DNA of 61,497 nt from a virus (taxonomy: Duplodnaviria > Caudoviricetes). The translations under genes and the position numbers were made by a program. The stretch spans positions 1-61,497 of the IMG/VR virus record IMGVR_UViG_3300008258_000001; one strand, given 5' to 3'. Shown piece by piece: positions 1-61,497 of this stretch (position 1 is its first letter; each line of letters opens with the position of its first letter). The notes below the pieces were generated by a model, which saw only the letters and a list, made by a program, of their open reading frames with translations, made no database searches and was not told the origin of the DNA.

Positions 1-961
1 CGGCACCAGCGGCAGCTTCTCCGGCAGCGGCGGTCGAGGCCAAACCTTCAGCACCGAACGCACCGGTCTGTTCAGCGAGCATCGCGGCCTGCGAACCCGG
101 AGCGGAAGAACTCAAGCCCGGAACAGCCGAGGAGTAGCCCAGTGAGCTACTCGACGCCTTATCAACCGCAGCCTTGGCTAGTTTGGTTGCCGTCATCGGG
201 TCCATCGCGCTTTGCTGCTGCGGTGCGGGGCCGCGAGCAACTTGCGAACGTGCTTGACCCACTTGGTTAAAGGCCGTGTCGTACACGTTGCCGCCATTGG
301 CATACCCGGGCAGGCCCATGACTTCGCCGCCTTCAGCGTAGGATGGAACCATGCCTCCATCTGCGGCGAACCAACCAGCAACAGTTTTGGCCCCTTTTTC
401 GATCTCGCCGGCGTTCTTCAGGCCGTACATACCGGCCTGACCAAGCTGCCCCCAACCCTGAGCCGTAGAAGCATCCGCCATGGCGTTAGTACGCTGGGCG
501 TTGCCGATCGTGCTGCCCATACTGCTCAAAGCGCCCGTGGGATCGAACCCGCCCAGACCGGCCAAGCCTGCGCCTTCCAGTTGCAGAGATTCAGCGCGAG
601 CGCCGCGACGAGCTTGGTTGGCACCCGATGCCGCCTGCGCAGCCATTCCTACGCCGCCGGTATCACGTCCTCGGGAGAAGCGGGCATCGGCCGGGTTGAC
701 ACCCATACTGGCTAGTCGAGCATCCTGCATTCTGTTGGCGTTGCCGTAGGCCGCGTATGCGTCCTCCATGACTCGCCCGGCTTCCCTGTCTTGGTTAGCC
801 GCAGAACCCATCTCGCGGCCACGCCGCATGAAGTCACGATACCCGGCCATAGCCTGATCTCGGCCAGCAATTCCTTGCTCTGCCACCCGGGTCTGCATGC
901 GCAATAGGGCTCGTTCTTCTTCCTCAAGCCCGCGCTGTCCGCCACCGCCGCCACCGCACAT
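1..961 (-). CDS. N-terminal part of a junction-spanning virion/ejection-type protein (MCGGGGGGQRGLEEEER..., ~455 aa with 61091..61497); absent from the ORF track
   Basis: ATG at 961 with AAGGAG RBS upstream; frame open to base 1. Gly/Ala/Gln-rich with YAEGG/YANGG motifs, typical of podophage internal virion proteins. Confidence 0.8.
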   Translation of the reverse strand, partial: MCGGGGGGQRGLEEEERALLRMQTRVAEQGIAGRDQAMAGYRDFMRRGREMGSAANQDREAGRVMEDAYAAYGNANRMQDARLASMGVNPADARFSRGRDTGGVGMAAQAASGANQARRGARAESLQLEGAGLAGLGGFDPTGALSSMGSTIGNAQRTNAMADASTAQGWGQLGQAGMYGLKNAGEIEKGAKTVAGWFAADGGMVPSYAEGGEVMGLPGYANGGNVYDTAFNQVGQARSQVARGPAPQQQSAMDPMTATKLAKAAVDKASSSSLGYSSAVPGLSSSAPGSQAAMLAEQTGAFGAEGLASTAAAGEAAAGA

Positions 962-963
962 GG

Positions 964-1434
964 TTATTCTCCTTCCTGCTCAGGAGCAGGTTTCTTCAGG
1001 CTGTCAAGGTACGCCTGCCAGCCTTCTTGATGAACAAAACGTCGAATTGCTGGCCCGGCTTCCCGAACCCACGCCGCGCCGCCAATGAGGAAAGCAACCT
1101 GCGTGACCAGATCAACGTACCCACTACGGGAAATGTACGCGATCTTCAGATCTTCCTCATTGTCCGACTTCTCAAGCTCGTTGGCTACGTGCCAGTTGTT
1201 CATCCCGGAAATGACTAGCGGGTTGAGCAGGTCGAAGTGCTTGGCGTAGAACGGGTTACGGGGAAGCGCGACGAGCAGGTTAAAGAACGTGCGGTCGACA
1301 ACATCGTCCGCCACGTCGACGTCTTTGTCGATTAGGTCGTCCCAGACGTGGGCGATGTCAAAAATTAGGGACAGGAAGTCAGCCGCGCTCTGGTCGCCAC
1401 GGCTTACGGTTAGAAAGAAGTTGTCTGACGTCAT
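964..1434 (-). CDS. Conserved phage protein with DDxxD motif (isoprenoid synthase-like helical fold, putative)
   Basis: 156 aa; motif HVWDDLIDKD; PRNPFY motif; TACAAT 6 nt upstream of ATG. Confidence 0.6.
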   Translation of the reverse strand: MTSDNFFLTVSRGDQSAADFLSLIFDIAHVWDDLIDKDVDVADDVVDRTFFNLLVALPRNPFYAKHFDLLNPLVISGMNNWHVANELEKSDNEEDLKIAYISRSGYVDLVTQVAFLIGGAAWVREAGPAIRRFVHQEGWQAYLDSLKKPAPEQEGE

Positions 1435-1467
1435 ACGCTGATTGTACCTACTGTTAGCCTGTCTGCG

Positions 1468-2094
1468 CTATATATCTACACCGCGCTTCTTTGCGTGCCT
1501 CATCCAGTACACGTCCCAGTCGGATAGTGGCCCTTGTTCATCGTAACAGTACGTTTTCATCCTGAGCATCGTGTTGCCATTCTCAGTATCGAACGTCGCC
1601 GCGTAGAACGTCGAGTATTTTCCGCTAGGTAGAGGCCGTTCCGCCCACGCTTCGACGGCGGAATGATCTTGGTGCATGAAGTACAAGCACTTAAAGTGCT
1701 CAAAGTCATCGTCGCCCGGCTGCCCGTACACGCTTACTAGACGGCCAAGACCCAACGCAACCCCACCCGTAGGAATGGGCAGCATGTTCGCAGAAGGTGA
1801 GGTAAACGTGTAAACCTTGTCGTACACCCAGCCGCGCCGGGTAAAGAACTTCCGGCTGAACGCCGCAGGGTCCAAGTGGTCTACATACGGCGGTGCGACC
1901 TTGAATACCACAGACACAATGTCGTCGTTATACACCGTGCTGTACTGCGGCGACGTAATTGAGTGCCAGTTAGTCGTATCCAGTGAGCCGAACTGCTGAC
2001 GAAGCGCTTCAACCGCAGGGCCAAACTCTGGAGCGTCGGTATTGAACGTAAGCCGCTCATCACCGTCGGTGAGCATGCGTTCGACGTAACTCAT
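1468..2094 (-). CDS. Hypothetical protein (208 aa)
   Basis: ORF coupled to upstream gene by 4-nt overlap in the late operon. Confidence 0.7.
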   Translation of the reverse strand: MSYVERMLTDGDERLTFNTDAPEFGPAVEALRQQFGSLDTTNWHSITSPQYSTVYNDDIVSVVFKVAPPYVDHLDPAAFSRKFFTRRGWVYDKVYTFTSPSANMLPIPTGGVALGLGRLVSVYGQPGDDDFEHFKCLYFMHQDHSAVEAWAERPLPSGKYSTFYAATFDTENGNTMLRMKTYCYDEQGPLSDWDVYWMRHAKKRGVDI

Positions 2095-2288
2095 TCTACA
2101 AGTCCCATGTGTTTGAGCCTTGAGTAGACCCCGGCATCTACATTCTCACCGTGCGGGATCAGCAGATAACCTTCCATGACTACCGTCTTAGAAACACTGG
2201 GCTCCTGCACTCGCTTGGCTACGCGATACACAACACCTAAACCATCTGGCTCCGCCCGCGTGTTGATGATGTCGAACGGCTTAATCAT
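2091..2288 (-). CDS. Hypothetical protein (65 aa)
   Basis: Overlaps both neighbours in the operon. Confidence 0.65.
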   Translation of the reverse strand: MIKPFDIINTRAEPDGLGVVYRVAKRVQEPSVSKTVVMEGYLLIPHGENVDAGVYSRLKHMGLVE

Positions 2289-2724
2289 AACGAGTTCCGT
2301 CCGCCGAGATAACCGCAGTAGCCCGTAAGTTCAACGTCTCATTGCTATACGGCCATGTACCGCCTTGGCCCGAGTCACCACCAATCCCGATTCCGAGGAA
2401 CGCCTTGTCTTTTTGGTAGTCCCAGTTACAACCATACTGAACAGTTATCCACCCGCACTGCAACGAGTCCCCTACCCGTTTTACCCCAGATCGGTAGAAC
2501 GCCCAGTAGCTGCTTCGCCATCGGTACTCGCGCTGAATGCCTATGCACCCACCATAAGGATCACTGAGGCCGTCGCATTCTTCTTCGTATTCATAGAACG
2601 TGTACTCCCGCTGGGACTGCGCCAGTGACGGATAAAAATAAATTGGCTTGGTGCCCGCAAATGGGAACGGAAACGGCTGCTCCGAATCGGGGGCAAACTT
2701 GGCTTGGAGTTCAGTCATGATCAC
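2281..2724 (-). CDS. Putative tail-associated protein (147 aa)
   Basis: Aromatic/Gly-rich beta-type sequence; GTGA overlap with upstream tail gene. Confidence 0.55.
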   Translation of the reverse strand: MIMTELQAKFAPDSEQPFPFPFAGTKPIYFYPSLAQSQREYTFYEYEEECDGLSDPYGGCIGIQREYRWRSSYWAFYRSGVKRVGDSLQCGWITVQYGCNWDYQKDKAFLGIGIGGDSGQGGTWPYSNETLNLRATAVISADGTRYD

Positions 2725-3296
2725 GCCCCTGCGTTGTCAGTGCTGCTCGTTGGTAGATCTATAACTTCAGTTGGAGGTGCTGGCGGTGCTGGCGTGACGT
2801 GTGTGCCCTCGCAATACTTGGCCGTGACAAACGTCACCGGGTTGGTAAGCGGATTAGCCGGTGGGGCGACGTTCGTACCGCCAGTAATCACAAGAGGCTT
2901 GAACCTGCTATCAAATGATGGCGTACCGTCGTCACGCAACACAAGCATCCCATAATTAGTATCGGGGGATCGAGCAATGCCGCGAGGATCTGCAAAAACG
3001 TACACCTCGGGAACAGAGTTGCCAGTGCCGCTACGAATAACCTCGATCTCCCATACTTCTGGCCCCGTGGTACGCACCGCCGCTACTGCGTAATAGTCCT
3101 CGGTAGGCATAGTGAAAAAAGGAACGGGTGTGACGTTGCATGTGATACGAAAAGCCCAGTGGCGCAAACCGCCATACCCATCAAACTGATTGATGGTCCG
3201 GTCATACGTAGCCTTGCCGACGAAGTGCAGATTACGAGTCTCGCTGGAGACAAGAACTTGTCCGGTAGCGTTAGTGGCAAGGAATCCCCAACTCAT
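2721..3296 (-). CDS. Putative tail tip/tail-associated protein (191 aa)
   Basis: N-terminus MSWGFLATNATGQVLVSS and internal YGMLVLRDDGTPSFDSR repeat, typical of small tail proteins that follow tip-attachment genes. Confidence 0.65.
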   Translation of the reverse strand: MSWGFLATNATGQVLVSSETRNLHFVGKATYDRTINQFDGYGGLRHWAFRITCNVTPVPFFTMPTEDYYAVAAVRTTGPEVWEIEVIRSGTGNSVPEVYVFADPRGIARSPDTNYGMLVLRDDGTPSFDSRFKPLVITGGTNVAPPANPLTNPVTFVTAKYCEGTHVTPAPPAPPTEVIDLPTSSTDNAGA

Positions 3297-3574
3297 CGCA
3301 TCAGCACCAAGATGTAGGCGTTCTCGGACCCGCCTGATGCAGTAACCAGTGTGGAGGCTACGTCGATGCTGTGCGCGATCGCGCGGCGGTCAAGTGGAGG
3401 AGCGTCGATCATGATCTGTACCACCAGTACCTCACGGCCGCTGAGAACAGGGTAGTTGTTCTGTATGTACCCGCCGCCGGGCACAAAGAAAAAATCAACT
3501 TGGTTCCACGTCACGTCGTCCGACGAATAACTCGTTACACCTTGGTCGGTGTACACGCCGAGGCCGTAGCTCAT
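3293..3574 (-). CDS. Putative tail tip-associated protein (93 aa)
   Basis: N-terminus MSYGLGVYTDQG, directly after a DUF1983-type gene. Confidence 0.65.
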   Translation of the reverse strand: MSYGLGVYTDQGVTSYSSDDVTWNQVDFFFVPGGGYIQNNYPVLSGREVLVVQIMIDAPPLDRRAIAHSIDVASTLVTASGGSENAYILVLMR

Positions 3575-4974
3575 CAGGACAGGTTTCCAAGTATTACCCG
3601 CGCACGGCCGCCTTCGTCGTAAACCACTAAACGATTGTTAGTCATGACCACAGTGGACTCATTGCCACTGGGGTTGACGATGGAAAACGTGTCTGCCCGT
3701 ACGATGAAATCGGACGTGGGCGAAGCGTTGCTGGCTGTGCTGGCGAGACCGAAGCCGGAGACGTATCCGTTCAGGTCGATCTTGACTGTGTATTGGCCTT
3801 CCAGTGTTCCAACCTTGTCCGCAGTTACCGTGGCTTCTTCGCGGATAGCAGCGGAGCTAATCGGCAACCCTGTGTCCGGGTCGGTGATCGCAGTCTGAAC
3901 TTGATCCCAACGTGTTGCAACAGCGCCGACGTTGTTGACGATGCCTTCCGCTCCGCTCTGTACAAGCGCGCTGTTATCTCCGACGGTGGACCACAACGTG
4001 TTAACCGCTGAAGCAAGTGCGTTGTCCGAGTTGGTCCTGACGTTTCGTTCTTCAGTAATCAGCGCCTGCGTATCGTTGATGCGAGCATCAGCCGCGTCAA
4101 CCCATTGCGATCCGTCCCACATGGAAGGGCGGTTTTTATTCCCTGAGTTGAACCAAATGTCGTTAACTCTGAGCGCGTACTGCGCGGTGCTAGTCGGTGC
4201 GTCCTCTTGGAAAAAGACCTTGTTCTTCTGCCCCGTTGTGGCGTTCACGGAAAACAGGAACCGCGCATTCGCCGAATTTGAGTCGGCCGAAACGTCGTTG
4301 AGTTCTACGATGCTGGCATGCGCCGCTTCAAGCCCCGTGTCTGGATCTGTGATCGTCGCTTGAACGCCGGCCAGTGCCCGTGCATTCGCCGAATTTGACT
4401 CGGCACGAACATCGTTGATCGCCGTGATGTTGGCATTAGCCAGTGGCAAACCTGTATTGGGGTCGTTGACCTGAGCCACTACAGAAGCTACCTGCCGAGC
4501 GATCGCAGATGTACTGGTAGTGCTAACCCTATTGATCTCGCCTATTGCAGCTTGCGCCGAAGCAAGGCCGCTGTTCGGGTCGTAGACTGTATCTTTCAGC
4601 CCACGAATCGTCGTAGTGCCGGCGTCAGTCACGATCGCTATGTCAGTGACGCCGTTTTCTATATCAAGAATCTGCTGACTCGCTACGTCAAGTTCTTCTT
4701 GCAGACCGAGAATCTCGACGCTATACCTATCATCAACCAACTTTATCCGCGTGCTCAGGACCTCAAAAAGATCACTGCTACGAACCTGCTCAAGCAAACG
4801 CTGCATGCGCTCAAGCAAGTCGTCTGTCGCGGTGATTTTTTTGATCAGGTTGTAGCCTTCGGCCCCATGCGCGAAGTAGCCCGCGTTGCTCGCGTCAATC
4901 AGCGACTGCAACTCACCCTTGGTGATAAATCGCTCGTCAGACTCTGGCTTTAGATCACCGTCGGCGCTCGGCAA
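3574..4974 (-). CDS. Tail tip attachment/host-specificity protein (J-like C-terminal DUF1983-type domain); start uncertain
   Basis: Coiled-coil repeats (DPNTGL...) followed by YTVKIDLNGYVSGFGLAS...DFIVRADTFSI. TTG start has no obvious RBS. Confidence 0.7.
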   Translation of the reverse strand: MPSADGDLKPESDERFITKGELQSLIDASNAGYFAHGAEGYNLIKKITATDDLLERMQRLLEQVRSSDLFEVLSTRIKLVDDRYSVEILGLQEELDVASQQILDIENGVTDIAIVTDAGTTTIRGLKDTVYDPNSGLASAQAAIGEINRVSTTSTSAIARQVASVVAQVNDPNTGLPLANANITAINDVRAESNSANARALAGVQATITDPDTGLEAAHASIVELNDVSADSNSANARFLFSVNATTGQKNKVFFQEDAPTSTAQYALRVNDIWFNSGNKNRPSMWDGSQWVDAADARINDTQALITEERNVRTNSDNALASAVNTLWSTVGDNSALVQSGAEGIVNNVGAVATRWDQVQTAITDPDTGLPISSAAIREEATVTADKVGTLEGQYTVKIDLNGYVSGFGLASTASNASPTSDFIVRADTFSIVNPSGNESTVVMTNNRLVVYDEGGRARVILGNLS

Positions 4975-7144
4975 ACGAAATTTCTTTGACTCTGCCCGTC
5001 CCGTTCAGTTTGTACGACCAACGAAGCGCTTTCGAGCCAGAGGGTATTCTGAAATACGTGCGACCGATGTACGCGCCTTGAAAGCGTTGAACGCCGTCCG
5101 CGTAGAGAGTGACGGTAACCGGTCCTGAACAGTCAATGTACCCGACTGTGAACGACGACGGCTTAGGGAGAATGTAGTCCTTACTCCACCACTCGTACAA
5201 CGGCGTAGTTCCAGCGCCCTTGTACTGCATCAAATTGCGCCCTTGGACCAGATACAACTGGTCAGACGCAGGTAAAACGTACAGCGCGTCGGACGTAAAA
5301 GTATTCCCGAGTTGAGTCAGGTTCCCGCCGCCTTCCGGGTCGAGCCGGATCTCCCACATCTTGCCGGCGGTCGATGTTCCACAGACTAGAGAACCATCGT
5401 GGTAAGCCAACTCAAGACTGGACAGAAGCGAACCGTACCGGTCACGCCATGCCTCACGGGTCCAAAGCTGCTGGCTCGTATTGAGGTCTACGTTAAACCC
5501 ATTGATGATCGCCAGCCCGTCATTTGAGATGTACGCGACCGTGTTCCCTACGACGCACATGCCGTGATCAGAAACACCGGCTTGCGACTCGGACAGTTTG
5601 GATTGGGTCATCGCGTCCGGGTGGACGCCACTGACAAGATACGGGTACGACACCGTAGTCACGACCAGTGAGTTCTCAAGCGACCGCATACCAACGAGGT
5701 TCACGGGGAACGTCATGCTGTACGGCCACGCCCACGGGCGATACGGCTCGCTGAAGTACATCGTGTCGCCAAAGAAACCGGCGAAAAACCCATTGGGCAT
5801 CAACGTCAGCCCCTGCAAGTTCACAGGAGGAAGATCCCAGCCGATAGTCTCAAGCACGGCATCCGTGCTCTTGACGTTGATGGACGTGTCGTTGTACGCC
5901 CACGTTGTAGTAGAGAACGTCTGCGGAGTATCCGTCACCGACAGATACGAGCCTCCGGGTGTGGATCGGTAGAGACGGAACTTATTGCCGGGGGCGTAGT
6001 CAATAAACGAAGGCGCAGTAAACTGCACAGATACCGACTGCATATACGTTGGCTGAACTACAACAGGAGGAGACGGCTTGGACTCCTCACCCCACTGGTT
6101 CACCATCGTGACGACGTACGCCCGTGCCTCCATGACGCCATACTTGAGCGTCAACTTCCAAGTGCCTGAACCAGTGCCAGCCTTAGACATCGTGGCTTCA
6201 ACACCTCCGGGTACGGCGTCCGATCTGGATGACTCCGCTCCACTAGCCGCTGACAGGGAAAAGACTGTCGTACCCGTCGTCGCGTCGATCAGATCCACCC
6301 TTGCAGCGGGAGTAGCAGTTATCGGTGTCGATCCGCCGATCTGCGCTGCGCGGTAATTCAGGTACGCCCCGGGCGTAGTCTCCGGGCCGTCGGTCGGGGT
6401 AATAGTCACTACACCGGTAAACGTCGTCGACCCTACAACAACGGTAGAAGAATCTTGGATCACCGCGATCTGACCATCCAGCGGCGTGGCTTTGGATACT
6501 TGGTATGAGTATTCACCGTTGTCAACTGTCTGGTTAACAGACAGAGACGCCAGACGAACCGACCTAAGCGCCTCGCTCAACTCGCCGGTTGCCAGTGTTG
6601 TGGGGTCCGCGATAGTGAACGTGAACTCGGTGAACGGACGAACAGTTGTGTACGTGGTTTCGCTTTCCTCGTACTTTTTACCGTCCTTCTCGAAGTATGT
6701 GAACAGCTTGATGATCGCGTTTGGGTAATCAGGCAGCGAGGTTCTATCCAGCAGCGTGTAGGACGGAGCGGCTTCTACGGAAGGAACACCCGCCTTGTAG
6801 CTCACCGGCGGTTCACCGCCCTCGCTAACCATCGAAACGGTACTAGCCACCCTCATACCGCCATTCTGGGCGGTGTAGTACATGCGGTTGTACGCATCCC
6901 CAATGACGGGCCCTTTCCATGCTTTCGTCCGATACGGCCACGAGTAGAACGTCAGACCGTTCAGACTGAATACGGACTTAGCAAGGTTGGAGAGGGTAGT
7001 CAGCAGGAACGGAGCCGCCATTGGGCGAAGCTCTCCGTACGCAAAGTTGCAGTTGATCGCGGACTGAGCCTTGCCGTCAGGCAATTTATCCGCCGGTGTC
7101 CGGGGGACCTCGCCGTTAAACACTTTGGTGGAGAGGATCGTCAT
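4955..7144 (-). CDS. Tail tubular/nozzle (DNA stabilization-type) protein, 729 aa
   Basis: N-terminal FNGEVPRTPADKLP...AQSAINC; RAYVVTMVNQWGEESKPSPP; FSEPYRPWAWP; C-terminal WWSKDY. Confidence 0.75.
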   Translation of the reverse strand: MTILSTKVFNGEVPRTPADKLPDGKAQSAINCNFAYGELRPMAAPFLLTTLSNLAKSVFSLNGLTFYSWPYRTKAWKGPVIGDAYNRMYYTAQNGGMRVASTVSMVSEGGEPPVSYKAGVPSVEAAPSYTLLDRTSLPDYPNAIIKLFTYFEKDGKKYEESETTYTTVRPFTEFTFTIADPTTLATGELSEALRSVRLASLSVNQTVDNGEYSYQVSKATPLDGQIAVIQDSSTVVVGSTTFTGVVTITPTDGPETTPGAYLNYRAAQIGGSTPITATPAARVDLIDATTGTTVFSLSAASGAESSRSDAVPGGVEATMSKAGTGSGTWKLTLKYGVMEARAYVVTMVNQWGEESKPSPPVVVQPTYMQSVSVQFTAPSFIDYAPGNKFRLYRSTPGGSYLSVTDTPQTFSTTTWAYNDTSINVKSTDAVLETIGWDLPPVNLQGLTLMPNGFFAGFFGDTMYFSEPYRPWAWPYSMTFPVNLVGMRSLENSLVVTTVSYPYLVSGVHPDAMTQSKLSESQAGVSDHGMCVVGNTVAYISNDGLAIINGFNVDLNTSQQLWTREAWRDRYGSLLSSLELAYHDGSLVCGTSTAGKMWEIRLDPEGGGNLTQLGNTFTSDALYVLPASDQLYLVQGRNLMQYKGAGTTPLYEWWSKDYILPKPSSFTVGYIDCSGPVTVTLYADGVQRFQGAYIGRTYFRIPSGSKALRWSYKLNGTGRVKEISFAERRR

Positions 7145-7153
7145 GGCAGTGAG

Positions 7154-7195
7154 TTACCGTTTTAGCGCCGCAGCGACAGCAGGGACAATCTTTTC
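7154..7195 (-). pseudogene. Possible 3' remnant of a former holin gene (EKIVPAVAAALKR*)
   Basis: Intergenic sequence translates to a holin-like basic C-terminal tail; no plausible upstream gene body. Confidence 0.4.
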
Positions 7196-7212
7196 ATCGT
7201 CATCAAAGTTTA

Positions 7213-7479
7213 TTACTTCATCCACTTCGATCCAAACTGCACAAGCGCAAACACGATGCCGACCGCGACCCAGACGCCCACGCCGCGATTGATCCACATG
7301 TGCAGCATCTTGTCGGTCTTGTTGTGCGCGGTTTGCAGGCTGGCGACATGGGTTTCAATCTTACCGATTCGCTCGCCTTGCGTCGATTGGCGTTCTTCGA
7401 TCAGCACCAACCGCATCACTGCATCCGTCAGTTTGTCAACTTTGGATTCCAGCCGCTTGAAATCTTCGTCTGAGGTCAT
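7213..7479 (-). CDS. Coiled-coil membrane protein of the lysis region (XhlA/holin-like), 88 aa
   Basis: MTSDEDFKRLESKVDKL... coiled coil plus C-terminal TM segment GVGVWVAVGIVFALV; adjacent to the endolysin. Confidence 0.65.
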   Translation of the reverse strand: MTSDEDFKRLESKVDKLTDAVMRLVLIEERQSTQGERIGKIETHVASLQTAHNKTDKMLHMWINRGVGVWVAVGIVFALVQFGSKWMK

Positions 7480-7496
7480 GTTTTGAAGTGGCATAG

Positions 7497-8108
7497 TTAC
7501 TCGGGGAAACAAGCAAGTGCTTTTTCGTACCGATTTTTACGGTCAGCAAGTCCAATCAGACCGCCGTTGATGCGTTTGGTCAACAACTCAAATTCCCGTG
7601 CGTCGGCCATCGGAGAGCAGTTGTTGGACTTCCAGAACCATCCGGCAGACAACGCAGCAAACTCAGGCGTAAGCAGCAAGTCAGGTTCAGCAACAAGATC
7701 TTTGCCCAGCCCCTTGCTACATGCTGTGTAGTTTGACTTGCCAGTGAGTTGTTTCAGCCCCCGGCCCCGGTACTTCCAGCCTTCACCGCTTGCCTCAGAG
7801 CCGTTACCCATCCGGTTGCCATAGACGTTGTTGGCGATCTTCTCCGGCTGGCGGTGGTATCGCATCGCTACTTCCATCGACGGAAACCGACTAGGCCACA
7901 CGCGCATGAGCGCTTCGGCGCTGTAGTTCAGGTTTTCAAGAAGCCGATTAAAGCCTCCTGACTCGTGAGCGCACTGCGCGAGAAACGCCGCAATTCGATT
8001 CGGGTTGTTGATCTCAAACCGATCACAAGCAGCCTGCACAGCAGGGAGCCACGTAGCAGCAGTCTCGGGCTTTACGCCAACGGCAACAAGGTGAGCAATC
8101 TCGATCAT
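7497..8108 (-). CDS. Endolysin, glycoside hydrolase family 19 (chitinase-like)
   Basis: Motifs RIAAFLAQCAHESGGF, GWKYRGRGLKQLTGKSNY, TKRINGG. Confidence 0.93.
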   Translation of the reverse strand: MIEIAHLVAVGVKPETAATWLPAVQAACDRFEINNPNRIAAFLAQCAHESGGFNRLLENLNYSAEALMRVWPSRFPSMEVAMRYHRQPEKIANNVYGNRMGNGSEASGEGWKYRGRGLKQLTGKSNYTACSKGLGKDLVAEPDLLLTPEFAALSAGWFWKSNNCSPMADAREFELLTKRINGGLIGLADRKNRYEKALACFPE

Positions 8109-8584
8109 TTCTTCTCATCCTTGACACGGGAGCCAAAGGAGGAACCCAGCAAGAACGAGAACATCGAGGCCATCACAGTGCCCAGCATAAAGCCGAGGAT
8201 GGTATCAGCGAACCGCACGTTTTCAGCCGGGATGGGGCCAAAGGTGATGTATGGAATGTACACCATAGCAAAGATTGACCACCCGCTGATGAAGAAGTAG
8301 GTGAACCGCCGCACGAACCAGTCTGAGGAGGACATGGCGTGTTTAGCCATATCTCGGGCGTTAGCCTTATCCTTAACTTCCTGCTCCACCATGAACTCAG
8401 CGTGCTGCATCGCCCGTTCGCGCAAGGAAGCAACATGCTCCTGCGTCATTTCTTCTTCAGGCTTGAGTTCTACCCCGAGTTTTTTCTCGACGTAATCAAC
8501 GCCCTTTTCCAGCACGGCGTCGGCAATCTTAGGCAAGCCGTTAGAGATCAGGCCAGAGACGATAGAGGCGACGATTGGCAGCAT
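8105..8584 (-). CDS. Holin (3TM/GTA-holin-like)
   Basis: Two clear TM helices, C-terminal FLLGSSFGSRVKDEKK; overlaps the endolysin start. Confidence 0.8.
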   Translation of the reverse strand: MLPIVASIVSGLISNGLPKIADAVLEKGVDYVEKKLGVELKPEEEMTQEHVASLRERAMQHAEFMVEQEVKDKANARDMAKHAMSSSDWFVRRFTYFFISGWSIFAMVYIPYITFGPIPAENVRFADTILGFMLGTVMASMFSFLLGSSFGSRVKDEKK

Positions 8585-8586
8585 GC

Positions 8587-9048
8587 TTATCCTTTCAGAT
8601 TAAACGTCAGGTTCTTGTGCCGAGGGTAAGTCACTGTCCGCTCACCCTCTGGGCACTTGTACTTGATGGTCGCCAGCAGGGTGGCCTTTCCGGGATTTAC
8701 GGGCTCTTTGTCCGAAATCTTCAGCATGTACGTGAAGGTGTCAATCTCAGGGCCAGCGGGGCCGGTGAACTTCGACATGCTGGGGGTGGCTTCGTGAATC
8801 AGACCAGCAGCATCTCGCACCGTCGGGGTGAAGCCTTCAACCGAGCAGTCGTCGCGCTTCTTGATCCGAGCTACCGTTACCTGCACAGGCTCACCAACCT
8901 TGGCGTCCTTGATGCTGAAGTGCTCCGGTGCCCACTCAATGATGCTGCGGTCAAACCATCCAAACTTATCCCCAGCGGTATACCCGCCAACTGACAAGGC
9001 AAACGAGGCAGTCAGAAACTGCACCACCGGGGTAAGTTTGGGGAACAT
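8587..9048 (-). CDS. Membrane-anchored/secreted hypothetical protein (153 aa)
   Basis: N-terminal hydrophobic segment, beta-rich body with 2 Cys; first gene of the lysis cluster. Confidence 0.65.
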   Translation of the reverse strand: MFPKLTPVVQFLTASFALSVGGYTAGDKFGWFDRSIIEWAPEHFSIKDAKVGEPVQVTVARIKKRDDCSVEGFTPTVRDAAGLIHEATPSMSKFTGPAGPEIDTFTYMLKISDKEPVNPGKATLLATIKYKCPEGERTVTYPRHKNLTFNLKG

Positions 9049-9061
9049 GGCACTTAAAAAT

Positions 9062-9778
9062 TTATGTTCGGGTTATGAATCTTATAAAGAGCCACCCGTA
9101 ATCGAGGCCGCCGAGGCGCGGGTTTCGAGGGTTCTCGTGGTGGTGGCCGTGCATCCACTCCCCCGCAGCAGGTAGAAGCCATTCAAGCCACGGTAGGTCT
9201 CGGGCGACCCCACCCCGGTGCGTTGTCACTTGGTGAACGGCCCCCACAAGATGTGTGGTGCCCAATGGTGCTAAATATCCGTACACCAGAAGCTCGACCC
9301 CTCCAAGCGTAAACAACAGCGCAGCCCACCCCAAGATTAACAACAATCCGTACCTATGAGTCACAGCTACCGCCGGGTCTTTAACCAGATGCCGCACTCT
9401 CCAGCCTACCATGGGCACATCCCTGTACCGCTTGTAGATCAGATAGGACAGATCGACACGGTGAGGATCGCCGTCGGTGTCCGCGTGGACATGATGGGTG
9501 GTATGGGCAGCAGCCCACCCTAAAGCGCTGCCCTGCACAGTCAACGTAGAATAAAAAGCAAGCACCCAATGCCAGAACTGTGAGGTTTCAAAAGACCCGT
9601 GTGTAAAGTACCTGTGCAGGCCCACAGAAACTGCCAAGCTGCCGCACACATGCCCCGCAATCCACACCGCGACCCACCAAGGCGCAATTCCCTGAATAAG
9701 CCACGCAAACCCGATAGCGCAAGAAATCACTCCTGCAATATGGGCTACGGGGATCATCCACATTTGCTGCTTAAACAT
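9062..9778 (-). CDS. Membrane fatty-acid desaturase (delta-9/OLE1-like), putative auxiliary metabolic gene
   Basis: Three His boxes GLHRYFTH, WAAAHTTHH, GEWMHGHHH; DTDGDPH motif; TM segments. Confidence 0.9.
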   Translation of the reverse strand: MFKQQMWMIPVAHIAGVISCAIGFAWLIQGIAPWWVAVWIAGHVCGSLAVSVGLHRYFTHGSFETSQFWHWVLAFYSTLTVQGSALGWAAAHTTHHVHADTDGDPHRVDLSYLIYKRYRDVPMVGWRVRHLVKDPAVAVTHRYGLLLILGWAALLFTLGGVELLVYGYLAPLGTTHLVGAVHQVTTHRGGVARDLPWLEWLLPAAGEWMHGHHHENPRNPRLGGLDYGWLFIRFITRT

Positions 9779-10226
9779 TATTAAATACCAATCCGTAGGT
9801 TTGTTCAGTGGCTTGAAAACCCGACTGTACGTTCACTGCTTTTATGTACGGATAACAGATCAATACTTTAGTGCCGCCTGTAAAACTATCCCCCGGATTA
9901 AGTCTAAGTGCAGATACATCTGGCAACTTGTTTTTATTAGTACCGGCAGTAATGCAAGCCCAAGTAGTATCCTCAGTAGCAGTCAGGGTGTAGTCCCCGG
10001 CGGAAATGTTTGGTTGTTCCTGTGAAAACCAACCCGGCACACGCGTTGACGTTACCACTCCGTCGCTATCTCTTGTTGCTACAACACGCCCAGATAACCA
10101 AATGCTTATATTGGGATTTTGAGATCTCGGAGTATCTTGAGGAACTTGCCAGCGCCACGTCTGACCCGCTTGCATCCGGCCGAAATACACTACCCAACCA
10201 AAAGCTGATTTAGGCACGAAATTCAT
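9771..10226 (-). CDS. Hypothetical beta-rich (cupin-like?) protein coupled to the desaturase
   Basis: 151 aa ORF overlapping the desaturase start by 8 nt. Confidence 0.65.
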   Translation of the reverse strand: MNFVPKSAFGWVVYFGRMQAGQTWRWQVPQDTPRSQNPNISIWLSGRVVATRDSDGVVTSTRVPGWFSQEQPNISAGDYTLTATEDTTWACITAGTNKNKLPDVSALRLNPGDSFTGGTKVLICYPYIKAVNVQSGFQATEQTYGLVFNNV

Positions 10227-10591
10227 GGGAGATTCACCGGCTCAAGTACGGCAACTGTTGATTGCGTTGCAGCCTGCGCATTAGGTACCAAAAAGCTGTA
10301 GTTGACAGGAGTGGCAGTTCGCTTCAACTTTAATAGGTTTATGTTTTTGGCATGGATTTGAGTTAAACCATCCACAAACGCCTGCCCACCATGATGCTCT
10401 ACTAATTTCGCAACAAGATCTTCTTTAGTATTGCCCAAGGCGGCCGGCAAGGTACTGCTACTATCAAGAATCGCAGACCCCGCACCAATTGATGTTTCAA
10501 CACCTTCAGTGGCAGTGAAAATCCAGTCAATAATTACTACATTACCATTCTGGTCAGCTTTAACAGCAGTTATATCAAATTGGGTGTGCAT
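10223..10591 (-). CDS. Putative tail fibre assembly/associated protein (122 aa)
   Basis: Downstream of the tail fibre; GNVVIIDWIFTATEG motif of small fibre-associated proteins. Confidence 0.55.
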   Translation of the reverse strand: MHTQFDITAVKADQNGNVVIIDWIFTATEGVETSIGAGSAILDSSSTLPAALGNTKEDLVAKLVEHHGGQAFVDGLTQIHAKNINLLKLKRTATPVNYSFLVPNAQAATQSTVAVLEPVNLP

Positions 10592-10605
10592 GTTAATAGT
10601 CCTAT

Positions 10606-11061
10606 TTATGGCTTTTCTGCGCCATACAAGTTGCTGATGCTGATTTGGCCGGAAGTTGGGACACTGCCGTTGATGTTTACGGTCGTAGAACTGGATCTGG
10701 AGACTTCCCCTTGGTATTCTTCTCTTTCAGGGTTTTTTAAATAAAGTGTAACCCGAATAGTACCTCGGGTGTACGTGTAGTCTCCTATGGTTACCGTTAC
10801 CGTTGAGGCCCCTAAGTAGCCGAGATATACTCGTACGTCGGCCCACCAAATAAAAACATAATCATTTAAATTATTCCAAGACCAATAATAATCCGCTCCA
10901 GATATAGCGTAAGACGGCCCTTCGGTTGTAGTAACCGTTTTTGTACTCGGCACCAGCCCGCCGCCACGGTAATACTCGCTCAGGCTGTGCGGTGCTGTAC
11001 CACCCATTACACCGGCAATGTCGTTGATGCTCAGGGCACCTGATGACGGGAGAACTGCCAT
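10606..11061 (-). CDS. Tail fibre tip adhesin/associated protein (151 aa)
   Basis: MAVLPSSGALSINDI...SLSEYYRGG and C-terminal VPTSGQISISNLYG, typical of fibre-distal proteins. Confidence 0.7.
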   Translation of the reverse strand: MAVLPSSGALSINDIAGVMGGTAPHSLSEYYRGGGLVPSTKTVTTTEGPSYAISGADYYWSWNNLNDYVFIWWADVRVYLGYLGASTVTVTIGDYTYTRGTIRVTLYLKNPEREEYQGEVSRSSSTTVNINGSVPTSGQISISNLYGAEKP

Positions 11062-14000
11062 TTAGCGGGCCTCCAGTTCTTTCACGCGAGCCGAGAGTTC
11101 TTTAATAGCGGCAAACGCTAGTGCGCAGAGTTTTTCGTAATCCACGGCCAAGGTGCCATCTTCGCGTTCACGGACTGCCAACGGGAAGGCTGCTTGGACA
11201 TCCTGCGCCACCACACCAAAGTCAGACTTCTGTACAAAGTAGCCGTCCGCACCGCCCTTAGACTCGATGTATTTGTCCGTCCAGTCAAACAGCTTCCCGC
11301 CAATCGCTTCTACAGCATCAACTGCACGGGGGATATCACGAATGTTTTCTTTGAGCCTACGGTCTGAAGAGTAATAGGCAGTGACGTTGTTGGTTGCGCG
11401 GATCTCTCCAGCAGTCCCAGATGCCGCTGTATCTACGCCTAATGAGTTGACTTGGTAGTTGTTCCCAGTTGCGAGCCCATTGGCGGTAGTCGCCGTTGTC
11501 GCAGTGGCTGCATTACCGCTGATACTCCCCGAACCGGTGATGTATGTGCTCGTGTCCAACGACCACGTGTCTGCGGCGGTCTTTTTAAGAAAACCGGAGG
11601 TTCCGGTCAGACCGGCGATTGCGGTTAGGTCAGCATCAAGCGCTTGTGCATCAGTGATTCCATACCCGGACAGCGTTGTCGGGTTCGTCCCGCCGGTTAC
11701 GCGACCCTTGGCGTCAACCGTCACGCTTTTGTACGTGCCGGCCGTAGCGCCGCTGTTGGCCAGCGTGAGGCTAATTGCCGTAGAGCCTGAGCCGGTGGCG
11801 TCGCCAGAGACCGTGATGCTTTGGTTGCCGGTCAAGTAGCTGTTGGTGTCGAGCGACCAAGTATTTGCTGCGGTCTTCTTCAAGAAACCAGTGGTGCCCG
11901 CCAATCCCGCAATTGCGGTCAGATCGGCGTCGAGCGCTTGTGCATCAGTGATTCCATACCCGGCCAATGTAGTCGGGTTGGTTCCGCCGGTCACGCGCCC
12001 CTTGGCATCGACCGTCACGCTCTTGTACGTGCCGGCCGTAGCGCCACTGTTAGCTAGGGTCAGCGAGATCGAGGTAGCACCCGTGCCGCTCGCGTCGCCG
12101 GTGACCGAGATGCTTTGGTTGCCGGTTATGTACCCACTGGGATTGGCGTTGCTATACGGCGTAAACCCAAGCGCGGTTGTGACTTGGGTCGATGTGAGAG
12201 ACCCGGTGTACGTCGGAAGATCGCCAGACGCGAGGGACGCACCAGAAGTAACTCGGCCTTTAGCGTCGACTGTAACCTTCGGGTAAGTGCCAGCCGTGAC
12301 ACCAGAAGCTGCAAGCGCAACAGAAATGCTTGTGGTTCCAGATCCGGTTGCGTCGCCAGACAGGCTAATGCTTTGGTTGCCTGTGAGGTACGTGCCTGTG
12401 TCCAGCGACCATGTGTCCGCAGCGGTCTTTTTTAGGAAACCGGACGTGCCTGCGAGCGTCGCGATCGCAGTCAAGTCAGCGTCGAGTGGTTGGTATGCAG
12501 TGCTGGCCGTATACGCGGCCGTACCAAGAGTTCCGCCACTACCGATATTCAGCGTAGAGCCGTCAATGCCAGAGAACGTCAGGTTGTTGTTGACCTGAAG
12601 CGTTTTTGCGGTTGTGCCGCCGCCGACGGAGAAACCGGTGGCGTTGGCCGTCAGAGTCAGACCGTTGTAGGTCTTGCCAGTCAGCGAAGTCGGGATATCC
12701 CCGTTGGCGAGTGTGCCCCATGCGGGGGCCGTGGTATTCGTTCCGTCTCCAGTGGACGAAAGGAACTGCTTCGCCGTGGTCGTGTTACCAGCAAGGCGAG
12801 CGTTGGTGTTTGCACCGCTACCGTAGATCAAGTCGCCAAGAGTAGTAACTGGAGATAGCGCATTGAAACCGGCGGCCTTACTGGTAGCACCAGTCCCGCC
12901 GTAAGAAATACCGATCGCACTACCCTGCCATGTGCCGGCGGAGATAGTCCCAACCGTAGCGATCGTAGTGGACCCGACAGAAGGAGCGTACGCAGAAGAA
13001 GCAGTGTAGGCGGCAGACCCGAGGGTGCCGCCCGAGCCGATGTTCAGCGTCGAAGAGTCCGTACCGGACAGCGCCAGCGTGTTGTTGATCGTCAGCGTTT
13101 TGCTGGTTGTGCCGCCGGCAATAGTGAACCCTGTGGCGGCAGCGACCAAAGTCAAACTGTTGTACGTTTTCCCCGTGAGCGCCGTTGGGATGTCGCCGTT
13201 GGCAACGCTGCCCCACGCGGGCGCGGTGGCGTTAGTTCCGTCCCCAGTGGACAAAAGGAACTGCTTCGTCGTGGTCGTATTGCCGGCGAGGCGAGCGTTA
13301 GTGTTGACACCGCTGCCGTAGATCAAATCGCCTGTTGTGGTAACCGGAGACAGTGCGTTAAACGCGGCGGAGGCTGTGACCTGCCCGGTACCGCCTTTTG
13401 CGATCCCGATGGTCGTGGCATTCCACGTGCCGGTGGCAACTGTACCTAGTGTGGTAAGGCTCGTAGATCCAGCCCATGTAGACACGGCCGTGTTCTCGAC
13501 GCTACCGAGCCCGACATCCGACTTGGATACCGCTGACCACGAAGGGGCGGCCCCGTTAGTGCCGTTTCCCGTTTGCGAAAAAAACTGTTTGGTCGTCGTG
13601 GTGTTCGGGGCGAGCAACGTAGTGGTACTGGCACCCGACTGATACGGTACGGACCCAAGAAGGGTAGTGCCGTTGCCGCCAGAAAGGTTCGTAGCGGTCG
13701 TAGCGCTAGTAGCACTAGTTGCAGACCCGGCCGAGCCGTCGATATTTACCCCGTTAAGGGTCAACGACGCTGAACTGCGATTCAAAGCTACAGACGTAGT
13801 TCCAAGGAACATAGTCTGATTGTTAAGCGCCAACGTCCCGGTAGTGGACGGGAAGGTGATTGTGGTCCCGTCGGTACCTGCAAACGTGAGGCTGTTGTTG
13901 AGCGTCAGAGTCTTGGACGTAGTTCCACCGGCTACGGAGAACCCCGTGGCGTTGGACGTAAGCGTCAGACCGTTGTAGCTCTTACCCGTCAGCGCGCCCG

Positions 14001-14877
14001 GGATGTCCGCGTCCACAAGCGTCGATGCAGACCACGTGTCCGCAGCCGTACGGCGAACAAAACCGGTGCCTGTCAGCCCCTCAACACCCGCGAGGTCGTT
14101 GGCAAGACCGATAGTAGGATTGCCAGATACCCCATCACCGTTGGTGACAGTGATACCAGCCACTGGGGCAGTGAGCGATCTGACCGCAGCCGTGCCAGTG
14201 CCAGTACGCGCAACCAAGCCGTTGGCAGAGAGCCCGGCCACTGCCGTAAGATCAGAATCTAGCGGCTGATACCCGGACGACAAGTCAGAAGTAAGAGCGA
14301 TCGTCCCACTAGCATTTGGCGCTGTAAGCGTTCTGGTGTTGCCGGTGGCGATGCCAGACACCTCGAACTTCAACTGCTTCGTTGTATCCGCGTTGTCCTG
14401 AATCGTAGTACCTGAGTCCAGAGACGTCAGGGTAACGCCCGAGATGGTTCCACCGGTAATGTTTACGCTACTGGCGGCCTGCGTAGCCATCGTACCAAGG
14501 CCAAGATTTGTACGAGCAGTAGACGCGTTGGACAAGTCCGAAAGATTGTTGTCCTTCTGCAAAGGCTGCTCGGCGGATGCAGCAGTAAAGCGATTTTCGG
14601 CGTAGCACGTAGTGGTGCCGTTGCGCGCCTTGGCCGTCGTACCATCTTGCGCTCGCTCAATCGTCCAAGCCGTACCAGAAACGGCTGTGACTTTTATAAT
14701 CTCGATGTTTACTTCGACCGCCGGATTCCCGGAAAGCTCGTACAACGTAGCGTAAAAATAGTCGCCGGCAGAAGGTACGGGAAACCCGGTAGAGCTTGCG
14801 ACATTGATGCTAGTTTGCGTGGTGTTGACCGCGCCGGAAACCGTCGTGCTCGCGTTGTTCTTGAACAGCAATGTCAT
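11062..14877 (-). CDS. Long tail fibre with internal repeats and C-terminal peptidase S74 intramolecular chaperone
   Basis: Thr/Gly/Ala-rich; VTVDAKGRVT repeats; SDRRLKENI...GVVAQDV...VDYEKL...AIKELSARVKELEAR. Confidence 0.9.
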   Translation of the reverse strand: MTLLFKNNASTTVSGAVNTTQTSINVASSTGFPVPSAGDYFYATLYELSGNPAVEVNIEIIKVTAVSGTAWTIERAQDGTTAKARNGTTTCYAENRFTAASAEQPLQKDNNLSDLSNASTARTNLGLGTMATQAASSVNITGGTISGVTLTSLDSGTTIQDNADTTKQLKFEVSGIATGNTRTLTAPNASGTIALTSDLSSGYQPLDSDLTAVAGLSANGLVARTGTGTAAVRSLTAPVAGITVTNGDGVSGNPTIGLANDLAGVEGLTGTGFVRRTAADTWSASTLVDADIPGALTGKSYNGLTLTSNATGFSVAGGTTSKTLTLNNSLTFAGTDGTTITFPSTTGTLALNNQTMFLGTTSVALNRSSASLTLNGVNIDGSAGSATSATSATTATNLSGGNGTTLLGSVPYQSGASTTTLLAPNTTTTKQFFSQTGNGTNGAAPSWSAVSKSDVGLGSVENTAVSTWAGSTSLTTLGTVATGTWNATTIGIAKGGTGQVTASAAFNALSPVTTTGDLIYGSGVNTNARLAGNTTTTKQFLLSTGDGTNATAPAWGSVANGDIPTALTGKTYNSLTLVAAATGFTIAGGTTSKTLTINNTLALSGTDSSTLNIGSGGTLGSAAYTASSAYAPSVGSTTIATVGTISAGTWQGSAIGISYGGTGATSKAAGFNALSPVTTLGDLIYGSGANTNARLAGNTTTAKQFLSSTGDGTNTTAPAWGTLANGDIPTSLTGKTYNGLTLTANATGFSVGGGTTAKTLQVNNNLTFSGIDGSTLNIGSGGTLGTAAYTASTAYQPLDADLTAIATLAGTSGFLKKTAADTWSLDTGTYLTGNQSISLSGDATGSGTTSISVALAASGVTAGTYPKVTVDAKGRVTSGASLASGDLPTYTGSLTSTQVTTALGFTPYSNANPSGYITGNQSISVTGDASGTGATSISLTLANSGATAGTYKSVTVDAKGRVTGGTNPTTLAGYGITDAQALDADLTAIAGLAGTTGFLKKTAANTWSLDTNSYLTGNQSITVSGDATGSGSTAISLTLANSGATAGTYKSVTVDAKGRVTGGTNPTTLSGYGITDAQALDADLTAIAGLTGTSGFLKKTAADTWSLDTSTYITGSGSISGNAATATTATTANGLATGNNYQVNSLGVDTAASGTAGEIRATNNVTAYYSSDRRLKENIRDIPRAVDAVEAIGGKLFDWTDKYIESKGGADGYFVQKSDFGVVAQDVQAAFPLAVREREDGTLAVDYEKLCALAFAAIKELSARVKELEAR
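11545..14030 (-). repeat. Internal coding repeats of the tail fibre
   Basis: Three GNQSI..GDA.G..SI..LA.SG.TAGTY..VTVDAKGRVT blocks; three DADLTAIA.L.GT.GFLKKTAA.TWSLDT blocks; two FNALSPVTT.GDLIYGSG blocks; a 30-bp identical stretch at ~11640 and ~11934. Confidence 0.85.
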
Positions 14878-14878
14878 G

Positions 14879-15190
14879 TCAGTAATCCTTCACACGAACA
14901 ACGAACTCAACTTGTTTAATACGCCCGGCGTTGGAAGTCGCCGTAAGAGTAATCTTGTACTTTAACCCGTCGGTACCGCCGGACAGCCACTGCTTGATCG
15001 TGGTGCCGCTGTCAATCACGAAGGTTGGGCCTAGTGTAAGCCCTGTCGGAGTAACGGCAACACTCAAAGGAGATGGTACTGGCGGGTTGCCAGAAGATAC
15101 CAAAGTGTCGCCGTCGGTGAGGAACTCTGAGAAGTCGACATCATAGTCGAGTGACTCCGCAGGTTGCTTGTAGAAAGTGCCGAGAATCAC
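14879..15190 (-). CDS. Putative fibre-tail adaptor (103 aa)
   Basis: FYKQPAESLDYDVDFSEFL...WLSGGTDG..YKIT...GR motif; precedes the fibre gene. Confidence 0.65.
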   Translation of the reverse strand: MILGTFYKQPAESLDYDVDFSEFLTDGDTLVSSGNPPVPSPLSVAVTPTGLTLGPTFVIDSGTTIKQWLSGGTDGLKYKITLTATSNAGRIKQVEFVVRVKDY

Positions 15191-16149
15191 AGAGTTACCT
15201 CCATGCGCCGGTCAGACGCAGGAACAATCATGAGTCGTTCAACCGGTGCGGGAGCCGCAACCGCGTAGTCAGCCGCCGCCGAGAACGCAACAGCTTCGGC
15301 TACTGTCGTAGCCGACATTCTAAATTTGCTTGCAGCCGACGCCGCGTTTTCTGCGAAAGCCAAGCCGAAAGCCACTAACGGCATCCGCCTACGCAAAGCA
15401 ATCTCGGAACAAAACGCGGTGGCGACCTCTGGGTTTGGGTACGCCAGTCTGAGGCGAACAAGAGTCGGAGTTGACGTGACCGCAGCGGCTGTAGTAAGGG
15501 CCGACCGCCGTAGATTAACCCTCGTCGATACGGACGATACGGCAGTAGCTACGGTCTCTGCATGTGGACTAATGCGCGAAGCGACCGACGCCTGCGAAAC
15601 AACCTGAGCAACGGTCGACGCAGATCGCTGCGGCTTGCGACCGGCGAATGCGCTAGTTGTAGCGGAACACACGACACTGGCAGACCGACGCAACCTCGTG
15701 TCTGCCGATACAAACGGCACGGCGGCCCCGGAGGTAACTGCGGTCTTGAACGTCTTAGCGAACGCAACAGCACTGACGACGGCAGAAGCCTGCTGCTGCG
15801 CAGAAAAACGGTACCGAAGCCCAACGCTCACTTCAGGCCATGCCAGAACTTCTTGAGGCACGGCGGTGACACGAATTTTTGATAGCGCAGTTGCCTGCGT
15901 TACTGCGGAACATGCTGTGGTAGCGCCAAGCTGCATCCGCGCTTTGGCAACTATGTTTGGAGTCGACGCTACAGCATTAGTTGCCGCAGAAGCAGTTCTT
16001 AAAATGTACAGCGAACCACCGATGGTGCCGGATATCTCAACTGTGCCGAGCAGTTGAATTACGCTGAGGCCGGTCTCAGTCGCAGGGAACGATAAGTGAT
16101 TTATCGCACCTGAGTTAATAGGCCCATGGTGGGCGCCGTATTGGCTCAT
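15187..16149 (-). CDS. Ala/Ser/Thr-rich virion structural protein (320 aa)
   Basis: Low-complexity repeats; located in the tail cluster. Confidence 0.6.
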   Translation of the reverse strand: MSQYGAHHGPINSGAINHLSFPATETGLSVIQLLGTVEISGTIGGSLYILRTASAATNAVASTPNIVAKARMQLGATTACSAVTQATALSKIRVTAVPQEVLAWPEVSVGLRYRFSAQQQASAVVSAVAFAKTFKTAVTSGAAVPFVSADTRLRRSASVVCSATTSAFAGRKPQRSASTVAQVVSQASVASRISPHAETVATAVSSVSTRVNLRRSALTTAAAVTSTPTLVRLRLAYPNPEVATAFCSEIALRRRMPLVAFGLAFAENAASAASKFRMSATTVAEAVAFSAAADYAVAAPAPVERLMIVPASDRRMEVTL

Positions 16150-16577
16150 TTGATCGTGATAACCAAGCTGCCTTCGGGAACAACAACGCTGTCACCGGTT
16201 CCAATCAAACGAGCGCTGGACAACACCCCGGAGTACAAGATGTTGCCATCCCCCCTTACGGCGCTGTCCCAAATAGCCCAGTTCGTGATCAACTGTGCGG
16301 CAGCACCTGTCGAGGCTGGAAACGTAACGGCGGACCCGTTCGTCACAACAATGTCGACGTTGCCGTCAACCGTCTCGGCGGAAACGTCGGCTGTCAAACT
16401 GTTTAGCGCCCGCCTAGCGTACCCAGCATAATCGGCTTCTGTGCCGTATGTTGCGTCGCTGGGTGCGCCAGAATGAAGGGCCAAGTACAGAGTCGTAGGA
16501 GCAACAAGAGACTCCCGCACGGGGTTCAACGTGCTGTTAAACAGCCCAAGAGCTAGGTACTTGGATAGTCCGGCCAT
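16146..16577 (-). CDS. Virion structural protein (paralog of 16579..17007)
   Basis: YLALHSGAP...GTEADYAGYAR...VTFPASTG...WAIWD. Confidence 0.7.
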   Translation of the reverse strand: MAGLSKYLALGLFNSTLNPVRESLVAPTTLYLALHSGAPSDATYGTEADYAGYARRALNSLTADVSAETVDGNVDIVVTNGSAVTFPASTGAAAQLITNWAIWDSAVRGDGNILYSGVLSSARLIGTGDSVVVPEGSLVITIK

Positions 16578-16578
16578 T

Positions 16579-17007
16579 TTAGGTCAGCGAGATGGACAGT
16601 TGACTAGCGGGAATAACCACAACGTCACCTGATTGAACCGAGCGACTTGAGGACAGCGACCCCGAGTACATCAAATATGCGCCGGTTCCAAGACTCTGGT
16701 CAGACCAGATAGCCCAGTGAGTAACAGTTTGGGTCGTGCCCGTGGACGCAGGAAAGTTGATATCCGCAGTATTGGTCGCCGTGATGGTCTGCTCAGGGGC
16801 AGTACCGGTCGTGGAGGACGTCATCACGGAGGCAATGTTGACCCTAGCATAGCCAGAGTACGTGGCCTCGTTACCGGCCGAATTATCGTCCGGTGCTGCG
16901 GTGTGCAGCGACATCCAAACGCCGGGCTTGGCGGTCAGACTAGTGCGTGAGGACGCCAACGTGGCGTCGAAAATTTGCTGCGCGAGGGCTTTGGAAAAAC
17001 CGGGCAT
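16579..17007 (-). CDS. Virion structural protein (paralog of 16146..16577)
   Basis: WMSLHTAAP...NEATYSGYAR...INFPASTG...THWAIWS. Confidence 0.7.
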   Translation of the reverse strand: MPGFSKALAQQIFDATLASSRTSLTAKPGVWMSLHTAAPDDNSAGNEATYSGYARVNIASVMTSSTTGTAPEQTITATNTADINFPASTGTTQTVTHWAIWSDQSLGTGAYLMYSGSLSSSRSVQSGDVVVIPASQLSISLT

Positions 17008-17015
17008 GATGGCTC

Positions 17016-17657
17016 CTATGGGTGCCGAGGTTGAACTCGCAACGAGGCGACCGTTAGTGCCTTGTTAGCGTCGATTTTAGCCTTCGTTGCCTCGACGCGG
17101 TACATTTTTTCGCGCGCCATAGAAGCATCGGGGCTAGTGAAAGGCTGATTTGGGATTGCGTACACGCGGGAAAGCGCTCCGCTCACCAAACCATCGAAAT
17201 ACCGCTCCATCATCTCTCTGTCTGCACTGTTGGCAGTGCGTTTAGGAGCGATGGCGACGGTAAGAACTAGAGAGGCCGCATCAGTGTCTTTCGGCACTGG
17301 GCTCAGAACTACTTCAGCAGCGTTGTCATGGCTAAACGCCTGCGGCGTCCCGGACATGCTGCTAAGGTTCTTGAACTGAAAACGGTTCTTGGTCGAAAAA
17401 CCCATCGGCCATAGCGGAGAATCGTTATACCACGCCGCCACAACCGAAATCGGCTCGGTGCCGTTAGGCACTTCGACTTGGTACGAAGCCTCGCCCGCTG
17501 CGACATCCATCGGGTCGCTGGTGTACTTCCACCAGTGCGTACGGCGGCAAAAGTCGATACACGTCAGCTTCACCGCGTGCTGCGCCACGTGCTCGGGGCA
17601 GTGCGGCGCGTACATGATGACGTCCCGCACGAGACTGCTGTAGTCCTGCATCGTCAT
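17016..17657 (-). CDS. Putative head-tail adaptor/tail tubular protein
   Basis: APHCPE..AQHAV....IDFCRRTHWW motif; position after the adaptor gene. Confidence 0.65.
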   Translation of the reverse strand: MTMQDYSSLVRDVIMYAPHCPEHVAQHAVKLTCIDFCRRTHWWKYTSDPMDVAAGEASYQVEVPNGTEPISVVAAWYNDSPLWPMGFSTKNRFQFKNLSSMSGTPQAFSHDNAAEVVLSPVPKDTDAASLVLTVAIAPKRTANSADREMMERYFDGLVSGALSRVYAIPNQPFTSPDASMAREKMYRVEATKAKIDANKALTVASLRVQPRHP

Positions 17658-18325
17658 TTGAGCGTACCTTGCACAGCAGGGTTAGCGGGGGAAAGCCCTT
17701 GCGCCGGATTGAGCGCGGCATCTCCAGCGGCTTTGCCAGCCAACGCATCTTTGAACGCCCCGTAGTACGAAGCGGCTTTGCTGCCATCAGCAGACACATA
17801 GTCAGTGTCTTTGCTGTACGCACGGTACATCATGTAGTTGAGAACGGCAGCTTGGTACGCGTCCTCAATCTCAAGAGTCTGGCTTTCGTTGGTGAGAACA
17901 GAAGGGAGCTTGGCGTACACAACAACAACGCTACCAGCCCCGGTATTGGGCGGAAACACGCTGAAACGACGGCTGTCCTCAATGTCGTACACGCAATTTT
18001 TAACCTGCGCAGTGCTGGGTGCGGTGTACCAATCGTAGGGGCCCGCATCCAGAAGCTCACGAGACACCATACGGATCGCAGGACCGTTGGCGTTTCTAGG
18101 TACGTCAATGAGTAGGGATGCCGCCGCAGGAAGTTCTTGCGACGTGCCGGAAACCAAACTGATGGTCTCACGCGTGACGTTGGCCGCAGGGGAAAACGAA
18201 ACGACCTGAGACTGCGCCTCGTTGAGCCAGCCAAGAAGCTCGACCCGAGCCCACGTGACGTTGCTCGTGTCCTCCAGCAAGTACGCGGCGCGGTCGATTA
18301 GTGTCGCGGCGGTGATGGTACCCAT
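17654..18325 (-). CDS. Head-tail adaptor (DUF6682-like)
   Basis: LEDTSNVTWARVELLGWLNEAQ and YMMYRAYSKD motifs. Confidence 0.7.
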   Translation of the reverse strand: MGTITAATLIDRAAYLLEDTSNVTWARVELLGWLNEAQSQVVSFSPAANVTRETISLVSGTSQELPAAASLLIDVPRNANGPAIRMVSRELLDAGPYDWYTAPSTAQVKNCVYDIEDSRRFSVFPPNTGAGSVVVVYAKLPSVLTNESQTLEIEDAYQAAVLNYMMYRAYSKDTDYVSADGSKAASYYGAFKDALAGKAAGDAALNPAQGLSPANPAVQGTLK

Positions 18326-18335
18326 ATCACTCCCA

Positions 18336-18363
18336 TGAAAGCGCCCGGGAGTTACCCGGGCAC
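18336..18363 (-). terminator. Possible weak intrinsic terminator after the capsid-associated gene
   Basis: Minus strand GTGCCCGGG-TAACT-CCCGGGCGC-TTT. Confidence 0.4.
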
Positions 18364-18367
18364 CTCA

Positions 18368-18748
18368 TTACGCGCTAACTAAAGCAACCCAGTTCGTCGG
18401 CGAAACCGCGACAAACATAGCACGCTGACCCGTCGTCATGGCGAGCGCAGCATTGGGGGACAGTGCATTGATGACGCCGCCAGTAGCGGGGTAAACCGCC
18501 GTCGAGTTGGCACCAGCGTTATACACGATCACGGAATCACCGGCGTACACGCCGGCCGGCAGACGAACACCGGTAGAAGCAGTGGCGCTGCTGGTGCCGA
18601 TGACGTTGATTTCGCCGGTAAGCGCGACAGCCAAAGCCTGACTATTGTTGCCAGCGGCTACGGTGATACCCGTAACTACGTTGGCAACAATAGTACCAGC
18701 CCATTCGCCTCGCTGTGAGACATTAACTGAACTAAGCCCGAAAGACAT
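18368..18748 (-). CDS. Putative capsid decoration/minor capsid protein (126 aa)
   Basis: Directly after the major capsid gene, with AGGAG RBS; small-residue beta-rich. Confidence 0.6.
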   Translation of the reverse strand: MSFGLSSVNVSQRGEWAGTIVANVVTGITVAAGNNSQALAVALTGEINVIGTSSATASTGVRLPAGVYAGDSVIVYNAGANSTAVYPATGGVINALSPNAALAMTTGQRAMFVAVSPTNWVALVSA

Positions 18749-18801
18749 AGCGTTCTCCTAGAGTTGCGAGAGCGGGGAGGGTTTTACCCCTCCCCCACCC
18801 A

Positions 18802-19800
18802 TCAGCCGGCGATGTAGCCGGTGGTGAACGCCTCAGCCTTGACAGCCTTACGACCATACACCATCAGGCCGCGCACAAAGTCGCCGAAGTCGTTCGGGTT
18901 GCGAACGGTCTCGACCTTGTTGATCTGCGACGCGAAGGTGAACGCGGTCTTGTGACCAGCAAGGATGGTGTGCCGCTTGACCTTACCGGCATCAGCACCG
19001 CCAGTGTAGTTCTGGTTGGCCGCTGCACGGGGCAGCAGGTTGCTCAGGTACACGTTGAAGCGGTCGATACGCCCGATACGGCCGTTGCGAAGCACCGACT
19101 CGCTGTCACCCATGAACTGAGCTTGCGCGAGGTTGGAGTTCATCAGAAGCTGACGCTCGTAGGGGGTGATGATGAGCCAACGATCGGTCTCGGGGATGTT
19201 CTGCTCGTCGAGGATGGTAGCCATCCCGGTGATGAACGACAGGATGTTGCCGCCGTTCAGGGTGACCGGAGAAGCGTCCGTACCCATGTTGTAACCAGCA
19301 GAGATGACACCGGCGGTGGCACCCACGTTGGCGGCAGCGGCCTGATTGAACACGGCCAGCCAGCAATCGGTGTCGACCGAGATCTTCAGTTGGTTGCCGG
19401 CGTCGGTGGAGAACATCTCCATCAGGTTCGGCTTGGCCTGATACTCAAGGACATCGTTCACTTGGAACGCGAAATACTTGCCCTTGTCGATCGTCAGTTC
19501 GATGGTGTCAGGAGTCGGCACCTGATACGTAAGCGCGGTACCAGCAACGTAATCCGAGACGTTCAGCGTCGGGATGTTGTTGATGATGACCTTATCGCCC
19601 ATGTTCTGAACGTCGCCTTGCCAGTTGGTGTTGGCGATGTCACCGAAGGTGGTGGCGGCATAGAACTTTGCATTCATCTTGGCCGACCAGATGGTCGGGA
19701 TGAACGTGCCCGAATAGGTCGGGCTGGTGGTGAAGTTGGCGTTCGGGAACGTCCCGCTAGAGGACGTCGAGAAGGTAGTTGCTGGGGTAATCGTTGCCAT
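18802..19800 (-). CDS. Major capsid protein (P22-coat/HK97-fold-like)
   Basis: FIPTIWSAKM, GDVQNMGDKVII, IDKGKYFAF, DFVRGLMVYGRK; follows the scaffold gene; strongly biased codons. Confidence 0.88.
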   Translation of the reverse strand: MATITPATTFSTSSSGTFPNANFTTSPTYSGTFIPTIWSAKMNAKFYAATTFGDIANTNWQGDVQNMGDKVIINNIPTLNVSDYVAGTALTYQVPTPDTIELTIDKGKYFAFQVNDVLEYQAKPNLMEMFSTDAGNQLKISVDTDCWLAVFNQAAAANVGATAGVISAGYNMGTDASPVTLNGGNILSFITGMATILDEQNIPETDRWLIITPYERQLLMNSNLAQAQFMGDSESVLRNGRIGRIDRFNVYLSNLLPRAAANQNYTGGADAGKVKRHTILAGHKTAFTFASQINKVETVRNPNDFGDFVRGLMVYGRKAVKAEAFTTGYIAG

Positions 19801-19827
19801 GATTGGCTCCTAAGTCGGAGCCGCGCA

Positions 19828-20817
19828 TTACGGGGTTACTCGCCCTTCAGCAAGCGCGGCATTGAGTTCATTCTCAAGCGCCGCCGAATCATCGTACTGC
19901 CGTGCTTTACCCATCCGTACAACCCGATCCATCTCTGCCGCAAACTCCGCTGCCGAGTAGACCCGCTTGCCTTGAGGCGTCGCAGTAGCAGCCGCCGATT
20001 TCGACGGTGCAACCTGACGCTGTAGTTCGGCCTTCTTTGACGGTTCTGGCGCGGGTTTCTTTCGCGGGTCCATCTGCGGGTGGGCAGAGAGGAATGTCTC
20101 GAACACTTCCAGTGCACGAGCCGCATCCACCTCCTCAGCGGCAGTCAACAGAGCATCATTCCACGTCGCCCGGGTTCCCGGGACACGGGTCTGAAGCCAC
20201 TGCTGGCATTCAGGAGTGGCTTGGATGGCTTCCCATGTGGACAGTTGCCCGTCCAGCGCCGCGTAGAACCGCTCCTGAGCGGTCTGTGCTTGGGTTTGAG
20301 CCACAGTTCCAAGTCGTTGGTCCTGAGCCGTGAGTCGTTGCGTCAGATCCTCGATCTTGCCCATCAGGAGCTTTTCGCGCTCGCCAAACTGTTCCTTGGC
20401 GATCCTCCGGGCCAGATCAATCAAATCGGTGCCAAATGCTTCAGCGTCTTTGTCAGTAACCAACTGCGACGTGGCCGGCTCGCTGGGTTTTGCCGAGGAA
20501 CTTCCGTCGAGACGCTCGATTGCGGCTTGCAGTTTTTCGACCAACTCAGCGTTCTGAGATTCGGCCTTCTGCAACCGGGCATTGGCGCTTTGCCACATGC
20601 CTTGCAGCGACTTGTATCGCTGCTCCAACTGAGCAAACTCATCTTCCTTCGGCGCAACCGCGTGCTCTGGCTGCGGTGCTTCGGATACCGACTGGGCTTC
20701 AGTCGTTTCAGGCTGTTCTGCAACTTCCGTAGCGTCCTCAGCCGGGGGCTGGAACATCTGCTTGTGGAGTTGGTCGGCAGCGTCTAGCTGCGCCTGAATT
20801 TGTGCTGGGAGACCCAT
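19828..20817 (-). CDS. Capsid scaffolding protein
   Basis: Acidic coiled coil (QRYKSLQGM), C-terminal AALAEGRV; between portal and capsid genes. Confidence 0.75.
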   Translation of the reverse strand: MGLPAQIQAQLDAADQLHKQMFQPPAEDATEVAEQPETTEAQSVSEAPQPEHAVAPKEDEFAQLEQRYKSLQGMWQSANARLQKAESQNAELVEKLQAAIERLDGSSSAKPSEPATSQLVTDKDAEAFGTDLIDLARRIAKEQFGEREKLLMGKIEDLTQRLTAQDQRLGTVAQTQAQTAQERFYAALDGQLSTWEAIQATPECQQWLQTRVPGTRATWNDALLTAAEEVDAARALEVFETFLSAHPQMDPRKKPAPEPSKKAELQRQVAPSKSAAATATPQGKRVYSAAEFAAEMDRVVRMGKARQYDDSAALENELNAALAEGRVTP

Positions 20818-20820
20818 AAT

Positions 20821-21078
20821 TTACCCTTGCCGGCTGCGTGCTCGGCTCTCAAGTTTAACCACGAGGTCGGGAGCTTCCTCCAACGCCTCAATCAAATTCT
20901 GGAGTGCATCTGCGCGTCCCTGAAACCGGCGGATCGTGGATTCAGCATCAGCCGATACCAAGCGATCCTTCACGTCCATCAGCGCTCGCGCCGCGTACTC
21001 CATAAAAACCTTGCCGTCGTCCGACCGAGCGAGTCTAGCTAGGGCCAGAACTTCTTTGTCGGTCGGTTTTGTCAGCAT
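20821..21078 (-). CDS. Conserved head-module hypothetical protein (85 aa)
   Basis: RRFQGRADAL motif; between portal and scaffold genes. Confidence 0.7.
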   Translation of the reverse strand: MLTKPTDKEVLALARLARSDDGKVFMEYAARALMDVKDRLVSADAESTIRRFQGRADALQNLIEALEEAPDLVVKLESRARSRQG

Positions 21079-21084
21079 GTACTT

Positions 21085-21115
21085 ATTGTACAGGCTAACG
21101 GGTCGGGTTTGTCAA
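21085..21115 (-). promoter_or_regulatory. Putative sigma70-like promoter for the scaffold/capsid unit (leaderless)
   Basis: TTGACA (21115-21110)-N19-TACAAT (21090-21085), 6 nt before ATG 21078; spacer longer than ideal. Confidence 0.45.
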
Positions 21116-21327
21116 CGCCCTTTTGCAAGGCATTTGCCAGCGGCTTTGCACTTCGCCGGCGACTTGCAGCCTGCACACGTTTTGACAGCGCCGCCGTTCA
21201 TGTACCGGCCGCCTTTTTCTGCCATTTCACCGCGTTTGTAGGCCGCCGGGGGCATGCGCTTCTCCGCACGCTCCTCGGCCTTGCTTTCCTTGTTCTTAAA
21301 GGGGTTTGGCTTGGACATTTTGTTCAC
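21112..21327 (-). CDS. Small basic Cys-containing virion-module protein (71 aa)
   Basis: GTG 21327 with AAGGAG RBS; KTCAGCKSPAKCKAAGKC. Confidence 0.65.
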   Translation of the reverse strand: MNKMSKPNPFKNKESKAEERAEKRMPPAAYKRGEMAEKGGRYMNGGAVKTCAGCKSPAKCKAAGKCLAKGR

Positions 21328-21337
21328 GAAACGCTCC

Positions 21338-23473
21338 TTACTGGGGCTGGGGGGTGAAATTATCGGTTGTCGGAGCGCCATTTGCGAGCGATTGACCCGA
21401 TCCCGACGGTCCTGTGGCTGGTGTAGGGGTGTTTGGGCCCCCCTGTTGCCCGTTTTGGGCCTGAACAGCCGCCAGATTCTGCTGGAGCATGGTCATGAGC
21501 TTAACTTTGTCCAGATTCGGGACAATTTTGTCCACATTGGGCATATCTAGGGTCTTAGCAGCCTCCCGGAGCAGGGTTGCGATGCCTTCCATACCCACAA
21601 TTTGGCTCAAAACCGGGTTACTAGACACGATTTGGAGGAACTCATTGCGCCGAACCTGCGCCGATTCCTTCAGCATGATGCTGGTAGCCCCGCGAGCAAC
21701 CACGCGGACATCGCCCTTGAGTTCCTCATCGTCCGAGAACTGCATATTGTGGTCGTACAGACGCTCAATGATGGGCTTGATGATGTCCATATCGACGTTT
21801 GCGACCACCTGTTTGATGGTCTTGGACGCGTTCCCAAGCAACATGGACAGGCCAGAAGCTGTTCTGCCAGCGCCGCCCGAGGGTGACTCGCCCGTCATGT
21901 AGCGGGGAATACCTGAATCCTCATCCGCGCGCACGGAGAAGTGCTGGAAAATGGTCATCAACTCCTGCGCGTTGCTCTGCGGCTGGAAGAATTTGACCGG
22001 ATCAGCACCGCCACCCATGGGATCGGAGGTAACCTGCCAGATCTTCCACGGGTACATCTCAGTCACGTCCTCGCCCGAGGGCAGTCGATCGACGTTGACG
22101 TACGCCTGCGGGCCCGAAGAAATGCCCATGTTGTTGGCGAGCGCCCGGGCTGCGGCATTGCACATGCGCTGCGAGTCGGCGCAGAGGTCGACTACGCTGT
22201 TGCCCCAGAACACGCCGGGAACTCGCTCGTACGAAGAACCGTACATCGGCTTACGACCCAAGGGATCGTAGTTCAGCGTGGCCTTGATCACCCAGTGGCC
22301 GATCAACCAGATCTCTGCGTGGTACTCCTTGGCAACGTCGGGGATCTGAGCCTCGTCCATCCCCCAGTCGCGCAGCATCTGACCGCTCACCGGGCCGTAC
22401 ATCTGCAAGGCGTCGATGGTGGCTTCCGCGTTCATCATCGCGTAGACGGTATTGCGCCCCTCGACCTGCGCCCGAGACGTATCCACCATCAGCCACTCAC
22501 GCAGACCGCCACGGCCGTACTCATCGAGCACAGCACGGATCGCTTTGTCGTCGTAACCCTCAACGCCGATCAGTTCGGTCAACTGGCTGCGCGCAAGACG
22601 GTGCCTGCGAATCAGCGGCAACGGGTCGTTGACGTTAGTCATGGCGGGGTGGGGGTAGACGTCGAACGGACTAACCCGCTCCCACTCCTCAACTAGTGCC
22701 TCGTCAAACACCGGCCCCCAGCGCCCGGTCGCGGGGTCAGTCTCCCACCGCAACTGAGGTTTGCGACGAATGACGGGCCCGGCAAGGAACGCCGTGGGGA
22801 ACGTGGTGACGTCATCCACGAACTCATTGAGCGCCTGAAGGAACCCGCCCTCTACAAGCTGGTCCTCCATTTTCTGCTCCATGCGCTCGGCCTTTTTCAC
22901 GGCCTCCTCACGCAACTGCACGACAAACTCGTCGCGCATCTGGGTCATGATCTGGCGCAGTGTTCCTTCATCGGGCATGTTGCCGGTGGTCATCAGGTAC
23001 TGAGCCAGCATCTGCGTGGCTTTCCCTTTGACCTCCTCGATGAGCGTCGGCGACATGGTGGGCATCGGCGTGGGCATGATCGTCCACGGCTTTTCTTCCC
23101 GCACCGCAACAACGACGTCTCGCAGCCACGAAGCTGCTGCCCGACACTTGGTCGAGCCGATCATCATATAGATCTCGCTGCCGCCCTGTTTACGGATACG
23201 CTCCAACTCGTCAGGGTCGTACTCTCCCCGGCGGACGCGCATGTTAGCCAGCATCCGTGGCTCGACAGTCTGTTCTTTCGCCGTGCGGCAGATCTGCCAG
23301 ACGGAACGGACATGGCCTGCCAGTCCTTGAATCGGGGCGCTCTGCTGGCCCATGTCGGCTTGCCGTCGCTCCTCCGCCGCCAACTGGGCGGCACTAGCTA
23401 CGGGCAGGAATCCGCCGATAGACATATTTGGCGAACTGCCGCCGGTCTGCTCAGGGGACGGGAGACCAAGCAT
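21338..23473 (-). CDS. Portal protein
   Basis: 711 aa directly after terL; RVSPFDVYP, CNAAARALANNMGISSGPQ, RTASGLSML motifs. Confidence 0.88.
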   Translation of the reverse strand: MLGLPSPEQTGGSSPNMSIGGFLPVASAAQLAAEERRQADMGQQSAPIQGLAGHVRSVWQICRTAKEQTVEPRMLANMRVRRGEYDPDELERIRKQGGSEIYMMIGSTKCRAAASWLRDVVVAVREEKPWTIMPTPMPTMSPTLIEEVKGKATQMLAQYLMTTGNMPDEGTLRQIMTQMRDEFVVQLREEAVKKAERMEQKMEDQLVEGGFLQALNEFVDDVTTFPTAFLAGPVIRRKPQLRWETDPATGRWGPVFDEALVEEWERVSPFDVYPHPAMTNVNDPLPLIRRHRLARSQLTELIGVEGYDDKAIRAVLDEYGRGGLREWLMVDTSRAQVEGRNTVYAMMNAEATIDALQMYGPVSGQMLRDWGMDEAQIPDVAKEYHAEIWLIGHWVIKATLNYDPLGRKPMYGSSYERVPGVFWGNSVVDLCADSQRMCNAAARALANNMGISSGPQAYVNVDRLPSGEDVTEMYPWKIWQVTSDPMGGGADPVKFFQPQSNAQELMTIFQHFSVRADEDSGIPRYMTGESPSGGAGRTASGLSMLLGNASKTIKQVVANVDMDIIKPIIERLYDHNMQFSDDEELKGDVRVVARGATSIMLKESAQVRRNEFLQIVSSNPVLSQIVGMEGIATLLREAAKTLDMPNVDKIVPNLDKVKLMTMLQQNLAAVQAQNGQQGGPNTPTPATGPSGSGQSLANGAPTTDNFTPQPQ

Positions 23474-23496
23474 AATATACCTTACGTACTAGAACG

Positions 23497-24897
23497 TCAT
23501 GAGTAATGGTAACTCACTTTTTTGACGTCGCGTCGAGTTTGTTGAGTTGCCCAGCCCAGTGTGCTGCCGTTGTCGGCGTGCAGGCAGAGATATTGGCAGG
23601 CATCTGCCACGTCACTCCACGGGTGGTTTTTCTCAGGACTCTCGTCGACGTCACCTTTAGTGCTGACTTTGTACCGGTACCGCCCGCGAAGGGCTGAGAT
23701 CAGCGACTGGCAAGACTCTTTGTTCACCAAGAACGCCGGTTTCCCGTCGACCGTACGGGTCAGGAACTGGTCAACCGCAGCGATGCGAGCCGGAATTGCG
23801 TTAGTCCGCGCGGCCTTGATAGCGAACCCTTCGGCTTTGAACATATCCATCACAGTGCGCTCGTCCGTCTGGGCCCGCTGCTGCGCCGCCGGGTCGATCA
23901 CGACGGTTACTTTATACCCAGCGTACTTGTTTGCCAATAGCGGTTTGAGTTTCTCCCGAATGAACCGGAGTGCGCCCATACTCTCGCTGATCAGAGCGTC
24001 GTGGACGATAACTCGTCCTTGGTAGTCGACCTGTCCGATCACGGCCGCCGGGCTCAAGCCAGCGTCCACTCCGATGATCACTCCCGCGCCAGACAGAAGC
24101 TGTAGTGGGGTCTTGGAGACGTGCGTGTCGGCTGTGAACGCTTTGAACACGGGCTTGCCCGCTAGTGACGCTCCGAACTGACCATCCACGTAGACGCTGA
24201 TCCAGTCCTCGTCTTTACCTTCGCACAGGTTCTCGTAGTACCCATCGGGGAGGTGCTGCACCCAGTCAGCCTCCGGGCTTCTGCCACTGGGCTGGAACGT
24301 GACGTGCATGTTGTTCGGCGGCTCGGTCAGCAGGTTCTCCCAGAACGTATCCGCGTCAGGTGGGTTAGTCGCCCCCCAGACTTTGTGGATCTGCTTACCA
24401 GAGTCGTCGCACGCCCCCACGCCGTTCATCGTCTTGTCGGGGTATCGTCCCAGACGGCCGGTCAGTGCGTTGTAGATATCCGGGTGGATCTCTCGGAACT
24501 CGTCGAGCATGCCGAATGTCAACTGAAGCGACAACAGCCGACGCACGTCGTTGGCGTCATCCAGCCCCCGGAACAGCACTTCGCACTGCACGTCGCCAAA
24601 TTTGAGCAGGAACTTGGAGTTGGTTTTCTCCAAGATGCCCGCCTGCCCGTCCGGGTACCACTTCAAAAAGTCAGGGATCGTCGTGTCCCACAGCATCTGG
24701 CGGGTGTTTCGCACCACCGCGATCCGGCTTCTACGGATACCGTCACGCCCTGCTTTGACTCGCTGCGCCTCGTAGGCGATCTTCATCAGGCTGGCTGTGG
24801 TCTTGGTCGACCCAACGGGTCCCACGATGAAGTTTGAGAACTTGTCGGCTTGGATGAACGGTTCGGTGCTTGGTACGGGGATGTACAGCAGACTCAT
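23497..24897 (-). CDS. terL: Terminase large subunit
   Basis: Walker A GPVGSTKT, Walker B GMLDEFRE, nuclease motifs IGVDAGLSPA and HPWSDVADACQY. Confidence 0.93.
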   Translation of the reverse strand: MSLLYIPVPSTEPFIQADKFSNFIVGPVGSTKTTASLMKIAYEAQRVKAGRDGIRRSRIAVVRNTRQMLWDTTIPDFLKWYPDGQAGILEKTNSKFLLKFGDVQCEVLFRGLDDANDVRRLLSLQLTFGMLDEFREIHPDIYNALTGRLGRYPDKTMNGVGACDDSGKQIHKVWGATNPPDADTFWENLLTEPPNNMHVTFQPSGRSPEADWVQHLPDGYYENLCEGKDEDWISVYVDGQFGASLAGKPVFKAFTADTHVSKTPLQLLSGAGVIIGVDAGLSPAAVIGQVDYQGRVIVHDALISESMGALRFIREKLKPLLANKYAGYKVTVVIDPAAQQRAQTDERTVMDMFKAEGFAIKAARTNAIPARIAAVDQFLTRTVDGKPAFLVNKESCQSLISALRGRYRYKVSTKGDVDESPEKNHPWSDVADACQYLCLHADNGSTLGWATQQTRRDVKKVSYHYS

Positions 24898-25409
24898 GGT
24901 TCGTCGTACGCCAAGTCAGAAAGATTCATCGTCGTTTCTTTCTGTAGAAAGGCAGGCGGAGCCGGCAGCACTTCTTGGGCTTCCACGTCAATGACGGACG
25001 ACGGCGCGTACCCGGGAGCCGCGTTGCTGAACTGGATCGTGATGGAGAACTTCTCTTGGACGGCGGTGTTCACGTCCAGCTTGTCAAGCCCACCAACAGT
25101 CCGAAGGAACTTGGCCGCCTCCAGCACACCACTAAGTGTGGCGTTCTCGCTCTTGGCCCGACGGTAGATATCCGGCAGCAAGTCCTCGACCATCAACCGC
25201 GCCTTAGCCACCACAGCGTAGTTGACGTCTTTCAGTTCCTTGCGCTTTTGGAGGATCGCCTGCTTGACGTGCGGCATCTCCAGCATCTCGGCCAAGAACT
25301 GTGGGTCGAGTCCGTAGTTTGCGGCCACCACATGGGGTGGGTCGACCTGCGCTGCCAAGTCGAATACGAGCTTGGGATCGAGGCTGAGTAGTTGGGATGC
25401 TTGTGTCAT
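24894..25409 (-). CDS. terS: Putative terminase small subunit
   Basis: 171 aa helical protein overlapping the terL start; C-terminal FSITIQF. Confidence 0.65.
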   Translation of the reverse strand: MTQASQLLSLDPKLVFDLAAQVDPPHVVAANYGLDPQFLAEMLEMPHVKQAILQKRKELKDVNYAVVAKARLMVEDLLPDIYRRAKSENATLSGVLEAAKFLRTVGGLDKLDVNTAVQEKFSITIQFSNAAPGYAPSSVIDVEAQEVLPAPPAFLQKETTMNLSDLAYDEP

Positions 25410-25415
25410 GGTTCG

Positions 25416-25444
25416 ATGGTAACGAGGGGCGGGGCGATTAGCAA
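25416..25444 (-). promoter_or_regulatory. Late-arm sigma70-like promoter, leaderless
   Basis: TTGCTA-N17-TACCAT, 6 nt upstream of the terS ATG, no Shine-Dalgarno. Confidence 0.55.
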
Positions 25445-25504
25445 GTGTTAACTAGGTTTACATGTAGGTTTTGGAGACCTTGTTATGTACGGCATACCTA
25501 AGCC

Positions 25505-25559
25505 GGGGGTGGGGCGGGGGTGGGCCTTGGACCCATGGCAGGGGGGTGGGTCGGGTTGG
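25505..25559 (+). other. G-tract region with G-quadruplex potential
   Basis: GGGGG-T-GGGG-C-GGGGG-T-GGG (25505-25524) and GGGGGG-T-GGG-TC-GGG-TT-GG (25541-25559). Confidence 0.6.
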
Positions 25560-25581
25560 TCGTGGCAGCATGGGCTAGGTC

Positions 25582-25611
25582 GCACAACCTGACGCGCGTG
25601 TCGGAATGTAC
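25582..25611. promoter_or_regulatory. 30-bp palindromic site, copy 1
   Basis: GCACAACCTGAC-GCGCGT-GTCGGAATGTAC, ending 2 bp before the -35 of the first early promoter. Confidence 0.8.
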
Positions 25612-25613
25612 GC

Positions 25614-25642
25614 TTGCATTGTCGCCTTGATTGTGGTCTAAT
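25614..25642 (+). promoter_or_regulatory. Early sigma70-like promoter P1
   Basis: TTGCAT-N17-TCTAAT with TGn extension. Confidence 0.6.
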
Positions 25643-25691
25643 ATGCATGTGGTCGTTTTGGCCACGCATTCAATCATTCAAAGGCAAAAAG

Positions 25692-26381
25692 ATGGAAACC
25701 AAAGCAATCGAAAGCACGCCCGTTCGCGCGTTTGGCATCGAATTGAAAACCGCTAGCGATGCCGGCTCAGTGTATGCATTGGCCGATGGTGCGACCGATA
25801 CGGTCTTGAAATTCTATGACGGGCTCATGGGAGCAAAACCGACGTTTACCGTATGGGAGGCTGCGCGCCTTTCATGGCGCGCTGGTTTTGCCTCGCAGCG
25901 TGAAGGCGTGAAAGCCAATACGATAGATAAGGCTTGGTCACGGTTCGCAACCGGTCTCACTGCCGAAAAGCCGAAAGCCGATAACGCGAACGCGGCACGC
26001 GTTTCGTCTGCGCGGGTCGACCCTTTCAAGGGAAAGCCGGTAGAGGAAATAAAAGCCGCGCGCGAAGCGGCCGGAGCAAAAATCGCGGCCGGCGACGTCA
26101 GCAAGGAAACCGCGAAAGAGTACAGGCAAGCCGTCGATGCCGAAATCAATGCGCGCAAAGAAGAAGAAAAGGCGGCCGAAAAGAAGAAAACCGAAGCACT
26201 AAAGCCGCGCAGGGACGCTATCCGCGAACTAGCATCGAAAGCCGATGACGATACCCTGTCGCTGATCGAGGCGGCCGTTGAAATTCGATCGGCCGATGCG
26301 GCCACCCGTGCTCGCGCATGGGCTCGCCTCACTGAGGCGGCCGGCGAGATTGCCAAGCCGACGAAAGGCAAGACCAAGTAA
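25692..26381 (+). CDS. First early gene, Ala/Lys/Glu-rich helical hypothetical protein (229 aa)
   Basis: ATG 25692 (METKAIES...) after AAGG; has its own promoter and terminator. Confidence 0.75.
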   Translation: METKAIESTPVRAFGIELKTASDAGSVYALADGATDTVLKFYDGLMGAKPTFTVWEAARLSWRAGFASQREGVKANTIDKAWSRFATGLTAEKPKADNANAARVSSARVDPFKGKPVEEIKAAREAAGAKIAAGDVSKETAKEYRQAVDAEINARKEEEKAAEKKKTEALKPRRDAIRELASKADDDTLSLIEAAVEIRSADAATRARAWARLTEAAGEIAKPTKGKTK

Positions 26382-26399
26382 ACTGACATTGCAACACCG

Positions 26400-26424
26400 G
26401 CCCCGCTTCGGCGGGGCTTTTTTT
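26400..26424 (+). terminator. Rho-independent terminator
   Basis: GCCCCGC-TTCG-GCGGGGC-TTTTTTT. Confidence 0.92.
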
Positions 26425-26429
26425 CGCCC

Positions 26430-26459
26430 GTACATTCTGACCGATCGGTCAGGCTGTGC
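26430..26459. promoter_or_regulatory. 30-bp palindromic site, copy 2
   Basis: GTACATTCTGAC-CGATCG-GTCAGGCTGTGC. Confidence 0.8.
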
Positions 26460-26990
26460 AAACCTAGTTTGCTCATGTAAACCCTGTAAACTTTACACTG
26501 TAACCCTGCTTTGCAGGGATTGATGATAGGTCGGCCACACGCCACAGGCACCCGGCAACGGGCGTTTACGCCACAAATAAAGCTATGAACTGGTGTACGC
26601 CAACGGTTAACCAACTTGCATTATTCATAATTTACAAGATTATTTTCTAATGTACCGGGTAATGGAAAAGACAGACTTGTAAACCCGAGAGCGCGTTGGA
26701 CGCGCAATCCATCTCGTGGTTTTTTGTGTAGCCTGTAAATAGTTGCGTATGGCTTTGTCATCGTAAACTTACATTTCCCCACTTTTCAGCGTTACTCCCC
26801 CCCTCTTTTTTCCGTGTTGTAATAATAGAATGTAAAATTAAACCGAGTTAACACCCACTCTTTTCCCTTTACAACCGCCCCGCTGGCGGCCCCGACCTAG
26901 ACGACTCTCACAGACCCACAAATAAAGTTCGCTCGTCGCACAGACACTACAAATACGGTACGAACAGCGCCACAAACACAAGCAAACACA
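26460..26990. other. AT-rich non-coding region with repeated TGTAAA/TTTACA hexamers (candidate origin or packaging control region)
   Basis: Exact hexamers at 26476, 26485, 26492, 26631, 26678, 26734, 26831, 26868; no credible ORF. Confidence 0.5.
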
Positions 26991-26991
26991 C

Positions 26992-27020
26992 TTGACACGA
27001 CACTTGACATCTGCGATAAT
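26992..27020 (+). promoter_or_regulatory. Strong sigma70 promoter P2
   Basis: TTGACA-N17-GATAAT with TGn; preceded by AAACACAC, as is P3. Confidence 0.8.
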
Positions 27021-27063
27021 ATGTTGTGGTCGTTCGTCTGTTGAACGGCCCGCAGCAAGACCC

Positions 27064-27093
27064 GCACAACCTGACAACACCGTCAGAATGTTC
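27064..27093. promoter_or_regulatory. 30-bp palindromic site, copy 3
   Basis: GCACAACCTGAC-AACACC-GTCAGAATGTTC, in the 5' leader downstream of P2. Confidence 0.8.
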
Positions 27094-27121
27094 TGTTAAC
27101 TCACTTACTGGAGAACATGCA

Positions 27122-27337
27122 ATGCCGCTTTGCAGTCCCTGTCAACTTCGTGGCGACGAGACGCCCGTCGACCCCGCCCGATGGGAACTCGGTTATCACA
27201 CATGCCTGCCATGTGGCGACTCGCAGGCCAAGCAACGGGCCAAGACCCGCTGTGTTGTGCCACTTAACAAATCCAACTACATCCACGTGACTGACTACAC
27301 CCTGCTGGCCCAACTCAACCCCAAGAGGACAACCTGA
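27122..27337 (+). CDS. C4 zinc-finger early protein (TraR/DksA-like finger), 71 aa
   Basis: CSPC...PARWELGYHTCLPC; GGAG RBS. Confidence 0.65.
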   Translation: MPLCSPCQLRGDETPVDPARWELGYHTCLPCGDSQAKQRAKTRCVVPLNKSNYIHVTDYTLLAQLNPKRTT

Positions 27338-27338
27338 C

Positions 27339-27563
27339 ATGAACACATACCGAGTAGACCGAGCGATGTCCCTTGTTACCCCGTGCGGCATGAACTCGAT
27401 TTTGTACATTGGCGACAGCGCATACGAGGCCGCCAAAGTCTACAACTACGCCGATCCGGGCAAGGACGCGTGGAACCAACCGAACGCCGCGTATGGCGTC
27501 ATCTTGTCGGTGTGGAACCCCGACGCCAACGATTACCGCATTAAGCGCAGCAAGGGACTGTGA
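27339..27563 (+). CDS. Hypothetical protein (74 aa)
   Basis: GAGGA RBS; operon spacing. Confidence 0.7.
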   Translation: MNTYRVDRAMSLVTPCGMNSILYIGDSAYEAAKVYNYADPGKDAWNQPNAAYGVILSVWNPDANDYRIKRSKGL

Positions 27564-27814
27564 CCATGAGCCAACGACGCAAGGAAGTCGTCGCTTTAGC
27601 GTGGAATGGACTCGTCCACAACCTGCGGCGCATGGAGCGCACGACGCTCGAACTGATGCGCCATCCTGAAGCAACGGACAAAGACGTCATGGCTGCGGCC
27701 AACAGTTACCGCGACGCGTACCGACGTATGCGAGAGACCGAGCACAAGGTGCAGACCTTCACGGGTTCGCACTTCCTGCTTGCCAAACTGACCCCGAACA
27801 AGGACTCGAAGTGA
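27560..27814 (+). CDS. Hypothetical protein (~83 aa)
   Basis: GTGA coupling; helical. Confidence 0.65.
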   Translation: MTMSQRRKEVVALAWNGLVHNLRRMERTTLELMRHPEATDKDVMAAANSYRDAYRRMRETEHKVQTFTGSHFLLAKLTPNKDSK

Positions 27815-27885
27815 TCGACCGAATCATTCTCTGGCTCTGCATCGCCCTCTGGCCACTGGCTCTGTGGCTGGCGATCAACACCTGA
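27811..27885 (+). CDS. 24-aa hydrophobic micropeptide MIDRIILWLCIALWPLALWLAINT (not in ORF track)
   Basis: GTGA coupling, AAGGA RBS, single TM composition. Confidence 0.55.
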   Translation: MIDRIILWLCIALWPLALWLAINT

Positions 27886-27891
27886 AACCCC

Positions 27892-27921
27892 GCACAACCT
27901 GACATCCGCGTCAGGTTGTGC
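27892..27921. promoter_or_regulatory. 30-bp palindromic site, copy 4 (perfect)
   Basis: GCACAACCTGAC-ATCCGC-GTCAGGTTGTGC. Confidence 0.85.
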
Positions 27922-27940
27922 ACAACAAAGGAAACAAACC

Positions 27941-28777
27941 ATGTTCGCAATCAGCACCCGAGACCTGCCCACGCTTGGCAGTTATGAATCCGCCCGCATC
28001 CAGTGGGATCGCGGCCACCAGTGGCGCAAGGGAGACCCCAACGTCCGGGCCATCAACGATGGCGGACGGCCGAACCGCAACAAGACCATCGTCAAGTACG
28101 ACGACGGGCGCATCGCTGCCCGCCTGCACAGCACGGACCTTGTGACCTACTACCCCGACGGTCGGGTGGTACTCACCCGGTACGACAGCCAATCCTCCAG
28201 CGAGTTCATCACGGCAGTGTGCCCCTATGGCATGTACGCATCCATGCGCCGGGGCTCGTTGTGGTTCCACTGTCATGAAGGGTGGGTTCAGGCCAATAGC
28301 TATGACCGTGGGCTCACGTTCGTACGCAGCACAGCGGAAGGAGCACCACCTAAGTTTGTCCTCGCACCCGGCGAACTGGTGAACGTGGCAAAACACACCG
28401 TCCTGCACGTAGACCGACGAGCGGCCAAGGCAGCGCGAGAGAAGTTCGTTCCGTTCACACAGTGGGTGACCGCAGTGCACGCACTCAGCGGTAACGACAT
28501 GACCGCCTTACTCGGCGACACCCCGCACGCCGTGACCCGCCACGCAGTGAGCGATGTACACGACGACCCGACCAACGTCGAGATGTTCCCTCGCCTGCTG
28601 CGCCTGCTGTGTGCACAGCGGTACAAGTACGCCAACGACAACGTGGTGGCTGTCCGCATGCTGGACTGGAGATGGCAGGCAAAGCTACAACGCCTTGTCT
28701 ACAAGGAGTTCCACTGCTTCACTGAAAAGGAGATCCCGCTCGGGGAGTTGCCCCCCGTTGATCGCTGGAGGAAGTAA
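27941..28777 (+). CDS. Hypothetical early protein (278 aa)
   Basis: AAGGA RBS; RLHSTDLVTYYPDG motif. Confidence 0.8.
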   Translation: MFAISTRDLPTLGSYESARIQWDRGHQWRKGDPNVRAINDGGRPNRNKTIVKYDDGRIAARLHSTDLVTYYPDGRVVLTRYDSQSSSEFITAVCPYGMYASMRRGSLWFHCHEGWVQANSYDRGLTFVRSTAEGAPPKFVLAPGELVNVAKHTVLHVDRRAAKAAREKFVPFTQWVTAVHALSGNDMTALLGDTPHAVTRHAVSDVHDDPTNVEMFPRLLRLLCAQRYKYANDNVVAVRMLDWRWQAKLQRLVYKEFHCFTEKEIPLGELPPVDRWRK

Positions 28778-28783
28778 ACACAC

Positions 28784-28812
28784 TTGACAAGTGTATTGAT
28801 TTGTATCATAAT
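28784..28812 (+). promoter_or_regulatory. Strong sigma70 promoter P3
   Basis: TTGACA-N17-CATAAT. Confidence 0.8.
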
Positions 28813-28870
28813 GTAGTCTGTTGTCGCAGTTCGCTGACAACGCCTTAGTAATTCACTCGGAGTAATTCAA

Positions 28871-29914
28871 ATGGCAAACTATGCCAGCATCATCTCGCTC
28901 GCTTCGCACGTCCTGAAGAACAACCCCACTCAGGCCATCATGGTCTGGGGCGCGCCGGGTTGCGGCAAGTCTCACCTCGCAACCGAGGGTCTGCCCAAGG
29001 CTCTGGGCATGCTGCCGATGGAACATCCTGACAGCCCGGTCAGAATGTTCCGACCCTCGAACCACGACCCGGTGGATCTGACTGGCCTGCCCATGGTCAC
29101 CGAGACCAGCACCAAGTGGATCACCCCGGCATTCCTGCTGGGGATCAACGAACTGGCCGAGCGGCATGGCAAGGCAATGCTCGTGATCGACGAGTTGAAC
29201 CAAGCAGTGCCGATGATGTTCAACACCCTCAACGGTCTGATCCTCGACCGTCGCATTGCCGAGTTCAAGCTGCACCCCGGTGTGCATATCGTTGCCACTG
29301 GTAACCGACAGACGGACAAGGCAGCGTCCAACCGCATGCCTAGCCACACAGCGAATCGCCTTGCTCACTTCGACATGGAGTCCGACCTCAAAGGCTGGCA
29401 ATCGTGGGCGATCAAGGCGGGCCTGCCCCTGTGGATCGTGTCGTTCCTCGGGTTCCGCCCAAACCTGCTCAACGCGTTCGATGCGGACAAGCGCGAGAAC
29501 CCCACCGAGCGTTCGTGGGAGATGTTCGCCCGTGCTGCTGGTGGCGACCTGCCCTTGGATCTGACCATGACGCTGGCCCAAGGGTTCGTTGGCGAGGGTG
29601 CGGCGGCCGAGGTCGCTGCGTTCCGTCGGGTCGAGGCAGAGATGCCAAACCCTGACGCCTGCCTGCTGTCCCCGAGTACCTCTCCCCTTCCCGATTCCCT
29701 TGCAGCCAAGTACGCCATGGCCGGTGCAATGGCTAACCGCGCAACCAAGCAGAACATCGGTGCTGTGCTTGAGTACATGGGTCGACTAGAAAAGCAGTAC
29801 GAGGTGCTCACCATGCGTAGTGCGTACGTTCGTAAACCCGAGATCACCGCCACCGCTGCGTTCCTCACGTGGGCCGCGCACCCCGACAACGCCCAAGTAT
29901 TCATCGGAGTCTGA
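28871..29914 (+). CDS. MoxR/dynein-related AAA+ ATPase
   Basis: Walker A GAPGCGKS, Walker B LVIDELNQA, IVATGNR, ANRLAH, PTERSWE. Confidence 0.88.
   Translation: MANYASIISLASHVLKNNPTQAIMVWGAPGCGKSHLATEGLPKALGMLPMEHPDSPVRMFRPSNHDPVDLTGLPMVTETSTKWITPAFLLGINELAERHGKAMLVIDELNQAVPMMFNTLNGLILDRRIAEFKLHPGVHIVATGNRQTDKAASNRMPSHTANRLAHFDMESDLKGWQSWAIKAGLPLWIVSFLGFRPNLLNAFDADKRENPTERSWEMFARAAGGDLPLDLTMTLAQGFVGEGAAAEVAAFRRVEAEMPNPDACLLSPSTSPLPDSLAAKYAMAGAMANRATKQNIGAVLEYMGRLEKQYEVLTMRSAYVRKPEITATAAFLTWAAHPDNAQVFIGV
29021..29050. promoter_or_regulatory. 30-bp palindromic site, copy 5 (inside the AAA ATPase CDS)
   Basis: GAACATCCTGAC-AGCCCG-GTCAGAATGTTC. Confidence 0.75.
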
Positions 29915-29915
29915 C

Positions 29916-31094
29916 ATGAACCACGAAACCAAGGTCAAACTGGCAATGAGCCAGATGGTGCTCAAGGCACCCTTCTTCGCCTACCTCACGTTGCAGCGCC
30001 CGGTCACGTTCACCGAGACCATGACCAAGACGGCAGGGGCCGACGCGCGAGGTCGCATCTACATCAACCCGACGTTCATCAAGGATCGCAGCGTGGACGA
30101 GGTGGTGTTCCTGCTGGCGCATGAGGCAATGCACGTTGCGTTCCTACACTGTCACCCGAGTACGGCGCAGGGTCGAGACCAGCGGGCGTGCAACATCGCC
30201 ATGGACAAGGTGATCAACGAGACCCTCATCGCCGAGCGACTCGGCGAGTTCATCGAGGGTGGGCAGCGGCACGCCGGTGCTGAGAAGATGACGTGGGAGC
30301 AGTTGTACGTCGACCCGCCCGAGGACGATGGAGGTGGCGGCGGTGGGTCCGGTGGTGACTCTGGCTCATCGGAGATGATAGGTCGCTCTGGCGACGTAGG
30401 CGGCATCGGCGACGATTTGTTGCCCTGTCCGGACGGTGAGCCCATCGGTGTTGAGGCCGAGACGCTGCGCGATCAGATGCGTGGTGAACTGGTCAGCGCA
30501 GCCAACGCAGCCAAGATGGTCGGTGCACTGTCGGCAAACATGCAGCGCGTGTTGAAGGACATCATCTTCCCGCCGACACCGTGGCATGCCATCCTCGAAC
30601 GGTTCATGCAGTCGTTCGTGTCCAGCGACTACTCGTGGAAGCGGCCCAACCGTCGTTTCGTGGGGCAAGGCATCTATCTGCCATCGCTCGACAAGCAGCC
30701 GCGCATGGGCAAGATCGGACTCATCGCCGACACCTCGGGCTCTATCGGTCAGCGCGAGGCCGACGCGTTCAACGGACACTTCAACCGCATCATCGAGACC
30801 TGCATGCCCGAGGAAGTCATCGTGCTGTCTGTCGACAGCGAGGTGTGCGGTGTGCAGCGTTTCGAGCCCGACGACTTCCCCGTCAAGTGGGACCCCAAGG
30901 GTGGCGGAGGTACGGACATGCGAGAGGGTTGGGCGTGGTTCGACAAGAACGAGACCGACCTCGACTGCATCGTGTGCCTGACCGACGGTCTCACCCCATG
31001 GCCCGACAGCGTGAACACCCCGAGCATCGTTCTGTCCACCACCGACAAAGTTGCGCCTGCTGCCGTGGGCGAGACCGTCCACTTCAAAGTTTAA
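29916..31094 (+). CDS. Metallopeptidase-VWA protein (DUF2201-like)
   Basis: LAHEAMH (HExxH), NIAMD..IN, MIDAS DTSGS, GGGGTD, LTDG. Confidence 0.88.
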   Translation: MNHETKVKLAMSQMVLKAPFFAYLTLQRPVTFTETMTKTAGADARGRIYINPTFIKDRSVDEVVFLLAHEAMHVAFLHCHPSTAQGRDQRACNIAMDKVINETLIAERLGEFIEGGQRHAGAEKMTWEQLYVDPPEDDGGGGGGSGGDSGSSEMIGRSGDVGGIGDDLLPCPDGEPIGVEAETLRDQMRGELVSAANAAKMVGALSANMQRVLKDIIFPPTPWHAILERFMQSFVSSDYSWKRPNRRFVGQGIYLPSLDKQPRMGKIGLIADTSGSIGQREADAFNGHFNRIIETCMPEEVIVLSVDSEVCGVQRFEPDDFPVKWDPKGGGGTDMREGWAWFDKNETDLDCIVCLTDGLTPWPDSVNTPSIVLSTTDKVAPAAVGETVHFKV

Positions 31095-31101
31095 TCACCC
31101 C

Positions 31102-31131
31102 GTACATCCTGACAACCACGTCAGGATGTAC
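31102..31131. promoter_or_regulatory. 30-bp palindromic site, copy 6 (perfect)
   Basis: GTACATCCTGAC-AACCAC-GTCAGGATGTAC. Confidence 0.85.
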
Positions 31132-31153
31132 ACACCAACCGGAGTTACTTACC

Positions 31154-32020
31154 ATGAATCTCAATGACATCAAGATCCCTTCGCTCGCTGAACGTGCCAT
31201 CCTCGTGCGCTTGAAGCGCAGTATGTTCCAGCCCTATGCGTACGACTCGGTGCAGACCACCAAGATCGAGGCCGAGTCCGGCGTGCTCAAGGCAGGCCGG
31301 TTCAACAAGCGCCTGTTCCTCGACTGCTACGAGGTCAAGGACACCAACGCTGCGTTCAACGACGTGTACAAGTACGTTCAGCGCAGCACGACCCCGTGGC
31401 TGGATGATGGCGTGCGTATGCTGCCGAGCGCCATGTACTTCGACTTCACTGCCGGAGTGCGGGAACTCATCGCCGTTGCCAAGCGCAAGGTGGACAACCT
31501 CGCGCCCAAGTGGGACACGCTTGTTGCACAAGACCTCGCTCGTCTCAAGCACCTCGGCGACCCGAAGGACTACCCCACCGACATCCGTGCGCGGTACGAC
31601 ATCGGGCTCAAGTTCCTGCCTGTGCCTACGGTCAACGACTTCCGCGTGGAGATCAGCGACGACGACCGTGCATCACTCGACTCCGCTATCCGCGAGGCCG
31701 AGGAGGGCATCACTAAGTACCTCGTGTCCGAGTTGCTTCAGCCAATCAAAAAGGCGGCCGAGAAGCTGGCCGTGCCCATCGGTCACGATGGTTCGTTCTT
31801 CCACGACTCGTTGTTCAACAACATCACGGAGATGGTCGAGCGCGCCAAGAAACTCAACATCATGGACGACCCCACGGTGTCGGCACTGGTGACCGACATC
31901 GAGCGCAACGTGGGTAAGTACGCCCTCGCACCTGACTTGGTGCGCGAGGACATCGGTGCGCGCAATACGGCGCAGTCCGAACTCGAAGCGATCATGTCCA
32001 AGATGGCCGGTCTTTTCTGA
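31154..32020 (+). CDS. DUF3150-like protein (288 aa)
   Basis: AGRFNKRL, TTPWLDDGVRMLP, DYPT, PVPTVNDFRV; typical partner of AAA/VWA; GGAG RBS. Confidence 0.7.
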   Translation: MNLNDIKIPSLAERAILVRLKRSMFQPYAYDSVQTTKIEAESGVLKAGRFNKRLFLDCYEVKDTNAAFNDVYKYVQRSTTPWLDDGVRMLPSAMYFDFTAGVRELIAVAKRKVDNLAPKWDTLVAQDLARLKHLGDPKDYPTDIRARYDIGLKFLPVPTVNDFRVEISDDDRASLDSAIREAEEGITKYLVSELLQPIKKAAEKLAVPIGHDGSFFHDSLFNNITEMVERAKKLNIMDDPTVSALVTDIERNVGKYALAPDLVREDIGARNTAQSELEAIMSKMAGLF

Positions 32021-32033
32021 TCAGGAGTAAACC

Positions 32034-32684
32034 ATGACAGTGTTATTTACTAAACAGTTCTGGTCGGACACCAGCAACTTGCTTACCGCATACGCCCGAG
32101 AGGAAACCGCCGAGCATAAGTTCGACAAATCAGATGTACACGTCGACGCTGCCCCGCTGGCCGAACGCATCATGTGGGGTGAGCACTACCACCTCAAGGA
32201 GGTCATGCCGTTGACGTGGCAAAAGCGTATCACTTTGTTCGACTATAAGTTTGTTTACGCTGACAACGCCGATCACGTCCGGTTGAGACTGAACAAGGGA
32301 GCCGCTGTTTATTTCCCGCCGTACGTTGTCTCCGGCTTGCCTGACGTAGGTGTAATGGTGAACGATCATCTGCCAGTCGAACAGGAGTACGCCAACGAGG
32401 TAGCCATCCTCAAGGCCCGGTATCAAGATTTCGCCAAGAGGGTAGAAATTAGCAAGAAGTGGGACTCTGTGTATCACCGTCTGCGCTTGGTGTTCGCGGG
32501 GTATCGTTCTCTCAGCGGCGCGTGTGCGGCGCACCCCGAACTGAAGGTGCTTATCCCCAACGAGTATCTTTCCAAGCTCACCATACCCAAGCGAGTGCCA
32601 AGCCGAGTGGGTTCACAGGAATATGTGAACGAGCTTGTTGCCGCTGCCGTTGAAGCCAAACTACGAAGGATGAACAAGTCATGA
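32034..32684 (+). CDS. Hypothetical protein, possibly Nmad5-like (216 aa)
   Basis: AGGAG RBS; C-terminal SL..AC.AHPELKVLIP; family assignment weak. Confidence 0.6.
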   Translation: MTVLFTKQFWSDTSNLLTAYAREETAEHKFDKSDVHVDAAPLAERIMWGEHYHLKEVMPLTWQKRITLFDYKFVYADNADHVRLRLNKGAAVYFPPYVVSGLPDVGVMVNDHLPVEQEYANEVAILKARYQDFAKRVEISKKWDSVYHRLRLVFAGYRSLSGACAAHPELKVLIPNEYLSKLTIPKRVPSRVGSQEYVNELVAAAVEAKLRRMNKS

Positions 32685-32821
32685 ACCCCGACAGCATCGA
32701 AGCCCGCCTGAAGCGTATCGAGACGACACTGTATCTGTTGTGCCGTCACCTCGGTCTCGACCCTCGCACCAACGAGCGGTTGGCTGACCATCCACCCGCG
32801 CCACCCAAGCACGAGCGCTAA
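32681..32821 (+). CDS. Hypothetical protein (46 aa, MNPDSIEARLKRIETTLYLLCRHLGLDP...)
   Basis: ATGA coupling; not in ORF track. Confidence 0.6.
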   Translation: MNPDSIEARLKRIETTLYLLCRHLGLDPRTNERLADHPPAPPKHER

Positions 32822-32828
32822 CATGAGA

Positions 32829-32858
32829 GCACAACCTGACAAGCGCGTCAGGTTGTGC
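32829..32858. promoter_or_regulatory. 30-bp palindromic site, copy 7 (perfect)
   Basis: GCACAACCTGAC-AAGCGC-GTCAGGTTGTGC. Confidence 0.85.
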
Positions 32859-32900
32859 GTTGACTCCGATCGTTCACCAACGTAAATTTAAGGGACTCAG

Positions 32901-33062
32901 ATGAAAACAGAAATGCTGCGCCGCGCCCGTAAGAACTGGTTCGTGGCTGGCGTACCAACGCAGACCAGCCGCTCCAACATGCGCAAGTGGGTCAAGGCGG
33001 TTCGTGTGCTTGGCGACAAGTGGATTTTGGTTTCTCCGGTGCGCCGAAAGGACTCGGTATGA
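32901..33062 (+). CDS. Small basic protein (53 aa, MKTEMLRRARKNW...WVKAVRVLGDKWIL)
   Basis: AAGGGA RBS; ATGA coupling to the next gene; not in ORF track. Confidence 0.65.
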   Translation: MKTEMLRRARKNWFVAGVPTQTSRSNMRKWVKAVRVLGDKWILVSPVRRKDSV

Positions 33063-33316
33063 TAGGTCCCAAGCACGTTCGAGCGCGTGCAAACATGGCT
33101 GAGGTGGCTGCCCAACTGATCCATGACTTCCGAGTTCTTCGTGAAGCGTTGGGCCCAGACATGAGCCCGGAGGTCGATGAAGCACTGGCTGGCGTCGAGA
33201 CGCACTGCGCAGTGTCCATCCGTGTGATGGCGAAAACAAACCCGTCAAAGATTCGGGACGCGGCCATGGCCGAAGAAATCAAAGCCCGCATAGAAGGGCG
33301 AGAGGTGATCGAATGA
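33059..33316 (+). CDS. Hypothetical protein (85 aa)
   Basis: ATGA coupling on both sides. Confidence 0.65.
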   Translation: MIGPKHVRARANMAEVAAQLIHDFRVLREALGPDMSPEVDEALAGVETHCAVSIRVMAKTNPSKIRDAAMAEEIKARIEGREVIE

Positions 33317-33474
33317 ATTACGAAGCGACTGTGTACAAACCTTGCGGCAACAAATGCGGCACGTGCAAACCATGCAAAGCGTTTGCCAAGGTTCTCAAAG
33401 AGATTAACTTGACTACGCGCTCCAAGTACGAGCGCGCACAACAAGCACAAGCGGAACTGCGGAGAGACCGATGA
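33313..33474 (+). CDS. Cys-rich small protein (53 aa, CGNKCGTCKPC)
   Basis: GAGG RBS; ATGA coupling; not in ORF track. Confidence 0.6.
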   Translation: MNYEATVYKPCGNKCGTCKPCKAFAKVLKEINLTTRSKYERAQQAQAELRRDR

Positions 33475-33857
33475 CATCAGTAACTATGAGTACCAACGCG
33501 ATTGCCGAGAAACGTATCTTGACCGCAGTAGTGGCGCACGCAGTGAAGGACGCGTGCATTGCTCCCGTGTTACTTGGCAAGGTGGCGGTTCGTCCGCATG
33601 AGGACGCGCAATCGGCCATGAATTTTTTCTTTAATACCAAGCGCAGCGGAATCGACGCGTACGCCATCTGGCTGGAGTTCGACGCCGAGCGGTTCCGCGA
33701 GAAGTTGATCCAAGCATGCTTCGACAATGTTGCCCCCAAGGATCTTCACTTGACCGACGACCAGCGCCGCAACTTCAGGGCCAACTACAAATTGTTCCGC
33801 AACGCGCCTGTTCTCGCAGACGAGTGGACATACGACGAGGAAGAGGAAGAACCATGA
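33471..33857 (+). CDS. Hypothetical protein (128 aa)
   Basis: Coupled ORF; RILTAVVAHAVKDA motif. Confidence 0.7.
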   Translation: MTSVTMSTNAIAEKRILTAVVAHAVKDACIAPVLLGKVAVRPHEDAQSAMNFFFNTKRSGIDAYAIWLEFDAERFREKLIQACFDNVAPKDLHLTDDQRRNFRANYKLFRNAPVLADEWTYDEEEEEP

Positions 33858-34120
33858 TTACTGATGAGAGAAAAGAAGCAATCATCGAGAAAGCAATTAA
33901 GGACAACATCACGATCACCGATCCCAAACTGTATGAGGCGGTGTACGCAGTGGCGATGGATGTGGTCGAGGAAGTTGTTGATCTCGGGTACGAGGATGTG
34001 AAGGTGCTGGGTGAGGCACAAATTGTCCTGCAAGTAATCAAGGACACTGATCCCGGCGTGTACGACGAGATGATCGACAACGTGCTGCGCCTAATCCACA
34101 ACGCACTTCAACTCAAATGA
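33854..34120 (+). CDS. Acidic hypothetical protein (88 aa, MITDERKE...)
   Basis: GAGGA RBS; ATGA coupling. Confidence 0.65.
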   Translation: MITDERKEAIIEKAIKDNITITDPKLYEAVYAVAMDVVEEVVDLGYEDVKVLGEAQIVLQVIKDTDPGVYDEMIDNVLRLIHNALQLK

Positions 34121-34347
34121 ACCTATCACCCCATCAAATCTTCATGCTGAAGATGTTTGAGAAAGGCTGGGGGTTCAAGATGTACAACAGCAAGCGCGGT
34201 TCGTGGATGACGTACTGGTCGCTTCGTACCCGAGGGCTGATTGGCAATGGCCCCACCGTTCACCGTGCTGGCAACCTTGTTGCCGTTGACCGACTGACTG
34301 ACAAAGGCAGGGAAGTTCTTGCCAAGTTAAAGGAGAAAGAGAAATGA
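34117..34347 (+). CDS. Small winged-helix-like hypothetical protein (76 aa)
   Basis: LSPHQ...LRTRGLI...RLTDKGREVL. Confidence 0.6.
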   Translation: MNLSPHQIFMLKMFEKGWGFKMYNSKRGSWMTYWSLRTRGLIGNGPTVHRAGNLVAVDRLTDKGREVLAKLKEKEK

Positions 34348-34586
34348 ACCGAGACGACATCATCCGCATGGCGCGGGAGGCTGGGATAGGAGTTGAAAAA
34401 GACCTAGAAGACTGGCATGTTCCCGTTTGGCATCTCGGGATTGATTACCTCGTCCGCTTCGCCGCCCTTGTCGCTGCCGCCGAGCGCGAGGCGTGTGCGA
34501 AGGTGTGTGATGAAGTTGGAGGGCGAGACAGTGACACTCACGCATGGGATGCAGCCGTCGCCATCCGCGCAAGGAGAGAGAAATGA
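34344..34586 (+). CDS. Modular mini-protein (DDIIRMAREAG...AEREACAKVC...AIRAR)
   Basis: Coupled by linker; shares modules with 34583 and 36553. Confidence 0.75.
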   Translation: MNRDDIIRMAREAGIGVEKDLEDWHVPVWHLGIDYLVRFAALVAAAEREACAKVCDEVGGRDSDTHAWDAAVAIRARREK

Positions 34587-34765
34587 AAGACTGGATCATG
34601 GAACTGTTCCCCGAGATTCCCGAGTGGCAAGCCGATACCATCATCGAGCAAGTTCGTATCAGGGTGAAGTCCGAGCGTGAGGCGTGTGCGAGGGTGTGTG
34701 ACGGATGGACACATGCAGACGGCGATGCTTGCGCTGAAGCCATCCGCGCAAGGGGGGAGAAATGA
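34583..34765 (+). CDS. Modular mini-protein (60 aa, MKDWIMELF...EREACARVC...AIRARGEK)
   Basis: ATG within the linker. Confidence 0.7.
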   Translation: MKDWIMELFPEIPEWQADTIIEQVRIRVKSEREACARVCDGWTHADGDACAEAIRARGEK

Positions 34766-35127
34766 CTAAACAGCAAGTGCAAGTAAAACGTGATGTGCTT
34801 ATTCAAGCGCTGGAGGCGTTGGAAGCCATGAACCCATACCCGGCATCAAAAGAAGATCAAAGGTTCAACGCCATCACCGCCCTCCGCGCCGCACTGGAAG
34901 ATGGTGACAAGTTGTCACCGACTGAGCCGGTGGCGTGGTATCTGCCGTCCCCTGATGGCGACGATTCGATCTTCCGTGACCATCGAACCGTGATGGCCTG
35001 CACGGGCAACAAGTGGGAAGGTTTTGAGCCACTCTACACCGCCCCACCCCAGCGCAAGCCGGTGGTCGATCCAGCAGAGTACGACGATGCTGGGGCAGCA
35101 GAGCGCTACAACAGGGGACTGAAGTGA
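34762..35127 (+). CDS. Modular mini-protein (QALEALE...ALRAALE...EPVAW...PLYTAPP)
   Basis: ATG within the linker. Confidence 0.75.
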   Translation: MTKQQVQVKRDVLIQALEALEAMNPYPASKEDQRFNAITALRAALEDGDKLSPTEPVAWYLPSPDGDDSIFRDHRTVMACTGNKWEGFEPLYTAPPQRKPVVDPAEYDDAGAAERYNRGLK

Positions 35128-35318
35128 TCCGAAAAATTCTTGCATTGTTCGGGCTGCGGGTTGTGTACGTGTCAGATTGGGGATCTCGTTCGCGCCGGTA
35201 CGACAGCATAGACCGACTCATGGGGAGGCCGATCCACAAGCGGATGAGTGTGGCGCCGCCTTGGGCAAGGCTTCGCATCGAACGCGCCAAAGCCATCGGC
35301 GCAAGGGAGAAAAAATGA
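35124..35318 (+). CDS. Basic mini-protein (64 aa)
   Basis: GTGA coupling; ends with AIGAREKK linker. Confidence 0.65.
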   Translation: MIRKILALFGLRVVYVSDWGSRSRRYDSIDRLMGRPIHKRMSVAPPWARLRIERAKAIGAREKK

Positions 35319-35746
35319 CTAAAGACACCGTGCAAGTAAATCGTGATGTACTTGTTCAGGTGCTGGAGGTACTCGTTCGCGCCAGCAGTTACTACGACAC
35401 CTATGCGGAGATTGACGCCCTCCGCGCCGCGCTTGAGCAGCAGACCGAGCCTGTGGCGTGGAGAGCCGTGGGCGGCAGCATCTGGGGGCACAAGGGCAAT
35501 GAAGACGACACTCCTCTTTACGATCACCCACCCCGCCGCGAGTGGCGAGGGCTGACGGAGGAGGAAATTGAATACCCGCACCCGCCAGCAAAGCCGCCTG
35601 TCTACGCAACATCGCAAAATACCAAGGCCGTGCGTGATGGGTTTGTGATGGGCGGGTACGAAAAAGAGCCGGGTTATTACTCGGAAGAACAGCTTGACGA
35701 GTTTGCCCGCGCCGTCGAAGCGTTGCTTAAGGAGAAAAACAAATGA
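35315..35746 (+). CDS. Modular mini-protein (143 aa, MTKDTVQVNRDVL...EPVAW...GLTEEEI...FARAVEALLKEKNK)
   Basis: ATG within the linker; N-terminus paralogous to 34762. Confidence 0.75.
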   Translation: MTKDTVQVNRDVLVQVLEVLVRASSYYDTYAEIDALRAALEQQTEPVAWRAVGGSIWGHKGNEDDTPLYDHPPRREWRGLTEEEIEYPHPPAKPPVYATSQNTKAVRDGFVMGGYEKEPGYYSEEQLDEFARAVEALLKEKNK

Positions 35747-36090
35747 GTGACCTACGAACCCCTGCACAATCAGAGCAAGAGCCTGCTGCGTGGATTCATA
35801 AGTACATCCACGACGCTTTCACTAAGCGTAGACCCGCCGACTTGAATAGGCATCCCGACAGATGGATTCCTCTTTACAAGAACCCCACACCGTGCGAAAC
35901 CTGTCAATCGCTGGCCCGCACTGTGATGATGGATCAAACATCGCACGATAACCCCCCACCTCGCCGCGAATGGCAGGGACTGACGGATGAGGAGATCGTC
36001 AAGTTTGCGGATGAAGTTAGCGGCGAAGAACACTCTGTTGAGGACTTTGCCCGCGCCATCGAGGCCGTTTTAAGGAGCAAGAACAAGTGA
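35743..36090 (+). CDS. Modular mini-protein (EPAAW...CETC...GLTDEEI...FARAIEA)
   Basis: ATG within the linker. Confidence 0.75.
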   Translation: MSDLRTPAQSEQEPAAWIHKYIHDAFTKRRPADLNRHPDRWIPLYKNPTPCETCQSLARTVMMDQTSHDNPPPRREWQGLTDEEIVKFADEVSGEEHSVEDFARAIEAVLRSKNK

Positions 36091-36380
36091 AACGATTTAC
36101 CGCATACCGCAGAAACATTAGCCAGCGTGACACTCACAACGAGATGCAAAAGAACGCAGACCACGAGCCTCAGTTTGAAGGCGTCATCTGGTCCGACGGG
36201 ACTGTCACTTTGCGCTGGCTTACTGCATGTCGATCAACGTCCGTATGGGCAAGTATCAAGGATTGCTTGAATATTCATGGTCACCCTGAATACGGCACAG
36301 AGATTGTCTGGCATGACGCTGAAGCGCCGCAAGAATGGACGGATCAAGTTGAGGCCGCGCTGAAGGAGAAGAACAAGTGA
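36087..36380 (+). CDS. Hypothetical protein (97 aa; FEGVIWSDGTVTLRW...IHGH)
   Basis: GTG within the linker; ends ALKEKNK. Confidence 0.75.
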   Translation: MKRFTAYRRNISQRDTHNEMQKNADHEPQFEGVIWSDGTVTLRWLTACRSTSVWASIKDCLNIHGHPEYGTEIVWHDAEAPQEWTDQVEAALKEKNK

Positions 36381-36556
36381 GCCAAGGCAAAACATATCTG
36401 CTGCAACTTAGTGCTGCGTTACTGGAGCAAGTTATCTACGCATTGATGGCACGAAAGCGAGAGCTTAATAATCGCCCGGATCTAGATTCAGAGATGCTTG
36501 TCCACACGCAAGCTGCGCTTGATGCTGCTCATGCGGTTAAGGAGAAGACCAAGTGA
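36377..36556 (+). CDS. Hypothetical protein (59 aa, MSQGKTYLLQ...AVKEKTK); not in ORF track
   Basis: Open frame running exactly between two linkers. Confidence 0.7.
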   Translation: MSQGKTYLLQLSAALLEQVIYALMARKRELNNRPDLDSEMLVHTQAALDAAHAVKEKTK

Positions 36557-36792
36557 CCCGCGACGACATCATCCGCATGGCGCGAGAGGCTGGCGGAGGC
36601 AGGGTATTTGACGCAATGGTGTTTGACCGCGACGAATATCTTGAACGCTTCGCCGCCCTTGTCGCCGACTACGTCAGAGCGCAGTACCCCGACCGCGAGG
36701 CGCTGGAGCAGCAGTACCAAGCAGGCTGCGGCCACTGTAATCACCCCTTGTACGCAGGCATCAAGTGCGGCGTGTGCGGGAAGTCATCATGA
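36553..36792 (+). CDS. Modular mini-protein with C-terminal Zn finger (DDIIRMAREAG...CGHC...CGVC)
   Basis: GTG within the linker. Confidence 0.75.
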   Translation: MTRDDIIRMAREAGGGRVFDAMVFDRDEYLERFAALVADYVRAQYPDREALEQQYQAGCGHCNHPLYAGIKCGVCGKSS

Positions 36793-36980
36793 GCGAGAAC
36801 CGCAACATGCCAGCCGCATCAGGCGAGGTTTATTGGCGCGAGCCGCAAGACGAATCGCCACCCAGAGGAGTGAAACTGCTCATCCTCACATCCGGTGGTG
36901 TCGCGGTTTTTGGTGATTGGATGGACGATTCAAACTTCGTGGCGTGGTCGCCGCTGCCAAAGAGGAGAGGTAAAAGATGA
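36789..36980 (+). CDS. DUF551-like small protein (63 aa)
   Basis: PPRGVKLLILT.GG...AWSPLPKR. Confidence 0.65.
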   Translation: MSENRNMPAASGEVYWREPQDESPPRGVKLLILTSGGVAVFGDWMDDSNFVAWSPLPKRRGKR

Positions 36981-37147
36981 GCATCACAGACAAACTTGTT
37001 TTAGTAATTCTCGCTGTAGCCGTGGCGGTCGTCGTCGCCCTCATTCCACGAGCGCCGAGCGATCCGTGTGGTGTGGCTGAGTTTGCACCTGACGTACCGC
37101 AACACATTAAAGAGCAGTGCCGTCAACACCCGAGGATCAAAACATGA
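36977..37147 (+). CDS. Small membrane-anchored protein (56 aa, TM + C..AEFAPD.P...KEQCR); not in ORF track
   Basis: GAGG RBS; ATGA coupling on both ends. Confidence 0.65.
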   Translation: MSITDKLVLVILAVAVAVVVALIPRAPSDPCGVAEFAPDVPQHIKEQCRQHPRIKT

Positions 37148-37308
37148 AAATCATTGGACACCCGGTTGAGTTTGACATCGCCCACGAGCCACCTGATGCG
37201 CCAGAGAAACGAAAGCCGCTCACGGACGAAGAAATCAGTATCCTGTGGCATGAGTCGGGCGGTCAGCCATTCAAGTTTGCAAGGATGATTGAGGAGTCGG
37301 TGGGGTGA
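37144..37308 (+). CDS. Mini-protein with PLTDEEI...FAR.IE module (54 aa)
   Basis: ATGA coupling. Confidence 0.65.
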   Translation: MKIIGHPVEFDIAHEPPDAPEKRKPLTDEEISILWHESGGQPFKFARMIEESVG

Positions 37309-37667
37309 ACAAACACAACTCGTGGGAGCGGATTCTCACCGCGCTTTCAGAACCTATGACGTACCACAGGCTCGCCACGTTTGTTCATCTTCATCCCCGC
37401 ACCGTTGCCCGTATTCTCAGGGACATGGAGCAGGAGAAGTTTGTTCACATTGCGCGGTGGGAGCATTGCAGTGTGCAGGGCCCGATGGCTGCCGTGTACA
37501 AAAAAGGAAACGGTCAATCAGTACCTCGGCCACGCGCCATGACTTCAGCAGAGAAGGCTCGAAAGAGCCGCGCCAACATGGACCCACGCAAGAAAGAATC
37601 TGTGATGGCCCGTCGGCGCAAGGTCAAGCCAGACTTTGCAGCCAGTTGGTTGTTTGGAGAAAGATGA
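37305..37667 (+). CDS. Winged-HTH DNA-binding protein
   Basis: MTYHRLATFVHLHPRTVARILRDM...VHIARW. Confidence 0.65.
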   Translation: MNKHNSWERILTALSEPMTYHRLATFVHLHPRTVARILRDMEQEKFVHIARWEHCSVQGPMAAVYKKGNGQSVPRPRAMTSAEKARKSRANMDPRKKESVMARRRKVKPDFAASWLFGER

Positions 37668-37840
37668 TGAGCGCATGTCCACAGCCTGAGTGCCGCAGTT
37701 TTCAGTCGCGCGTACTGGAGACCCGTAAGCAGGACAACGGCTGGATTAAGCGAAGAAGGCTTTGCCCGTGCAGCCGCATCTGGTGGACGTTCGAGATCGC
37801 TGAACAAGACCTCATACAAAACGAAGAAAGTCAGGAATGA
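37664..37840 (+). CDS. NrdR-like zinc-ribbon protein (58 aa)
   Basis: CPQPEC...SRVLETR...KRRRLCPC...WTFE. Confidence 0.65.
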   Translation: MMSACPQPECRSFQSRVLETRKQDNGWIKRRRLCPCSRIWWTFEIAEQDLIQNEESQE

Positions 37841-38031
37841 AATGTCAGAAATGCCAGCAGTGGATGAAGGCCGTGAAGGTGAAGCAAAGCCGAAACGGAG
37901 GGTTAAGGGTTCTGCACGAGTGCGAGCAGGGCCATCAATCAGTGGAGTTAAAACCAAACGAAAGCCGGGATGGCCCTTCCTCTACTACGAGGAGAACGGA
38001 GTCCTCTACTACAACCCGGCACCCAGAGTGA
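37837..38031 (+). CDS. Zinc-ribbon small protein (overlaps alternative ORF 37842..38078)
   Basis: MKCQKC...ECEQGH; ATGA coupling. Confidence 0.5.
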   Translation: MKCQKCQQWMKAVKVKQSRNGGLRVLHECEQGHQSVELKPNESRDGPSSTTRRTESSTTTRHPE

Positions 38032-38086
38032 CCAAACAAAAACAACAAGCGACTGACTTCGAGCCAGCGCTGTTCTAGGGGTAAGC

Positions 38087-40033
38087 ATGAGACTGTGTGT
38101 AATTGACTTCGAGACGTATTGGACCAAGGAGCACTCGCTCTCCAAGATGTCTCCACTGGCGTACGTTGTACATCCTGACACTGATGTCATTTCGTGCGCC
38201 ATCAAGATCGACGACGGGCCGACGAAGGTTGTGTTCGGCGAGGACAAGATCCGCGATCTGTTGAACCTGATGGACTGGTCTGATGTCATGGTTGTCGCGC
38301 ACAACATGAGCGGGTTCGATGCGCTCATCCTCGCGTGGCGGTTTGGAGTGAAGCCAAAGATGTGGGGCTGCACACTGGCTATGGCGCGGCCCATCCACTC
38401 GATCACGGTCGGCGGTTCATTGGGTAAACTGGTGGCGCACTACGGGCTAGGCGTCAAAGACAACACCGTCCTCGTGCAGACGCAGGGCAAGCGCATCAAA
38501 GACTTCACGCCCGACGAACTGTCCGCCATGGAGCAGTACAACAAGGCCGACACAGATCAGTGCGCGGCGCTGTTCCACAAGCTAAAGAAGCAATACACAG
38601 CCAAGGAGTTGTGGCATATCGACGCGACTATCCGCATGCTGGTCGAGCCGAAGTTCAAGGTGGATGTGGCAGTCCTTGAAGCGGCGGCGGCAATCGAGCG
38701 GTCTACCAAGCGTCAGTCACTGCTTGACCTGTACCAGATGTTGCAGTCCCCGCTGGACATGGAAGATGACCCACTGGGAAATGTTGGGTTTGATCCAGAG
38801 GAGTTCGTGCGCGAGCAGATGGCGTCAGCCCCGAAGTTCGCTGCGCTGTTGGAGAAGCGTGGCGTGCCGGTGCCAATGAAGCCCTCCCCCACCAACCCGG
38901 AGAAGATGACGCCGGCGCTCGCCAAGACAGACGAGGCGTTCCTCAAGCTACAGGAGCACAAGGACCCCATCGTGGCAGCGGCTGCGCGTGTTCGCGTGGC
39001 GGTCAAATCCACACTGCTTGAGACACGCATCGCTGCGTTCTTGGAGGCGAGCCGGTGCGCCAAGGGGTTCCTCCCTATCCCTCTGCATTACTGCGGAGCC
39101 GCGACGACCGGCCGCTGGTCGGGCTGGCTGTTCAACCCACAGAACTTGCCGCGCGTGCCGCGAGACAAGAGCGGCAACATCATCGTCAAGCCAACCAACT
39201 CGCTGCGGACCTGCATGCGTGCACTCAAGGGGCACAAAGTTGTGGTGGCTGACCTCTCCGGTATTGAGTTGCGGGTCAACCACTTCCTATGGAAAGTGCC
39301 GTCCTCCATGCGTCTGTTCCAAGACGACCCGGCCAAGGCCGACTTGTACAAGGACTTCGCCTCTCGCCTGTACAACGTGGACATGGAGGAAGTGACCAAG
39401 GACCAACGGCAGATCGGAAAGATCGCTCACCTCGGGCTTGGGTTTGGCGCAGGGCCGTCGACCTTCCAACGCATCGCCAAAATCATGGGCGGGGTGGACA
39501 TGCCCGAGTCCGAGGCAATGTCGGTGACCTACCGCTGGCGTGAGGAGTACGCACCAATCGTTGAGGGGTGGAAGCGGTGCCACAGCACGCTGACTTCTAT
39601 CCTAATGGGCGACAAGGTGCAGATCGACGATTGGGGCCTGTGCCACACGGAAGCCAACGCCATCGTGCTACCGAGCGGGCGGCGCATCCGCTACCCGAGT
39701 CTGGTCAAGGACACCGTTGGCGGTAAGAGCGAATGGTTCTACGGAGAAGGCAGACATCGTGCCCGCATCTACGCAGGGAAGATTGACGAGAACATCGTTC
39801 AGGCTTTGGCACGCGACGTGATAGCTGATTGCGCTGTCGAGATGTTCCGGCGAACCAAGTTGCGCCCCGCGCACACCGTCCACGACGAGTTGGTTTACGT
39901 AGTCCCTGAATCAGACGCACAAAGTGTGCTGGACGAGGTTCAGTCCATAATGAGAACACCGCCTCAGTGGTGGCCCGAATTAGTGACGTGGAGTGAAGGC
40001 GACATTGCTGGCACTTACGGACACGCCAAGTAA
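38087..40033 (+). CDS. polA: DNA polymerase family A with 3'-5' exonuclease
   Basis: Exo motifs IDFETY, AHN..FD, YN.AD; TTGRWS, NPQNLPR; motif A ADLSGIELR, motif B RQIGKIAHLGLGFG, motif C TVHDELV. Confidence 0.95.
   Translation: MRLCVIDFETYWTKEHSLSKMSPLAYVVHPDTDVISCAIKIDDGPTKVVFGEDKIRDLLNLMDWSDVMVVAHNMSGFDALILAWRFGVKPKMWGCTLAMARPIHSITVGGSLGKLVAHYGLGVKDNTVLVQTQGKRIKDFTPDELSAMEQYNKADTDQCAALFHKLKKQYTAKELWHIDATIRMLVEPKFKVDVAVLEAAAAIERSTKRQSLLDLYQMLQSPLDMEDDPLGNVGFDPEEFVREQMASAPKFAALLEKRGVPVPMKPSPTNPEKMTPALAKTDEAFLKLQEHKDPIVAAAARVRVAVKSTLLETRIAAFLEASRCAKGFLPIPLHYCGAATTGRWSGWLFNPQNLPRVPRDKSGNIIVKPTNSLRTCMRALKGHKVVVADLSGIELRVNHFLWKVPSSMRLFQDDPAKADLYKDFASRLYNVDMEEVTKDQRQIGKIAHLGLGFGAGPSTFQRIAKIMGGVDMPESEAMSVTYRWREEYAPIVEGWKRCHSTLTSILMGDKVQIDDWGLCHTEANAIVLPSGRRIRYPSLVKDTVGGKSEWFYGEGRHRARIYAGKIDENIVQALARDVIADCAVEMFRRTKLRPAHTVHDELVYVVPESDAQSVLDEVQSIMRTPPQWWPELVTWSEGDIAGTYGHAK
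38168..38197. promoter_or_regulatory. Degenerate copy 8 of the 30-bp site, inside the 5' end of polA
   Basis: GTACATCCTGAC-ACTGAT-GTCATTTCGTGC (left arm identical to copy 6). Confidence 0.5.
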
Positions 40034-40048
40034 CCCAAGGAGAGATGT

Positions 40049-40366
40049 ATGCAAACCAAGCAACGCGGCCGTCCACCCAAGGCCCAACCCGAGCAACCCA
40101 GTGTTCTGCAAGAGGCGCACACAATTATTTACGGGGAGCGTGAGAAAACTTACGGCGCGCCCGGTAAGAACCTAGAGACGATCGCTGCATTCTGGACGAA
40201 CTTCCTCGGGGCTCGTGGACTGCTGTGTTCATCCTTGTCACCGGAGGACGTGGCGCACATGATGATTCTGCTGAAAGTTGCGCGGCTTGCCAACGACCCG
40301 TACCATCGGGATTCGCTTGTCGATGTCTGTGGCTACGCTGCGCTCTCCGAAAGGATCAACCTGTGA
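40049..40366 (+). CDS. DUF6378-like protein (putative nucleotide hydrolase-related)
   Basis: EA..IIYGEREKTYG.P..N...IAAFW...MMILLKVAR...HRDSLVD.CGYA. Confidence 0.75.
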   Translation: MQTKQRGRPPKAQPEQPSVLQEAHTIIYGEREKTYGAPGKNLETIAAFWTNFLGARGLLCSSLSPEDVAHMMILLKVARLANDPYHRDSLVDVCGYAALSERINL

Positions 40367-41034
40367 CAAACATGCCGGCTTGGAGTTACTCCAGCCTCAC
40401 CGCGTTTGAGACGTGCCCTCGGCGGTACTACCTGACCAAGATTGCAAGGACGGTCAAAGAGCCACCGACTGAGGCTACGACCCATGGCAACGAGGTCCAC
40501 ACGGCGTTCGAGAATGTGGTTGTAAAGAACCAGCCGCTCCCCGAGAAGTACGCGGAGTGGCAACCTCTCGCCATGCAGATCCAGAGTGCCAAGGGTAAAC
40601 GGGAAGCCGAGTTGAAGTTGTCTATCGACAAGTCTTTCCGTCCGGTGAAGTGGACCGACAAGTCGGCATGGTGTCGCGGTATCGTGGACCTGAACATCGA
40701 GAACGGAGACAAGTCATTGGCTCTGGACTACAAGACAGGCAAGCGAAAGCCAGCGAGCACACAGTTGATGCTGTTCGCGGCGCTGCTGTTTCACACGAAG
40801 CAGTATCTCCAATCAATCACAACAGGATTCCTGTGGTTGAAAGATCGCAAGATCGACAAGGAGAAGTTCGACCGCGATCAGATTGGCAGCATCTGGCAAG
40901 AGTTCATACCTCGCGTTCAACGCATGGAGAACGCGTACGACAAAGACAAGTGGATTCCTCAGCCGTCGGGCCTGTGCCGCGCGTGGTGTCCATGTACCGA
41001 GTGCGAGTTCAACGGAAAACGAGGGTCACGATGA
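40363..41034 (+). CDS. PD-(D/E)XK (Cas4/RecB-like) exonuclease
   Basis: WSYSSL..FETCPR, RGIVD, LDYKTGK, QL..FA, C-terminal LCRAWCPC..C. Confidence 0.85.
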   Translation: MTNMPAWSYSSLTAFETCPRRYYLTKIARTVKEPPTEATTHGNEVHTAFENVVVKNQPLPEKYAEWQPLAMQIQSAKGKREAELKLSIDKSFRPVKWTDKSAWCRGIVDLNIENGDKSLALDYKTGKRKPASTQLMLFAALLFHTKQYLQSITTGFLWLKDRKIDKEKFDRDQIGSIWQEFIPRVQRMENAYDKDKWIPQPSGLCRAWCPCTECEFNGKRGSR

Positions 41035-41297
41035 GCGACAAGAAAAGCTACAGCGACTACGATCTGAAGTATCAAGCAAGACCGGAGCAGGTCAAGAACC
41101 GCGTGGCGCGTAACGCCGCACGACGAGAAGCAATCAAGCAAGGAACAGTACGTAAGGGTGACGGCAAAGATGTCGCACACACGCACGCGCTCATCAACGG
41201 AGGCGGCAACCACAAAGGCAACGTCAAAGTGCAAGACGCCAGCGACAATCGCGGCTGGCGAAAAGGCCGTAAAGGCTACAGCGTTCCCAACAAATGA
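41031..41297 (+). CDS. HNH endonuclease-like protein (88 aa)
   Basis: RNAARR...KGDGKDVAHTHAL.NGG.N..GN......NR. Confidence 0.75.
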   Translation: MSDKKSYSDYDLKYQARPEQVKNRVARNAARREAIKQGTVRKGDGKDVAHTHALINGGGNHKGNVKVQDASDNRGWRKGRKGYSVPNK

Positions 41298-41482
41298 CTA
41301 CCGATCCCCGCAGTCTGACAGACGAGGAACTTCTGCGTGATGTCTACCTCGACAACCAAGCGACCGTCCGTGAGCGTGAGTTGATGCGTCGGCTTGAAGC
41401 CGCGCACGATTACATCTCCGAGATCGAGGAAATCTTGGTCGAACACAACATCGCAGAAATCCACATGGTGCCTCTCCAGTGA
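41294..41482 (+). CDS. Hypothetical protein (62 aa)
   Basis: Coupled ORF, LTDEELLR motif. Confidence 0.65.
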   Translation: MTTDPRSLTDEELLRDVYLDNQATVRERELMRRLEAAHDYISEIEEILVEHNIAEIHMVPLQ

Positions 41483-41793
41483 ACCGAACCTCATTTAGTA
41501 TCGTTGAACACGACGTGTTGCAGTGGGCTCGTGCTCGACAGATCATCCCCAATGCCAAGCCCTACACTCAGTTGCTCAAAGCGTTCAGTGAGATGGGCGA
41601 GTTGGCTGACGCCGAGATCAAAGGTCTTGATCACGACGTTGAAGATGCAGTTGGCGACGTGCTCGTGTGCCTCATCATCTACTGCCAGCTTAAAGACATG
41701 AACATGGTTGAATGCCTCCAGCTTGCGTACAACACCATCAAGGATCGCAAGGGAACCCTCACGCCGGAAGGCGTTTTCGTAAAGGAACAGTAA
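41479..41793 (+). CDS. mazG: MazG-like nucleotide pyrophosphohydrolase
   Basis: QLLKAFSEMGELADA...EDAVGDVLVCL...AYNTIKDRKG. Confidence 0.82.
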   Translation: MNRTSFSIVEHDVLQWARARQIIPNAKPYTQLLKAFSEMGELADAEIKGLDHDVEDAVGDVLVCLIIYCQLKDMNMVECLQLAYNTIKDRKGTLTPEGVFVKEQ

Positions 41794-42047
41794 TGGCTAA
41801 GACCGCAGCGTGGCAACGCAAGGAAGGCAAAGATCCTGATGGCGGGCTCAACGCTAAAGGGCGTGCCTCATACAACAAGGCTAACCCCGGCAAGCCGGGA
41901 CTCAAGGCCCCGCAACCCGAGGGCGGACCCCGACGCGATTCGTTCTGTGCGCGCATGGAGGGCATGAAGAAGAAGCTCACCAGCGCCAAGACCGCCAACG
42001 ATCCGAACAGCCGCATCAACAAGTCGCTCAAGGCGTGGAACTGCTGA
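41793..42047 (+). CDS. Small basic conserved phage protein (DUF6321-like, 84 aa)
   Basis: AWQRKEGK.P.GGLNAKGRASY...RRDSFCARM...DPNSRINKSLKAWNC. Confidence 0.75.
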   Translation: MAKTAAWQRKEGKDPDGGLNAKGRASYNKANPGKPGLKAPQPEGGPRRDSFCARMEGMKKKLTSAKTANDPNSRINKSLKAWNC

Positions 42048-42048
42048 C

Positions 42049-42201
42049 ATGAAAAAACCAGTGTGGGATCGTCCTGACCCGAGCAAGAAGGACAAGCCGT
42101 TGAGCCCGTCTCAGAAGGCGTCCGCGAAGGCAGCAGCGCAGCGCGCCGGCCGGCCGTATCCGAACCTCGTTGACAACATGCGGGCAGCGAGGAAGAAGTG
42201 A
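42049..42201 (+). CDS. Small basic protein (50 aa, MKKPVWD...AGRPYPNLVDNMRAARKK); not in ORF track
   Basis: Open frame between neighbours; recognisable RPYPNLVDN motif. Confidence 0.7.
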   Translation: MKKPVWDRPDPSKKDKPLSPSQKASAKAAAQRAGRPYPNLVDNMRAARKK

Positions 42202-42524
42202 CGCCAGAGGGTCGGGTCAAGGAGGCCATCAAGAAGTACCTTGCTGCCAAGGGAGTGTGGTTCGCTGGTAAGGCGGCCCCTCCCGTGGTGACAGGGTGGA
42301 TGTACATGCCCGTGACTAACGGCATGGGAGTGACAGGCATCCCCGACTTCTGCGGTATGTATAAAGGCCGGCCTCTGTACATCGAGACCAAGGCTGACGC
42401 ATCGAAAAAACCGACTGATAACCAGTTGCAGAGACACAAAGAAATCCGCGCCGCCGGCGGTGTTGTAATCGTCACACACAGCGCAGAGCATTTGGCCGAC
42501 GAGTTACACGCCAACGGCTTTTGA
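42198..42524 (+). CDS. VRR-NUC domain nuclease
   Basis: TPEGRVK, GIPDF, YIETKA, PT..Q......IRAAGG. Confidence 0.85.
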   Translation: MTPEGRVKEAIKKYLAAKGVWFAGKAAPPVVTGWMYMPVTNGMGVTGIPDFCGMYKGRPLYIETKADASKKPTDNQLQRHKEIRAAGGVVIVTHSAEHLADELHANGF

Positions 42525-42622
42525 TGTAGTATCGAGTTGAGTTTGGGGGTAGGCCGTTCGCCAACATAGTTTGGCCTACGGCCGGCTGTCTACGTCAGTC
42601 GACTGTAAACGTACTTAACAAT

Positions 42623-44185
42623 ATGATCATAAGCAAGAAACACCAAAAGGTGGTGATAAACAGTCGCCACCCGGAACGCATTACCACGGTCATACCGACC
42701 GCTAAGACGATCGAGTACAAGGGTCGCCCGCTGGTGGCTGTGCCGCATCGTCTGGATGAGACCAAGGTTCTGCGAAACATCGGCTACTCGGTGCCGTCGC
42801 CCGTGGCGTATTACTACATGTGGTCGGGGCGGTACAAACCGTTCGAGCACCAGCGCACAACCGTGGAGTTCCTGACCCTAAACCCTCGCGCATTCGTACT
42901 CAACCAGATCGGTACAGGCAAATCGTTGTCCGTGCTGTGGGCGTACGACTATCTACGCAGCGTGGGGCAAGCCAACAAGATGATCATCGTGTCACCGCTA
43001 TCCACGCTGGACCGCGTTTGGGCCGACGAGTTGTTCCGGCACTTCCCGCATCTGACGTACGTCGTGCTCCACGGGTCGGCGGCCAAGCGTAGGAAACTAC
43101 TGGCGCAAGACGTTGACGTGTACATCATCAACCACGATGGGGTGAAGATCCTTCTGCCCGAACTGATCGAGCGCACGGACATCAACGCAGTAACGATTGA
43201 CGAGCTTGCGGAGGCTAGGAACCAGCGCACTGAGCGATGGAAGGCCCTCGACTTTCTGGTGTCAAGTCGTAAGTGGGTGTGGGGCCTGACTGGCTCGCCC
43301 ACACCGAAAGCCCCTACCGATGCGTGGGCGCAGGTTCGTCTGATCGCTCCCGACCGCGTGCCGCGCTACTTCACCAAGTTCCGTGACATGGTGATGCGAC
43401 AGATCAACACGTTCAAGTGGGTGCCCAGAACCGAGGCGGCGCATCTGGTGAAGGAGGCGATGCAGCCGGCCATCCTGTTCAAGCGTGACGAGTGTATCGA
43501 CCTGCCGCCATGCACATTCAGCACCCGCACCGTAGCGATGAGCCCTGAGCAGAATCGAGCGTACCAAGACATGCTCAACCGTCTGCGCATGGAGTACGAA
43601 GGCGGCGAGGTGACAGCGGTCAACGAAGCGGTCAAGGTCATGAAGCTGATTCAGATCGCGTGCGGCGTGGCGTACACCACAGGTGGAACCAACGTGATCC
43701 TGCCTTCCCCAGAGCGCGTGGATGCCGTCAAGGACATCGTGCTGGAGGCAGACGGCAAAGTCATTGTCTATGTGCCGCTCACCGGCGGCCTGCACCGCAT
43801 CGCGGACGAGCTACGCAGGGAAGGCTACGAGGTCGGGGTGGTTCATGGCGAGACGCCAAAGAGCGAGCGAGATGCTGTGTTCTCAGCGTTTCAAAGCGGC
43901 CCGGATATGAAGGTTCTGGTGGCTCATCCGAAGTGCATGGCCCACGGACTGACGCTCACGGCGGCCAACGTCATCGTCTGGTACATCCCGACCAACGACT
44001 TCTCTGTGTACGAACAGGCGTGCGGCCGTATCGTGCGGCCCGGACAGAAGCGTCATCAACACATTATTCATTTAGAGGGCAGTAATGTGGAACGCCGGAT
44101 GTACAACAGGCTAGAGAACAAAGGTAGTGCGCAGGGAGTTTTGCTGGATTTGATCAAGAAGGATATGGAGGGGGTTGACAACTGA
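42623..44185 (+). CDS. SNF2-family (SF2) helicase
   Basis: GTGKS, IDELA, LTGSP, HGLTLTAA, QACGRIVRPGQ. Confidence 0.9.
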   Translation: MIISKKHQKVVINSRHPERITTVIPTAKTIEYKGRPLVAVPHRLDETKVLRNIGYSVPSPVAYYYMWSGRYKPFEHQRTTVEFLTLNPRAFVLNQIGTGKSLSVLWAYDYLRSVGQANKMIIVSPLSTLDRVWADELFRHFPHLTYVVLHGSAAKRRKLLAQDVDVYIINHDGVKILLPELIERTDINAVTIDELAEARNQRTERWKALDFLVSSRKWVWGLTGSPTPKAPTDAWAQVRLIAPDRVPRYFTKFRDMVMRQINTFKWVPRTEAAHLVKEAMQPAILFKRDECIDLPPCTFSTRTVAMSPEQNRAYQDMLNRLRMEYEGGEVTAVNEAVKVMKLIQIACGVAYTTGGTNVILPSPERVDAVKDIVLEADGKVIVYVPLTGGLHRIADELRREGYEVGVVHGETPKSERDAVFSAFQSGPDMKVLVAHPKCMAHGLTLTAANVIVWYIPTNDFSVYEQACGRIVRPGQKRHQHIIHLEGSNVERRMYNRLENKGSAQGVLLDLIKKDMEGVDN

Positions 44186-44203
44186 CTTTATATGTTCTAC
44201 ACT
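44175..44203 (+). promoter_or_regulatory. sigma70 promoter for the SSB unit
   Basis: TTGACA-N17-TACACT. Confidence 0.7.
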
Positions 44204-44234
44204 GTAGGTTCCTTAACAAAACAGGGGCAGCGTT

Positions 44235-44615
44235 GTGAAAGTGAGTGAGATTGTAGACCGCTATATCGCACTACGCGATAGGAAGGCGGAAATCAAAAAA
44301 GAGTACGACGAAAAAGTTTCCAAGATCGAAAAAGTTCTGGAAAAGATCGAGGCAGTGTTGCTGAAGCACTTCGAGGAAACCGGCGCTGAGTCCGTCAAGA
44401 CGGACGCTGGTACTGCATACAAGTCCCGGCGCACCAGTGCCACCGTGGCTGATTGGGATGCGTTCCTCGCTCATGTGCAGAAGAACGAGGCTTGGGAAAT
44501 GCTTGAACACCGCGCCGCCAAGAAGGCAGTCGAGGAGTACAAGAGCGCCAACGACGAGGTGCCTCCGGGCATCAACTGGTCGAGCGAAATCGTAGTCAAC
44601 ATCCGTAGGGGCTGA
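44235..44615 (+). CDS. Conserved coiled-coil replication-module protein (126 aa)
   Basis: YIALRD, SVKTDAGT, DWDAF, VPPGIN. Confidence 0.75.
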   Translation: MKVSEIVDRYIALRDRKAEIKKEYDEKVSKIEKVLEKIEAVLLKHFEETGAESVKTDAGTAYKSRRTSATVADWDAFLAHVQKNEAWEMLEHRAAKKAVEEYKSANDEVPPGINWSSEIVVNIRRG

Positions 44616-44616
44616 C

Positions 44617-44871
44617 ATGAATGTAGAGATTGACAGAGACAAGGTACAAGGCGTCCAGATCGAGGTCGGCCGTGTACTGAGTGGTAGGGGGTTCGCCATC
44701 CCTGAAGTGTTGTTTGGGTTGGCGGAGTTAATGGGCCGGACACTGGCTAACCAGACCGGCGGGACGATCATCGAGAAGATGGATGTTCTGAAAACCCTGA
44801 CTGACCATGCGGAGCGCACCGTCCGTATGGGTTGGATTGCAAACGGTGGTAACCAAGGAGGCTCGTTGTGA
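44617..44871 (+). CDS. Hypothetical protein (84 aa)
   Basis: Operon spacing; GTGA coupling to the next gene. Confidence 0.6.
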   Translation: MNVEIDRDKVQGVQIEVGRVLSGRGFAIPEVLFGLAELMGRTLANQTGGTIIEKMDVLKTLTDHAERTVRMGWIANGGNQGGSL

Positions 44872-45782
44872 GCAACATCATTCCATTTGAAGGCAGCAAA
44901 CTCCCGGCGTTTCTGAAGAACGCCCAACCCACGGCGAACGAACTCGCGGCCAATGTTGGCGGCGGCGGTTTCCCAGTCATGTCCATCAAGGGCAAGCAGT
45001 TCGCACTGACCCGTGGCGGTGAGCGCAAGACCCTGATGAACCCCAACGACCCGGACGAGGTGGCAACCTCGATCAACGTCGTCATCCTAAAAGCCAACCC
45101 GAATCTGTCGAAGATCTGGTACGCCAAGGGGTACACCGAGGGCAGCGACTCGAAGCCCGACTGCTTCAGCAACGACGGCATTGCGCCCGATCCCTCCGTG
45201 GAGAAGCCGCAGTCCAAGAAGTGCTCGACCTGTTCAAAGAATGAGTGGGGCTCCAAGGTGAGCGAGGATGGCAAGAAGATGAAGGCTTGCCAAGATAGTC
45301 GCCGACTGGCTGTGGCTGCGCCTGACCGGATCAACGATCCGATCCTGCTTCGCGTGCCTGCTGCTACGCTCAAGCCGTTGGCCGAGTACGGTAACGATCT
45401 CGCCAAGCGGTCGGTTCCGTATAGCGCGGTGGTGACCAAGGTCGGTTTTGACCGTGATGCGGCTGCTCCCAAGTTGACGTTCAAGCCGGTCGGTTTCCTG
45501 TCCGAAGAACAGTACGGCGAGGTGCAGGACATCCTGAAGGATGAGGTCCTTGCGTCGATCCTCGGCAAGCCGGGTGAGGCCCCGGTGATGGCGGAAGAAA
45601 CCACGGCCGAGCCGCCGGCTCCCGCTGAGGAAGCCAAGCCCGCCAAGGTTGAGAAGCCCGTCAAGGAGGAGCCCGTGGCTGAGAAGCCCAAGGCTGCCAA
45701 GAAGCCGGAGCCCAAGGTAGTCGAGGAGGAGTCCTCGCTTGAGGCCGAACTCGAAGGGCTGCTTGACGAGTTGGACGACTAA
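44868..45782 (+). CDS. Putative single-stranded DNA-binding protein
   Basis: SIKGKQF, PDCFSNDG..P, C..C..N.WGS, KAC...RRLAV; acidic tail LLDELDD; AAGGAGG RBS. Confidence 0.7.
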   Translation: MSNIIPFEGSKLPAFLKNAQPTANELAANVGGGGFPVMSIKGKQFALTRGGERKTLMNPNDPDEVATSINVVILKANPNLSKIWYAKGYTEGSDSKPDCFSNDGIAPDPSVEKPQSKKCSTCSKNEWGSKVSEDGKKMKACQDSRRLAVAAPDRINDPILLRVPAATLKPLAEYGNDLAKRSVPYSAVVTKVGFDRDAAAPKLTFKPVGFLSEEQYGEVQDILKDEVLASILGKPGEAPVMAEETTAEPPAPAEEAKPAKVEKPVKEEPVAEKPKAAKKPEPKVVEEESSLEAELEGLLDELDD

Positions 45783-45825
45783 CACGCAGGGGCGGGCAAC
45801 CCCCGCCCCGCTATCGGAGCAAGAC

Positions 45826-46062
45826 ATGTTTCAGGTTATCGACGAAAGCGACATTCCCATTCCTCCGGTGCTCAGTGCTGGTGGTCGGGCCCCCAAGTAT
45901 CCGTTTCGCGAAATGGAAATCGGCGACATCAAACGATTCATTGCTGACATCGAAGAAGTCAAGCGCATCCAGCGAGCAGCGGCAGCGTACTCGCGGCGCA
46001 ACAAGATCAAGCTGGTGACTCGCCGTCTCCCCGATGGCGTTCGTGTTTGGAGGCCGGAATGA
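45826..46062 (+). CDS. Small DNA-binding-type protein (KYPF..ME.GD...GVRVWR), 78 aa
   Basis: GGAG RBS; motif common in phage replication modules. Confidence 0.7.
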   Translation: MFQVIDESDIPIPPVLSAGGRAPKYPFREMEIGDIKRFIADIEEVKRIQRAAAAYSRRNKIKLVTRRLPDGVRVWRPE

Positions 46063-46325
46063 TTGACTTCGCGCCTCTGGCATCCAGCAAGATCACGCAG
46101 GGTGAGTTTGCGGCTCTGGTCAAGGTCAGCCGAGTGACCGTAAGCCAGTGGATCAAGGGTACTATGGGGGTTCACGAAATGCGTAAGCCCCGGGTTGCTC
46201 GGTTACTGAGCGTGTTGGACAAAGCTACCAAGGATGCGAAGCTCCCTCTACGCGATGTACCCAGAGAAAAACGACTTGACGCGATCAAGGCGATTCTGGT
46301 CACGTATCTACGTGCGCCTGAATAA
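46059..46325 (+). CDS. XRE/Cro-like HTH protein (88 aa)
   Basis: ITQGEFAALVKVSRVTVSQWIKG. Confidence 0.75.
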   Translation: MIDFAPLASSKITQGEFAALVKVSRVTVSQWIKGTMGVHEMRKPRVARLLSVLDKATKDAKLPLRDVPREKRLDAIKAILVTYLRAPE

Positions 46326-46411
46326 CCTACACCAACAAATACACAAACCCGCTCCTCGTTGAGCGGGCCGCGTCAATCAGTTAGCCTGTAGGGCACACGT
46401 GGGGGGCCCCC

Positions 46412-49285
46412 TTGGACACAGAAGCATTCCTTTCTCATATCCTGCCATCGCAGGGTTACTTGTTCGTGTTGCACTCGGACACCGGAAAACCGCCGTTTTC
46501 CCACGAAGTAGCCGAGGACGCGCAAGAAGCTGCACAACTCGTGCACAGGTTCGTCAAAAAGAACTCCGTGTTTCACGCCTGCGCCTCGTTCAAGGAGGCG
46601 TTTGTATGGTCCACCACCGAGAAGTATTCCAACGGCAAGCCGAAGAAGAAGTGGCGCGAGCACACCAACGCTTACCTTGTGAAGTCGTTGTGGGCTGATC
46701 TGGACTGTGGCCCCACCAAGGGCTACCCGGATCAGAAAACGGCGATCACCGACGTGATGCGTTTCTGCAAAGAAACGAACGTACCGCGCCCGTTGTTCAT
46801 CAACAGCGGCACTGGCGTGCATTGTTACTGGGTGTTTGATCAGGCAGTCACGGCTGCTCAGTGGAAACGTATCGCCAACATGTGGCGCTGCGTTCTCGAT
46901 CACTTCGAGATTAAGCACGACTCTAGCTGCACCGCCGACATCTCTCGCGTTCTGCGTCCGGTAGGATCGTTCAACCGAAAGAACGACTCGCGCGAAGTCA
47001 AAGTAATCGGCTCCGTGCCGCCCGTTATTCCTGCGAAGGATATGGTCGGCCTGCTGGTTGGTCTGATCAAGGCGAACAGCATCAAGGTCACTGATTCACC
47101 GACGGCGAAAGCACGCCCGAAGGCAGACAACAGCGATCTCGGTGGTGGCATGGACTACCCGCCTTCGTCAGCGCATCAGATCGCGCAGCACTGCGCGCAG
47201 GTCAAGGAGTTCCGCGACACCCTTGGCAACGTCGACGAGCCAGTGTGGTACGCCATGCTTGGACTGCTGAAGCACACGGTTGAGAACGACGCCATCTGCC
47301 ACGAGTGGAGCGCCGGCCATTCGAGTTACGACTTCAACGACACACAGAACAAGATCAACCAATGGGTGCATGGCCCCACCACGTGCAGCAAGTTCTCCGC
47401 GTTGAACTCCAAGGGGTGCGATGGGTGCCCGCACAGTAAGAAGGTCTCCAGCCCGATCCAGCTTGGCACCGTTGTGCCGGAGAGCAAAGAGATCGTGGAG
47501 GAGGACGACTCGACCGGAGAGGTCGAAGAACTCCCGAAGATCCCTCGCCACATGGCGGAGAAGTTCGTTTGGACTGGGAACAACCTGTGCATTTTCACCC
47601 GCACTGAAGATGGCGTCATTGAGCACGTTCCGTTCAGCGCGATGTATCTGTACCCGAAGCAATACTCACGCAACGTCGCCAACAAGATGGACATGACTTG
47701 GGTGCTTAGAGAGCGTCCGGGACGGTACAGGGAGTTCGAGTTGCCGGGTGAGGTGATCGGGGTCGGCGGCCGAGACCTGTCGGCCAAGTTAGGGCAGCAA
47801 GGTGTGGTGTGCTCGCCCGGAGGAAAGAAAGCGATGGAGCAGTACATCACAGAGTGGTTTAACGTGATGCGTGGGACCGTCGATGAAGTCGCGGCGTACA
47901 CCACTTTTGGCTGGCACAAGGAAGGGTTTCTTCTCGGCGATACGCTGTTTAAGGCAGACGGCTCGCACATGCGCGTCCGAGTTCAAGGTGACGCCGAGCG
48001 GTACGCAGAGGCGTTCCAGCCGAAGGGTTCACTTCAGGAGTGGATCGACAAAGTTGACGCGCTGTACAACCGGCCGAGCCATGAGCAGTTCCAGTGGATG
48101 ATGGCAACCGGGTTTGGCGCGCCGCTGGTCAAGCTGCTCGGTGGTATCGCTGGCTGCATCATCAACGGCTACAGCAGTGAGTCCGGCCTTGGTAAATCCA
48201 CCGCTGGTATGGTGGGCCTTGGCATGTACGGAGACCCGCACAAGCTGATGCTGGCTAAGAACCAAGCAACCACGAAGGGGCTGTTCGCCTACGTGGGGAT
48301 GATGAACTCCCTGCCAGTTTTGCTCGACGAAGTTACCAACACCAAAGGGTACGAGTTCTCTGATCTGGCGTACACGTTCTCCAACGCTACGGGTCGAGTC
48401 GGCGCTCAGTCTGACGGGTCGTTGCGCGCCAACGTATACGGGTGGAACACGCTTCTTCAGTGCACGTCCAACCGAGCCATCCAGCCGACGATCGCCGCAT
48501 CCAAGGTGGATGCGACTCCAGAGATCGCCCGTGTCTTTGAGTACAAGTTTGTGCGCCCCACGGGGACGATGACCAAGCTGGACGCGGACGATCTGATCCC
48601 GTCGCTGATGGCTAACTGCGGCCATGCGGGGCGGGTGTTCATTCAGTACGTGGTGCAAAACCAAGAGGACGTTCGTACGCTCCTGTCCAAGACTCGGCGG
48701 ATCATCTCCAAGAAAGGCAACGTCGGGCAACAGGAACGATTCTGGCTGGCCGGCATGACCGTCATAGTTACTGGCGTTCTGATTGCCAAGAAACTGGGGT
48801 TGGTCAAGTTCGACGTGGCGGCCCTGCTTGATTGGGCACTTCGTCAGGTCCGGTCAATGCGTGATCTGGTTGGCGAGACAGAGACCAACGTGCTCGATCA
48901 GTTTGGCGTGATGCTCAACGAGTTGTCCAACGGCTTCCTTGTGACGGACAAAGAAGGGGACGCGCGAGCCAACGAGGCTCGGGCTCTGGTTCTCCACTCC
49001 CCCCGTGGCGAACTGGTCGGGCGAGTTGTCGCCTCCAGCAATACGCTGTACCTGCCTGTCAGCGTGGTGAGGAAGTGGTGCAGTGAGAACCAAGCGGACT
49101 ACCGGGAGATGACCAACGCGCTCGTAGCGATGCAGTGGGCGTCGATGGAACCCAAGTCCATCTCTCTTGGCAAGGGCACCCACGACTACGCGACTGCCCC
49201 GAGCCGTTGCTACAAGATTGATCTCGCACAAGCGGGCGGCCAGTTGAGCGCCGCCGCACAAGTCGTTCAGCTTCGTACGGCATAG
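46412..49285 (+). CDS. Primase (primase-polymerase/RepB-like + PriCT-2) fused to DUF927 helicase
   Basis: LWADLD, NSGTGVHCYW, SRVLRPVG, EPVWYA.LG...WS, Walker A SGLGKST, LLDEVT; TTG start. Confidence 0.85.
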   Translation: MDTEAFLSHILPSQGYLFVLHSDTGKPPFSHEVAEDAQEAAQLVHRFVKKNSVFHACASFKEAFVWSTTEKYSNGKPKKKWREHTNAYLVKSLWADLDCGPTKGYPDQKTAITDVMRFCKETNVPRPLFINSGTGVHCYWVFDQAVTAAQWKRIANMWRCVLDHFEIKHDSSCTADISRVLRPVGSFNRKNDSREVKVIGSVPPVIPAKDMVGLLVGLIKANSIKVTDSPTAKARPKADNSDLGGGMDYPPSSAHQIAQHCAQVKEFRDTLGNVDEPVWYAMLGLLKHTVENDAICHEWSAGHSSYDFNDTQNKINQWVHGPTTCSKFSALNSKGCDGCPHSKKVSSPIQLGTVVPESKEIVEEDDSTGEVEELPKIPRHMAEKFVWTGNNLCIFTRTEDGVIEHVPFSAMYLYPKQYSRNVANKMDMTWVLRERPGRYREFELPGEVIGVGGRDLSAKLGQQGVVCSPGGKKAMEQYITEWFNVMRGTVDEVAAYTTFGWHKEGFLLGDTLFKADGSHMRVRVQGDAERYAEAFQPKGSLQEWIDKVDALYNRPSHEQFQWMMATGFGAPLVKLLGGIAGCIINGYSSESGLGKSTAGMVGLGMYGDPHKLMLAKNQATTKGLFAYVGMMNSLPVLLDEVTNTKGYEFSDLAYTFSNATGRVGAQSDGSLRANVYGWNTLLQCTSNRAIQPTIAASKVDATPEIARVFEYKFVRPTGTMTKLDADDLIPSLMANCGHAGRVFIQYVVQNQEDVRTLLSKTRRIISKKGNVGQQERFWLAGMTVIVTGVLIAKKLGLVKFDVAALLDWALRQVRSMRDLVGETETNVLDQFGVMLNELSNGFLVTDKEGDARANEARALVLHSPRGELVGRVVASSNTLYLPVSVVRKWCSENQADYREMTNALVAMQWASMEPKSISLGKGTHDYATAPSRCYKIDLAQAGGQLSAAAQVVQLRTA

Positions 49286-49313
49286 TTGCACCGGAGCCGC
49301 AGCACTGTACAAT
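49286..49313 (+). promoter_or_regulatory. sigma70-like promoter after the primase stop, facing a terminator
   Basis: TTGCAC-N16-TACAAT. Confidence 0.55.
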
Positions 49314-49319
49314 GCCCCT

Positions 49320-49375
49320 GTCTCCTCAGCGCCCCCCTGCGCTGTCACCCCCGGGTAACCCCCGGGGGTTTTTTT
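49320..49375 (+). ncRNA. Candidate ~55-nt small RNA with 5' anti-Shine-Dalgarno (UCUCCU)
   Basis: Promoter + TCTCCT + hairpin CAGCGC/GCGCTG + terminator. Confidence 0.45.
49347..49375 (+). terminator. Rho-independent terminator at the convergence of the early and late arms
   Basis: ACCCCCGGG-TAACC-CCCGGGGGT-TTTTTT. Confidence 0.88.
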
Positions 49376-52300
49376 ATTGCAGTGCGAACCGACCGACCTC
49401 GCCCATCTTCTGGTTGGTGTTGCCGCCAACCGTGGCGTACTTCTTCTCAGTCTTGGCTCGCTCGCGCTCGAAGCGGAACAACTCGGATTTGGTGATCGGC
49501 TCAAGACCGTTGCGCGCCCGTACCGGGTTGGTCTTGGTTTTGATCTCCTGCCAGATTTCCTCGGCACGGGCGTTGTCCCCGTCACGGCGAGCTTCCAGCC
49601 AATCCTTCTTGTACTCAGATGCGGTGGCTGCCATCTTGGACTTCTTGCCCTCAATGGCGGCGCGGGCCTCGTAGCTCTCAGTGATCCGTGCGGCGGGTAC
49701 GCCTGCTGCCTGAAGCGCCACGTCCCAAGCAGAGATGGCTTCCCGATCCAGTGCCACCGTGCCTTGCTTAGTGGTAACGCCTTCTTCAGCAAACCGGCCA
49801 GCGCGAATCGGATCAGAGATCCACTTGGGAAGAAGTTGTTCCGTTCCCTTGATGAAGTCACCCTTGGCGAAGAAGCTGGCCGCCTCTCCGAACTGGGGCA
49901 GGATTCCACCAGCAAATGGGCCGGCGGCGGCAGCGAGCAACTCCAGCACGAAGTCCCGCCCCTTCTTGTCGTCGCGCAGCGTGGGGACTGGGTTGAGCAG
50001 ATCGCCCAGACCGACCTTCTTGGACATGTCGGCGTTCACGAGCGTAGGCAAACCTTTGGACAACGCTGCACCGGCTTCTTTGCCAAACGTATCAGCCAGA
50101 TAGTTGCGCAGCGCGACCTCAGAGTCCCAAGGCTCGTCGTCATCGCCGAAGGCCTTAGACACGATGTTGGCTAGGGTCAGCGCCAGACCAAACCCCGGCA
50201 TGCCGAGAACACCGCCGACAGCGAGGTGGGTCATCATCACGCCGAAGATCTGGGCCTTGGCTTCTTTCTTGGCGATCTTGTCACCACTTGCCATGGCAGC
50301 GGCGGCTTTGACGAACAGGGAGATCATGCCCAGTTGGTACTTCTTGAACTGGAACAGAATCTTGTTCATCGGCACCGTGCCCGGCTTCATCCAGTACGGA
50401 GCGTTCTCCACCGAGTAATCGAAGTGCGTGTCCGCCAGAACTCGTTTCGCGTAGGCAGTGGCTCCATCAACACCAGACTTGGATTTCTCCAGACGGTAGG
50501 CGGCGAGCGCCGTACTGATCCGGTTCAGCACCTCGACGAAGTGCGAGGGCTTCGCCATGAGCGAGGCAAACTTCGAGGTCGGCATTCCGTCTGCGGTGCG
50601 GGCGAGGTCCGCGACCATGGTGACATTGAGCAAGCGATTACGAAGCATATCGTTCAGCATCGCTACTTCATCAGCGGGCAGTCCGGCGTTCTCGAAGTTG
50701 ATCTCGCCACGGCCAAGACTGGCTTTCAAACTGGCGGCGACCATCTTGCTGGTCTGCGACCATGCCTTCGCGAAGGCCGCGTTCGACTTCGCGCCGTGTC
50801 GCGCCCACATCATCGGCAGAGACACCGTAAACGGCTGCGTCATGTTGGCGAACAGATAGCCGGGCGAGATACCGAGCTTGTAGATGTATGTGAACCCGGC
50901 AAGCGCGTCTTGGATTGGCGTGTCTACATAACGCAGCGAAGCCGCCAGCCTACGAGCCAACTCGTTGTGCACGCGTTTTAGTTCAACGTCCTTTCTGTCA
51001 TCCGCGTCCCGGTAGGCGACGTTGAGCGCCTCGCTAATTTTATCGCCGAACTCCATGCGTGATAGGTAGAACGAGTCGCGCAGCATCGTGGTGATGATGG
51101 CCCGCTCCATGTCGCGGTCGAAACCGGCGACGTTCTTACGCTTGGCTTGGCGAAGGATCGCACTGCGTTCCGGCAGAGTTTGCAAGAACACCTCGTACAT
51201 CGCCTTCTTGGCTTCCCGCAGGGCAGATGTATCACCACGAGCCCGCAGGCCAGCGGCCAACGACTCCTCAAGCCTAGTCAACATCGTGCGGCTGATCGGG
51301 TTCAACTCGCGCAGGTTCTCGCGCTTCAAATCAACGGTGCCCTTGATCTCTTTGGCGTGCCGGCGGGCTTCGCTTTCTGACTCGAACTGCGCCACGTAGT
51401 AGTCGGTCTCGCTGGACTTCATTCCGTCCAGCTTAGATTGCAGATCGTTGTAGATCTTGCGGGCAGACTTGATCTGCGCAGCTTCTTCCTCGGTGTACTC
51501 GCCAATGACTTCTTGACCCGCAGCTTTGAGCTTCTTGTTGGCCTCGCGGATCGCCTTGAGTTGCTCGGCTGTATGTTTGTCGTACTTGGCGTAAAGCGCT
51601 TCCAACGCTTTGTCCGCGGTGACAACTTCGTCTTGGAGCTTGGTGAACTTGTCGGACTTGCGCACCACAACCCACTCGCCGAATCGCAGCATGGGGAAGT
51701 AGTCGCCGGAGATCTGACCCAAGCGTTTATTGGTGTCGTCCAAGAACGCTCGCCGCTGGCGCTCAAGCTGGCGTACCTGCGAATCGTTACCGGCCTCACG
51801 GGCGGCTTTGATAAGCGGGTTGTAGACCTCATCGGCCGTGCGAGCCAAAAGATCACCACGTCGCTTCCAGTTGTCAGCCAGCCCGTCACGAGCAACACGG
51901 TAGGCCGCTTTCTGTTTGGCGGACATCTTGGCAAACCGGTCTTGCAACTCTTTGACCTTGGGGCTCACCACCTTCTTACCGTCGACGGTGGTACTCAGGT
52001 GATCGTTGTTGCGGTTCTCATTGGGCTCGATCACAACGTCGGCGGCAGTTACGTCCGCCATGAACTCCATGAGTTGCTTGCGCTCTTGCGCTGGCAGGCC
52101 GGTGAACGCCTCTTGCACTTTGGTCGCGGCTTCCTGAAGGTCCGCCGCGCGGGCGCTCATATCGAACGTGGTCTTGACGAACTCGTTCACGCCTTTGAGT
52201 TTCTCGCCGAAGCGCGACCCGAGATCACGCAGGAACGACGAGGCCAGCACAAACTCCTTGGCTTTGCCCAGACCGTCGACCGAGAGCTTGTCCGCCATGT

Positions 52301-53582
52301 CGTTGACTGCCTCACGGGCAGTGCGGTACTGGGTTCCGTACGTGGCGGTATATGACCCGACAGACGCTTTCACCGTGTCCATCACGAACTGGCGCAGCGG
52401 GTCGATCGGTGCGGAACGCAAATACTGCGCGAGCTTGGTAAGCCCCAACCGGTCAGCGATGTCGGCAAAGATGTTGCCCAGCTTGCGAACCAGTGACGGC
52501 GTGAAGTCGTTGGCCGTAAAGGTCTCGGCCATCTCCGCAAGAGCTTCTTCGACTGCCAGCGCGCGAGCGTCCTGCTGGCTCATCTTGGCGGTGTCTTTTT
52601 TGCCGTAATCAGTTTTGAGATACGCGTCAGCCAGAGCGCGTACTTCCGCGCTCTGGTCATACATGCGGTTCATGAAGGCCGTGTACTCAGCCTTGGGCAG
52701 AAGGTTTCTCAAACCCTTGTGGAACAACTCGTGAAACACAGTCTTGAGCCCCTCGACACCATCTGGGATGCCGTCGCGGAACAGGTACGCTACACCTTTC
52801 AAAGTACCCCCGGCACGAGTACCGGGCTTTTGCGTGGAGTCGATGTCTGTGACTGACTCAAGGATCGTGATGCCGCTGTCGCCGCCCAATGCCTTGTTGA
52901 CTTGCTCAACAATGCGGTTGAGTTCTTGGATCGAGATCGACTTGCGCGGCGGCTGCGCGCCGGTCTCGGTGCGGAATTTGATGCGCTCTTTCCAGTCTTT
53001 AATCTCCGCATCGGCTCCGTCGAGGTCGCCACTGTCCAATAGCTTCTCAATCGCAGCCGCATCACTGACAAACATGTCCTTGCTGATACGGGCGAGCGAG
53101 CGGCGCAAACGGGCTTCCCGCTCCTTGGGGGCCTCCGGGGTGTTATCGGTCAGATCACTGTTCTTGGTCTCGGTCGCAAGTTCCTCCGCCAGTGCCATGG
53201 TTGGCTTGCCTTGCTCCACTGCGTCTGCCCACTTGGCTTTTGCTGCGTCGGGGAGCGAACCCCACAACACGCCTTTTGGTGCGTACTGAGACCATTGGTT
53301 CTGGCCGAGACGCAAGCGCCCCATCTCTAGCGCCTTCTTGACGCCCTCGCTTTGCTCGGATTCCGGTGCCTTGGTTTCAACCTTGGCTTCTGGCTCAACG
53401 CCCTGCTCAAGACTCTGGATGTCCTGCTCCAAGGTCTTGATGATGTCCTGTGCGGCACGGATGTAGTGCGAGTCCGCCAGCTTCTTGTCACCCGCGAGTT
53501 CTTTTGCGCGAGAATCCAGCGCGTCGAAGTCCTCGACTGAGAAGTCTTTAGTGACGGCCAAACATTGCTTGAGGGTGCCCAT
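49374..53582 (-). CDS. Large polyvalent internal virion/ejection protein (~1400 aa) with HExxH metallopeptidase-like and PLxRFG domains
   Basis: FHELFH...EEALAEMAE; YFPMLRFG; ATG 53582 (MGTLKQCL). Confidence 0.75.
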   Translation of the reverse strand: MGTLKQCLAVTKDFSVEDFDALDSRAKELAGDKKLADSHYIRAAQDIIKTLEQDIQSLEQGVEPEAKVETKAPESEQSEGVKKALEMGRLRLGQNQWSQYAPKGVLWGSLPDAAKAKWADAVEQGKPTMALAEELATETKNSDLTDNTPEAPKEREARLRRSLARISKDMFVSDAAAIEKLLDSGDLDGADAEIKDWKERIKFRTETGAQPPRKSISIQELNRIVEQVNKALGGDSGITILESVTDIDSTQKPGTRAGGTLKGVAYLFRDGIPDGVEGLKTVFHELFHKGLRNLLPKAEYTAFMNRMYDQSAEVRALADAYLKTDYGKKDTAKMSQQDARALAVEEALAEMAETFTANDFTPSLVRKLGNIFADIADRLGLTKLAQYLRSAPIDPLRQFVMDTVKASVGSYTATYGTQYRTAREAVNDMADKLSVDGLGKAKEFVLASSFLRDLGSRFGEKLKGVNEFVKTTFDMSARAADLQEAATKVQEAFTGLPAQERKQLMEFMADVTAADVVIEPNENRNNDHLSTTVDGKKVVSPKVKELQDRFAKMSAKQKAAYRVARDGLADNWKRRGDLLARTADEVYNPLIKAAREAGNDSQVRQLERQRRAFLDDTNKRLGQISGDYFPMLRFGEWVVVRKSDKFTKLQDEVVTADKALEALYAKYDKHTAEQLKAIREANKKLKAAGQEVIGEYTEEEAAQIKSARKIYNDLQSKLDGMKSSETDYYVAQFESESEARRHAKEIKGTVDLKRENLRELNPISRTMLTRLEESLAAGLRARGDTSALREAKKAMYEVFLQTLPERSAILRQAKRKNVAGFDRDMERAIITTMLRDSFYLSRMEFGDKISEALNVAYRDADDRKDVELKRVHNELARRLAASLRYVDTPIQDALAGFTYIYKLGISPGYLFANMTQPFTVSLPMMWARHGAKSNAAFAKAWSQTSKMVAASLKASLGRGEINFENAGLPADEVAMLNDMLRNRLLNVTMVADLARTADGMPTSKFASLMAKPSHFVEVLNRISTALAAYRLEKSKSGVDGATAYAKRVLADTHFDYSVENAPYWMKPGTVPMNKILFQFKKYQLGMISLFVKAAAAMASGDKIAKKEAKAQIFGVMMTHLAVGGVLGMPGFGLALTLANIVSKAFGDDDEPWDSEVALRNYLADTFGKEAGAALSKGLPTLVNADMSKKVGLGDLLNPVPTLRDDKKGRDFVLELLAAAAGPFAGGILPQFGEAASFFAKGDFIKGTEQLLPKWISDPIRAGRFAEEGVTTKQGTVALDREAISAWDVALQAAGVPAARITESYEARAAIEGKKSKMAATASEYKKDWLEARRDGDNARAEEIWQEIKTKTNPVRARNGLEPITKSELFRFERERAKTEKKYATVGGNTNQKMGEVGRFALQ

Positions 53583-53796
53583 CGAAGAATCCTTGTGTGA
53601 CAAGTGTGACGATCAGGTCGGTTACCAATTCGTCGTCACGTAGCAAATGATTGTACGCAGTTCGATTGAATGCGCCAGCCTTACCTTGCGTGGTATCCCA
53701 AACGTAGTCTTGGACGGGCGCAAAGCCCTGAACAGCGACTAGAGTCGCGGCAAACCCAATGCCTTGAAGCGCTACGGCACGGGGGTTCAGCATCAC
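53548..53796 (-). CDS. Hypothetical virion-module protein (82 aa)
   Basis: Coupled ORF (LNPRAVALQGIG). Confidence 0.6.
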   Translation of the reverse strand: MMLNPRAVALQGIGFAATLVAVQGFAPVQDYVWDTTQGKAGAFNRTAYNHLLRDDELVTDLIVTLVTQGFFDGHPQAMFGRH

Positions 53797-54710
53797 TGCC
53801 TCGTGACGGTAGTAACCGAGCCGCTAGTAACCATGGATTGGGCGATAACGCCGGCTGTCCTAGTTGTGGGAGTGACAGACAATGTAACCGTCAGGCCGTG
53901 CAGGGCCGCCAGTTCCTCAATCATAGCCCCGGGGTCGACGTCTGTGTACGTTGCATGAGCTGTGGTGGAGATACTCACCACGCCCCCGGCTTCTGAGACC
54001 GACTGCTGCACCACGCCAGACGATCGGGCGTCCGCTCCAACGACGAGCGGTGAAGGACCAAGACCGTGCAACAGGTAAATCTCGAACAATTGCCGCGCCT
54101 GCTCGGCGGTGATGACGTACCGGTCAGGAGAGACGCGCGGGGAGTAGAACGTGCTCTGGTTGGTGTACAGCCCCGGGAAAACCGGTGCAATCGGTCGAGT
54201 GACCGTGGGAGCGTAGAACGTGTTGGTGTTGTCGTACCTAGCCGGAGCCAGTGTGTATGTACTGACGACCGTCGGCGCAAAGAACTGACTGGTGTTGTCG
54301 TACCGGGCTGGGGCGGTAGTAACCGCGCCGGCGGTGACAGCGGGTGCAAAGAACTGGCTGGTATTGTCGTACCGCTGAGGCGCGACCGTCGCAGGCCCGA
54401 TTGTGACCGTGACCGCGTAGAACTGACTGGTGTTGTCGTACCGGGCGGGCTGAAGAACCGTACCGCCCTGAGTGACCGAGGGCGAGTAGAACTCGCTTGT
54501 ATTGTCGTACCGTGAAGCAGTGAGCGTTACTCCGCCGGCGGTGACCGTAGCGGTGTAGACAGTGCTGGTATTCGCATACAGCCCGGGCGTGAGCGTGACC
54601 GCTCCGGGCGTGACTGTAGCTGCAAAGAAGGTGCTGCTATTGTCGTACCGAGCGGGGGCGAGGTTCTGTGTGGCAGAACCACCGCCCTTAAATAACAGCA
54701 GCAATGACAT
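53793..54710 (-). CDS. Repeat-containing structural protein (305 aa)
   Basis: About nine 20-21-aa repeats of the form L.PARYDNTSQF(F/Y)APTVT. Confidence 0.7.
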   Translation of the reverse strand: MSLLLLFKGGGSATQNLAPARYDNSSTFFAATVTPGAVTLTPGLYANTSTVYTATVTAGGVTLTASRYDNTSEFYSPSVTQGGTVLQPARYDNTSQFYAVTVTIGPATVAPQRYDNTSQFFAPAVTAGAVTTAPARYDNTSQFFAPTVVSTYTLAPARYDNTNTFYAPTVTRPIAPVFPGLYTNQSTFYSPRVSPDRYVITAEQARQLFEIYLLHGLGPSPLVVGADARSSGVVQQSVSEAGGVVSISTTAHATYTDVDPGAMIEELAALHGLTVTLSVTPTTRTAGVIAQSMVTSGSVTTVTRQ

Positions 54711-54716
54711 GGCGCT

Positions 54717-54872
54717 TTAGTTAGTGGTTGGTGGAAACCACTGAATACACCACGGATGATCTGGGTCTACGTCGTAAAAAACGACAGCTAACTCCTCTTG
54801 TGGCTCAGGACGCGAAGCCTTGGCGTCAAGTGCATCTTGCTCCGTAGCGTATGCCCCAAGGTACTTATTCAT
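54717..54872 (-). CDS. Hypothetical protein (51 aa, MNKYLGAYATEQDA...); not in ORF track
   Basis: GAGG RBS; fills the gap between neighbours. Confidence 0.6.
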   Translation of the reverse strand: MNKYLGAYATEQDALDAKASRPEPQEELAVVFYDVDPDHPWCIQWFPPTTN

Positions 54873-54880
54873 ATTTAGCC

Positions 54881-55492
54881 TCAGTTATAACCGTAGGTGC
54901 CGCCACCTTGGTACTGGTTGATCTCGATCACTTCGTCAGTGATGATGTCCGGCACAAAGCGGACAAACGTGTCGCCTGTAGCAGATCCAGCAAGGCCGTT
55001 ATACATGTTCAAGACTGTACCTGCGCCCATCGTTCCGACGTTGACGACTCTTAGAGTGAACTTGATGCGCTCACCAACGTTCAAAGTGGTAGCAGTGACT
55101 GAGTAACTTAGACTCCTTGCCCCCTCGGACGTTCCATACTCAGCACCGATAGCAGTGGTGGTCAAAATATTGCTGAGAACCGTGCCCGAGTTGTCGCATC
55201 GGTCAATCGTGATAGCTGCACCAGCGTTTACCGTGCCAACACTCTCAGAACCGCGAATGTTGGGTGTTACTTGGCTCGCAGTAGCCGGTATCGTCACCTG
55301 TTGCGTAATCGGTTCAGTGAACCATTGAAGTGGCTGACCGCCAGCAGTTGCCGTGACCTGAATATCGGTGCCGCCAGCAGTTGCTGTCGTAAAGGCAGTG
55401 ACCGCACCACGACCGCGCATCTGACTGGCAAGACGGTCACCTGCGCCACCCACAGATGATGTAAGCGATCGCAGGAAAAAGTTGGTCGCCAT
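54881..55492 (-). CDS. Putative structural protein (203 aa)
   Basis: Thr/Gly-rich beta composition; coupled ORF. Confidence 0.65.
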   Translation of the reverse strand: MATNFFLRSLTSSVGGAGDRLASQMRGRGAVTAFTTATAGGTDIQVTATAGGQPLQWFTEPITQQVTIPATASQVTPNIRGSESVGTVNAGAAITIDRCDNSGTVLSNILTTTAIGAEYGTSEGARSLSYSVTATTLNVGERIKFTLRVVNVGTMGAGTVLNMYNGLAGSATGDTFVRFVPDIITDEVIEINQYQGGGTYGYN

Positions 55493-56163
55493 CAGATCTC
55501 ATAGCCCCAGACAGTGATCGTTACCGTCTGTGCTCCAGTCGTCGTTATACGCAAATACTCACCAACAGGACCACGGATCGGGGTCGGGAAGGACATAATC
55601 ACGCCGGGCTTGTTTGTTGCGCTCGGAACGAACTCGCCGTCAAAGATTGCTGGATCAGTGCCCCGTGTGTAGGTGTTATCGGCAGAGTCCCCAAACCACA
55701 AAATGCAAGTGCCAGAGTTTGTGCCACCAGACTGGATTTGAACCGATGTAATTACGAGTGACTTATCGACAGTAGAAGGTTGCCAAAGCGAAAACCCTGT
55801 AAGGGCTGTAGTGGCCTGATGTGTTTTCCATGTCGATACACTGCTGCGGATACGATCCCATGTCGTGCCGTTGAATCCGTATAGCCTTGCCTGCGTGTGC
55901 AACTGACTGATCGCATTGGTCTCTGCGTCAGCACCTGACGTATCGACGCTGACGGCATTGGTGCCGTCGCCGATCTGCACCTGACCCTGAACCCGGCTGA
56001 CATCGACCAGCATGCCGTTACTGGCATCCGCAGGCACCAGCACCCTGCTGCCATCAGCACTGACCGCCAGTTTGAAAAGCTGAATGTGCTCGCCAGTCGT
56101 CGTGACTTCGTCGGTGGCAATGTCGGTGCCAGTTCCGGCTGTGATTGGTACGTTATCTGCCAC
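55492..56163 (-). CDS. Putative structural protein (223 aa)
   Basis: MADNVPITAGTGTDIATD..., FNGTTWDR motif. Confidence 0.65.
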   Translation of the reverse strand: MADNVPITAGTGTDIATDEVTTTGEHIQLFKLAVSADGSRVLVPADASNGMLVDVSRVQGQVQIGDGTNAVSVDTSGADAETNAISQLHTQARLYGFNGTTWDRIRSSVSTWKTHQATTALTGFSLWQPSTVDKSLVITSVQIQSGGTNSGTCILWFGDSADNTYTRGTDPAIFDGEFVPSATNKPGVIMSFPTPIRGPVGEYLRITTTGAQTVTITVWGYEI

Positions 56164-56174
56164 GGTTCAGTCCC

Positions 56175-56579
56175 TTACAACTGGAAGATGCCGGACGCAT
56201 TCCACGTAATGCTGATGTCGCCACCGTTGGTAGTGACGGGGAGGCCCGTTACTGAAGTGTCGATGTACGCCACCAGCCGCGAGGTGCCGGCAGTGCCAGT
56301 ATCAATATAGATCACCAAAGCCTCGACCGAAGTGGTGCCGGGCACGGCGGTGAAAGTTACGTTGTCTCCATCGAACAAACCGTTCGCGACAGTTGTATTG
56401 CCGATGGTCTGGGCGGTACCGACCACGCCGGTCAGCGAAGTAAGAAATTCATGCGCCGCGCTGTAGGTGTATGTGCCGGTGTCAACCAGTGCGACTTTGA
56501 CCGTACCGTCATTAAGGTCGACGTTGGCGGAGGCGTCAAGCAGAGCTTGCTTGTACAGTGGGTAGATGGCGTTAGCCAT
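56175..56579 (-). CDS. Virion structural protein (134 aa)
   Basis: MANAIYP.YK...TVKVALVD...TNGGDISITWNASGIF; AAGGA RBS. Confidence 0.7.
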   Translation of the reverse strand: MANAIYPLYKQALLDASANVDLNDGTVKVALVDTGTYTYSAAHEFLTSLTGVVGTAQTIGNTTVANGLFDGDNVTFTAVPGTTSVEALVIYIDTGTAGTSRLVAYIDTSVTGLPVTTNGGDISITWNASGIFQL

Positions 56580-56588
56580 GGCGGTTCC

Positions 56589-56963
56589 TTACAGGGTTGG
56601 GGTAGCGGTGATCGAACGGATCGTACCGCTCTCGTTACGCTCGAACGTGAACTTCCAGCTCGTGGGCACAACCTTCGGAACTGGAGCAGGCTGCACGGTG
56701 ATTTGTGGAGCTTCTACCACGACCTGCGGCGGTGGCATCTCCGGGACTACGACGTTAGGAGCCTGCTGCTTAGCCAGTAGCTCGACGATCTTTTGCAGTA
56801 CCTCGTCCGTCGCAGGCGGACGGACGTCGACGACTTGGGCAGGGCGACGCGAGTCGCGGGTTCCTGATGCGTTAAAAGTCTCGCCGTTCGACAAGCGAAC
56901 AGAAGCACCCATGCGCAACGCAAGTGCTTTCAGAGCCTCGTCATTATCTGCCTTGGACGCCAT
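56589..56963 (-). CDS. Pro/Val-rich hypothetical protein (124 aa)
   Basis: APNVVVP...W.F.FERN..G.I motif. Confidence 0.65.
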   Translation of the reverse strand: MASKADNDEALKALALRMGASVRLSNGETFNASGTRDSRRPAQVVDVRPPATDEVLQKIVELLAKQQAPNVVVPEMPPPQVVVEAPQITVQPAPVPKVVPTSWKFTFERNESGTIRSITATPTL

Positions 56964-56972
56964 GGTGCTAGT

Positions 56973-59234
56973 TTACTTCCTACGAAGGCAGGCGACAAAA
57001 CTTTTGAACTTGTCGATGTCAGCGCGCATCGCTGTGATCTTCTCATCGACGTTATCCACCTCAAGCTCAACTTCCTGCTCGCCTACTTTGGCTTTTACCT
57101 TGGCTTTGCGGGGCTTTTTGGGCTTGGTTTCACCTTCTCCGGCAGTTTGCCCTTGACCGGGTACTTCTTCTCCCACCGGTTTGCCACCTCGGGCTCCTTT
57201 GCGTGGAGATACCGGCGCTGCGCTTGGCTCTTGAACGGCACGTTGAGGCTCCTTTTGTGCAGGTTCCGCTTTCTTGGCTTTCGGTTGCGTAACCGGCCTG
57301 CCCAATGAATCAAACAACTTGCGCTGGCCCGTCTGGTCAAGTTCGACCGCAGGCTCAGGCTGCGGGGCCGCATTGGGGATGACCCTGCCCATTTCTTGGT
57401 TGGTGAACAGGCGACGCTGACCGCCGGGGCTGAGTTTTTCCTGACGCTCTGGAATCTGACTTTCCATCGCGCGCAGGTCCGTCTCGTCCTGAATCATTGC
57501 CTCAATGGCGCGGGTTTCCTGCTCGTCGATAACTTGAGCTTGCGCGCGTGCGGCGTCGGCGGCAATACGTTCCTGTTCCGCCCGGGCTTGGTTACCTTCC
57601 CGCATTTGCTGTTCAGTCGCTCCCGACTGCGGGATCGCCCCAGTAACTGAACCCGGACGAGCTAGGTTTAGTCCGCGAGCCGCCATTGCGTTAGTCATGC
57701 GCGACTGGAAGTCCTGCGCCATCTGGCGAGAGACTACGCCGACCTCTTGAGTCAGACGAGACTTTCGTTTCTTGCCGTTCGCATCTTTGTAGCCTCCGCT
57801 GTATTTCTCTATCAACGCATCGACAGCATCAGGGCCTTGCTCTATCGCGCGAGAAAAGTCGGCGACGTACCGTAAGAACTCATCGTTCGCCTTGCCGCCG
57901 TTGGCATTGCGCAGCGCGGCGCGAATCTGCTGAAGTCCGTACTCAGTGCGAACTAACGCCGTCGGGTCTTGCTCGAACATATCGAGCGTCTGCGTGTCCG
58001 GCGTAGGAGCAAGAGGCGTTTCTGCCGTAGCTACTGGGCCCATGCCGTACGGCACATCAGGTCCGCCAAACAGATCCGGCTGCAACCCACTCAAGGCGCT
58101 CATGGGCCCAACGGTGCCGCCCGGCGTCACGTACATGACGTTCGGGTCGTAGTTCTGAGATCCAACAGGCGTCACCGGCGCAGGAAGCGAAGGTTGGAAC
58201 GGAGCCAGCGGATCAATACGAGTAGGCTCAATGTATGGCGGCACTGATCCCAGATTGGGAGGAGCGCCAGTGGCGAGCCCACGCTCACCCACAAGAGCCA
58301 ACGGATACTGTTGCGTCTCAACCCCCGGATTGGCACCGGGCAGCAGATTCACGGGCTGCGGGGGTCTACGCAAGCCGCCCAATGAACCAAACGTACCTTC
58401 GGCCAAGCCGCCGATCACGGCAGCGTTCAGGCGGCGGGAAGCAACTTCTTCCGGGGTCAGGTTGGGGTTGAACCCCATGACCAGTTCTTCTTGCGCCAGT
58501 TCACTCAGCGAGCCGGCTCCGGCGTTGACCGCCCCTGCCTTTGCCATCCGGGTGCCGAGGCCACCAGAAAAAGCACCTCGGGCTAGTGTGTTGCCCAGTA
58601 CCGCAGTGGGAAGGCCCTCAGCGAGCGCGTACAACGGAGAAGCAGCAAACGCTTTGTAAGGCGACGGATCACCGGCTTCCACCGACTCGCCGTACATATC
58701 GCCGACGCCCATGCCGGCACCGAGAACGGCACCTCCAGTTAGGTTCTGTGCGAAGCGTTCCCCCGCTTGGAGGGCCGCACGACGAGCCGCGAAGTCAGCC
58801 CCGGCGCGAAGGCCGCCGCCACCTACAACCGCCGGGAGCGAAGCAGCACCACGAGCCAAGCCCATGGGAACCATTCCAGCACCGCCGGTCAATGCACCAA
58901 TACCAAGTGCTGCACCGATCTGTGGAACCTGCTTGGCAATCTGGTACGCCGCAAACGGAAGCGCCGTGCTGAGATCTTGGTCCTCGACCATCTCAAGGTC
59001 AGGACGCCCACTGGCGTAGGCTTCGGCTTCGTTTCTCGCGGCTCTCTCAAGTAGCCAGTCGCGCCCTCTTTCCAGTTTAAGAGCATCTGCGCCGGCAGCC
59101 AACGCGTTGTACCCTAGACCTTGCAACTGGTCGATACCGGACGACAACCCGGCTACTACCGGATTGCGCTTGGGCTTTTGCGGGAATAAAGAATTGATGC
59201 CCGCGACGTCGATACCAGTTAGGTCAAGCGGCAT
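56973..59234 (-). CDS. Internal virion/ejection protein (753 aa)
   Basis: Gly/Ala-rich membrane-like N-half; AAGGAG RBS; in the ejection gene cluster. Confidence 0.7.
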   Translation of the reverse strand: MPLDLTGIDVAGINSLFPQKPKRNPVVAGLSSGIDQLQGLGYNALAAGADALKLERGRDWLLERAARNEAEAYASGRPDLEMVEDQDLSTALPFAAYQIAKQVPQIGAALGIGALTGGAGMVPMGLARGAASLPAVVGGGGLRAGADFAARRAALQAGERFAQNLTGGAVLGAGMGVGDMYGESVEAGDPSPYKAFAASPLYALAEGLPTAVLGNTLARGAFSGGLGTRMAKAGAVNAGAGSLSELAQEELVMGFNPNLTPEEVASRRLNAAVIGGLAEGTFGSLGGLRRPPQPVNLLPGANPGVETQQYPLALVGERGLATGAPPNLGSVPPYIEPTRIDPLAPFQPSLPAPVTPVGSQNYDPNVMYVTPGGTVGPMSALSGLQPDLFGGPDVPYGMGPVATAETPLAPTPDTQTLDMFEQDPTALVRTEYGLQQIRAALRNANGGKANDEFLRYVADFSRAIEQGPDAVDALIEKYSGGYKDANGKKRKSRLTQEVGVVSRQMAQDFQSRMTNAMAARGLNLARPGSVTGAIPQSGATEQQMREGNQARAEQERIAADAARAQAQVIDEQETRAIEAMIQDETDLRAMESQIPERQEKLSPGGQRRLFTNQEMGRVIPNAAPQPEPAVELDQTGQRKLFDSLGRPVTQPKAKKAEPAQKEPQRAVQEPSAAPVSPRKGARGGKPVGEEVPGQGQTAGEGETKPKKPRKAKVKAKVGEQEVELEVDNVDEKITAMRADIDKFKSFVACLRRK
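57095..57241 (-). CDS. Overprinted 48-aa basic protein MPFKSQAQRRYLHAKEPEVANRWEKKYP... nested in 56973..59234
   Basis: AAGGAG-N7-GTG start in an alternative frame; resembles small phage MPFKS..Q.R..A..PE.A.RW proteins. Confidence 0.7.
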   Translation of the reverse strand: MPFKSQAQRRYLHAKEPEVANRWEKKYPVKGKLPEKVKPSPKSPAKPR

Positions 59235-59244
59235 TCGTCACTCC

Positions 59245-60828
59245 TTACCGACCAAACAAACGCTCGGTGACCGATCTTGTGTCTGTACCAGTGGTTGATT
59301 CTCCACGTGCACGCTGGAGCCCTAAGCCAATCCTGTCTCCTACGGGCATGCCAGCTTCTTCAGCAGACAGGCTGCTTACTCTGGTATCACCTGTTTTCGG
59401 CGGTTTCGCGGTTGGATTGGTCGCCGTAGCTGCACCCGGCTGGGCGGCAGGTCTGTACTTGCGGGCCGCGCGCACTTCTTCCTGCGTGAACCCAAGTTGC
59501 TGTAGAACTTCTGGGGTAGCGCCTTGTTTGAGTAAGTTACTGGCCTCCGGCACTCGTTCCTCGGGGGTCAACCCAGAGATCTGCCGCTTGAGCATAACTA
59601 CGCTACGCTGTCTTTCGATATCTTTCAAAGCATCCTGCGTAGCTCCATAGTTATCGCCGGTCATCTTGGCGAGCAACTGCTGCGCTTGCGTGTCCAAAGC
59701 CGCTAACTGCGGATCTTGGTCAGCCGTGCCGGGGTATAGGCCCTTAACCTCGCCGGGTTTCATAACTTTGCCCAAGGAGGTCATTGCAATGGTGTACAGA
59801 TTAGAGAACTTCTGTTGGGCCGCCAGTCGTTCCTGTGGCGTTTTTGCGGCGTCCACTGCGGCAGCGGCAACGTTGAGTTCTTTGACCGCATCTGGAGATA
59901 GCTGACGACCGCCACTTCCGGGCAAGGGCCTTGGCCTGCCAAACGTGCCAAGTAAGTTGCCACTAGGTCCAAACTGAAGAATCGTACCGTCCCCGGACTG
60001 CTGGTACGTGGGTCGGCCTTGCATCCAATTGCGATAATCCTCATTTGCCTGAGCGTTACGCATCGCCGCTGCAGCGGTCGTCTGCTGCGCACCAAGCTGG
60101 CCCCGCTGAATGCCGCGAGTGGCGACTTGCGAATACATCTCCGGCGAGGCAGCAGAAAGTTCGGCGTCTGTGAGCGAATTGATGAACTCCAGTACGGACG
60201 CTTCGGTGTAGGGCATTTTGCCGGAGACATTCCCAGATGGATCGTGCATGTAGACCATCTGCCCTTTAGGCGTGCTGGCGAATGACACCGTATGGCCGGC
60301 GAATTTAGGACCCCCCCACAGATCTCCGTTGAACGACCTACCGTGCTTTTCCGCGTACCCGGCTAGTCCAAGCTCCTTTAGGTCTTTAAGGTGTTGGGCT
60401 CGATTTGAAAGAGCGGTGTCAACTCGCTCTATCTGTCCTCGTTCACGACCCTGCTTGAACAGAGAATACCCCCTGTCCTCCGCCCCTCCCGCCAAGTCCT
60501 CCCGACCGTACTGACGGTACAGACCGGCCAAAGCCTGCTGACGCATTTCTGGCGTGTACGAGTACGCCTCATCCATGAACTGGTTTTCATCACCAGTGTC
60601 CATGATGGCTTGAGGATCTTTGACTCGTCGTGTCTGCTGACTGCCGACTTGGGGTAGTGCCGCAATCCCTCGCCGAATAGCCTCGGCACGATTCCACTCG
60701 TCTCGGGTCTGGCCGCGCTGCTCTTTCAGAAAAGCCTGATCTTCCTCCCGGCGCTGCTCCTCAGTAGCAGTAAGATGGCCTCGCATGAGACCGCTGGCGA
60801 ACGAACCGATATTGGCAATGCCGGCCAT
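59245..60828 (-). CDS. Internal virion/ejection protein (527 aa)
   Basis: N-terminal GSFASGLMRG; Q/R/E-rich; in the ejection cluster. Confidence 0.7.
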   Translation of the reverse strand: MAGIANIGSFASGLMRGHLTATEEQRREEDQAFLKEQRGQTRDEWNRAEAIRRGIAALPQVGSQQTRRVKDPQAIMDTGDENQFMDEAYSYTPEMRQQALAGLYRQYGREDLAGGAEDRGYSLFKQGRERGQIERVDTALSNRAQHLKDLKELGLAGYAEKHGRSFNGDLWGGPKFAGHTVSFASTPKGQMVYMHDPSGNVSGKMPYTEASVLEFINSLTDAELSAASPEMYSQVATRGIQRGQLGAQQTTAAAAMRNAQANEDYRNWMQGRPTYQQSGDGTILQFGPSGNLLGTFGRPRPLPGSGGRQLSPDAVKELNVAAAAVDAAKTPQERLAAQQKFSNLYTIAMTSLGKVMKPGEVKGLYPGTADQDPQLAALDTQAQQLLAKMTGDNYGATQDALKDIERQRSVVMLKRQISGLTPEERVPEASNLLKQGATPEVLQQLGFTQEEVRAARKYRPAAQPGAATATNPTAKPPKTGDTRVSSLSAEEAGMPVGDRIGLGLQRARGESTTGTDTRSVTERLFGR

Positions 60829-60845
60829 GTCAGACCCCTAAACGA

Positions 60846-61079
60846 TTATTCCTCGACGCCGTTGAGCAGGTCGCTCAACTCGTCGTCTTTCTTGCTGCGG
60901 CGCTTCGGTTTGGCAGCGGCTTCTTCCATTGCTTGCATGAGCACTTGCCCGTGGTAGGTGAGCGTGTACCCATTATCCAAAAGGTCAGCGATGTACTCGC
61001 GCTTGCCATTGACGACGGCGATCAGCCGACCACCAACTTGTTCAGCGCCATGTTTGGTAATGAGATCTTGAGCGTTCAT
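60846..61079 (-). CDS. Hypothetical protein (77 aa)
   Basis: AAGGA RBS. Confidence 0.65.
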   Translation of the reverse strand: MNAQDLITKHGAEQVGGRLIAVVNGKREYIADLLDNGYTLTYHGQVLMQAMEEAAAKPKRRSKKDDELSDLLNGVEE

Positions 61080-61090
61080 CTAGTGAGTCC

Positions 61091-61497
61091 TTACGTGATG
61101 TTGCGTTGGCGTTCAAATGCAAGACCTTCTTGACGCATTTTTTCCAGTCGGTCAAGACCGTACTTCTTCACAGCGCCAACAGGCAGGACGTACTCGCCGG
61201 GGGAGAGGCGAGCCATTACCATGTCATCTTTGGGTCCGCCGGGGCCCGACACTTTACCGCCCTTAGAGTTCTGAGCCTTGCCCGCCACTTGCTTGCGGCC
61301 AATGCCGGGGCGAGACGCGGCGCGGGGGATCGGGCCACCGTCCTTACGCCCAAACAAGCCCGCAGCCAGCATGCCCAGACCAAGGATAGGAACAGCAGCG
61401 CCGAGCGCAGCAGAAGCGCCCGCAGCACCAGTGGCGAGACCAGCACCAGCGGCTTCAGCACCAGCGGCACCAAGAGCGGCTTCAGCACCAGCGGCAC
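61091..61497 (-). CDS. C-terminal part of the junction-spanning virion protein (continues from 1..961)
   Basis: Frame open to the window end; GPGGPKDD..MARLSPGEYVLP..AVKKYG motif. Confidence 0.8.
   Translation of the reverse strand, partial: AAGAEAALGAAGAEAAGAGLATGAAGASAALGAAVPILGLGMLAAGLFGRKDGGPIPRAASRPGIGRKQVAGKAQNSKGGKVSGPGGPKDDMVMARLSPGEYVLPVGAVKKYGLDRLEKMRQEGLAFERQRNIT
61451..61497. repeat. 20-bp direct repeat GGCTTCAGCACCAGCGGCAC in an Ala/Gly repeat coding tract
   Basis: Copies at 61451-61470 and 61478-61497; related sequence at the window start. Confidence 0.75.

Follow-up and report, generated by a model that had tools for sequence, protein, structure and literature searches.

The early arm of the window, the whole 61,497-bp stretch of phage DNA analyzed here, carries an array of 30-bp palindromic sites (12-N6-12) that is probably a set of protein-bound operators acting on early transcription. 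Whether the sites act as operators and roadblocks for a dimeric phage-encoded regulator, probably the first early product gp1, on early transcription by the host RNA polymerase (sigma70-type) is a more evenly balanced matter, with about as much for it as against it.

A palindromic site array confined to the early arm

The window derives from an uncultured freshwater phage, here called W. Eight matches to the 12-N6-12 IUPAC consensus were found across it at three or fewer mismatches (none at 27064, 27892, 29021, 31102 and 32829; one each at 25582 and 26430; three at 38168). Chance expectation is zero, with a mean of 0.00 and a maximum of 0 matches in 100 dinucleotide-preserving shuffles of the window. 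A position-weight scan scored seven full sites at 35.4–40.1 bits and the copy at 38168 at 23.2 bits, with no further full site of at least 14 bits anywhere in the 61,497 bp and none in 20/20 shuffles; the matrix was trained on these very sites, so only the lack of further sites and the shuffles carry information. Positions 27327 and 43981 carry strong isolated half-sites, and no half-site above 14.2 bits occurs in the late arm (1–25400) or the right minus-strand arm (49374–61497). The seven strong sites span 25582–32858, approximately the first 7 kb of the early arm (25582–38197 with the degenerate copy). The initial annotation had described an array restricted to the early arm and absent from the late arm, with a half-site at 27327; the scans bear this out and add the half-site at 43981. 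The placements that it gave, next to a -35, after a terminator, in leaders, and inside the AAA ATPase and polA coding sequences, also hold. The copy at 31102 is intergenic, directly after the DUF2201 stop codon.

Features of the array, in window coordinates:
25582–25611, no strand: site 1, GCACAACCTGAC-GCGCGT-GTCGGAATGTAC; 3' edge 2 nt upstream of the P1 -35
25614–25642, plus: P1, sigma70-like promoter TTGCAT-N17-TCTAAT, predicted to drive gp1 (read from the sequence)
25692–26381, plus: gp1, first early gene, 229 aa, candidate site-binding regulator
26399–26425, plus: intrinsic terminator of the gp1 cassette
26430–26459, no strand: site 2, immediately 3' of the gp1 terminator
26992–27020, plus: P2, sigma70-like, TTGACA-N17-GATAAT, 11/12 matches (promoter scan)
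27064–27093, no strand: site 3, in the P2 leader, approximately 36–65 nt past the inferred start of transcription; the ATG at 27122 follows after 28 nt
27327–27338, plus: isolated half-site GGACAACCTGAC, 14.8 bits, abutting the ATG at 27339
27892–27921, no strand: site 4, perfect palindrome in the intergenic gap from a stop codon to the following ribosome-binding site, with 19 nt to the ATG at 27941
28784–28812, plus: P3, sigma70-like, TTGACA-N17-CATAAT, 11/12 matches (promoter scan)
29021–29050, no strand: site 5, within the AAA_5 ATPase coding sequence, codons 51–60 (EHPDSPVRMF), approximately 200 nt 3' of P3
31102–31131, no strand: site 6, perfect palindrome, 7 nt past the DUF2201 stop codon, ahead of the following ribosome-binding site and 22 nt before the ATG at 31154
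32829–32858, no strand: site 7, perfect palindrome, 7 nt past the stop of a 46-aa ORF and 1 nt upstream of the P4 -35 TTGACT
32860–32888, plus: P4, sigma70-like, TTGACT-N17-TAAATT (promoter scan)
38168–38197, no strand: degenerate copy in the polA coding sequence, left half perfect, right half weak, 23.2 bits
43981–43992, plus: isolated half-site GTACATCCCGAC, with a sigma70-like match approximately 190 nt downstream at 44175

The arms are conserved, the spacers differ among all eight sites, and some arms do not pair, as had been described. Arms pair perfectly in sites 4, 6 and 7 and fail at a single position in site 5; in site 2 one position does not pair and two form wobbles, and sites 1 and 3 each contain three unpaired positions. 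Each half-site consists of two recognized blocks, GNACA and CTGAC, with two free positions between them, and the inner blocks of the two half-sites are spaced approximately one helical turn apart.

Sites hold a fixed register with early promoters

Within the array lie the plus arm's four strongest sigma70-like promoters (P1–P4), each with a site: sites 1 and 7 abut the -35 elements of P1 and P4, site 3 is in the P2 leader, and site 5 is at approximately +200 of P3. Over these 7 kb, the seven sites together cover every early promoter and junction between genes. The promoter scan found no 11/12 match in the plus arm beyond the array. P1 is below the threshold of that scan, and its -35 matches at 3/6 positions; this element reads TTGACG in one contig loose end from metagenome run X11. 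Five array-bearing phages were compared: W, G001, L135 (a metagenome contig), G005 and G004. The P1 counterparts are TTGACA-17-CATAAT in G001, TTGACA-17-TCTAAT in L135 and TTGCAT/TATAAT in G005. The palindrome lies exactly 2 nt before the gp1-promoter -35 in all four phages with a clear site there (W, G001, L135 and G005), and in 5/5 phages a second copy closes the gp1 cassette on its 3' side.

The array is conserved in distant relatives

Relatives carry the motif, and the array is conserved across deep divergence (25–40% amino-acid identity). G001 (seven sites, GGACANNCTGAC-N6-GTCAGNNTGTCC) and L135 (five sites) share both the motif and the layout of W. The palindrome is altered in G005, which has four sites of the variant GGAAAnnCRGAC-N5/6, and in G004, which has three sites of TAACAAATCC..GGATTTGTTA and one degenerate copy. 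Site 12596 of G001 lies in a leader equivalent to that of site 3, with a conserved CTCACTTACTG..GGAG stretch, and site 6674 of L135 is likewise upstream of the ATG of the following gene. L135 lacks the AAA_5 and DUF2201 genes.

In other lake and freshwater metagenomes, the four site 1 differences among those listed either affect free positions 6/7 or the spacer, or revert to the consensus (GTCGG to GTCAG, in metagenome contigs); sites 2 and 3 have no differences among those listed, which reach position 27874. No RNA run contained the sequence. Across 185,579 species genomes, a strict 30-bp pattern, which would miss degenerate host sites, had nine single copies, each in a different and unrelated taxon, so the motif does not appear there as a host regulator box or REP-type repeat. 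A scan of viral contigs gave 10 stretches; only G001 had two of them, and outside the relatives there were single copies only.

gp1 as the candidate binder

The array is linked to gp1, the only early-region ORF family common to all five phages. Motif class tracks the gp1 N-terminal domain: the three same-motif phages have 27–35% identity in this domain with an AWSR helix in common, whereas G001 and G005, whose motifs differ, are 48% identical in the C-terminal half of gp1 and 26% in the N-terminal domain. This co-variation rests on five phages, and general divergence could mimic it. Similarly, the synteny of site, P1, gp1, terminator and site is equally expected if gp1 is merely a regulated target.

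Structure prediction modeled gp1 as a symmetric homodimer with a score of 0.69 (best of three controls, 0.00), a mark reached by 20/30 proteins solved as one-chain pairs and by 1/23 solved as single chains. At least 94% of contacts recur between the homodimer runs, the partner pLDDT is at least 77, and the model supports gp1 pairing rather than demonstrating it. gp1 has no recognizable DNA-binding fold or family, which counts against it as the binder. Together with 38 aligned family members it had no Pfam or PHROG match; Foldseek at E ≤ 0.001 matched nothing, whether queried with full-length gp1 or with its N-terminal domain; the best VIA-align Z scores, 7.7 with gp1, where the long helix alone aligned, and 5.5 with the N-terminal domain, are both inside the stated noise range of the tool; and a profile search against PDB sequences returned designed helical proteins only. 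We place the case for gp1 as the site binder slightly short of an even chance.

The absence of a known DNA-binding fold in gp1 also speaks for a different binder in the same operator and roadblock role, with gp1 as only the first regulated gene. We regard this as unlikely, though it is the strongest of the alternatives. The binder could then be a virion-delivered phage protein, an unrecognized small early protein or a borrowed host transcription factor. A large virion-arm protein (49374–53603) is also common to W, G001 and G004. A 46-aa ORF (32681–32821) has a weak HTH_35 match (E 0.0088) and a look-alike in L135, with the last site at its 3' end in both phages; a look-alike was searched for in G001 and not found. 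The identical core motif despite 25–40% protein identity is what a conserved host factor predicts, but the nine single copies described above reveal no host regulon, at least to a pattern that misses degenerate sites. Against any such binder, gp1 alone among early ORF families is common to the five phages, and motif class goes with its N-terminal domain, also between phages whose gp1 is otherwise similar.

Of the three candidate binders named in the initial annotation, the first early gene comes out strongest. The winged-helix protein at 37305 lacks a homolog in both G001 and G004, and the Cro-like HTH_3 protein at 46047 has one only in G004, where the palindrome is different; neither occurs together with the motif, and neither is supported as a binder.

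Arm conservation is probably better explained by protein contacts than by pairing

It is improbable, more so than a binder other than gp1, that the sites are mainly RNA (or extruded DNA) hairpins, serving as processing, mRNA-stabilizing or pause/attenuation sites between early cistrons and possibly read by an RNA-binding protein. In favor of this reading, sites 4, 6 and 7 are intergenic, lie in transcribed DNA and have stems paired over all 12 bp (-19.5 to -21.1 kcal/mol, z -6.1 to -7.3). The three clear copies in G004 are likewise fully palindromic, and a symmetric double change in L135 site 7976 (CTGTC...GACAG) can be read as compensatory. Arm pairing and covariation also exceed shuffles (85.1% pairing versus 80.1%, with 0/500 shuffles as high), but by the tool's own warning this control overstates support when the rows are related. 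Sites 1 and 3, by contrast, fold weakly (-7.0 and -7.5 kcal/mol; z -0.22 for site 1), and Rfam had no match for the sites. At arm positions 6 and 7, pairing fails in 8/19 and 11/19 sites, whereas the neighboring blocks are nearly invariant, beyond what pairing needs; this is the pattern of contacts and not of a stem. Site 1 is upstream of P1 and so cannot act as RNA from P1, and its 2-nt gap to the -35 is fixed in four phages. The earlier preference for a dimeric DNA-binding protein over an RNA hairpin is thus supported.

Improbable roles in partition, DNA entry, packaging and recombination

Centromere-like, DNA-entry or packaging sites (partition, injection stop or loading, terminase), also proposed earlier in part, are very improbable. 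Dispersed palindromes within one genome segment would suit them, as would the position of site 1 approximately 170 bp from the small-terminase start codon and the lack of an integrase among the scanned ORFs. No ParA or ParB family match was found in 70 translations, however, the fixed promoter register points to transcription, and the array of G001 lies 6.4–14.7 kb inside a genome end defined by 125-bp direct terminal repeats, beside structural genes different from those in W, which leaves the injection and partition proposal without support. Least credible of all are targets of a site-specific recombinase, whose core sites resemble the 12-6-12 geometry, or a mobile or REP-like repeat: all eight spacers differ, no recombinase family was matched, contigs of four metagenome runs held no joints (contigs cannot exclude rare events), and outside the relatives the motif occurs only as the single copies in genomes and viral contigs given above.

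Proposed function

In the operator and roadblock reading that we prefer, host RNA polymerase would fire the near-consensus P1–P4 upon infection, and gp1, the first product, would build up and dimerize. The alpha C-terminal domain of RNA polymerase and an UP element would sit just upstream of a -35; sites 1 and 7 abut the -35 of P1 and P4 at this place, so gp1 bound there would be expected to repress initiation, which at P1 would amount to autoregulation. Binding itself and this sign of regulation are our inference; the sites, their non-random placement, their conservation and their link to gp1 are observed. At site 3 in the P2 leader, at site 5 approximately 200 nt into the P3 transcript, and at the intercistronic sites 2, 4 and 6, gp1 may act as an elongation roadblock; the intercistronic perfect palindromes may also form RNA hairpins. 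The combined outcome would be shut-off or dosing of an approximately 7-kb immediate-early module. The proposal that a silencing or roadblock system keeps the phage dormant would survive in its roadblock and operator character, and dormancy finds no support: the 70 ORF translations gave no integrase, ParB or repressor family match, and therefore nothing suggests lysogeny.

Comparison with known systems

On the best reading, the W array would work like stoperator, P1 C1 and KorB arrays and belong to none of them. Lambdoid CI/Cro systems combine a dimeric regulator, palindromic sites next to early promoters and autoregulation; their operators are approximately 17 bp long and grouped at two promoter regions, and the proteins that bind them are of HTH_3 type, whereas the only HTH_3 ORF of W (46047–46325) is 13 kb away from the array and shows no co-occurrence with the motif. 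The repressors of P1 (C1) and of Streptomyces phage phiC31 have many dispersed operators, some far from the regulator gene, and belong to temperate-phage immunity systems with sites shorter than those of W; from such general descriptions, the resemblance is a lead only.

In plasmid RK2, some OB operators of KorB lie directly upstream of a -35. KorB (with KorA) reuses this palindromic operator across the replicon and silences several promoters, some distantly; it is a ParB-family CTPase sliding clamp whose OB core is a short palindrome (PMC11790492). W likewise appears to reuse a palindromic operator at many places in one replicon, but has no ParB family match, and each of its sites is 30 bp long, the half-sites being built from two blocks.

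The Cluster A mycobacteriophage immunity repressor (L5 gp71 type) has many sites at promoters and in short intergenic spaces and is proposed to block initiation and elongation; its "stoperators" are asymmetric 13-mers, bound by a monomer and orientation-dependent, and more than 20 of them are scattered across the entire genome in temperate phages (PMC9283540). W likewise mixes promoter-adjacent, leader and intercistronic sites, but these are 30-bp palindromes, 7–8 in number and restricted to the early arm's first 7 kb. W showed no lysogeny genes, and its candidate binder has no detected HTH.

Palindromic sites are confined to the early arm

The window holds a complete IMG/VR virus of 61,497 bp and 57% G+C (phage W), which was divided into three arms.

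Arms, genes and early promoters of phage W
1–25409, minus strand, leftward structural arm
25614–49285, plus strand, rightward early and replication arm
49374 to the end, minus strand, second leftward arm
28871–29914, AAA_5 ATPase (Pfam)
29820–31094, DUF2201 metallopeptidase/VWA protein (Pfam)
38087–40033, polA (Pfam)
25614, plus strand, promoter P1, TTGCAT-17-TCTAAT, read by eye
26992, plus strand, promoter P2, TTGACA-17-GATAAT, 11 of 12 positions
28784, plus strand, promoter P3, TTGACA-17-CATAAT, 11 of 12 positions
32860, plus strand, promoter P4, TTGACT-17-TAAATT, from a promoter scan

Pfam also identified a PD-(D/E)XK nuclease, an SNF2 helicase, a Gp157-like protein and a DUF927 primase-helicase, and most early ORFs received no Pfam or other family assignment. 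The closest named phages, Rhizobium phage RHph_TM3_14A and Pseudomonas phages Rollin and KPP25, are distant (polA approximately 30% identical, TerL 36–42%), and a nucleotide search of cultured phages with the 7,991-bp array region gave no match. Near-identical DNA was present in freshwater and lake metagenome runs (20 rows from 11 studies, four of the rows possibly being the source of the record); there were no RNA runs among those listed.

The initial annotation had described an array of 30-bp palindromes (12-N6-12) in the early arm, and the array was recovered here. The consensus matched eight times, compared with 0.00 in 100 shuffles: seven sites had zero or one mismatch (sites 1–7, starting at 25582, 26430, 27064, 27892, 29021, 31102 and 32829), and a degenerate copy at 38168, in the polA coding sequence, had three. 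Each half-site comprises an outer block (GNACA), two free positions (6 and 7) and an inner block (CTGAC); the inner block centers are 11 bp apart, and the outer blocks each lie 7 bp further outward. A matrix scan agreed with the earlier statement that the late arm lacks sites, since no other full site reached 14 bits anywhere in the genome and the strong ones all fell within 25582–32858. Isolated strong half-sites were found at only two positions, 27327 and 43981. The spacers differ in all eight sites, as had also been noted. Two half-site flavors occur in W, GCACARCCTGAC (A) and GWACATYCTGAC (B), and they are paired in sites 1–7 as A/B, B/A, A/B, A/A, B/B, B/B and A/A.

Population variation was assessed over 25400–33000 using contigs from four lake or freshwater runs. 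Among the 40 of 257 differences that were listed, which extend up to 27874, four lie within site 1. They affect free positions 6 and 7, the spacer and position 22, the last being a change from the deviant G of W to the consensus A; none of those listed lies in site 2 or 3.

Every early promoter is paired with a site

Each of the four sigma70-like early promoters is paired with one site. Site 1 stops 2 nt short of the P1 −35 and site 7 stops 1 nt short of the P4 −35, site 3 is inside the P2 leader, and site 5 is approximately 200 nt into the P3 transcript, within the ATPase coding sequence. Site 2 is located downstream of the first gene's terminator, and sites 4 and 6 each sit between a stop codon and the following ribosome-binding site. 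P2 and P3 are the two best sigma70-like matches of the plus arm, and both lie within the array, as does P4; beyond 33 kb, no comparable promoter was found in the plus arm, where the best match was 10 of 12 positions at 44175. The array marks the host-RNAP immediate-early regulon and most probably gates it.

The layout of the array is conserved in divergent relatives

Two relatives carry the W motif. G001 (64,202 bp, with 125-bp terminal repeats) has six sites at three or fewer mismatches and a weaker seventh, all within 6392–14756, and the metagenome contig L135, whose TerL is 70% identical to that of W, has five. The proteins of G001 are only 25–40% identical to those of W, and its structural genes are unmatched; L135 has packaging genes in common with W and lacks the AAA_5 and DUF2201 genes. 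G001 was the only match in a locus search with the AAA_5 pair. The mosaicism notwithstanding, W, G001 and L135 are laid out alike: the promoter of the homologous first gene is preceded by a site that ends exactly 2 nt ahead of its −35, a second is at the 3′ end of that gene and a third is upstream of the start of the next gene. In W and G001, this third site is located downstream of a sigma70-like −10, within a leader that is partly conserved.

Two further relatives have altered palindromes. In G005, a perfect 30-bp palindrome, GGAAAGTCAGAC-TGCGCA-GTCTGACTTTCC, ends 2 nt before the −35 of gp1, the first early gene, and three further copies of the form GGAAAnnCRGAC-N5-GTCYGnnTTTCC are present, one of them at the gp1 3′ end. 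In G004, TAACAAATCC..GGATTTGTTA palindromes are located after the gp1 terminator and in two other places, with a degenerate copy approximately 8 nt upstream of the gp1 −35. The W motif itself was found in none of the five helicase-related records (G004–G008).

A literature search of article texts returned no description of this array. The array is real and conserved, of the operator type and so far undescribed.

The sites are better explained by recognition of duplex DNA

In an alignment of 19 sites, the blocks G-ACA and CTGAC hardly vary, and the arms fail to pair at position 6 in eight sites and at position 7 in 11. Four phages have site 1 upstream of its promoter, and the predicted RNA fold of the site (−7.0 kcal/mol, z −0.22) is no better than that of shuffled sequence. 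Together, the conserved blocks, the unpaired positions and the placement and weak fold of site 1 favor a symmetric protein that recognizes duplex DNA, as the initial annotation had proposed in preferring a dimeric DNA binder over an RNA hairpin. The transcribed sites may nevertheless have a secondary role as RNA hairpins. Sites 4, 6 and 7, which are intercistronic, form perfect stems of −19.5 to −21.1 kcal/mol, a symmetric double change is present in one of the L135 sites, and pairing over the sites is 85.1% compared with 80.1% in shuffles, a control that is inflated by related rows. Rfam 15 gave no match at the gathering score over the whole window.

The array differs from described multi-site systems

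Arrays in which a single regulator serves many operators have been described in a small number of temperate model phages and plasmids, and the multi-operator systems of P1 C1 and phiC31 offer analogies. The regulatory logic of the array is already known, and the system is not of a new kind. The same logic is now seen in uncultured freshwater phages in which no lysogeny genes were detected, with an operator geometry unlike that of known systems and a −35 register that is fixed across deep divergence.

The array resembles KorB/OB of plasmid RK2, where the OB core is a short palindrome (PMC11790492), unlike the 12-N6-12 site of W with its two conserved blocks per half. KorB is a ParB/Srx-family CTPase. 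In W, 70 ORF translations from outside the structural genes at 3577–24897 gave no match to a ParB, integrase or recombinase family. The stoperators of cluster A mycobacteriophages are asymmetric 13-mers that are bound by a monomer, number more than 20, occur genome-wide and depend on orientation (PMC9283540). The W sites are like them in being located at promoters (sites 1 and 7), in a leader (site 3) and between genes (sites 2, 4 and 6), but they are 30-bp palindromes, they combine mixed half-sites in both orders (A/B, B/A and A/B in sites 1–3) and the strong ones are confined to 25582–32858. The mycobacteriophage repressor has an N-terminal HTH and is homologous to L5 gp71; for W gp1, Pfam, PHROG and fold searches gave no match. 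The array lacks defining features of both systems and also differs from lambdoid operators, recombinase sites and REP elements.

The suggestion that the palindromes are tyrosine-recombinase sites of lox/dif type found no support: all eight spacers differ, and no recombinase family was matched in the 70 translations; contigs of four runs contained no joints between sites, although contigs miss rare events. A REP/MITE element or host regulator box, also raised earlier, likewise found no support: pattern matches in collection scans were mostly single and scattered (10 in viral contigs, 23 in metagenome contigs and, with the strict 30-bp pattern, nine single copies in nine unrelated taxa among 185,579 species genomes), so the motif is not REP-like or a widespread host box, with the qualification that the strict pattern would miss degenerate host sites.

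The first early protein is the candidate binder

The product of the first early gene, gp1 (25692–26381, 229 aa), is the best-supported but unproven candidate for the protein that binds the array. It is the sole early-ORF family common to four phages in an all-against-all BLAST, or to five with a profile. A full-library HMMER search gave 39 representatives at E ≤ 0.001, among which there was no Pfam family, and the source names of 10 homolog clusters were all 'hypothetical' or absent. Among the loci compared, the gp1-family profile matched W, G001, L135 and G004 (E 2.2e-9). Of five further records, it matched G005 (E 1.9e-12) and not the other four, and it matched none of five more; many of these records are incomplete. 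Neither Pseudomonas phage Rollin nor Rhizobium phage RHph_TM3_14A was matched by the profile, tblastn against 50,697 phage records gave no match at E ≤ 0.01, and a locus search of viral contigs with seven close gp1 sequences returned nothing.

Motif class tracks the gp1 N-terminal domain. G001 and G005, whose motifs differ, have gp1 proteins that are 48% identical in the C-terminal half and 26% in the N-terminal domain. W, G001 and L135, which have one motif, show 27–35% N-terminal identity and a common AWSR helix, which is altered to AFGR in G005 and AWNY in G004.

The AlphaFold2 model of gp1 (pLDDT 92.6, pTM 0.55) consists of a short beta-hairpin, a helical N-terminal domain that also folds alone (pLDDT 90.5), a long helix (138–183) and a C-terminal helical domain. 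Homodimer prediction scored 0.69, compared with 0.00 for the best of three controls, with at least 94% contact agreement between runs and a partner pLDDT of at least 77; of the proteins solved as one-chain pairs, 20 of 30 reach the homodimer mark, and of those solved as single chains, one of 23 does. The modeling supports, but does not demonstrate, pairing of gp1 as a homodimer, with a predicted interface made up of helices 21–46 and 57–70 plus the C-terminal domain. Most of the conserved DKAWSRF helix and the basic KPKA segment are outside the confident dimer contacts (residues 81, 84 and 85 touch), and these two elements could be the DNA contacts.

The main weakness of gp1 as the binder is that none of the fold and sequence searches ties it to a known DNA-binding family. 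Foldseek gave no match at E ≤ 0.001 for the whole protein or the N-terminal domain. The best hit of a wide VIA-align search (Z 7.7, rmsd 3.4, 71 aligned) covered the long helix only, and that for the N-terminal domain reached Z 5.5 (rmsd 2.3, 61 aligned). A profile search of PDB sequences found designed helical proteins only, Pfam and PHROG gave no match, and the ESM Atlas returned viral hypothetical clusters only, the nearest named cluster being DUF3102 at 0.87, below lead level.

An HTH_3 protein encoded at 46047 was rejected as a lambdoid-type regulator: it is 13 kb from the array and has a homolog only in G004, which has another palindrome, and not in G001.

C-termini of the form [RK][RK]AA were seen in at least 12 of 38 aligned gp1-family proteins, and W gp1 ends in KGKTK. 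Such ends resemble C-terminal protease degrons and would suit a short-lived regulator.

A bolder reading, considered less likely than not, is that gp1 is the founding member of an undescribed family of early regulators that bind DNA as dimers, have a fold unmatched in the PDB, co-diversify with their operator and act as an immunity-like switch. The operator would be a modular unit of 29–30 bp (outer block, two free positions, inner block and a 5–6-bp spacer) that, together with the gp1 N-terminal domain, would have diverged into the classes GNACA..CTGAC, GGAAA..CRGAC and TAACAAATCC. gp1 would bracket its own gene and gate every host-RNAP early promoter, and freshwater phages that appear to be lytic would in this way possess the switch. 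Its uses could include early shut-off and possibly, when relatives infect the same cell, their exclusion or cross-talk between them.

The candidate regulator family has neither annotation nor known fold, and gp1 and a 30-bp site form a directly testable pair for which G001 and G005 supply natural specificity variants. The array also means that the regulation of early genes can be deduced from sequence where early proteins are almost all unannotated. Should gp1 not be the binder, the array would still mark the immediate-early regulon and four host-type promoters.

Additional features of the early region and of related phages

Like sequence follows the −10 at P1 (25643–25665), P2 (27021–27045) and P3 (28813–28835), and the sequence after the −10 of the G004 gp1 promoter (about 61460, minus strand) resembles it (TGTGGTCGTT / TCTGTTGTCGC). 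This likeness points to conservation of an initial transcribed region or discriminator. Upstream of site 1, W has two copies of a G-rich direct repeat, GGGGGTGGGGCGGG (25505–25555), and G005 has four GGGAAAGAC-like direct repeats upstream of its palindrome (44400–44520).

A 13-nt motif, TGTAAACCTAGTT, forms an inverted pair around the gp1 cassette (25450–25462, minus strand; 26457–26469, plus strand). The copies have zero and one mismatch, and nowhere else in the genome is there one with fewer than two. The terminase genes, which run leftward, have one copy upstream of them, and the other directly abuts site 2. The motif might serve a second regulator as its site, or it might be a promoter element specific to the phage.

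A noncoding stretch of approximately 540 bp (26460–26990) separates site 2 from P2. It is relatively A+T-rich and contains several TGTAAAC-like repeats as well as a 12-nt sequence, CCACAAATAAAG, that is repeated exactly at 26571 and 26916. Only two of the listed population differences (26857 and 26977) fall within it, compared with many in the 3′ part of gp1. Rfam matched nothing there, and the stretch may contain an origin, encode a small RNA or form a second regulatory region.

A 46-aa ORF (32681–32821) has a weak HTH_35 match (E 0.0088) and a look-alike in L135 (11695–11847), both containing RxETxL...LGLDP; in both phages, the last array site is at or just past the 3′ end of this ORF. A search for the LGLDP motif found no look-alike in G001. 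The first gene of the P2 operon (27122–27337, 71 aa) has a CxxC-x20-CxxC pattern resembling that of TraR/DksA-type zinc ribbons; its only Pfam match at E ≤ 0.1 was a chance one, and the ORFs in the same place in G001 and L135 are unrelated.

The cultured, syntenic phage RHph_TM3_14A (MN988472.1), which is without gp1, has a palindrome of its own, AGTTACC-N5/6-GGTAAC, in at least 11 copies over the early arm (17.7–51.3 kb), many of them in annotated coding sequences. Pseudomonas phage Rollin (OR577172.1) has five AAAAGGTAG-N7-CTACCTTTT copies within approximately 500 bp at the record junction (record positions 3–500 and 61264), a separate and tightly clustered palindrome family.

Logan contigs of several runs end at palindrome centers (25593, 29037, 31113–31120 and 32845–32852), which is most likely an artifact of k-mer assembly at inverted repeats and not biology. 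Breaks of this kind could fragment these phages in metagenome assemblies.
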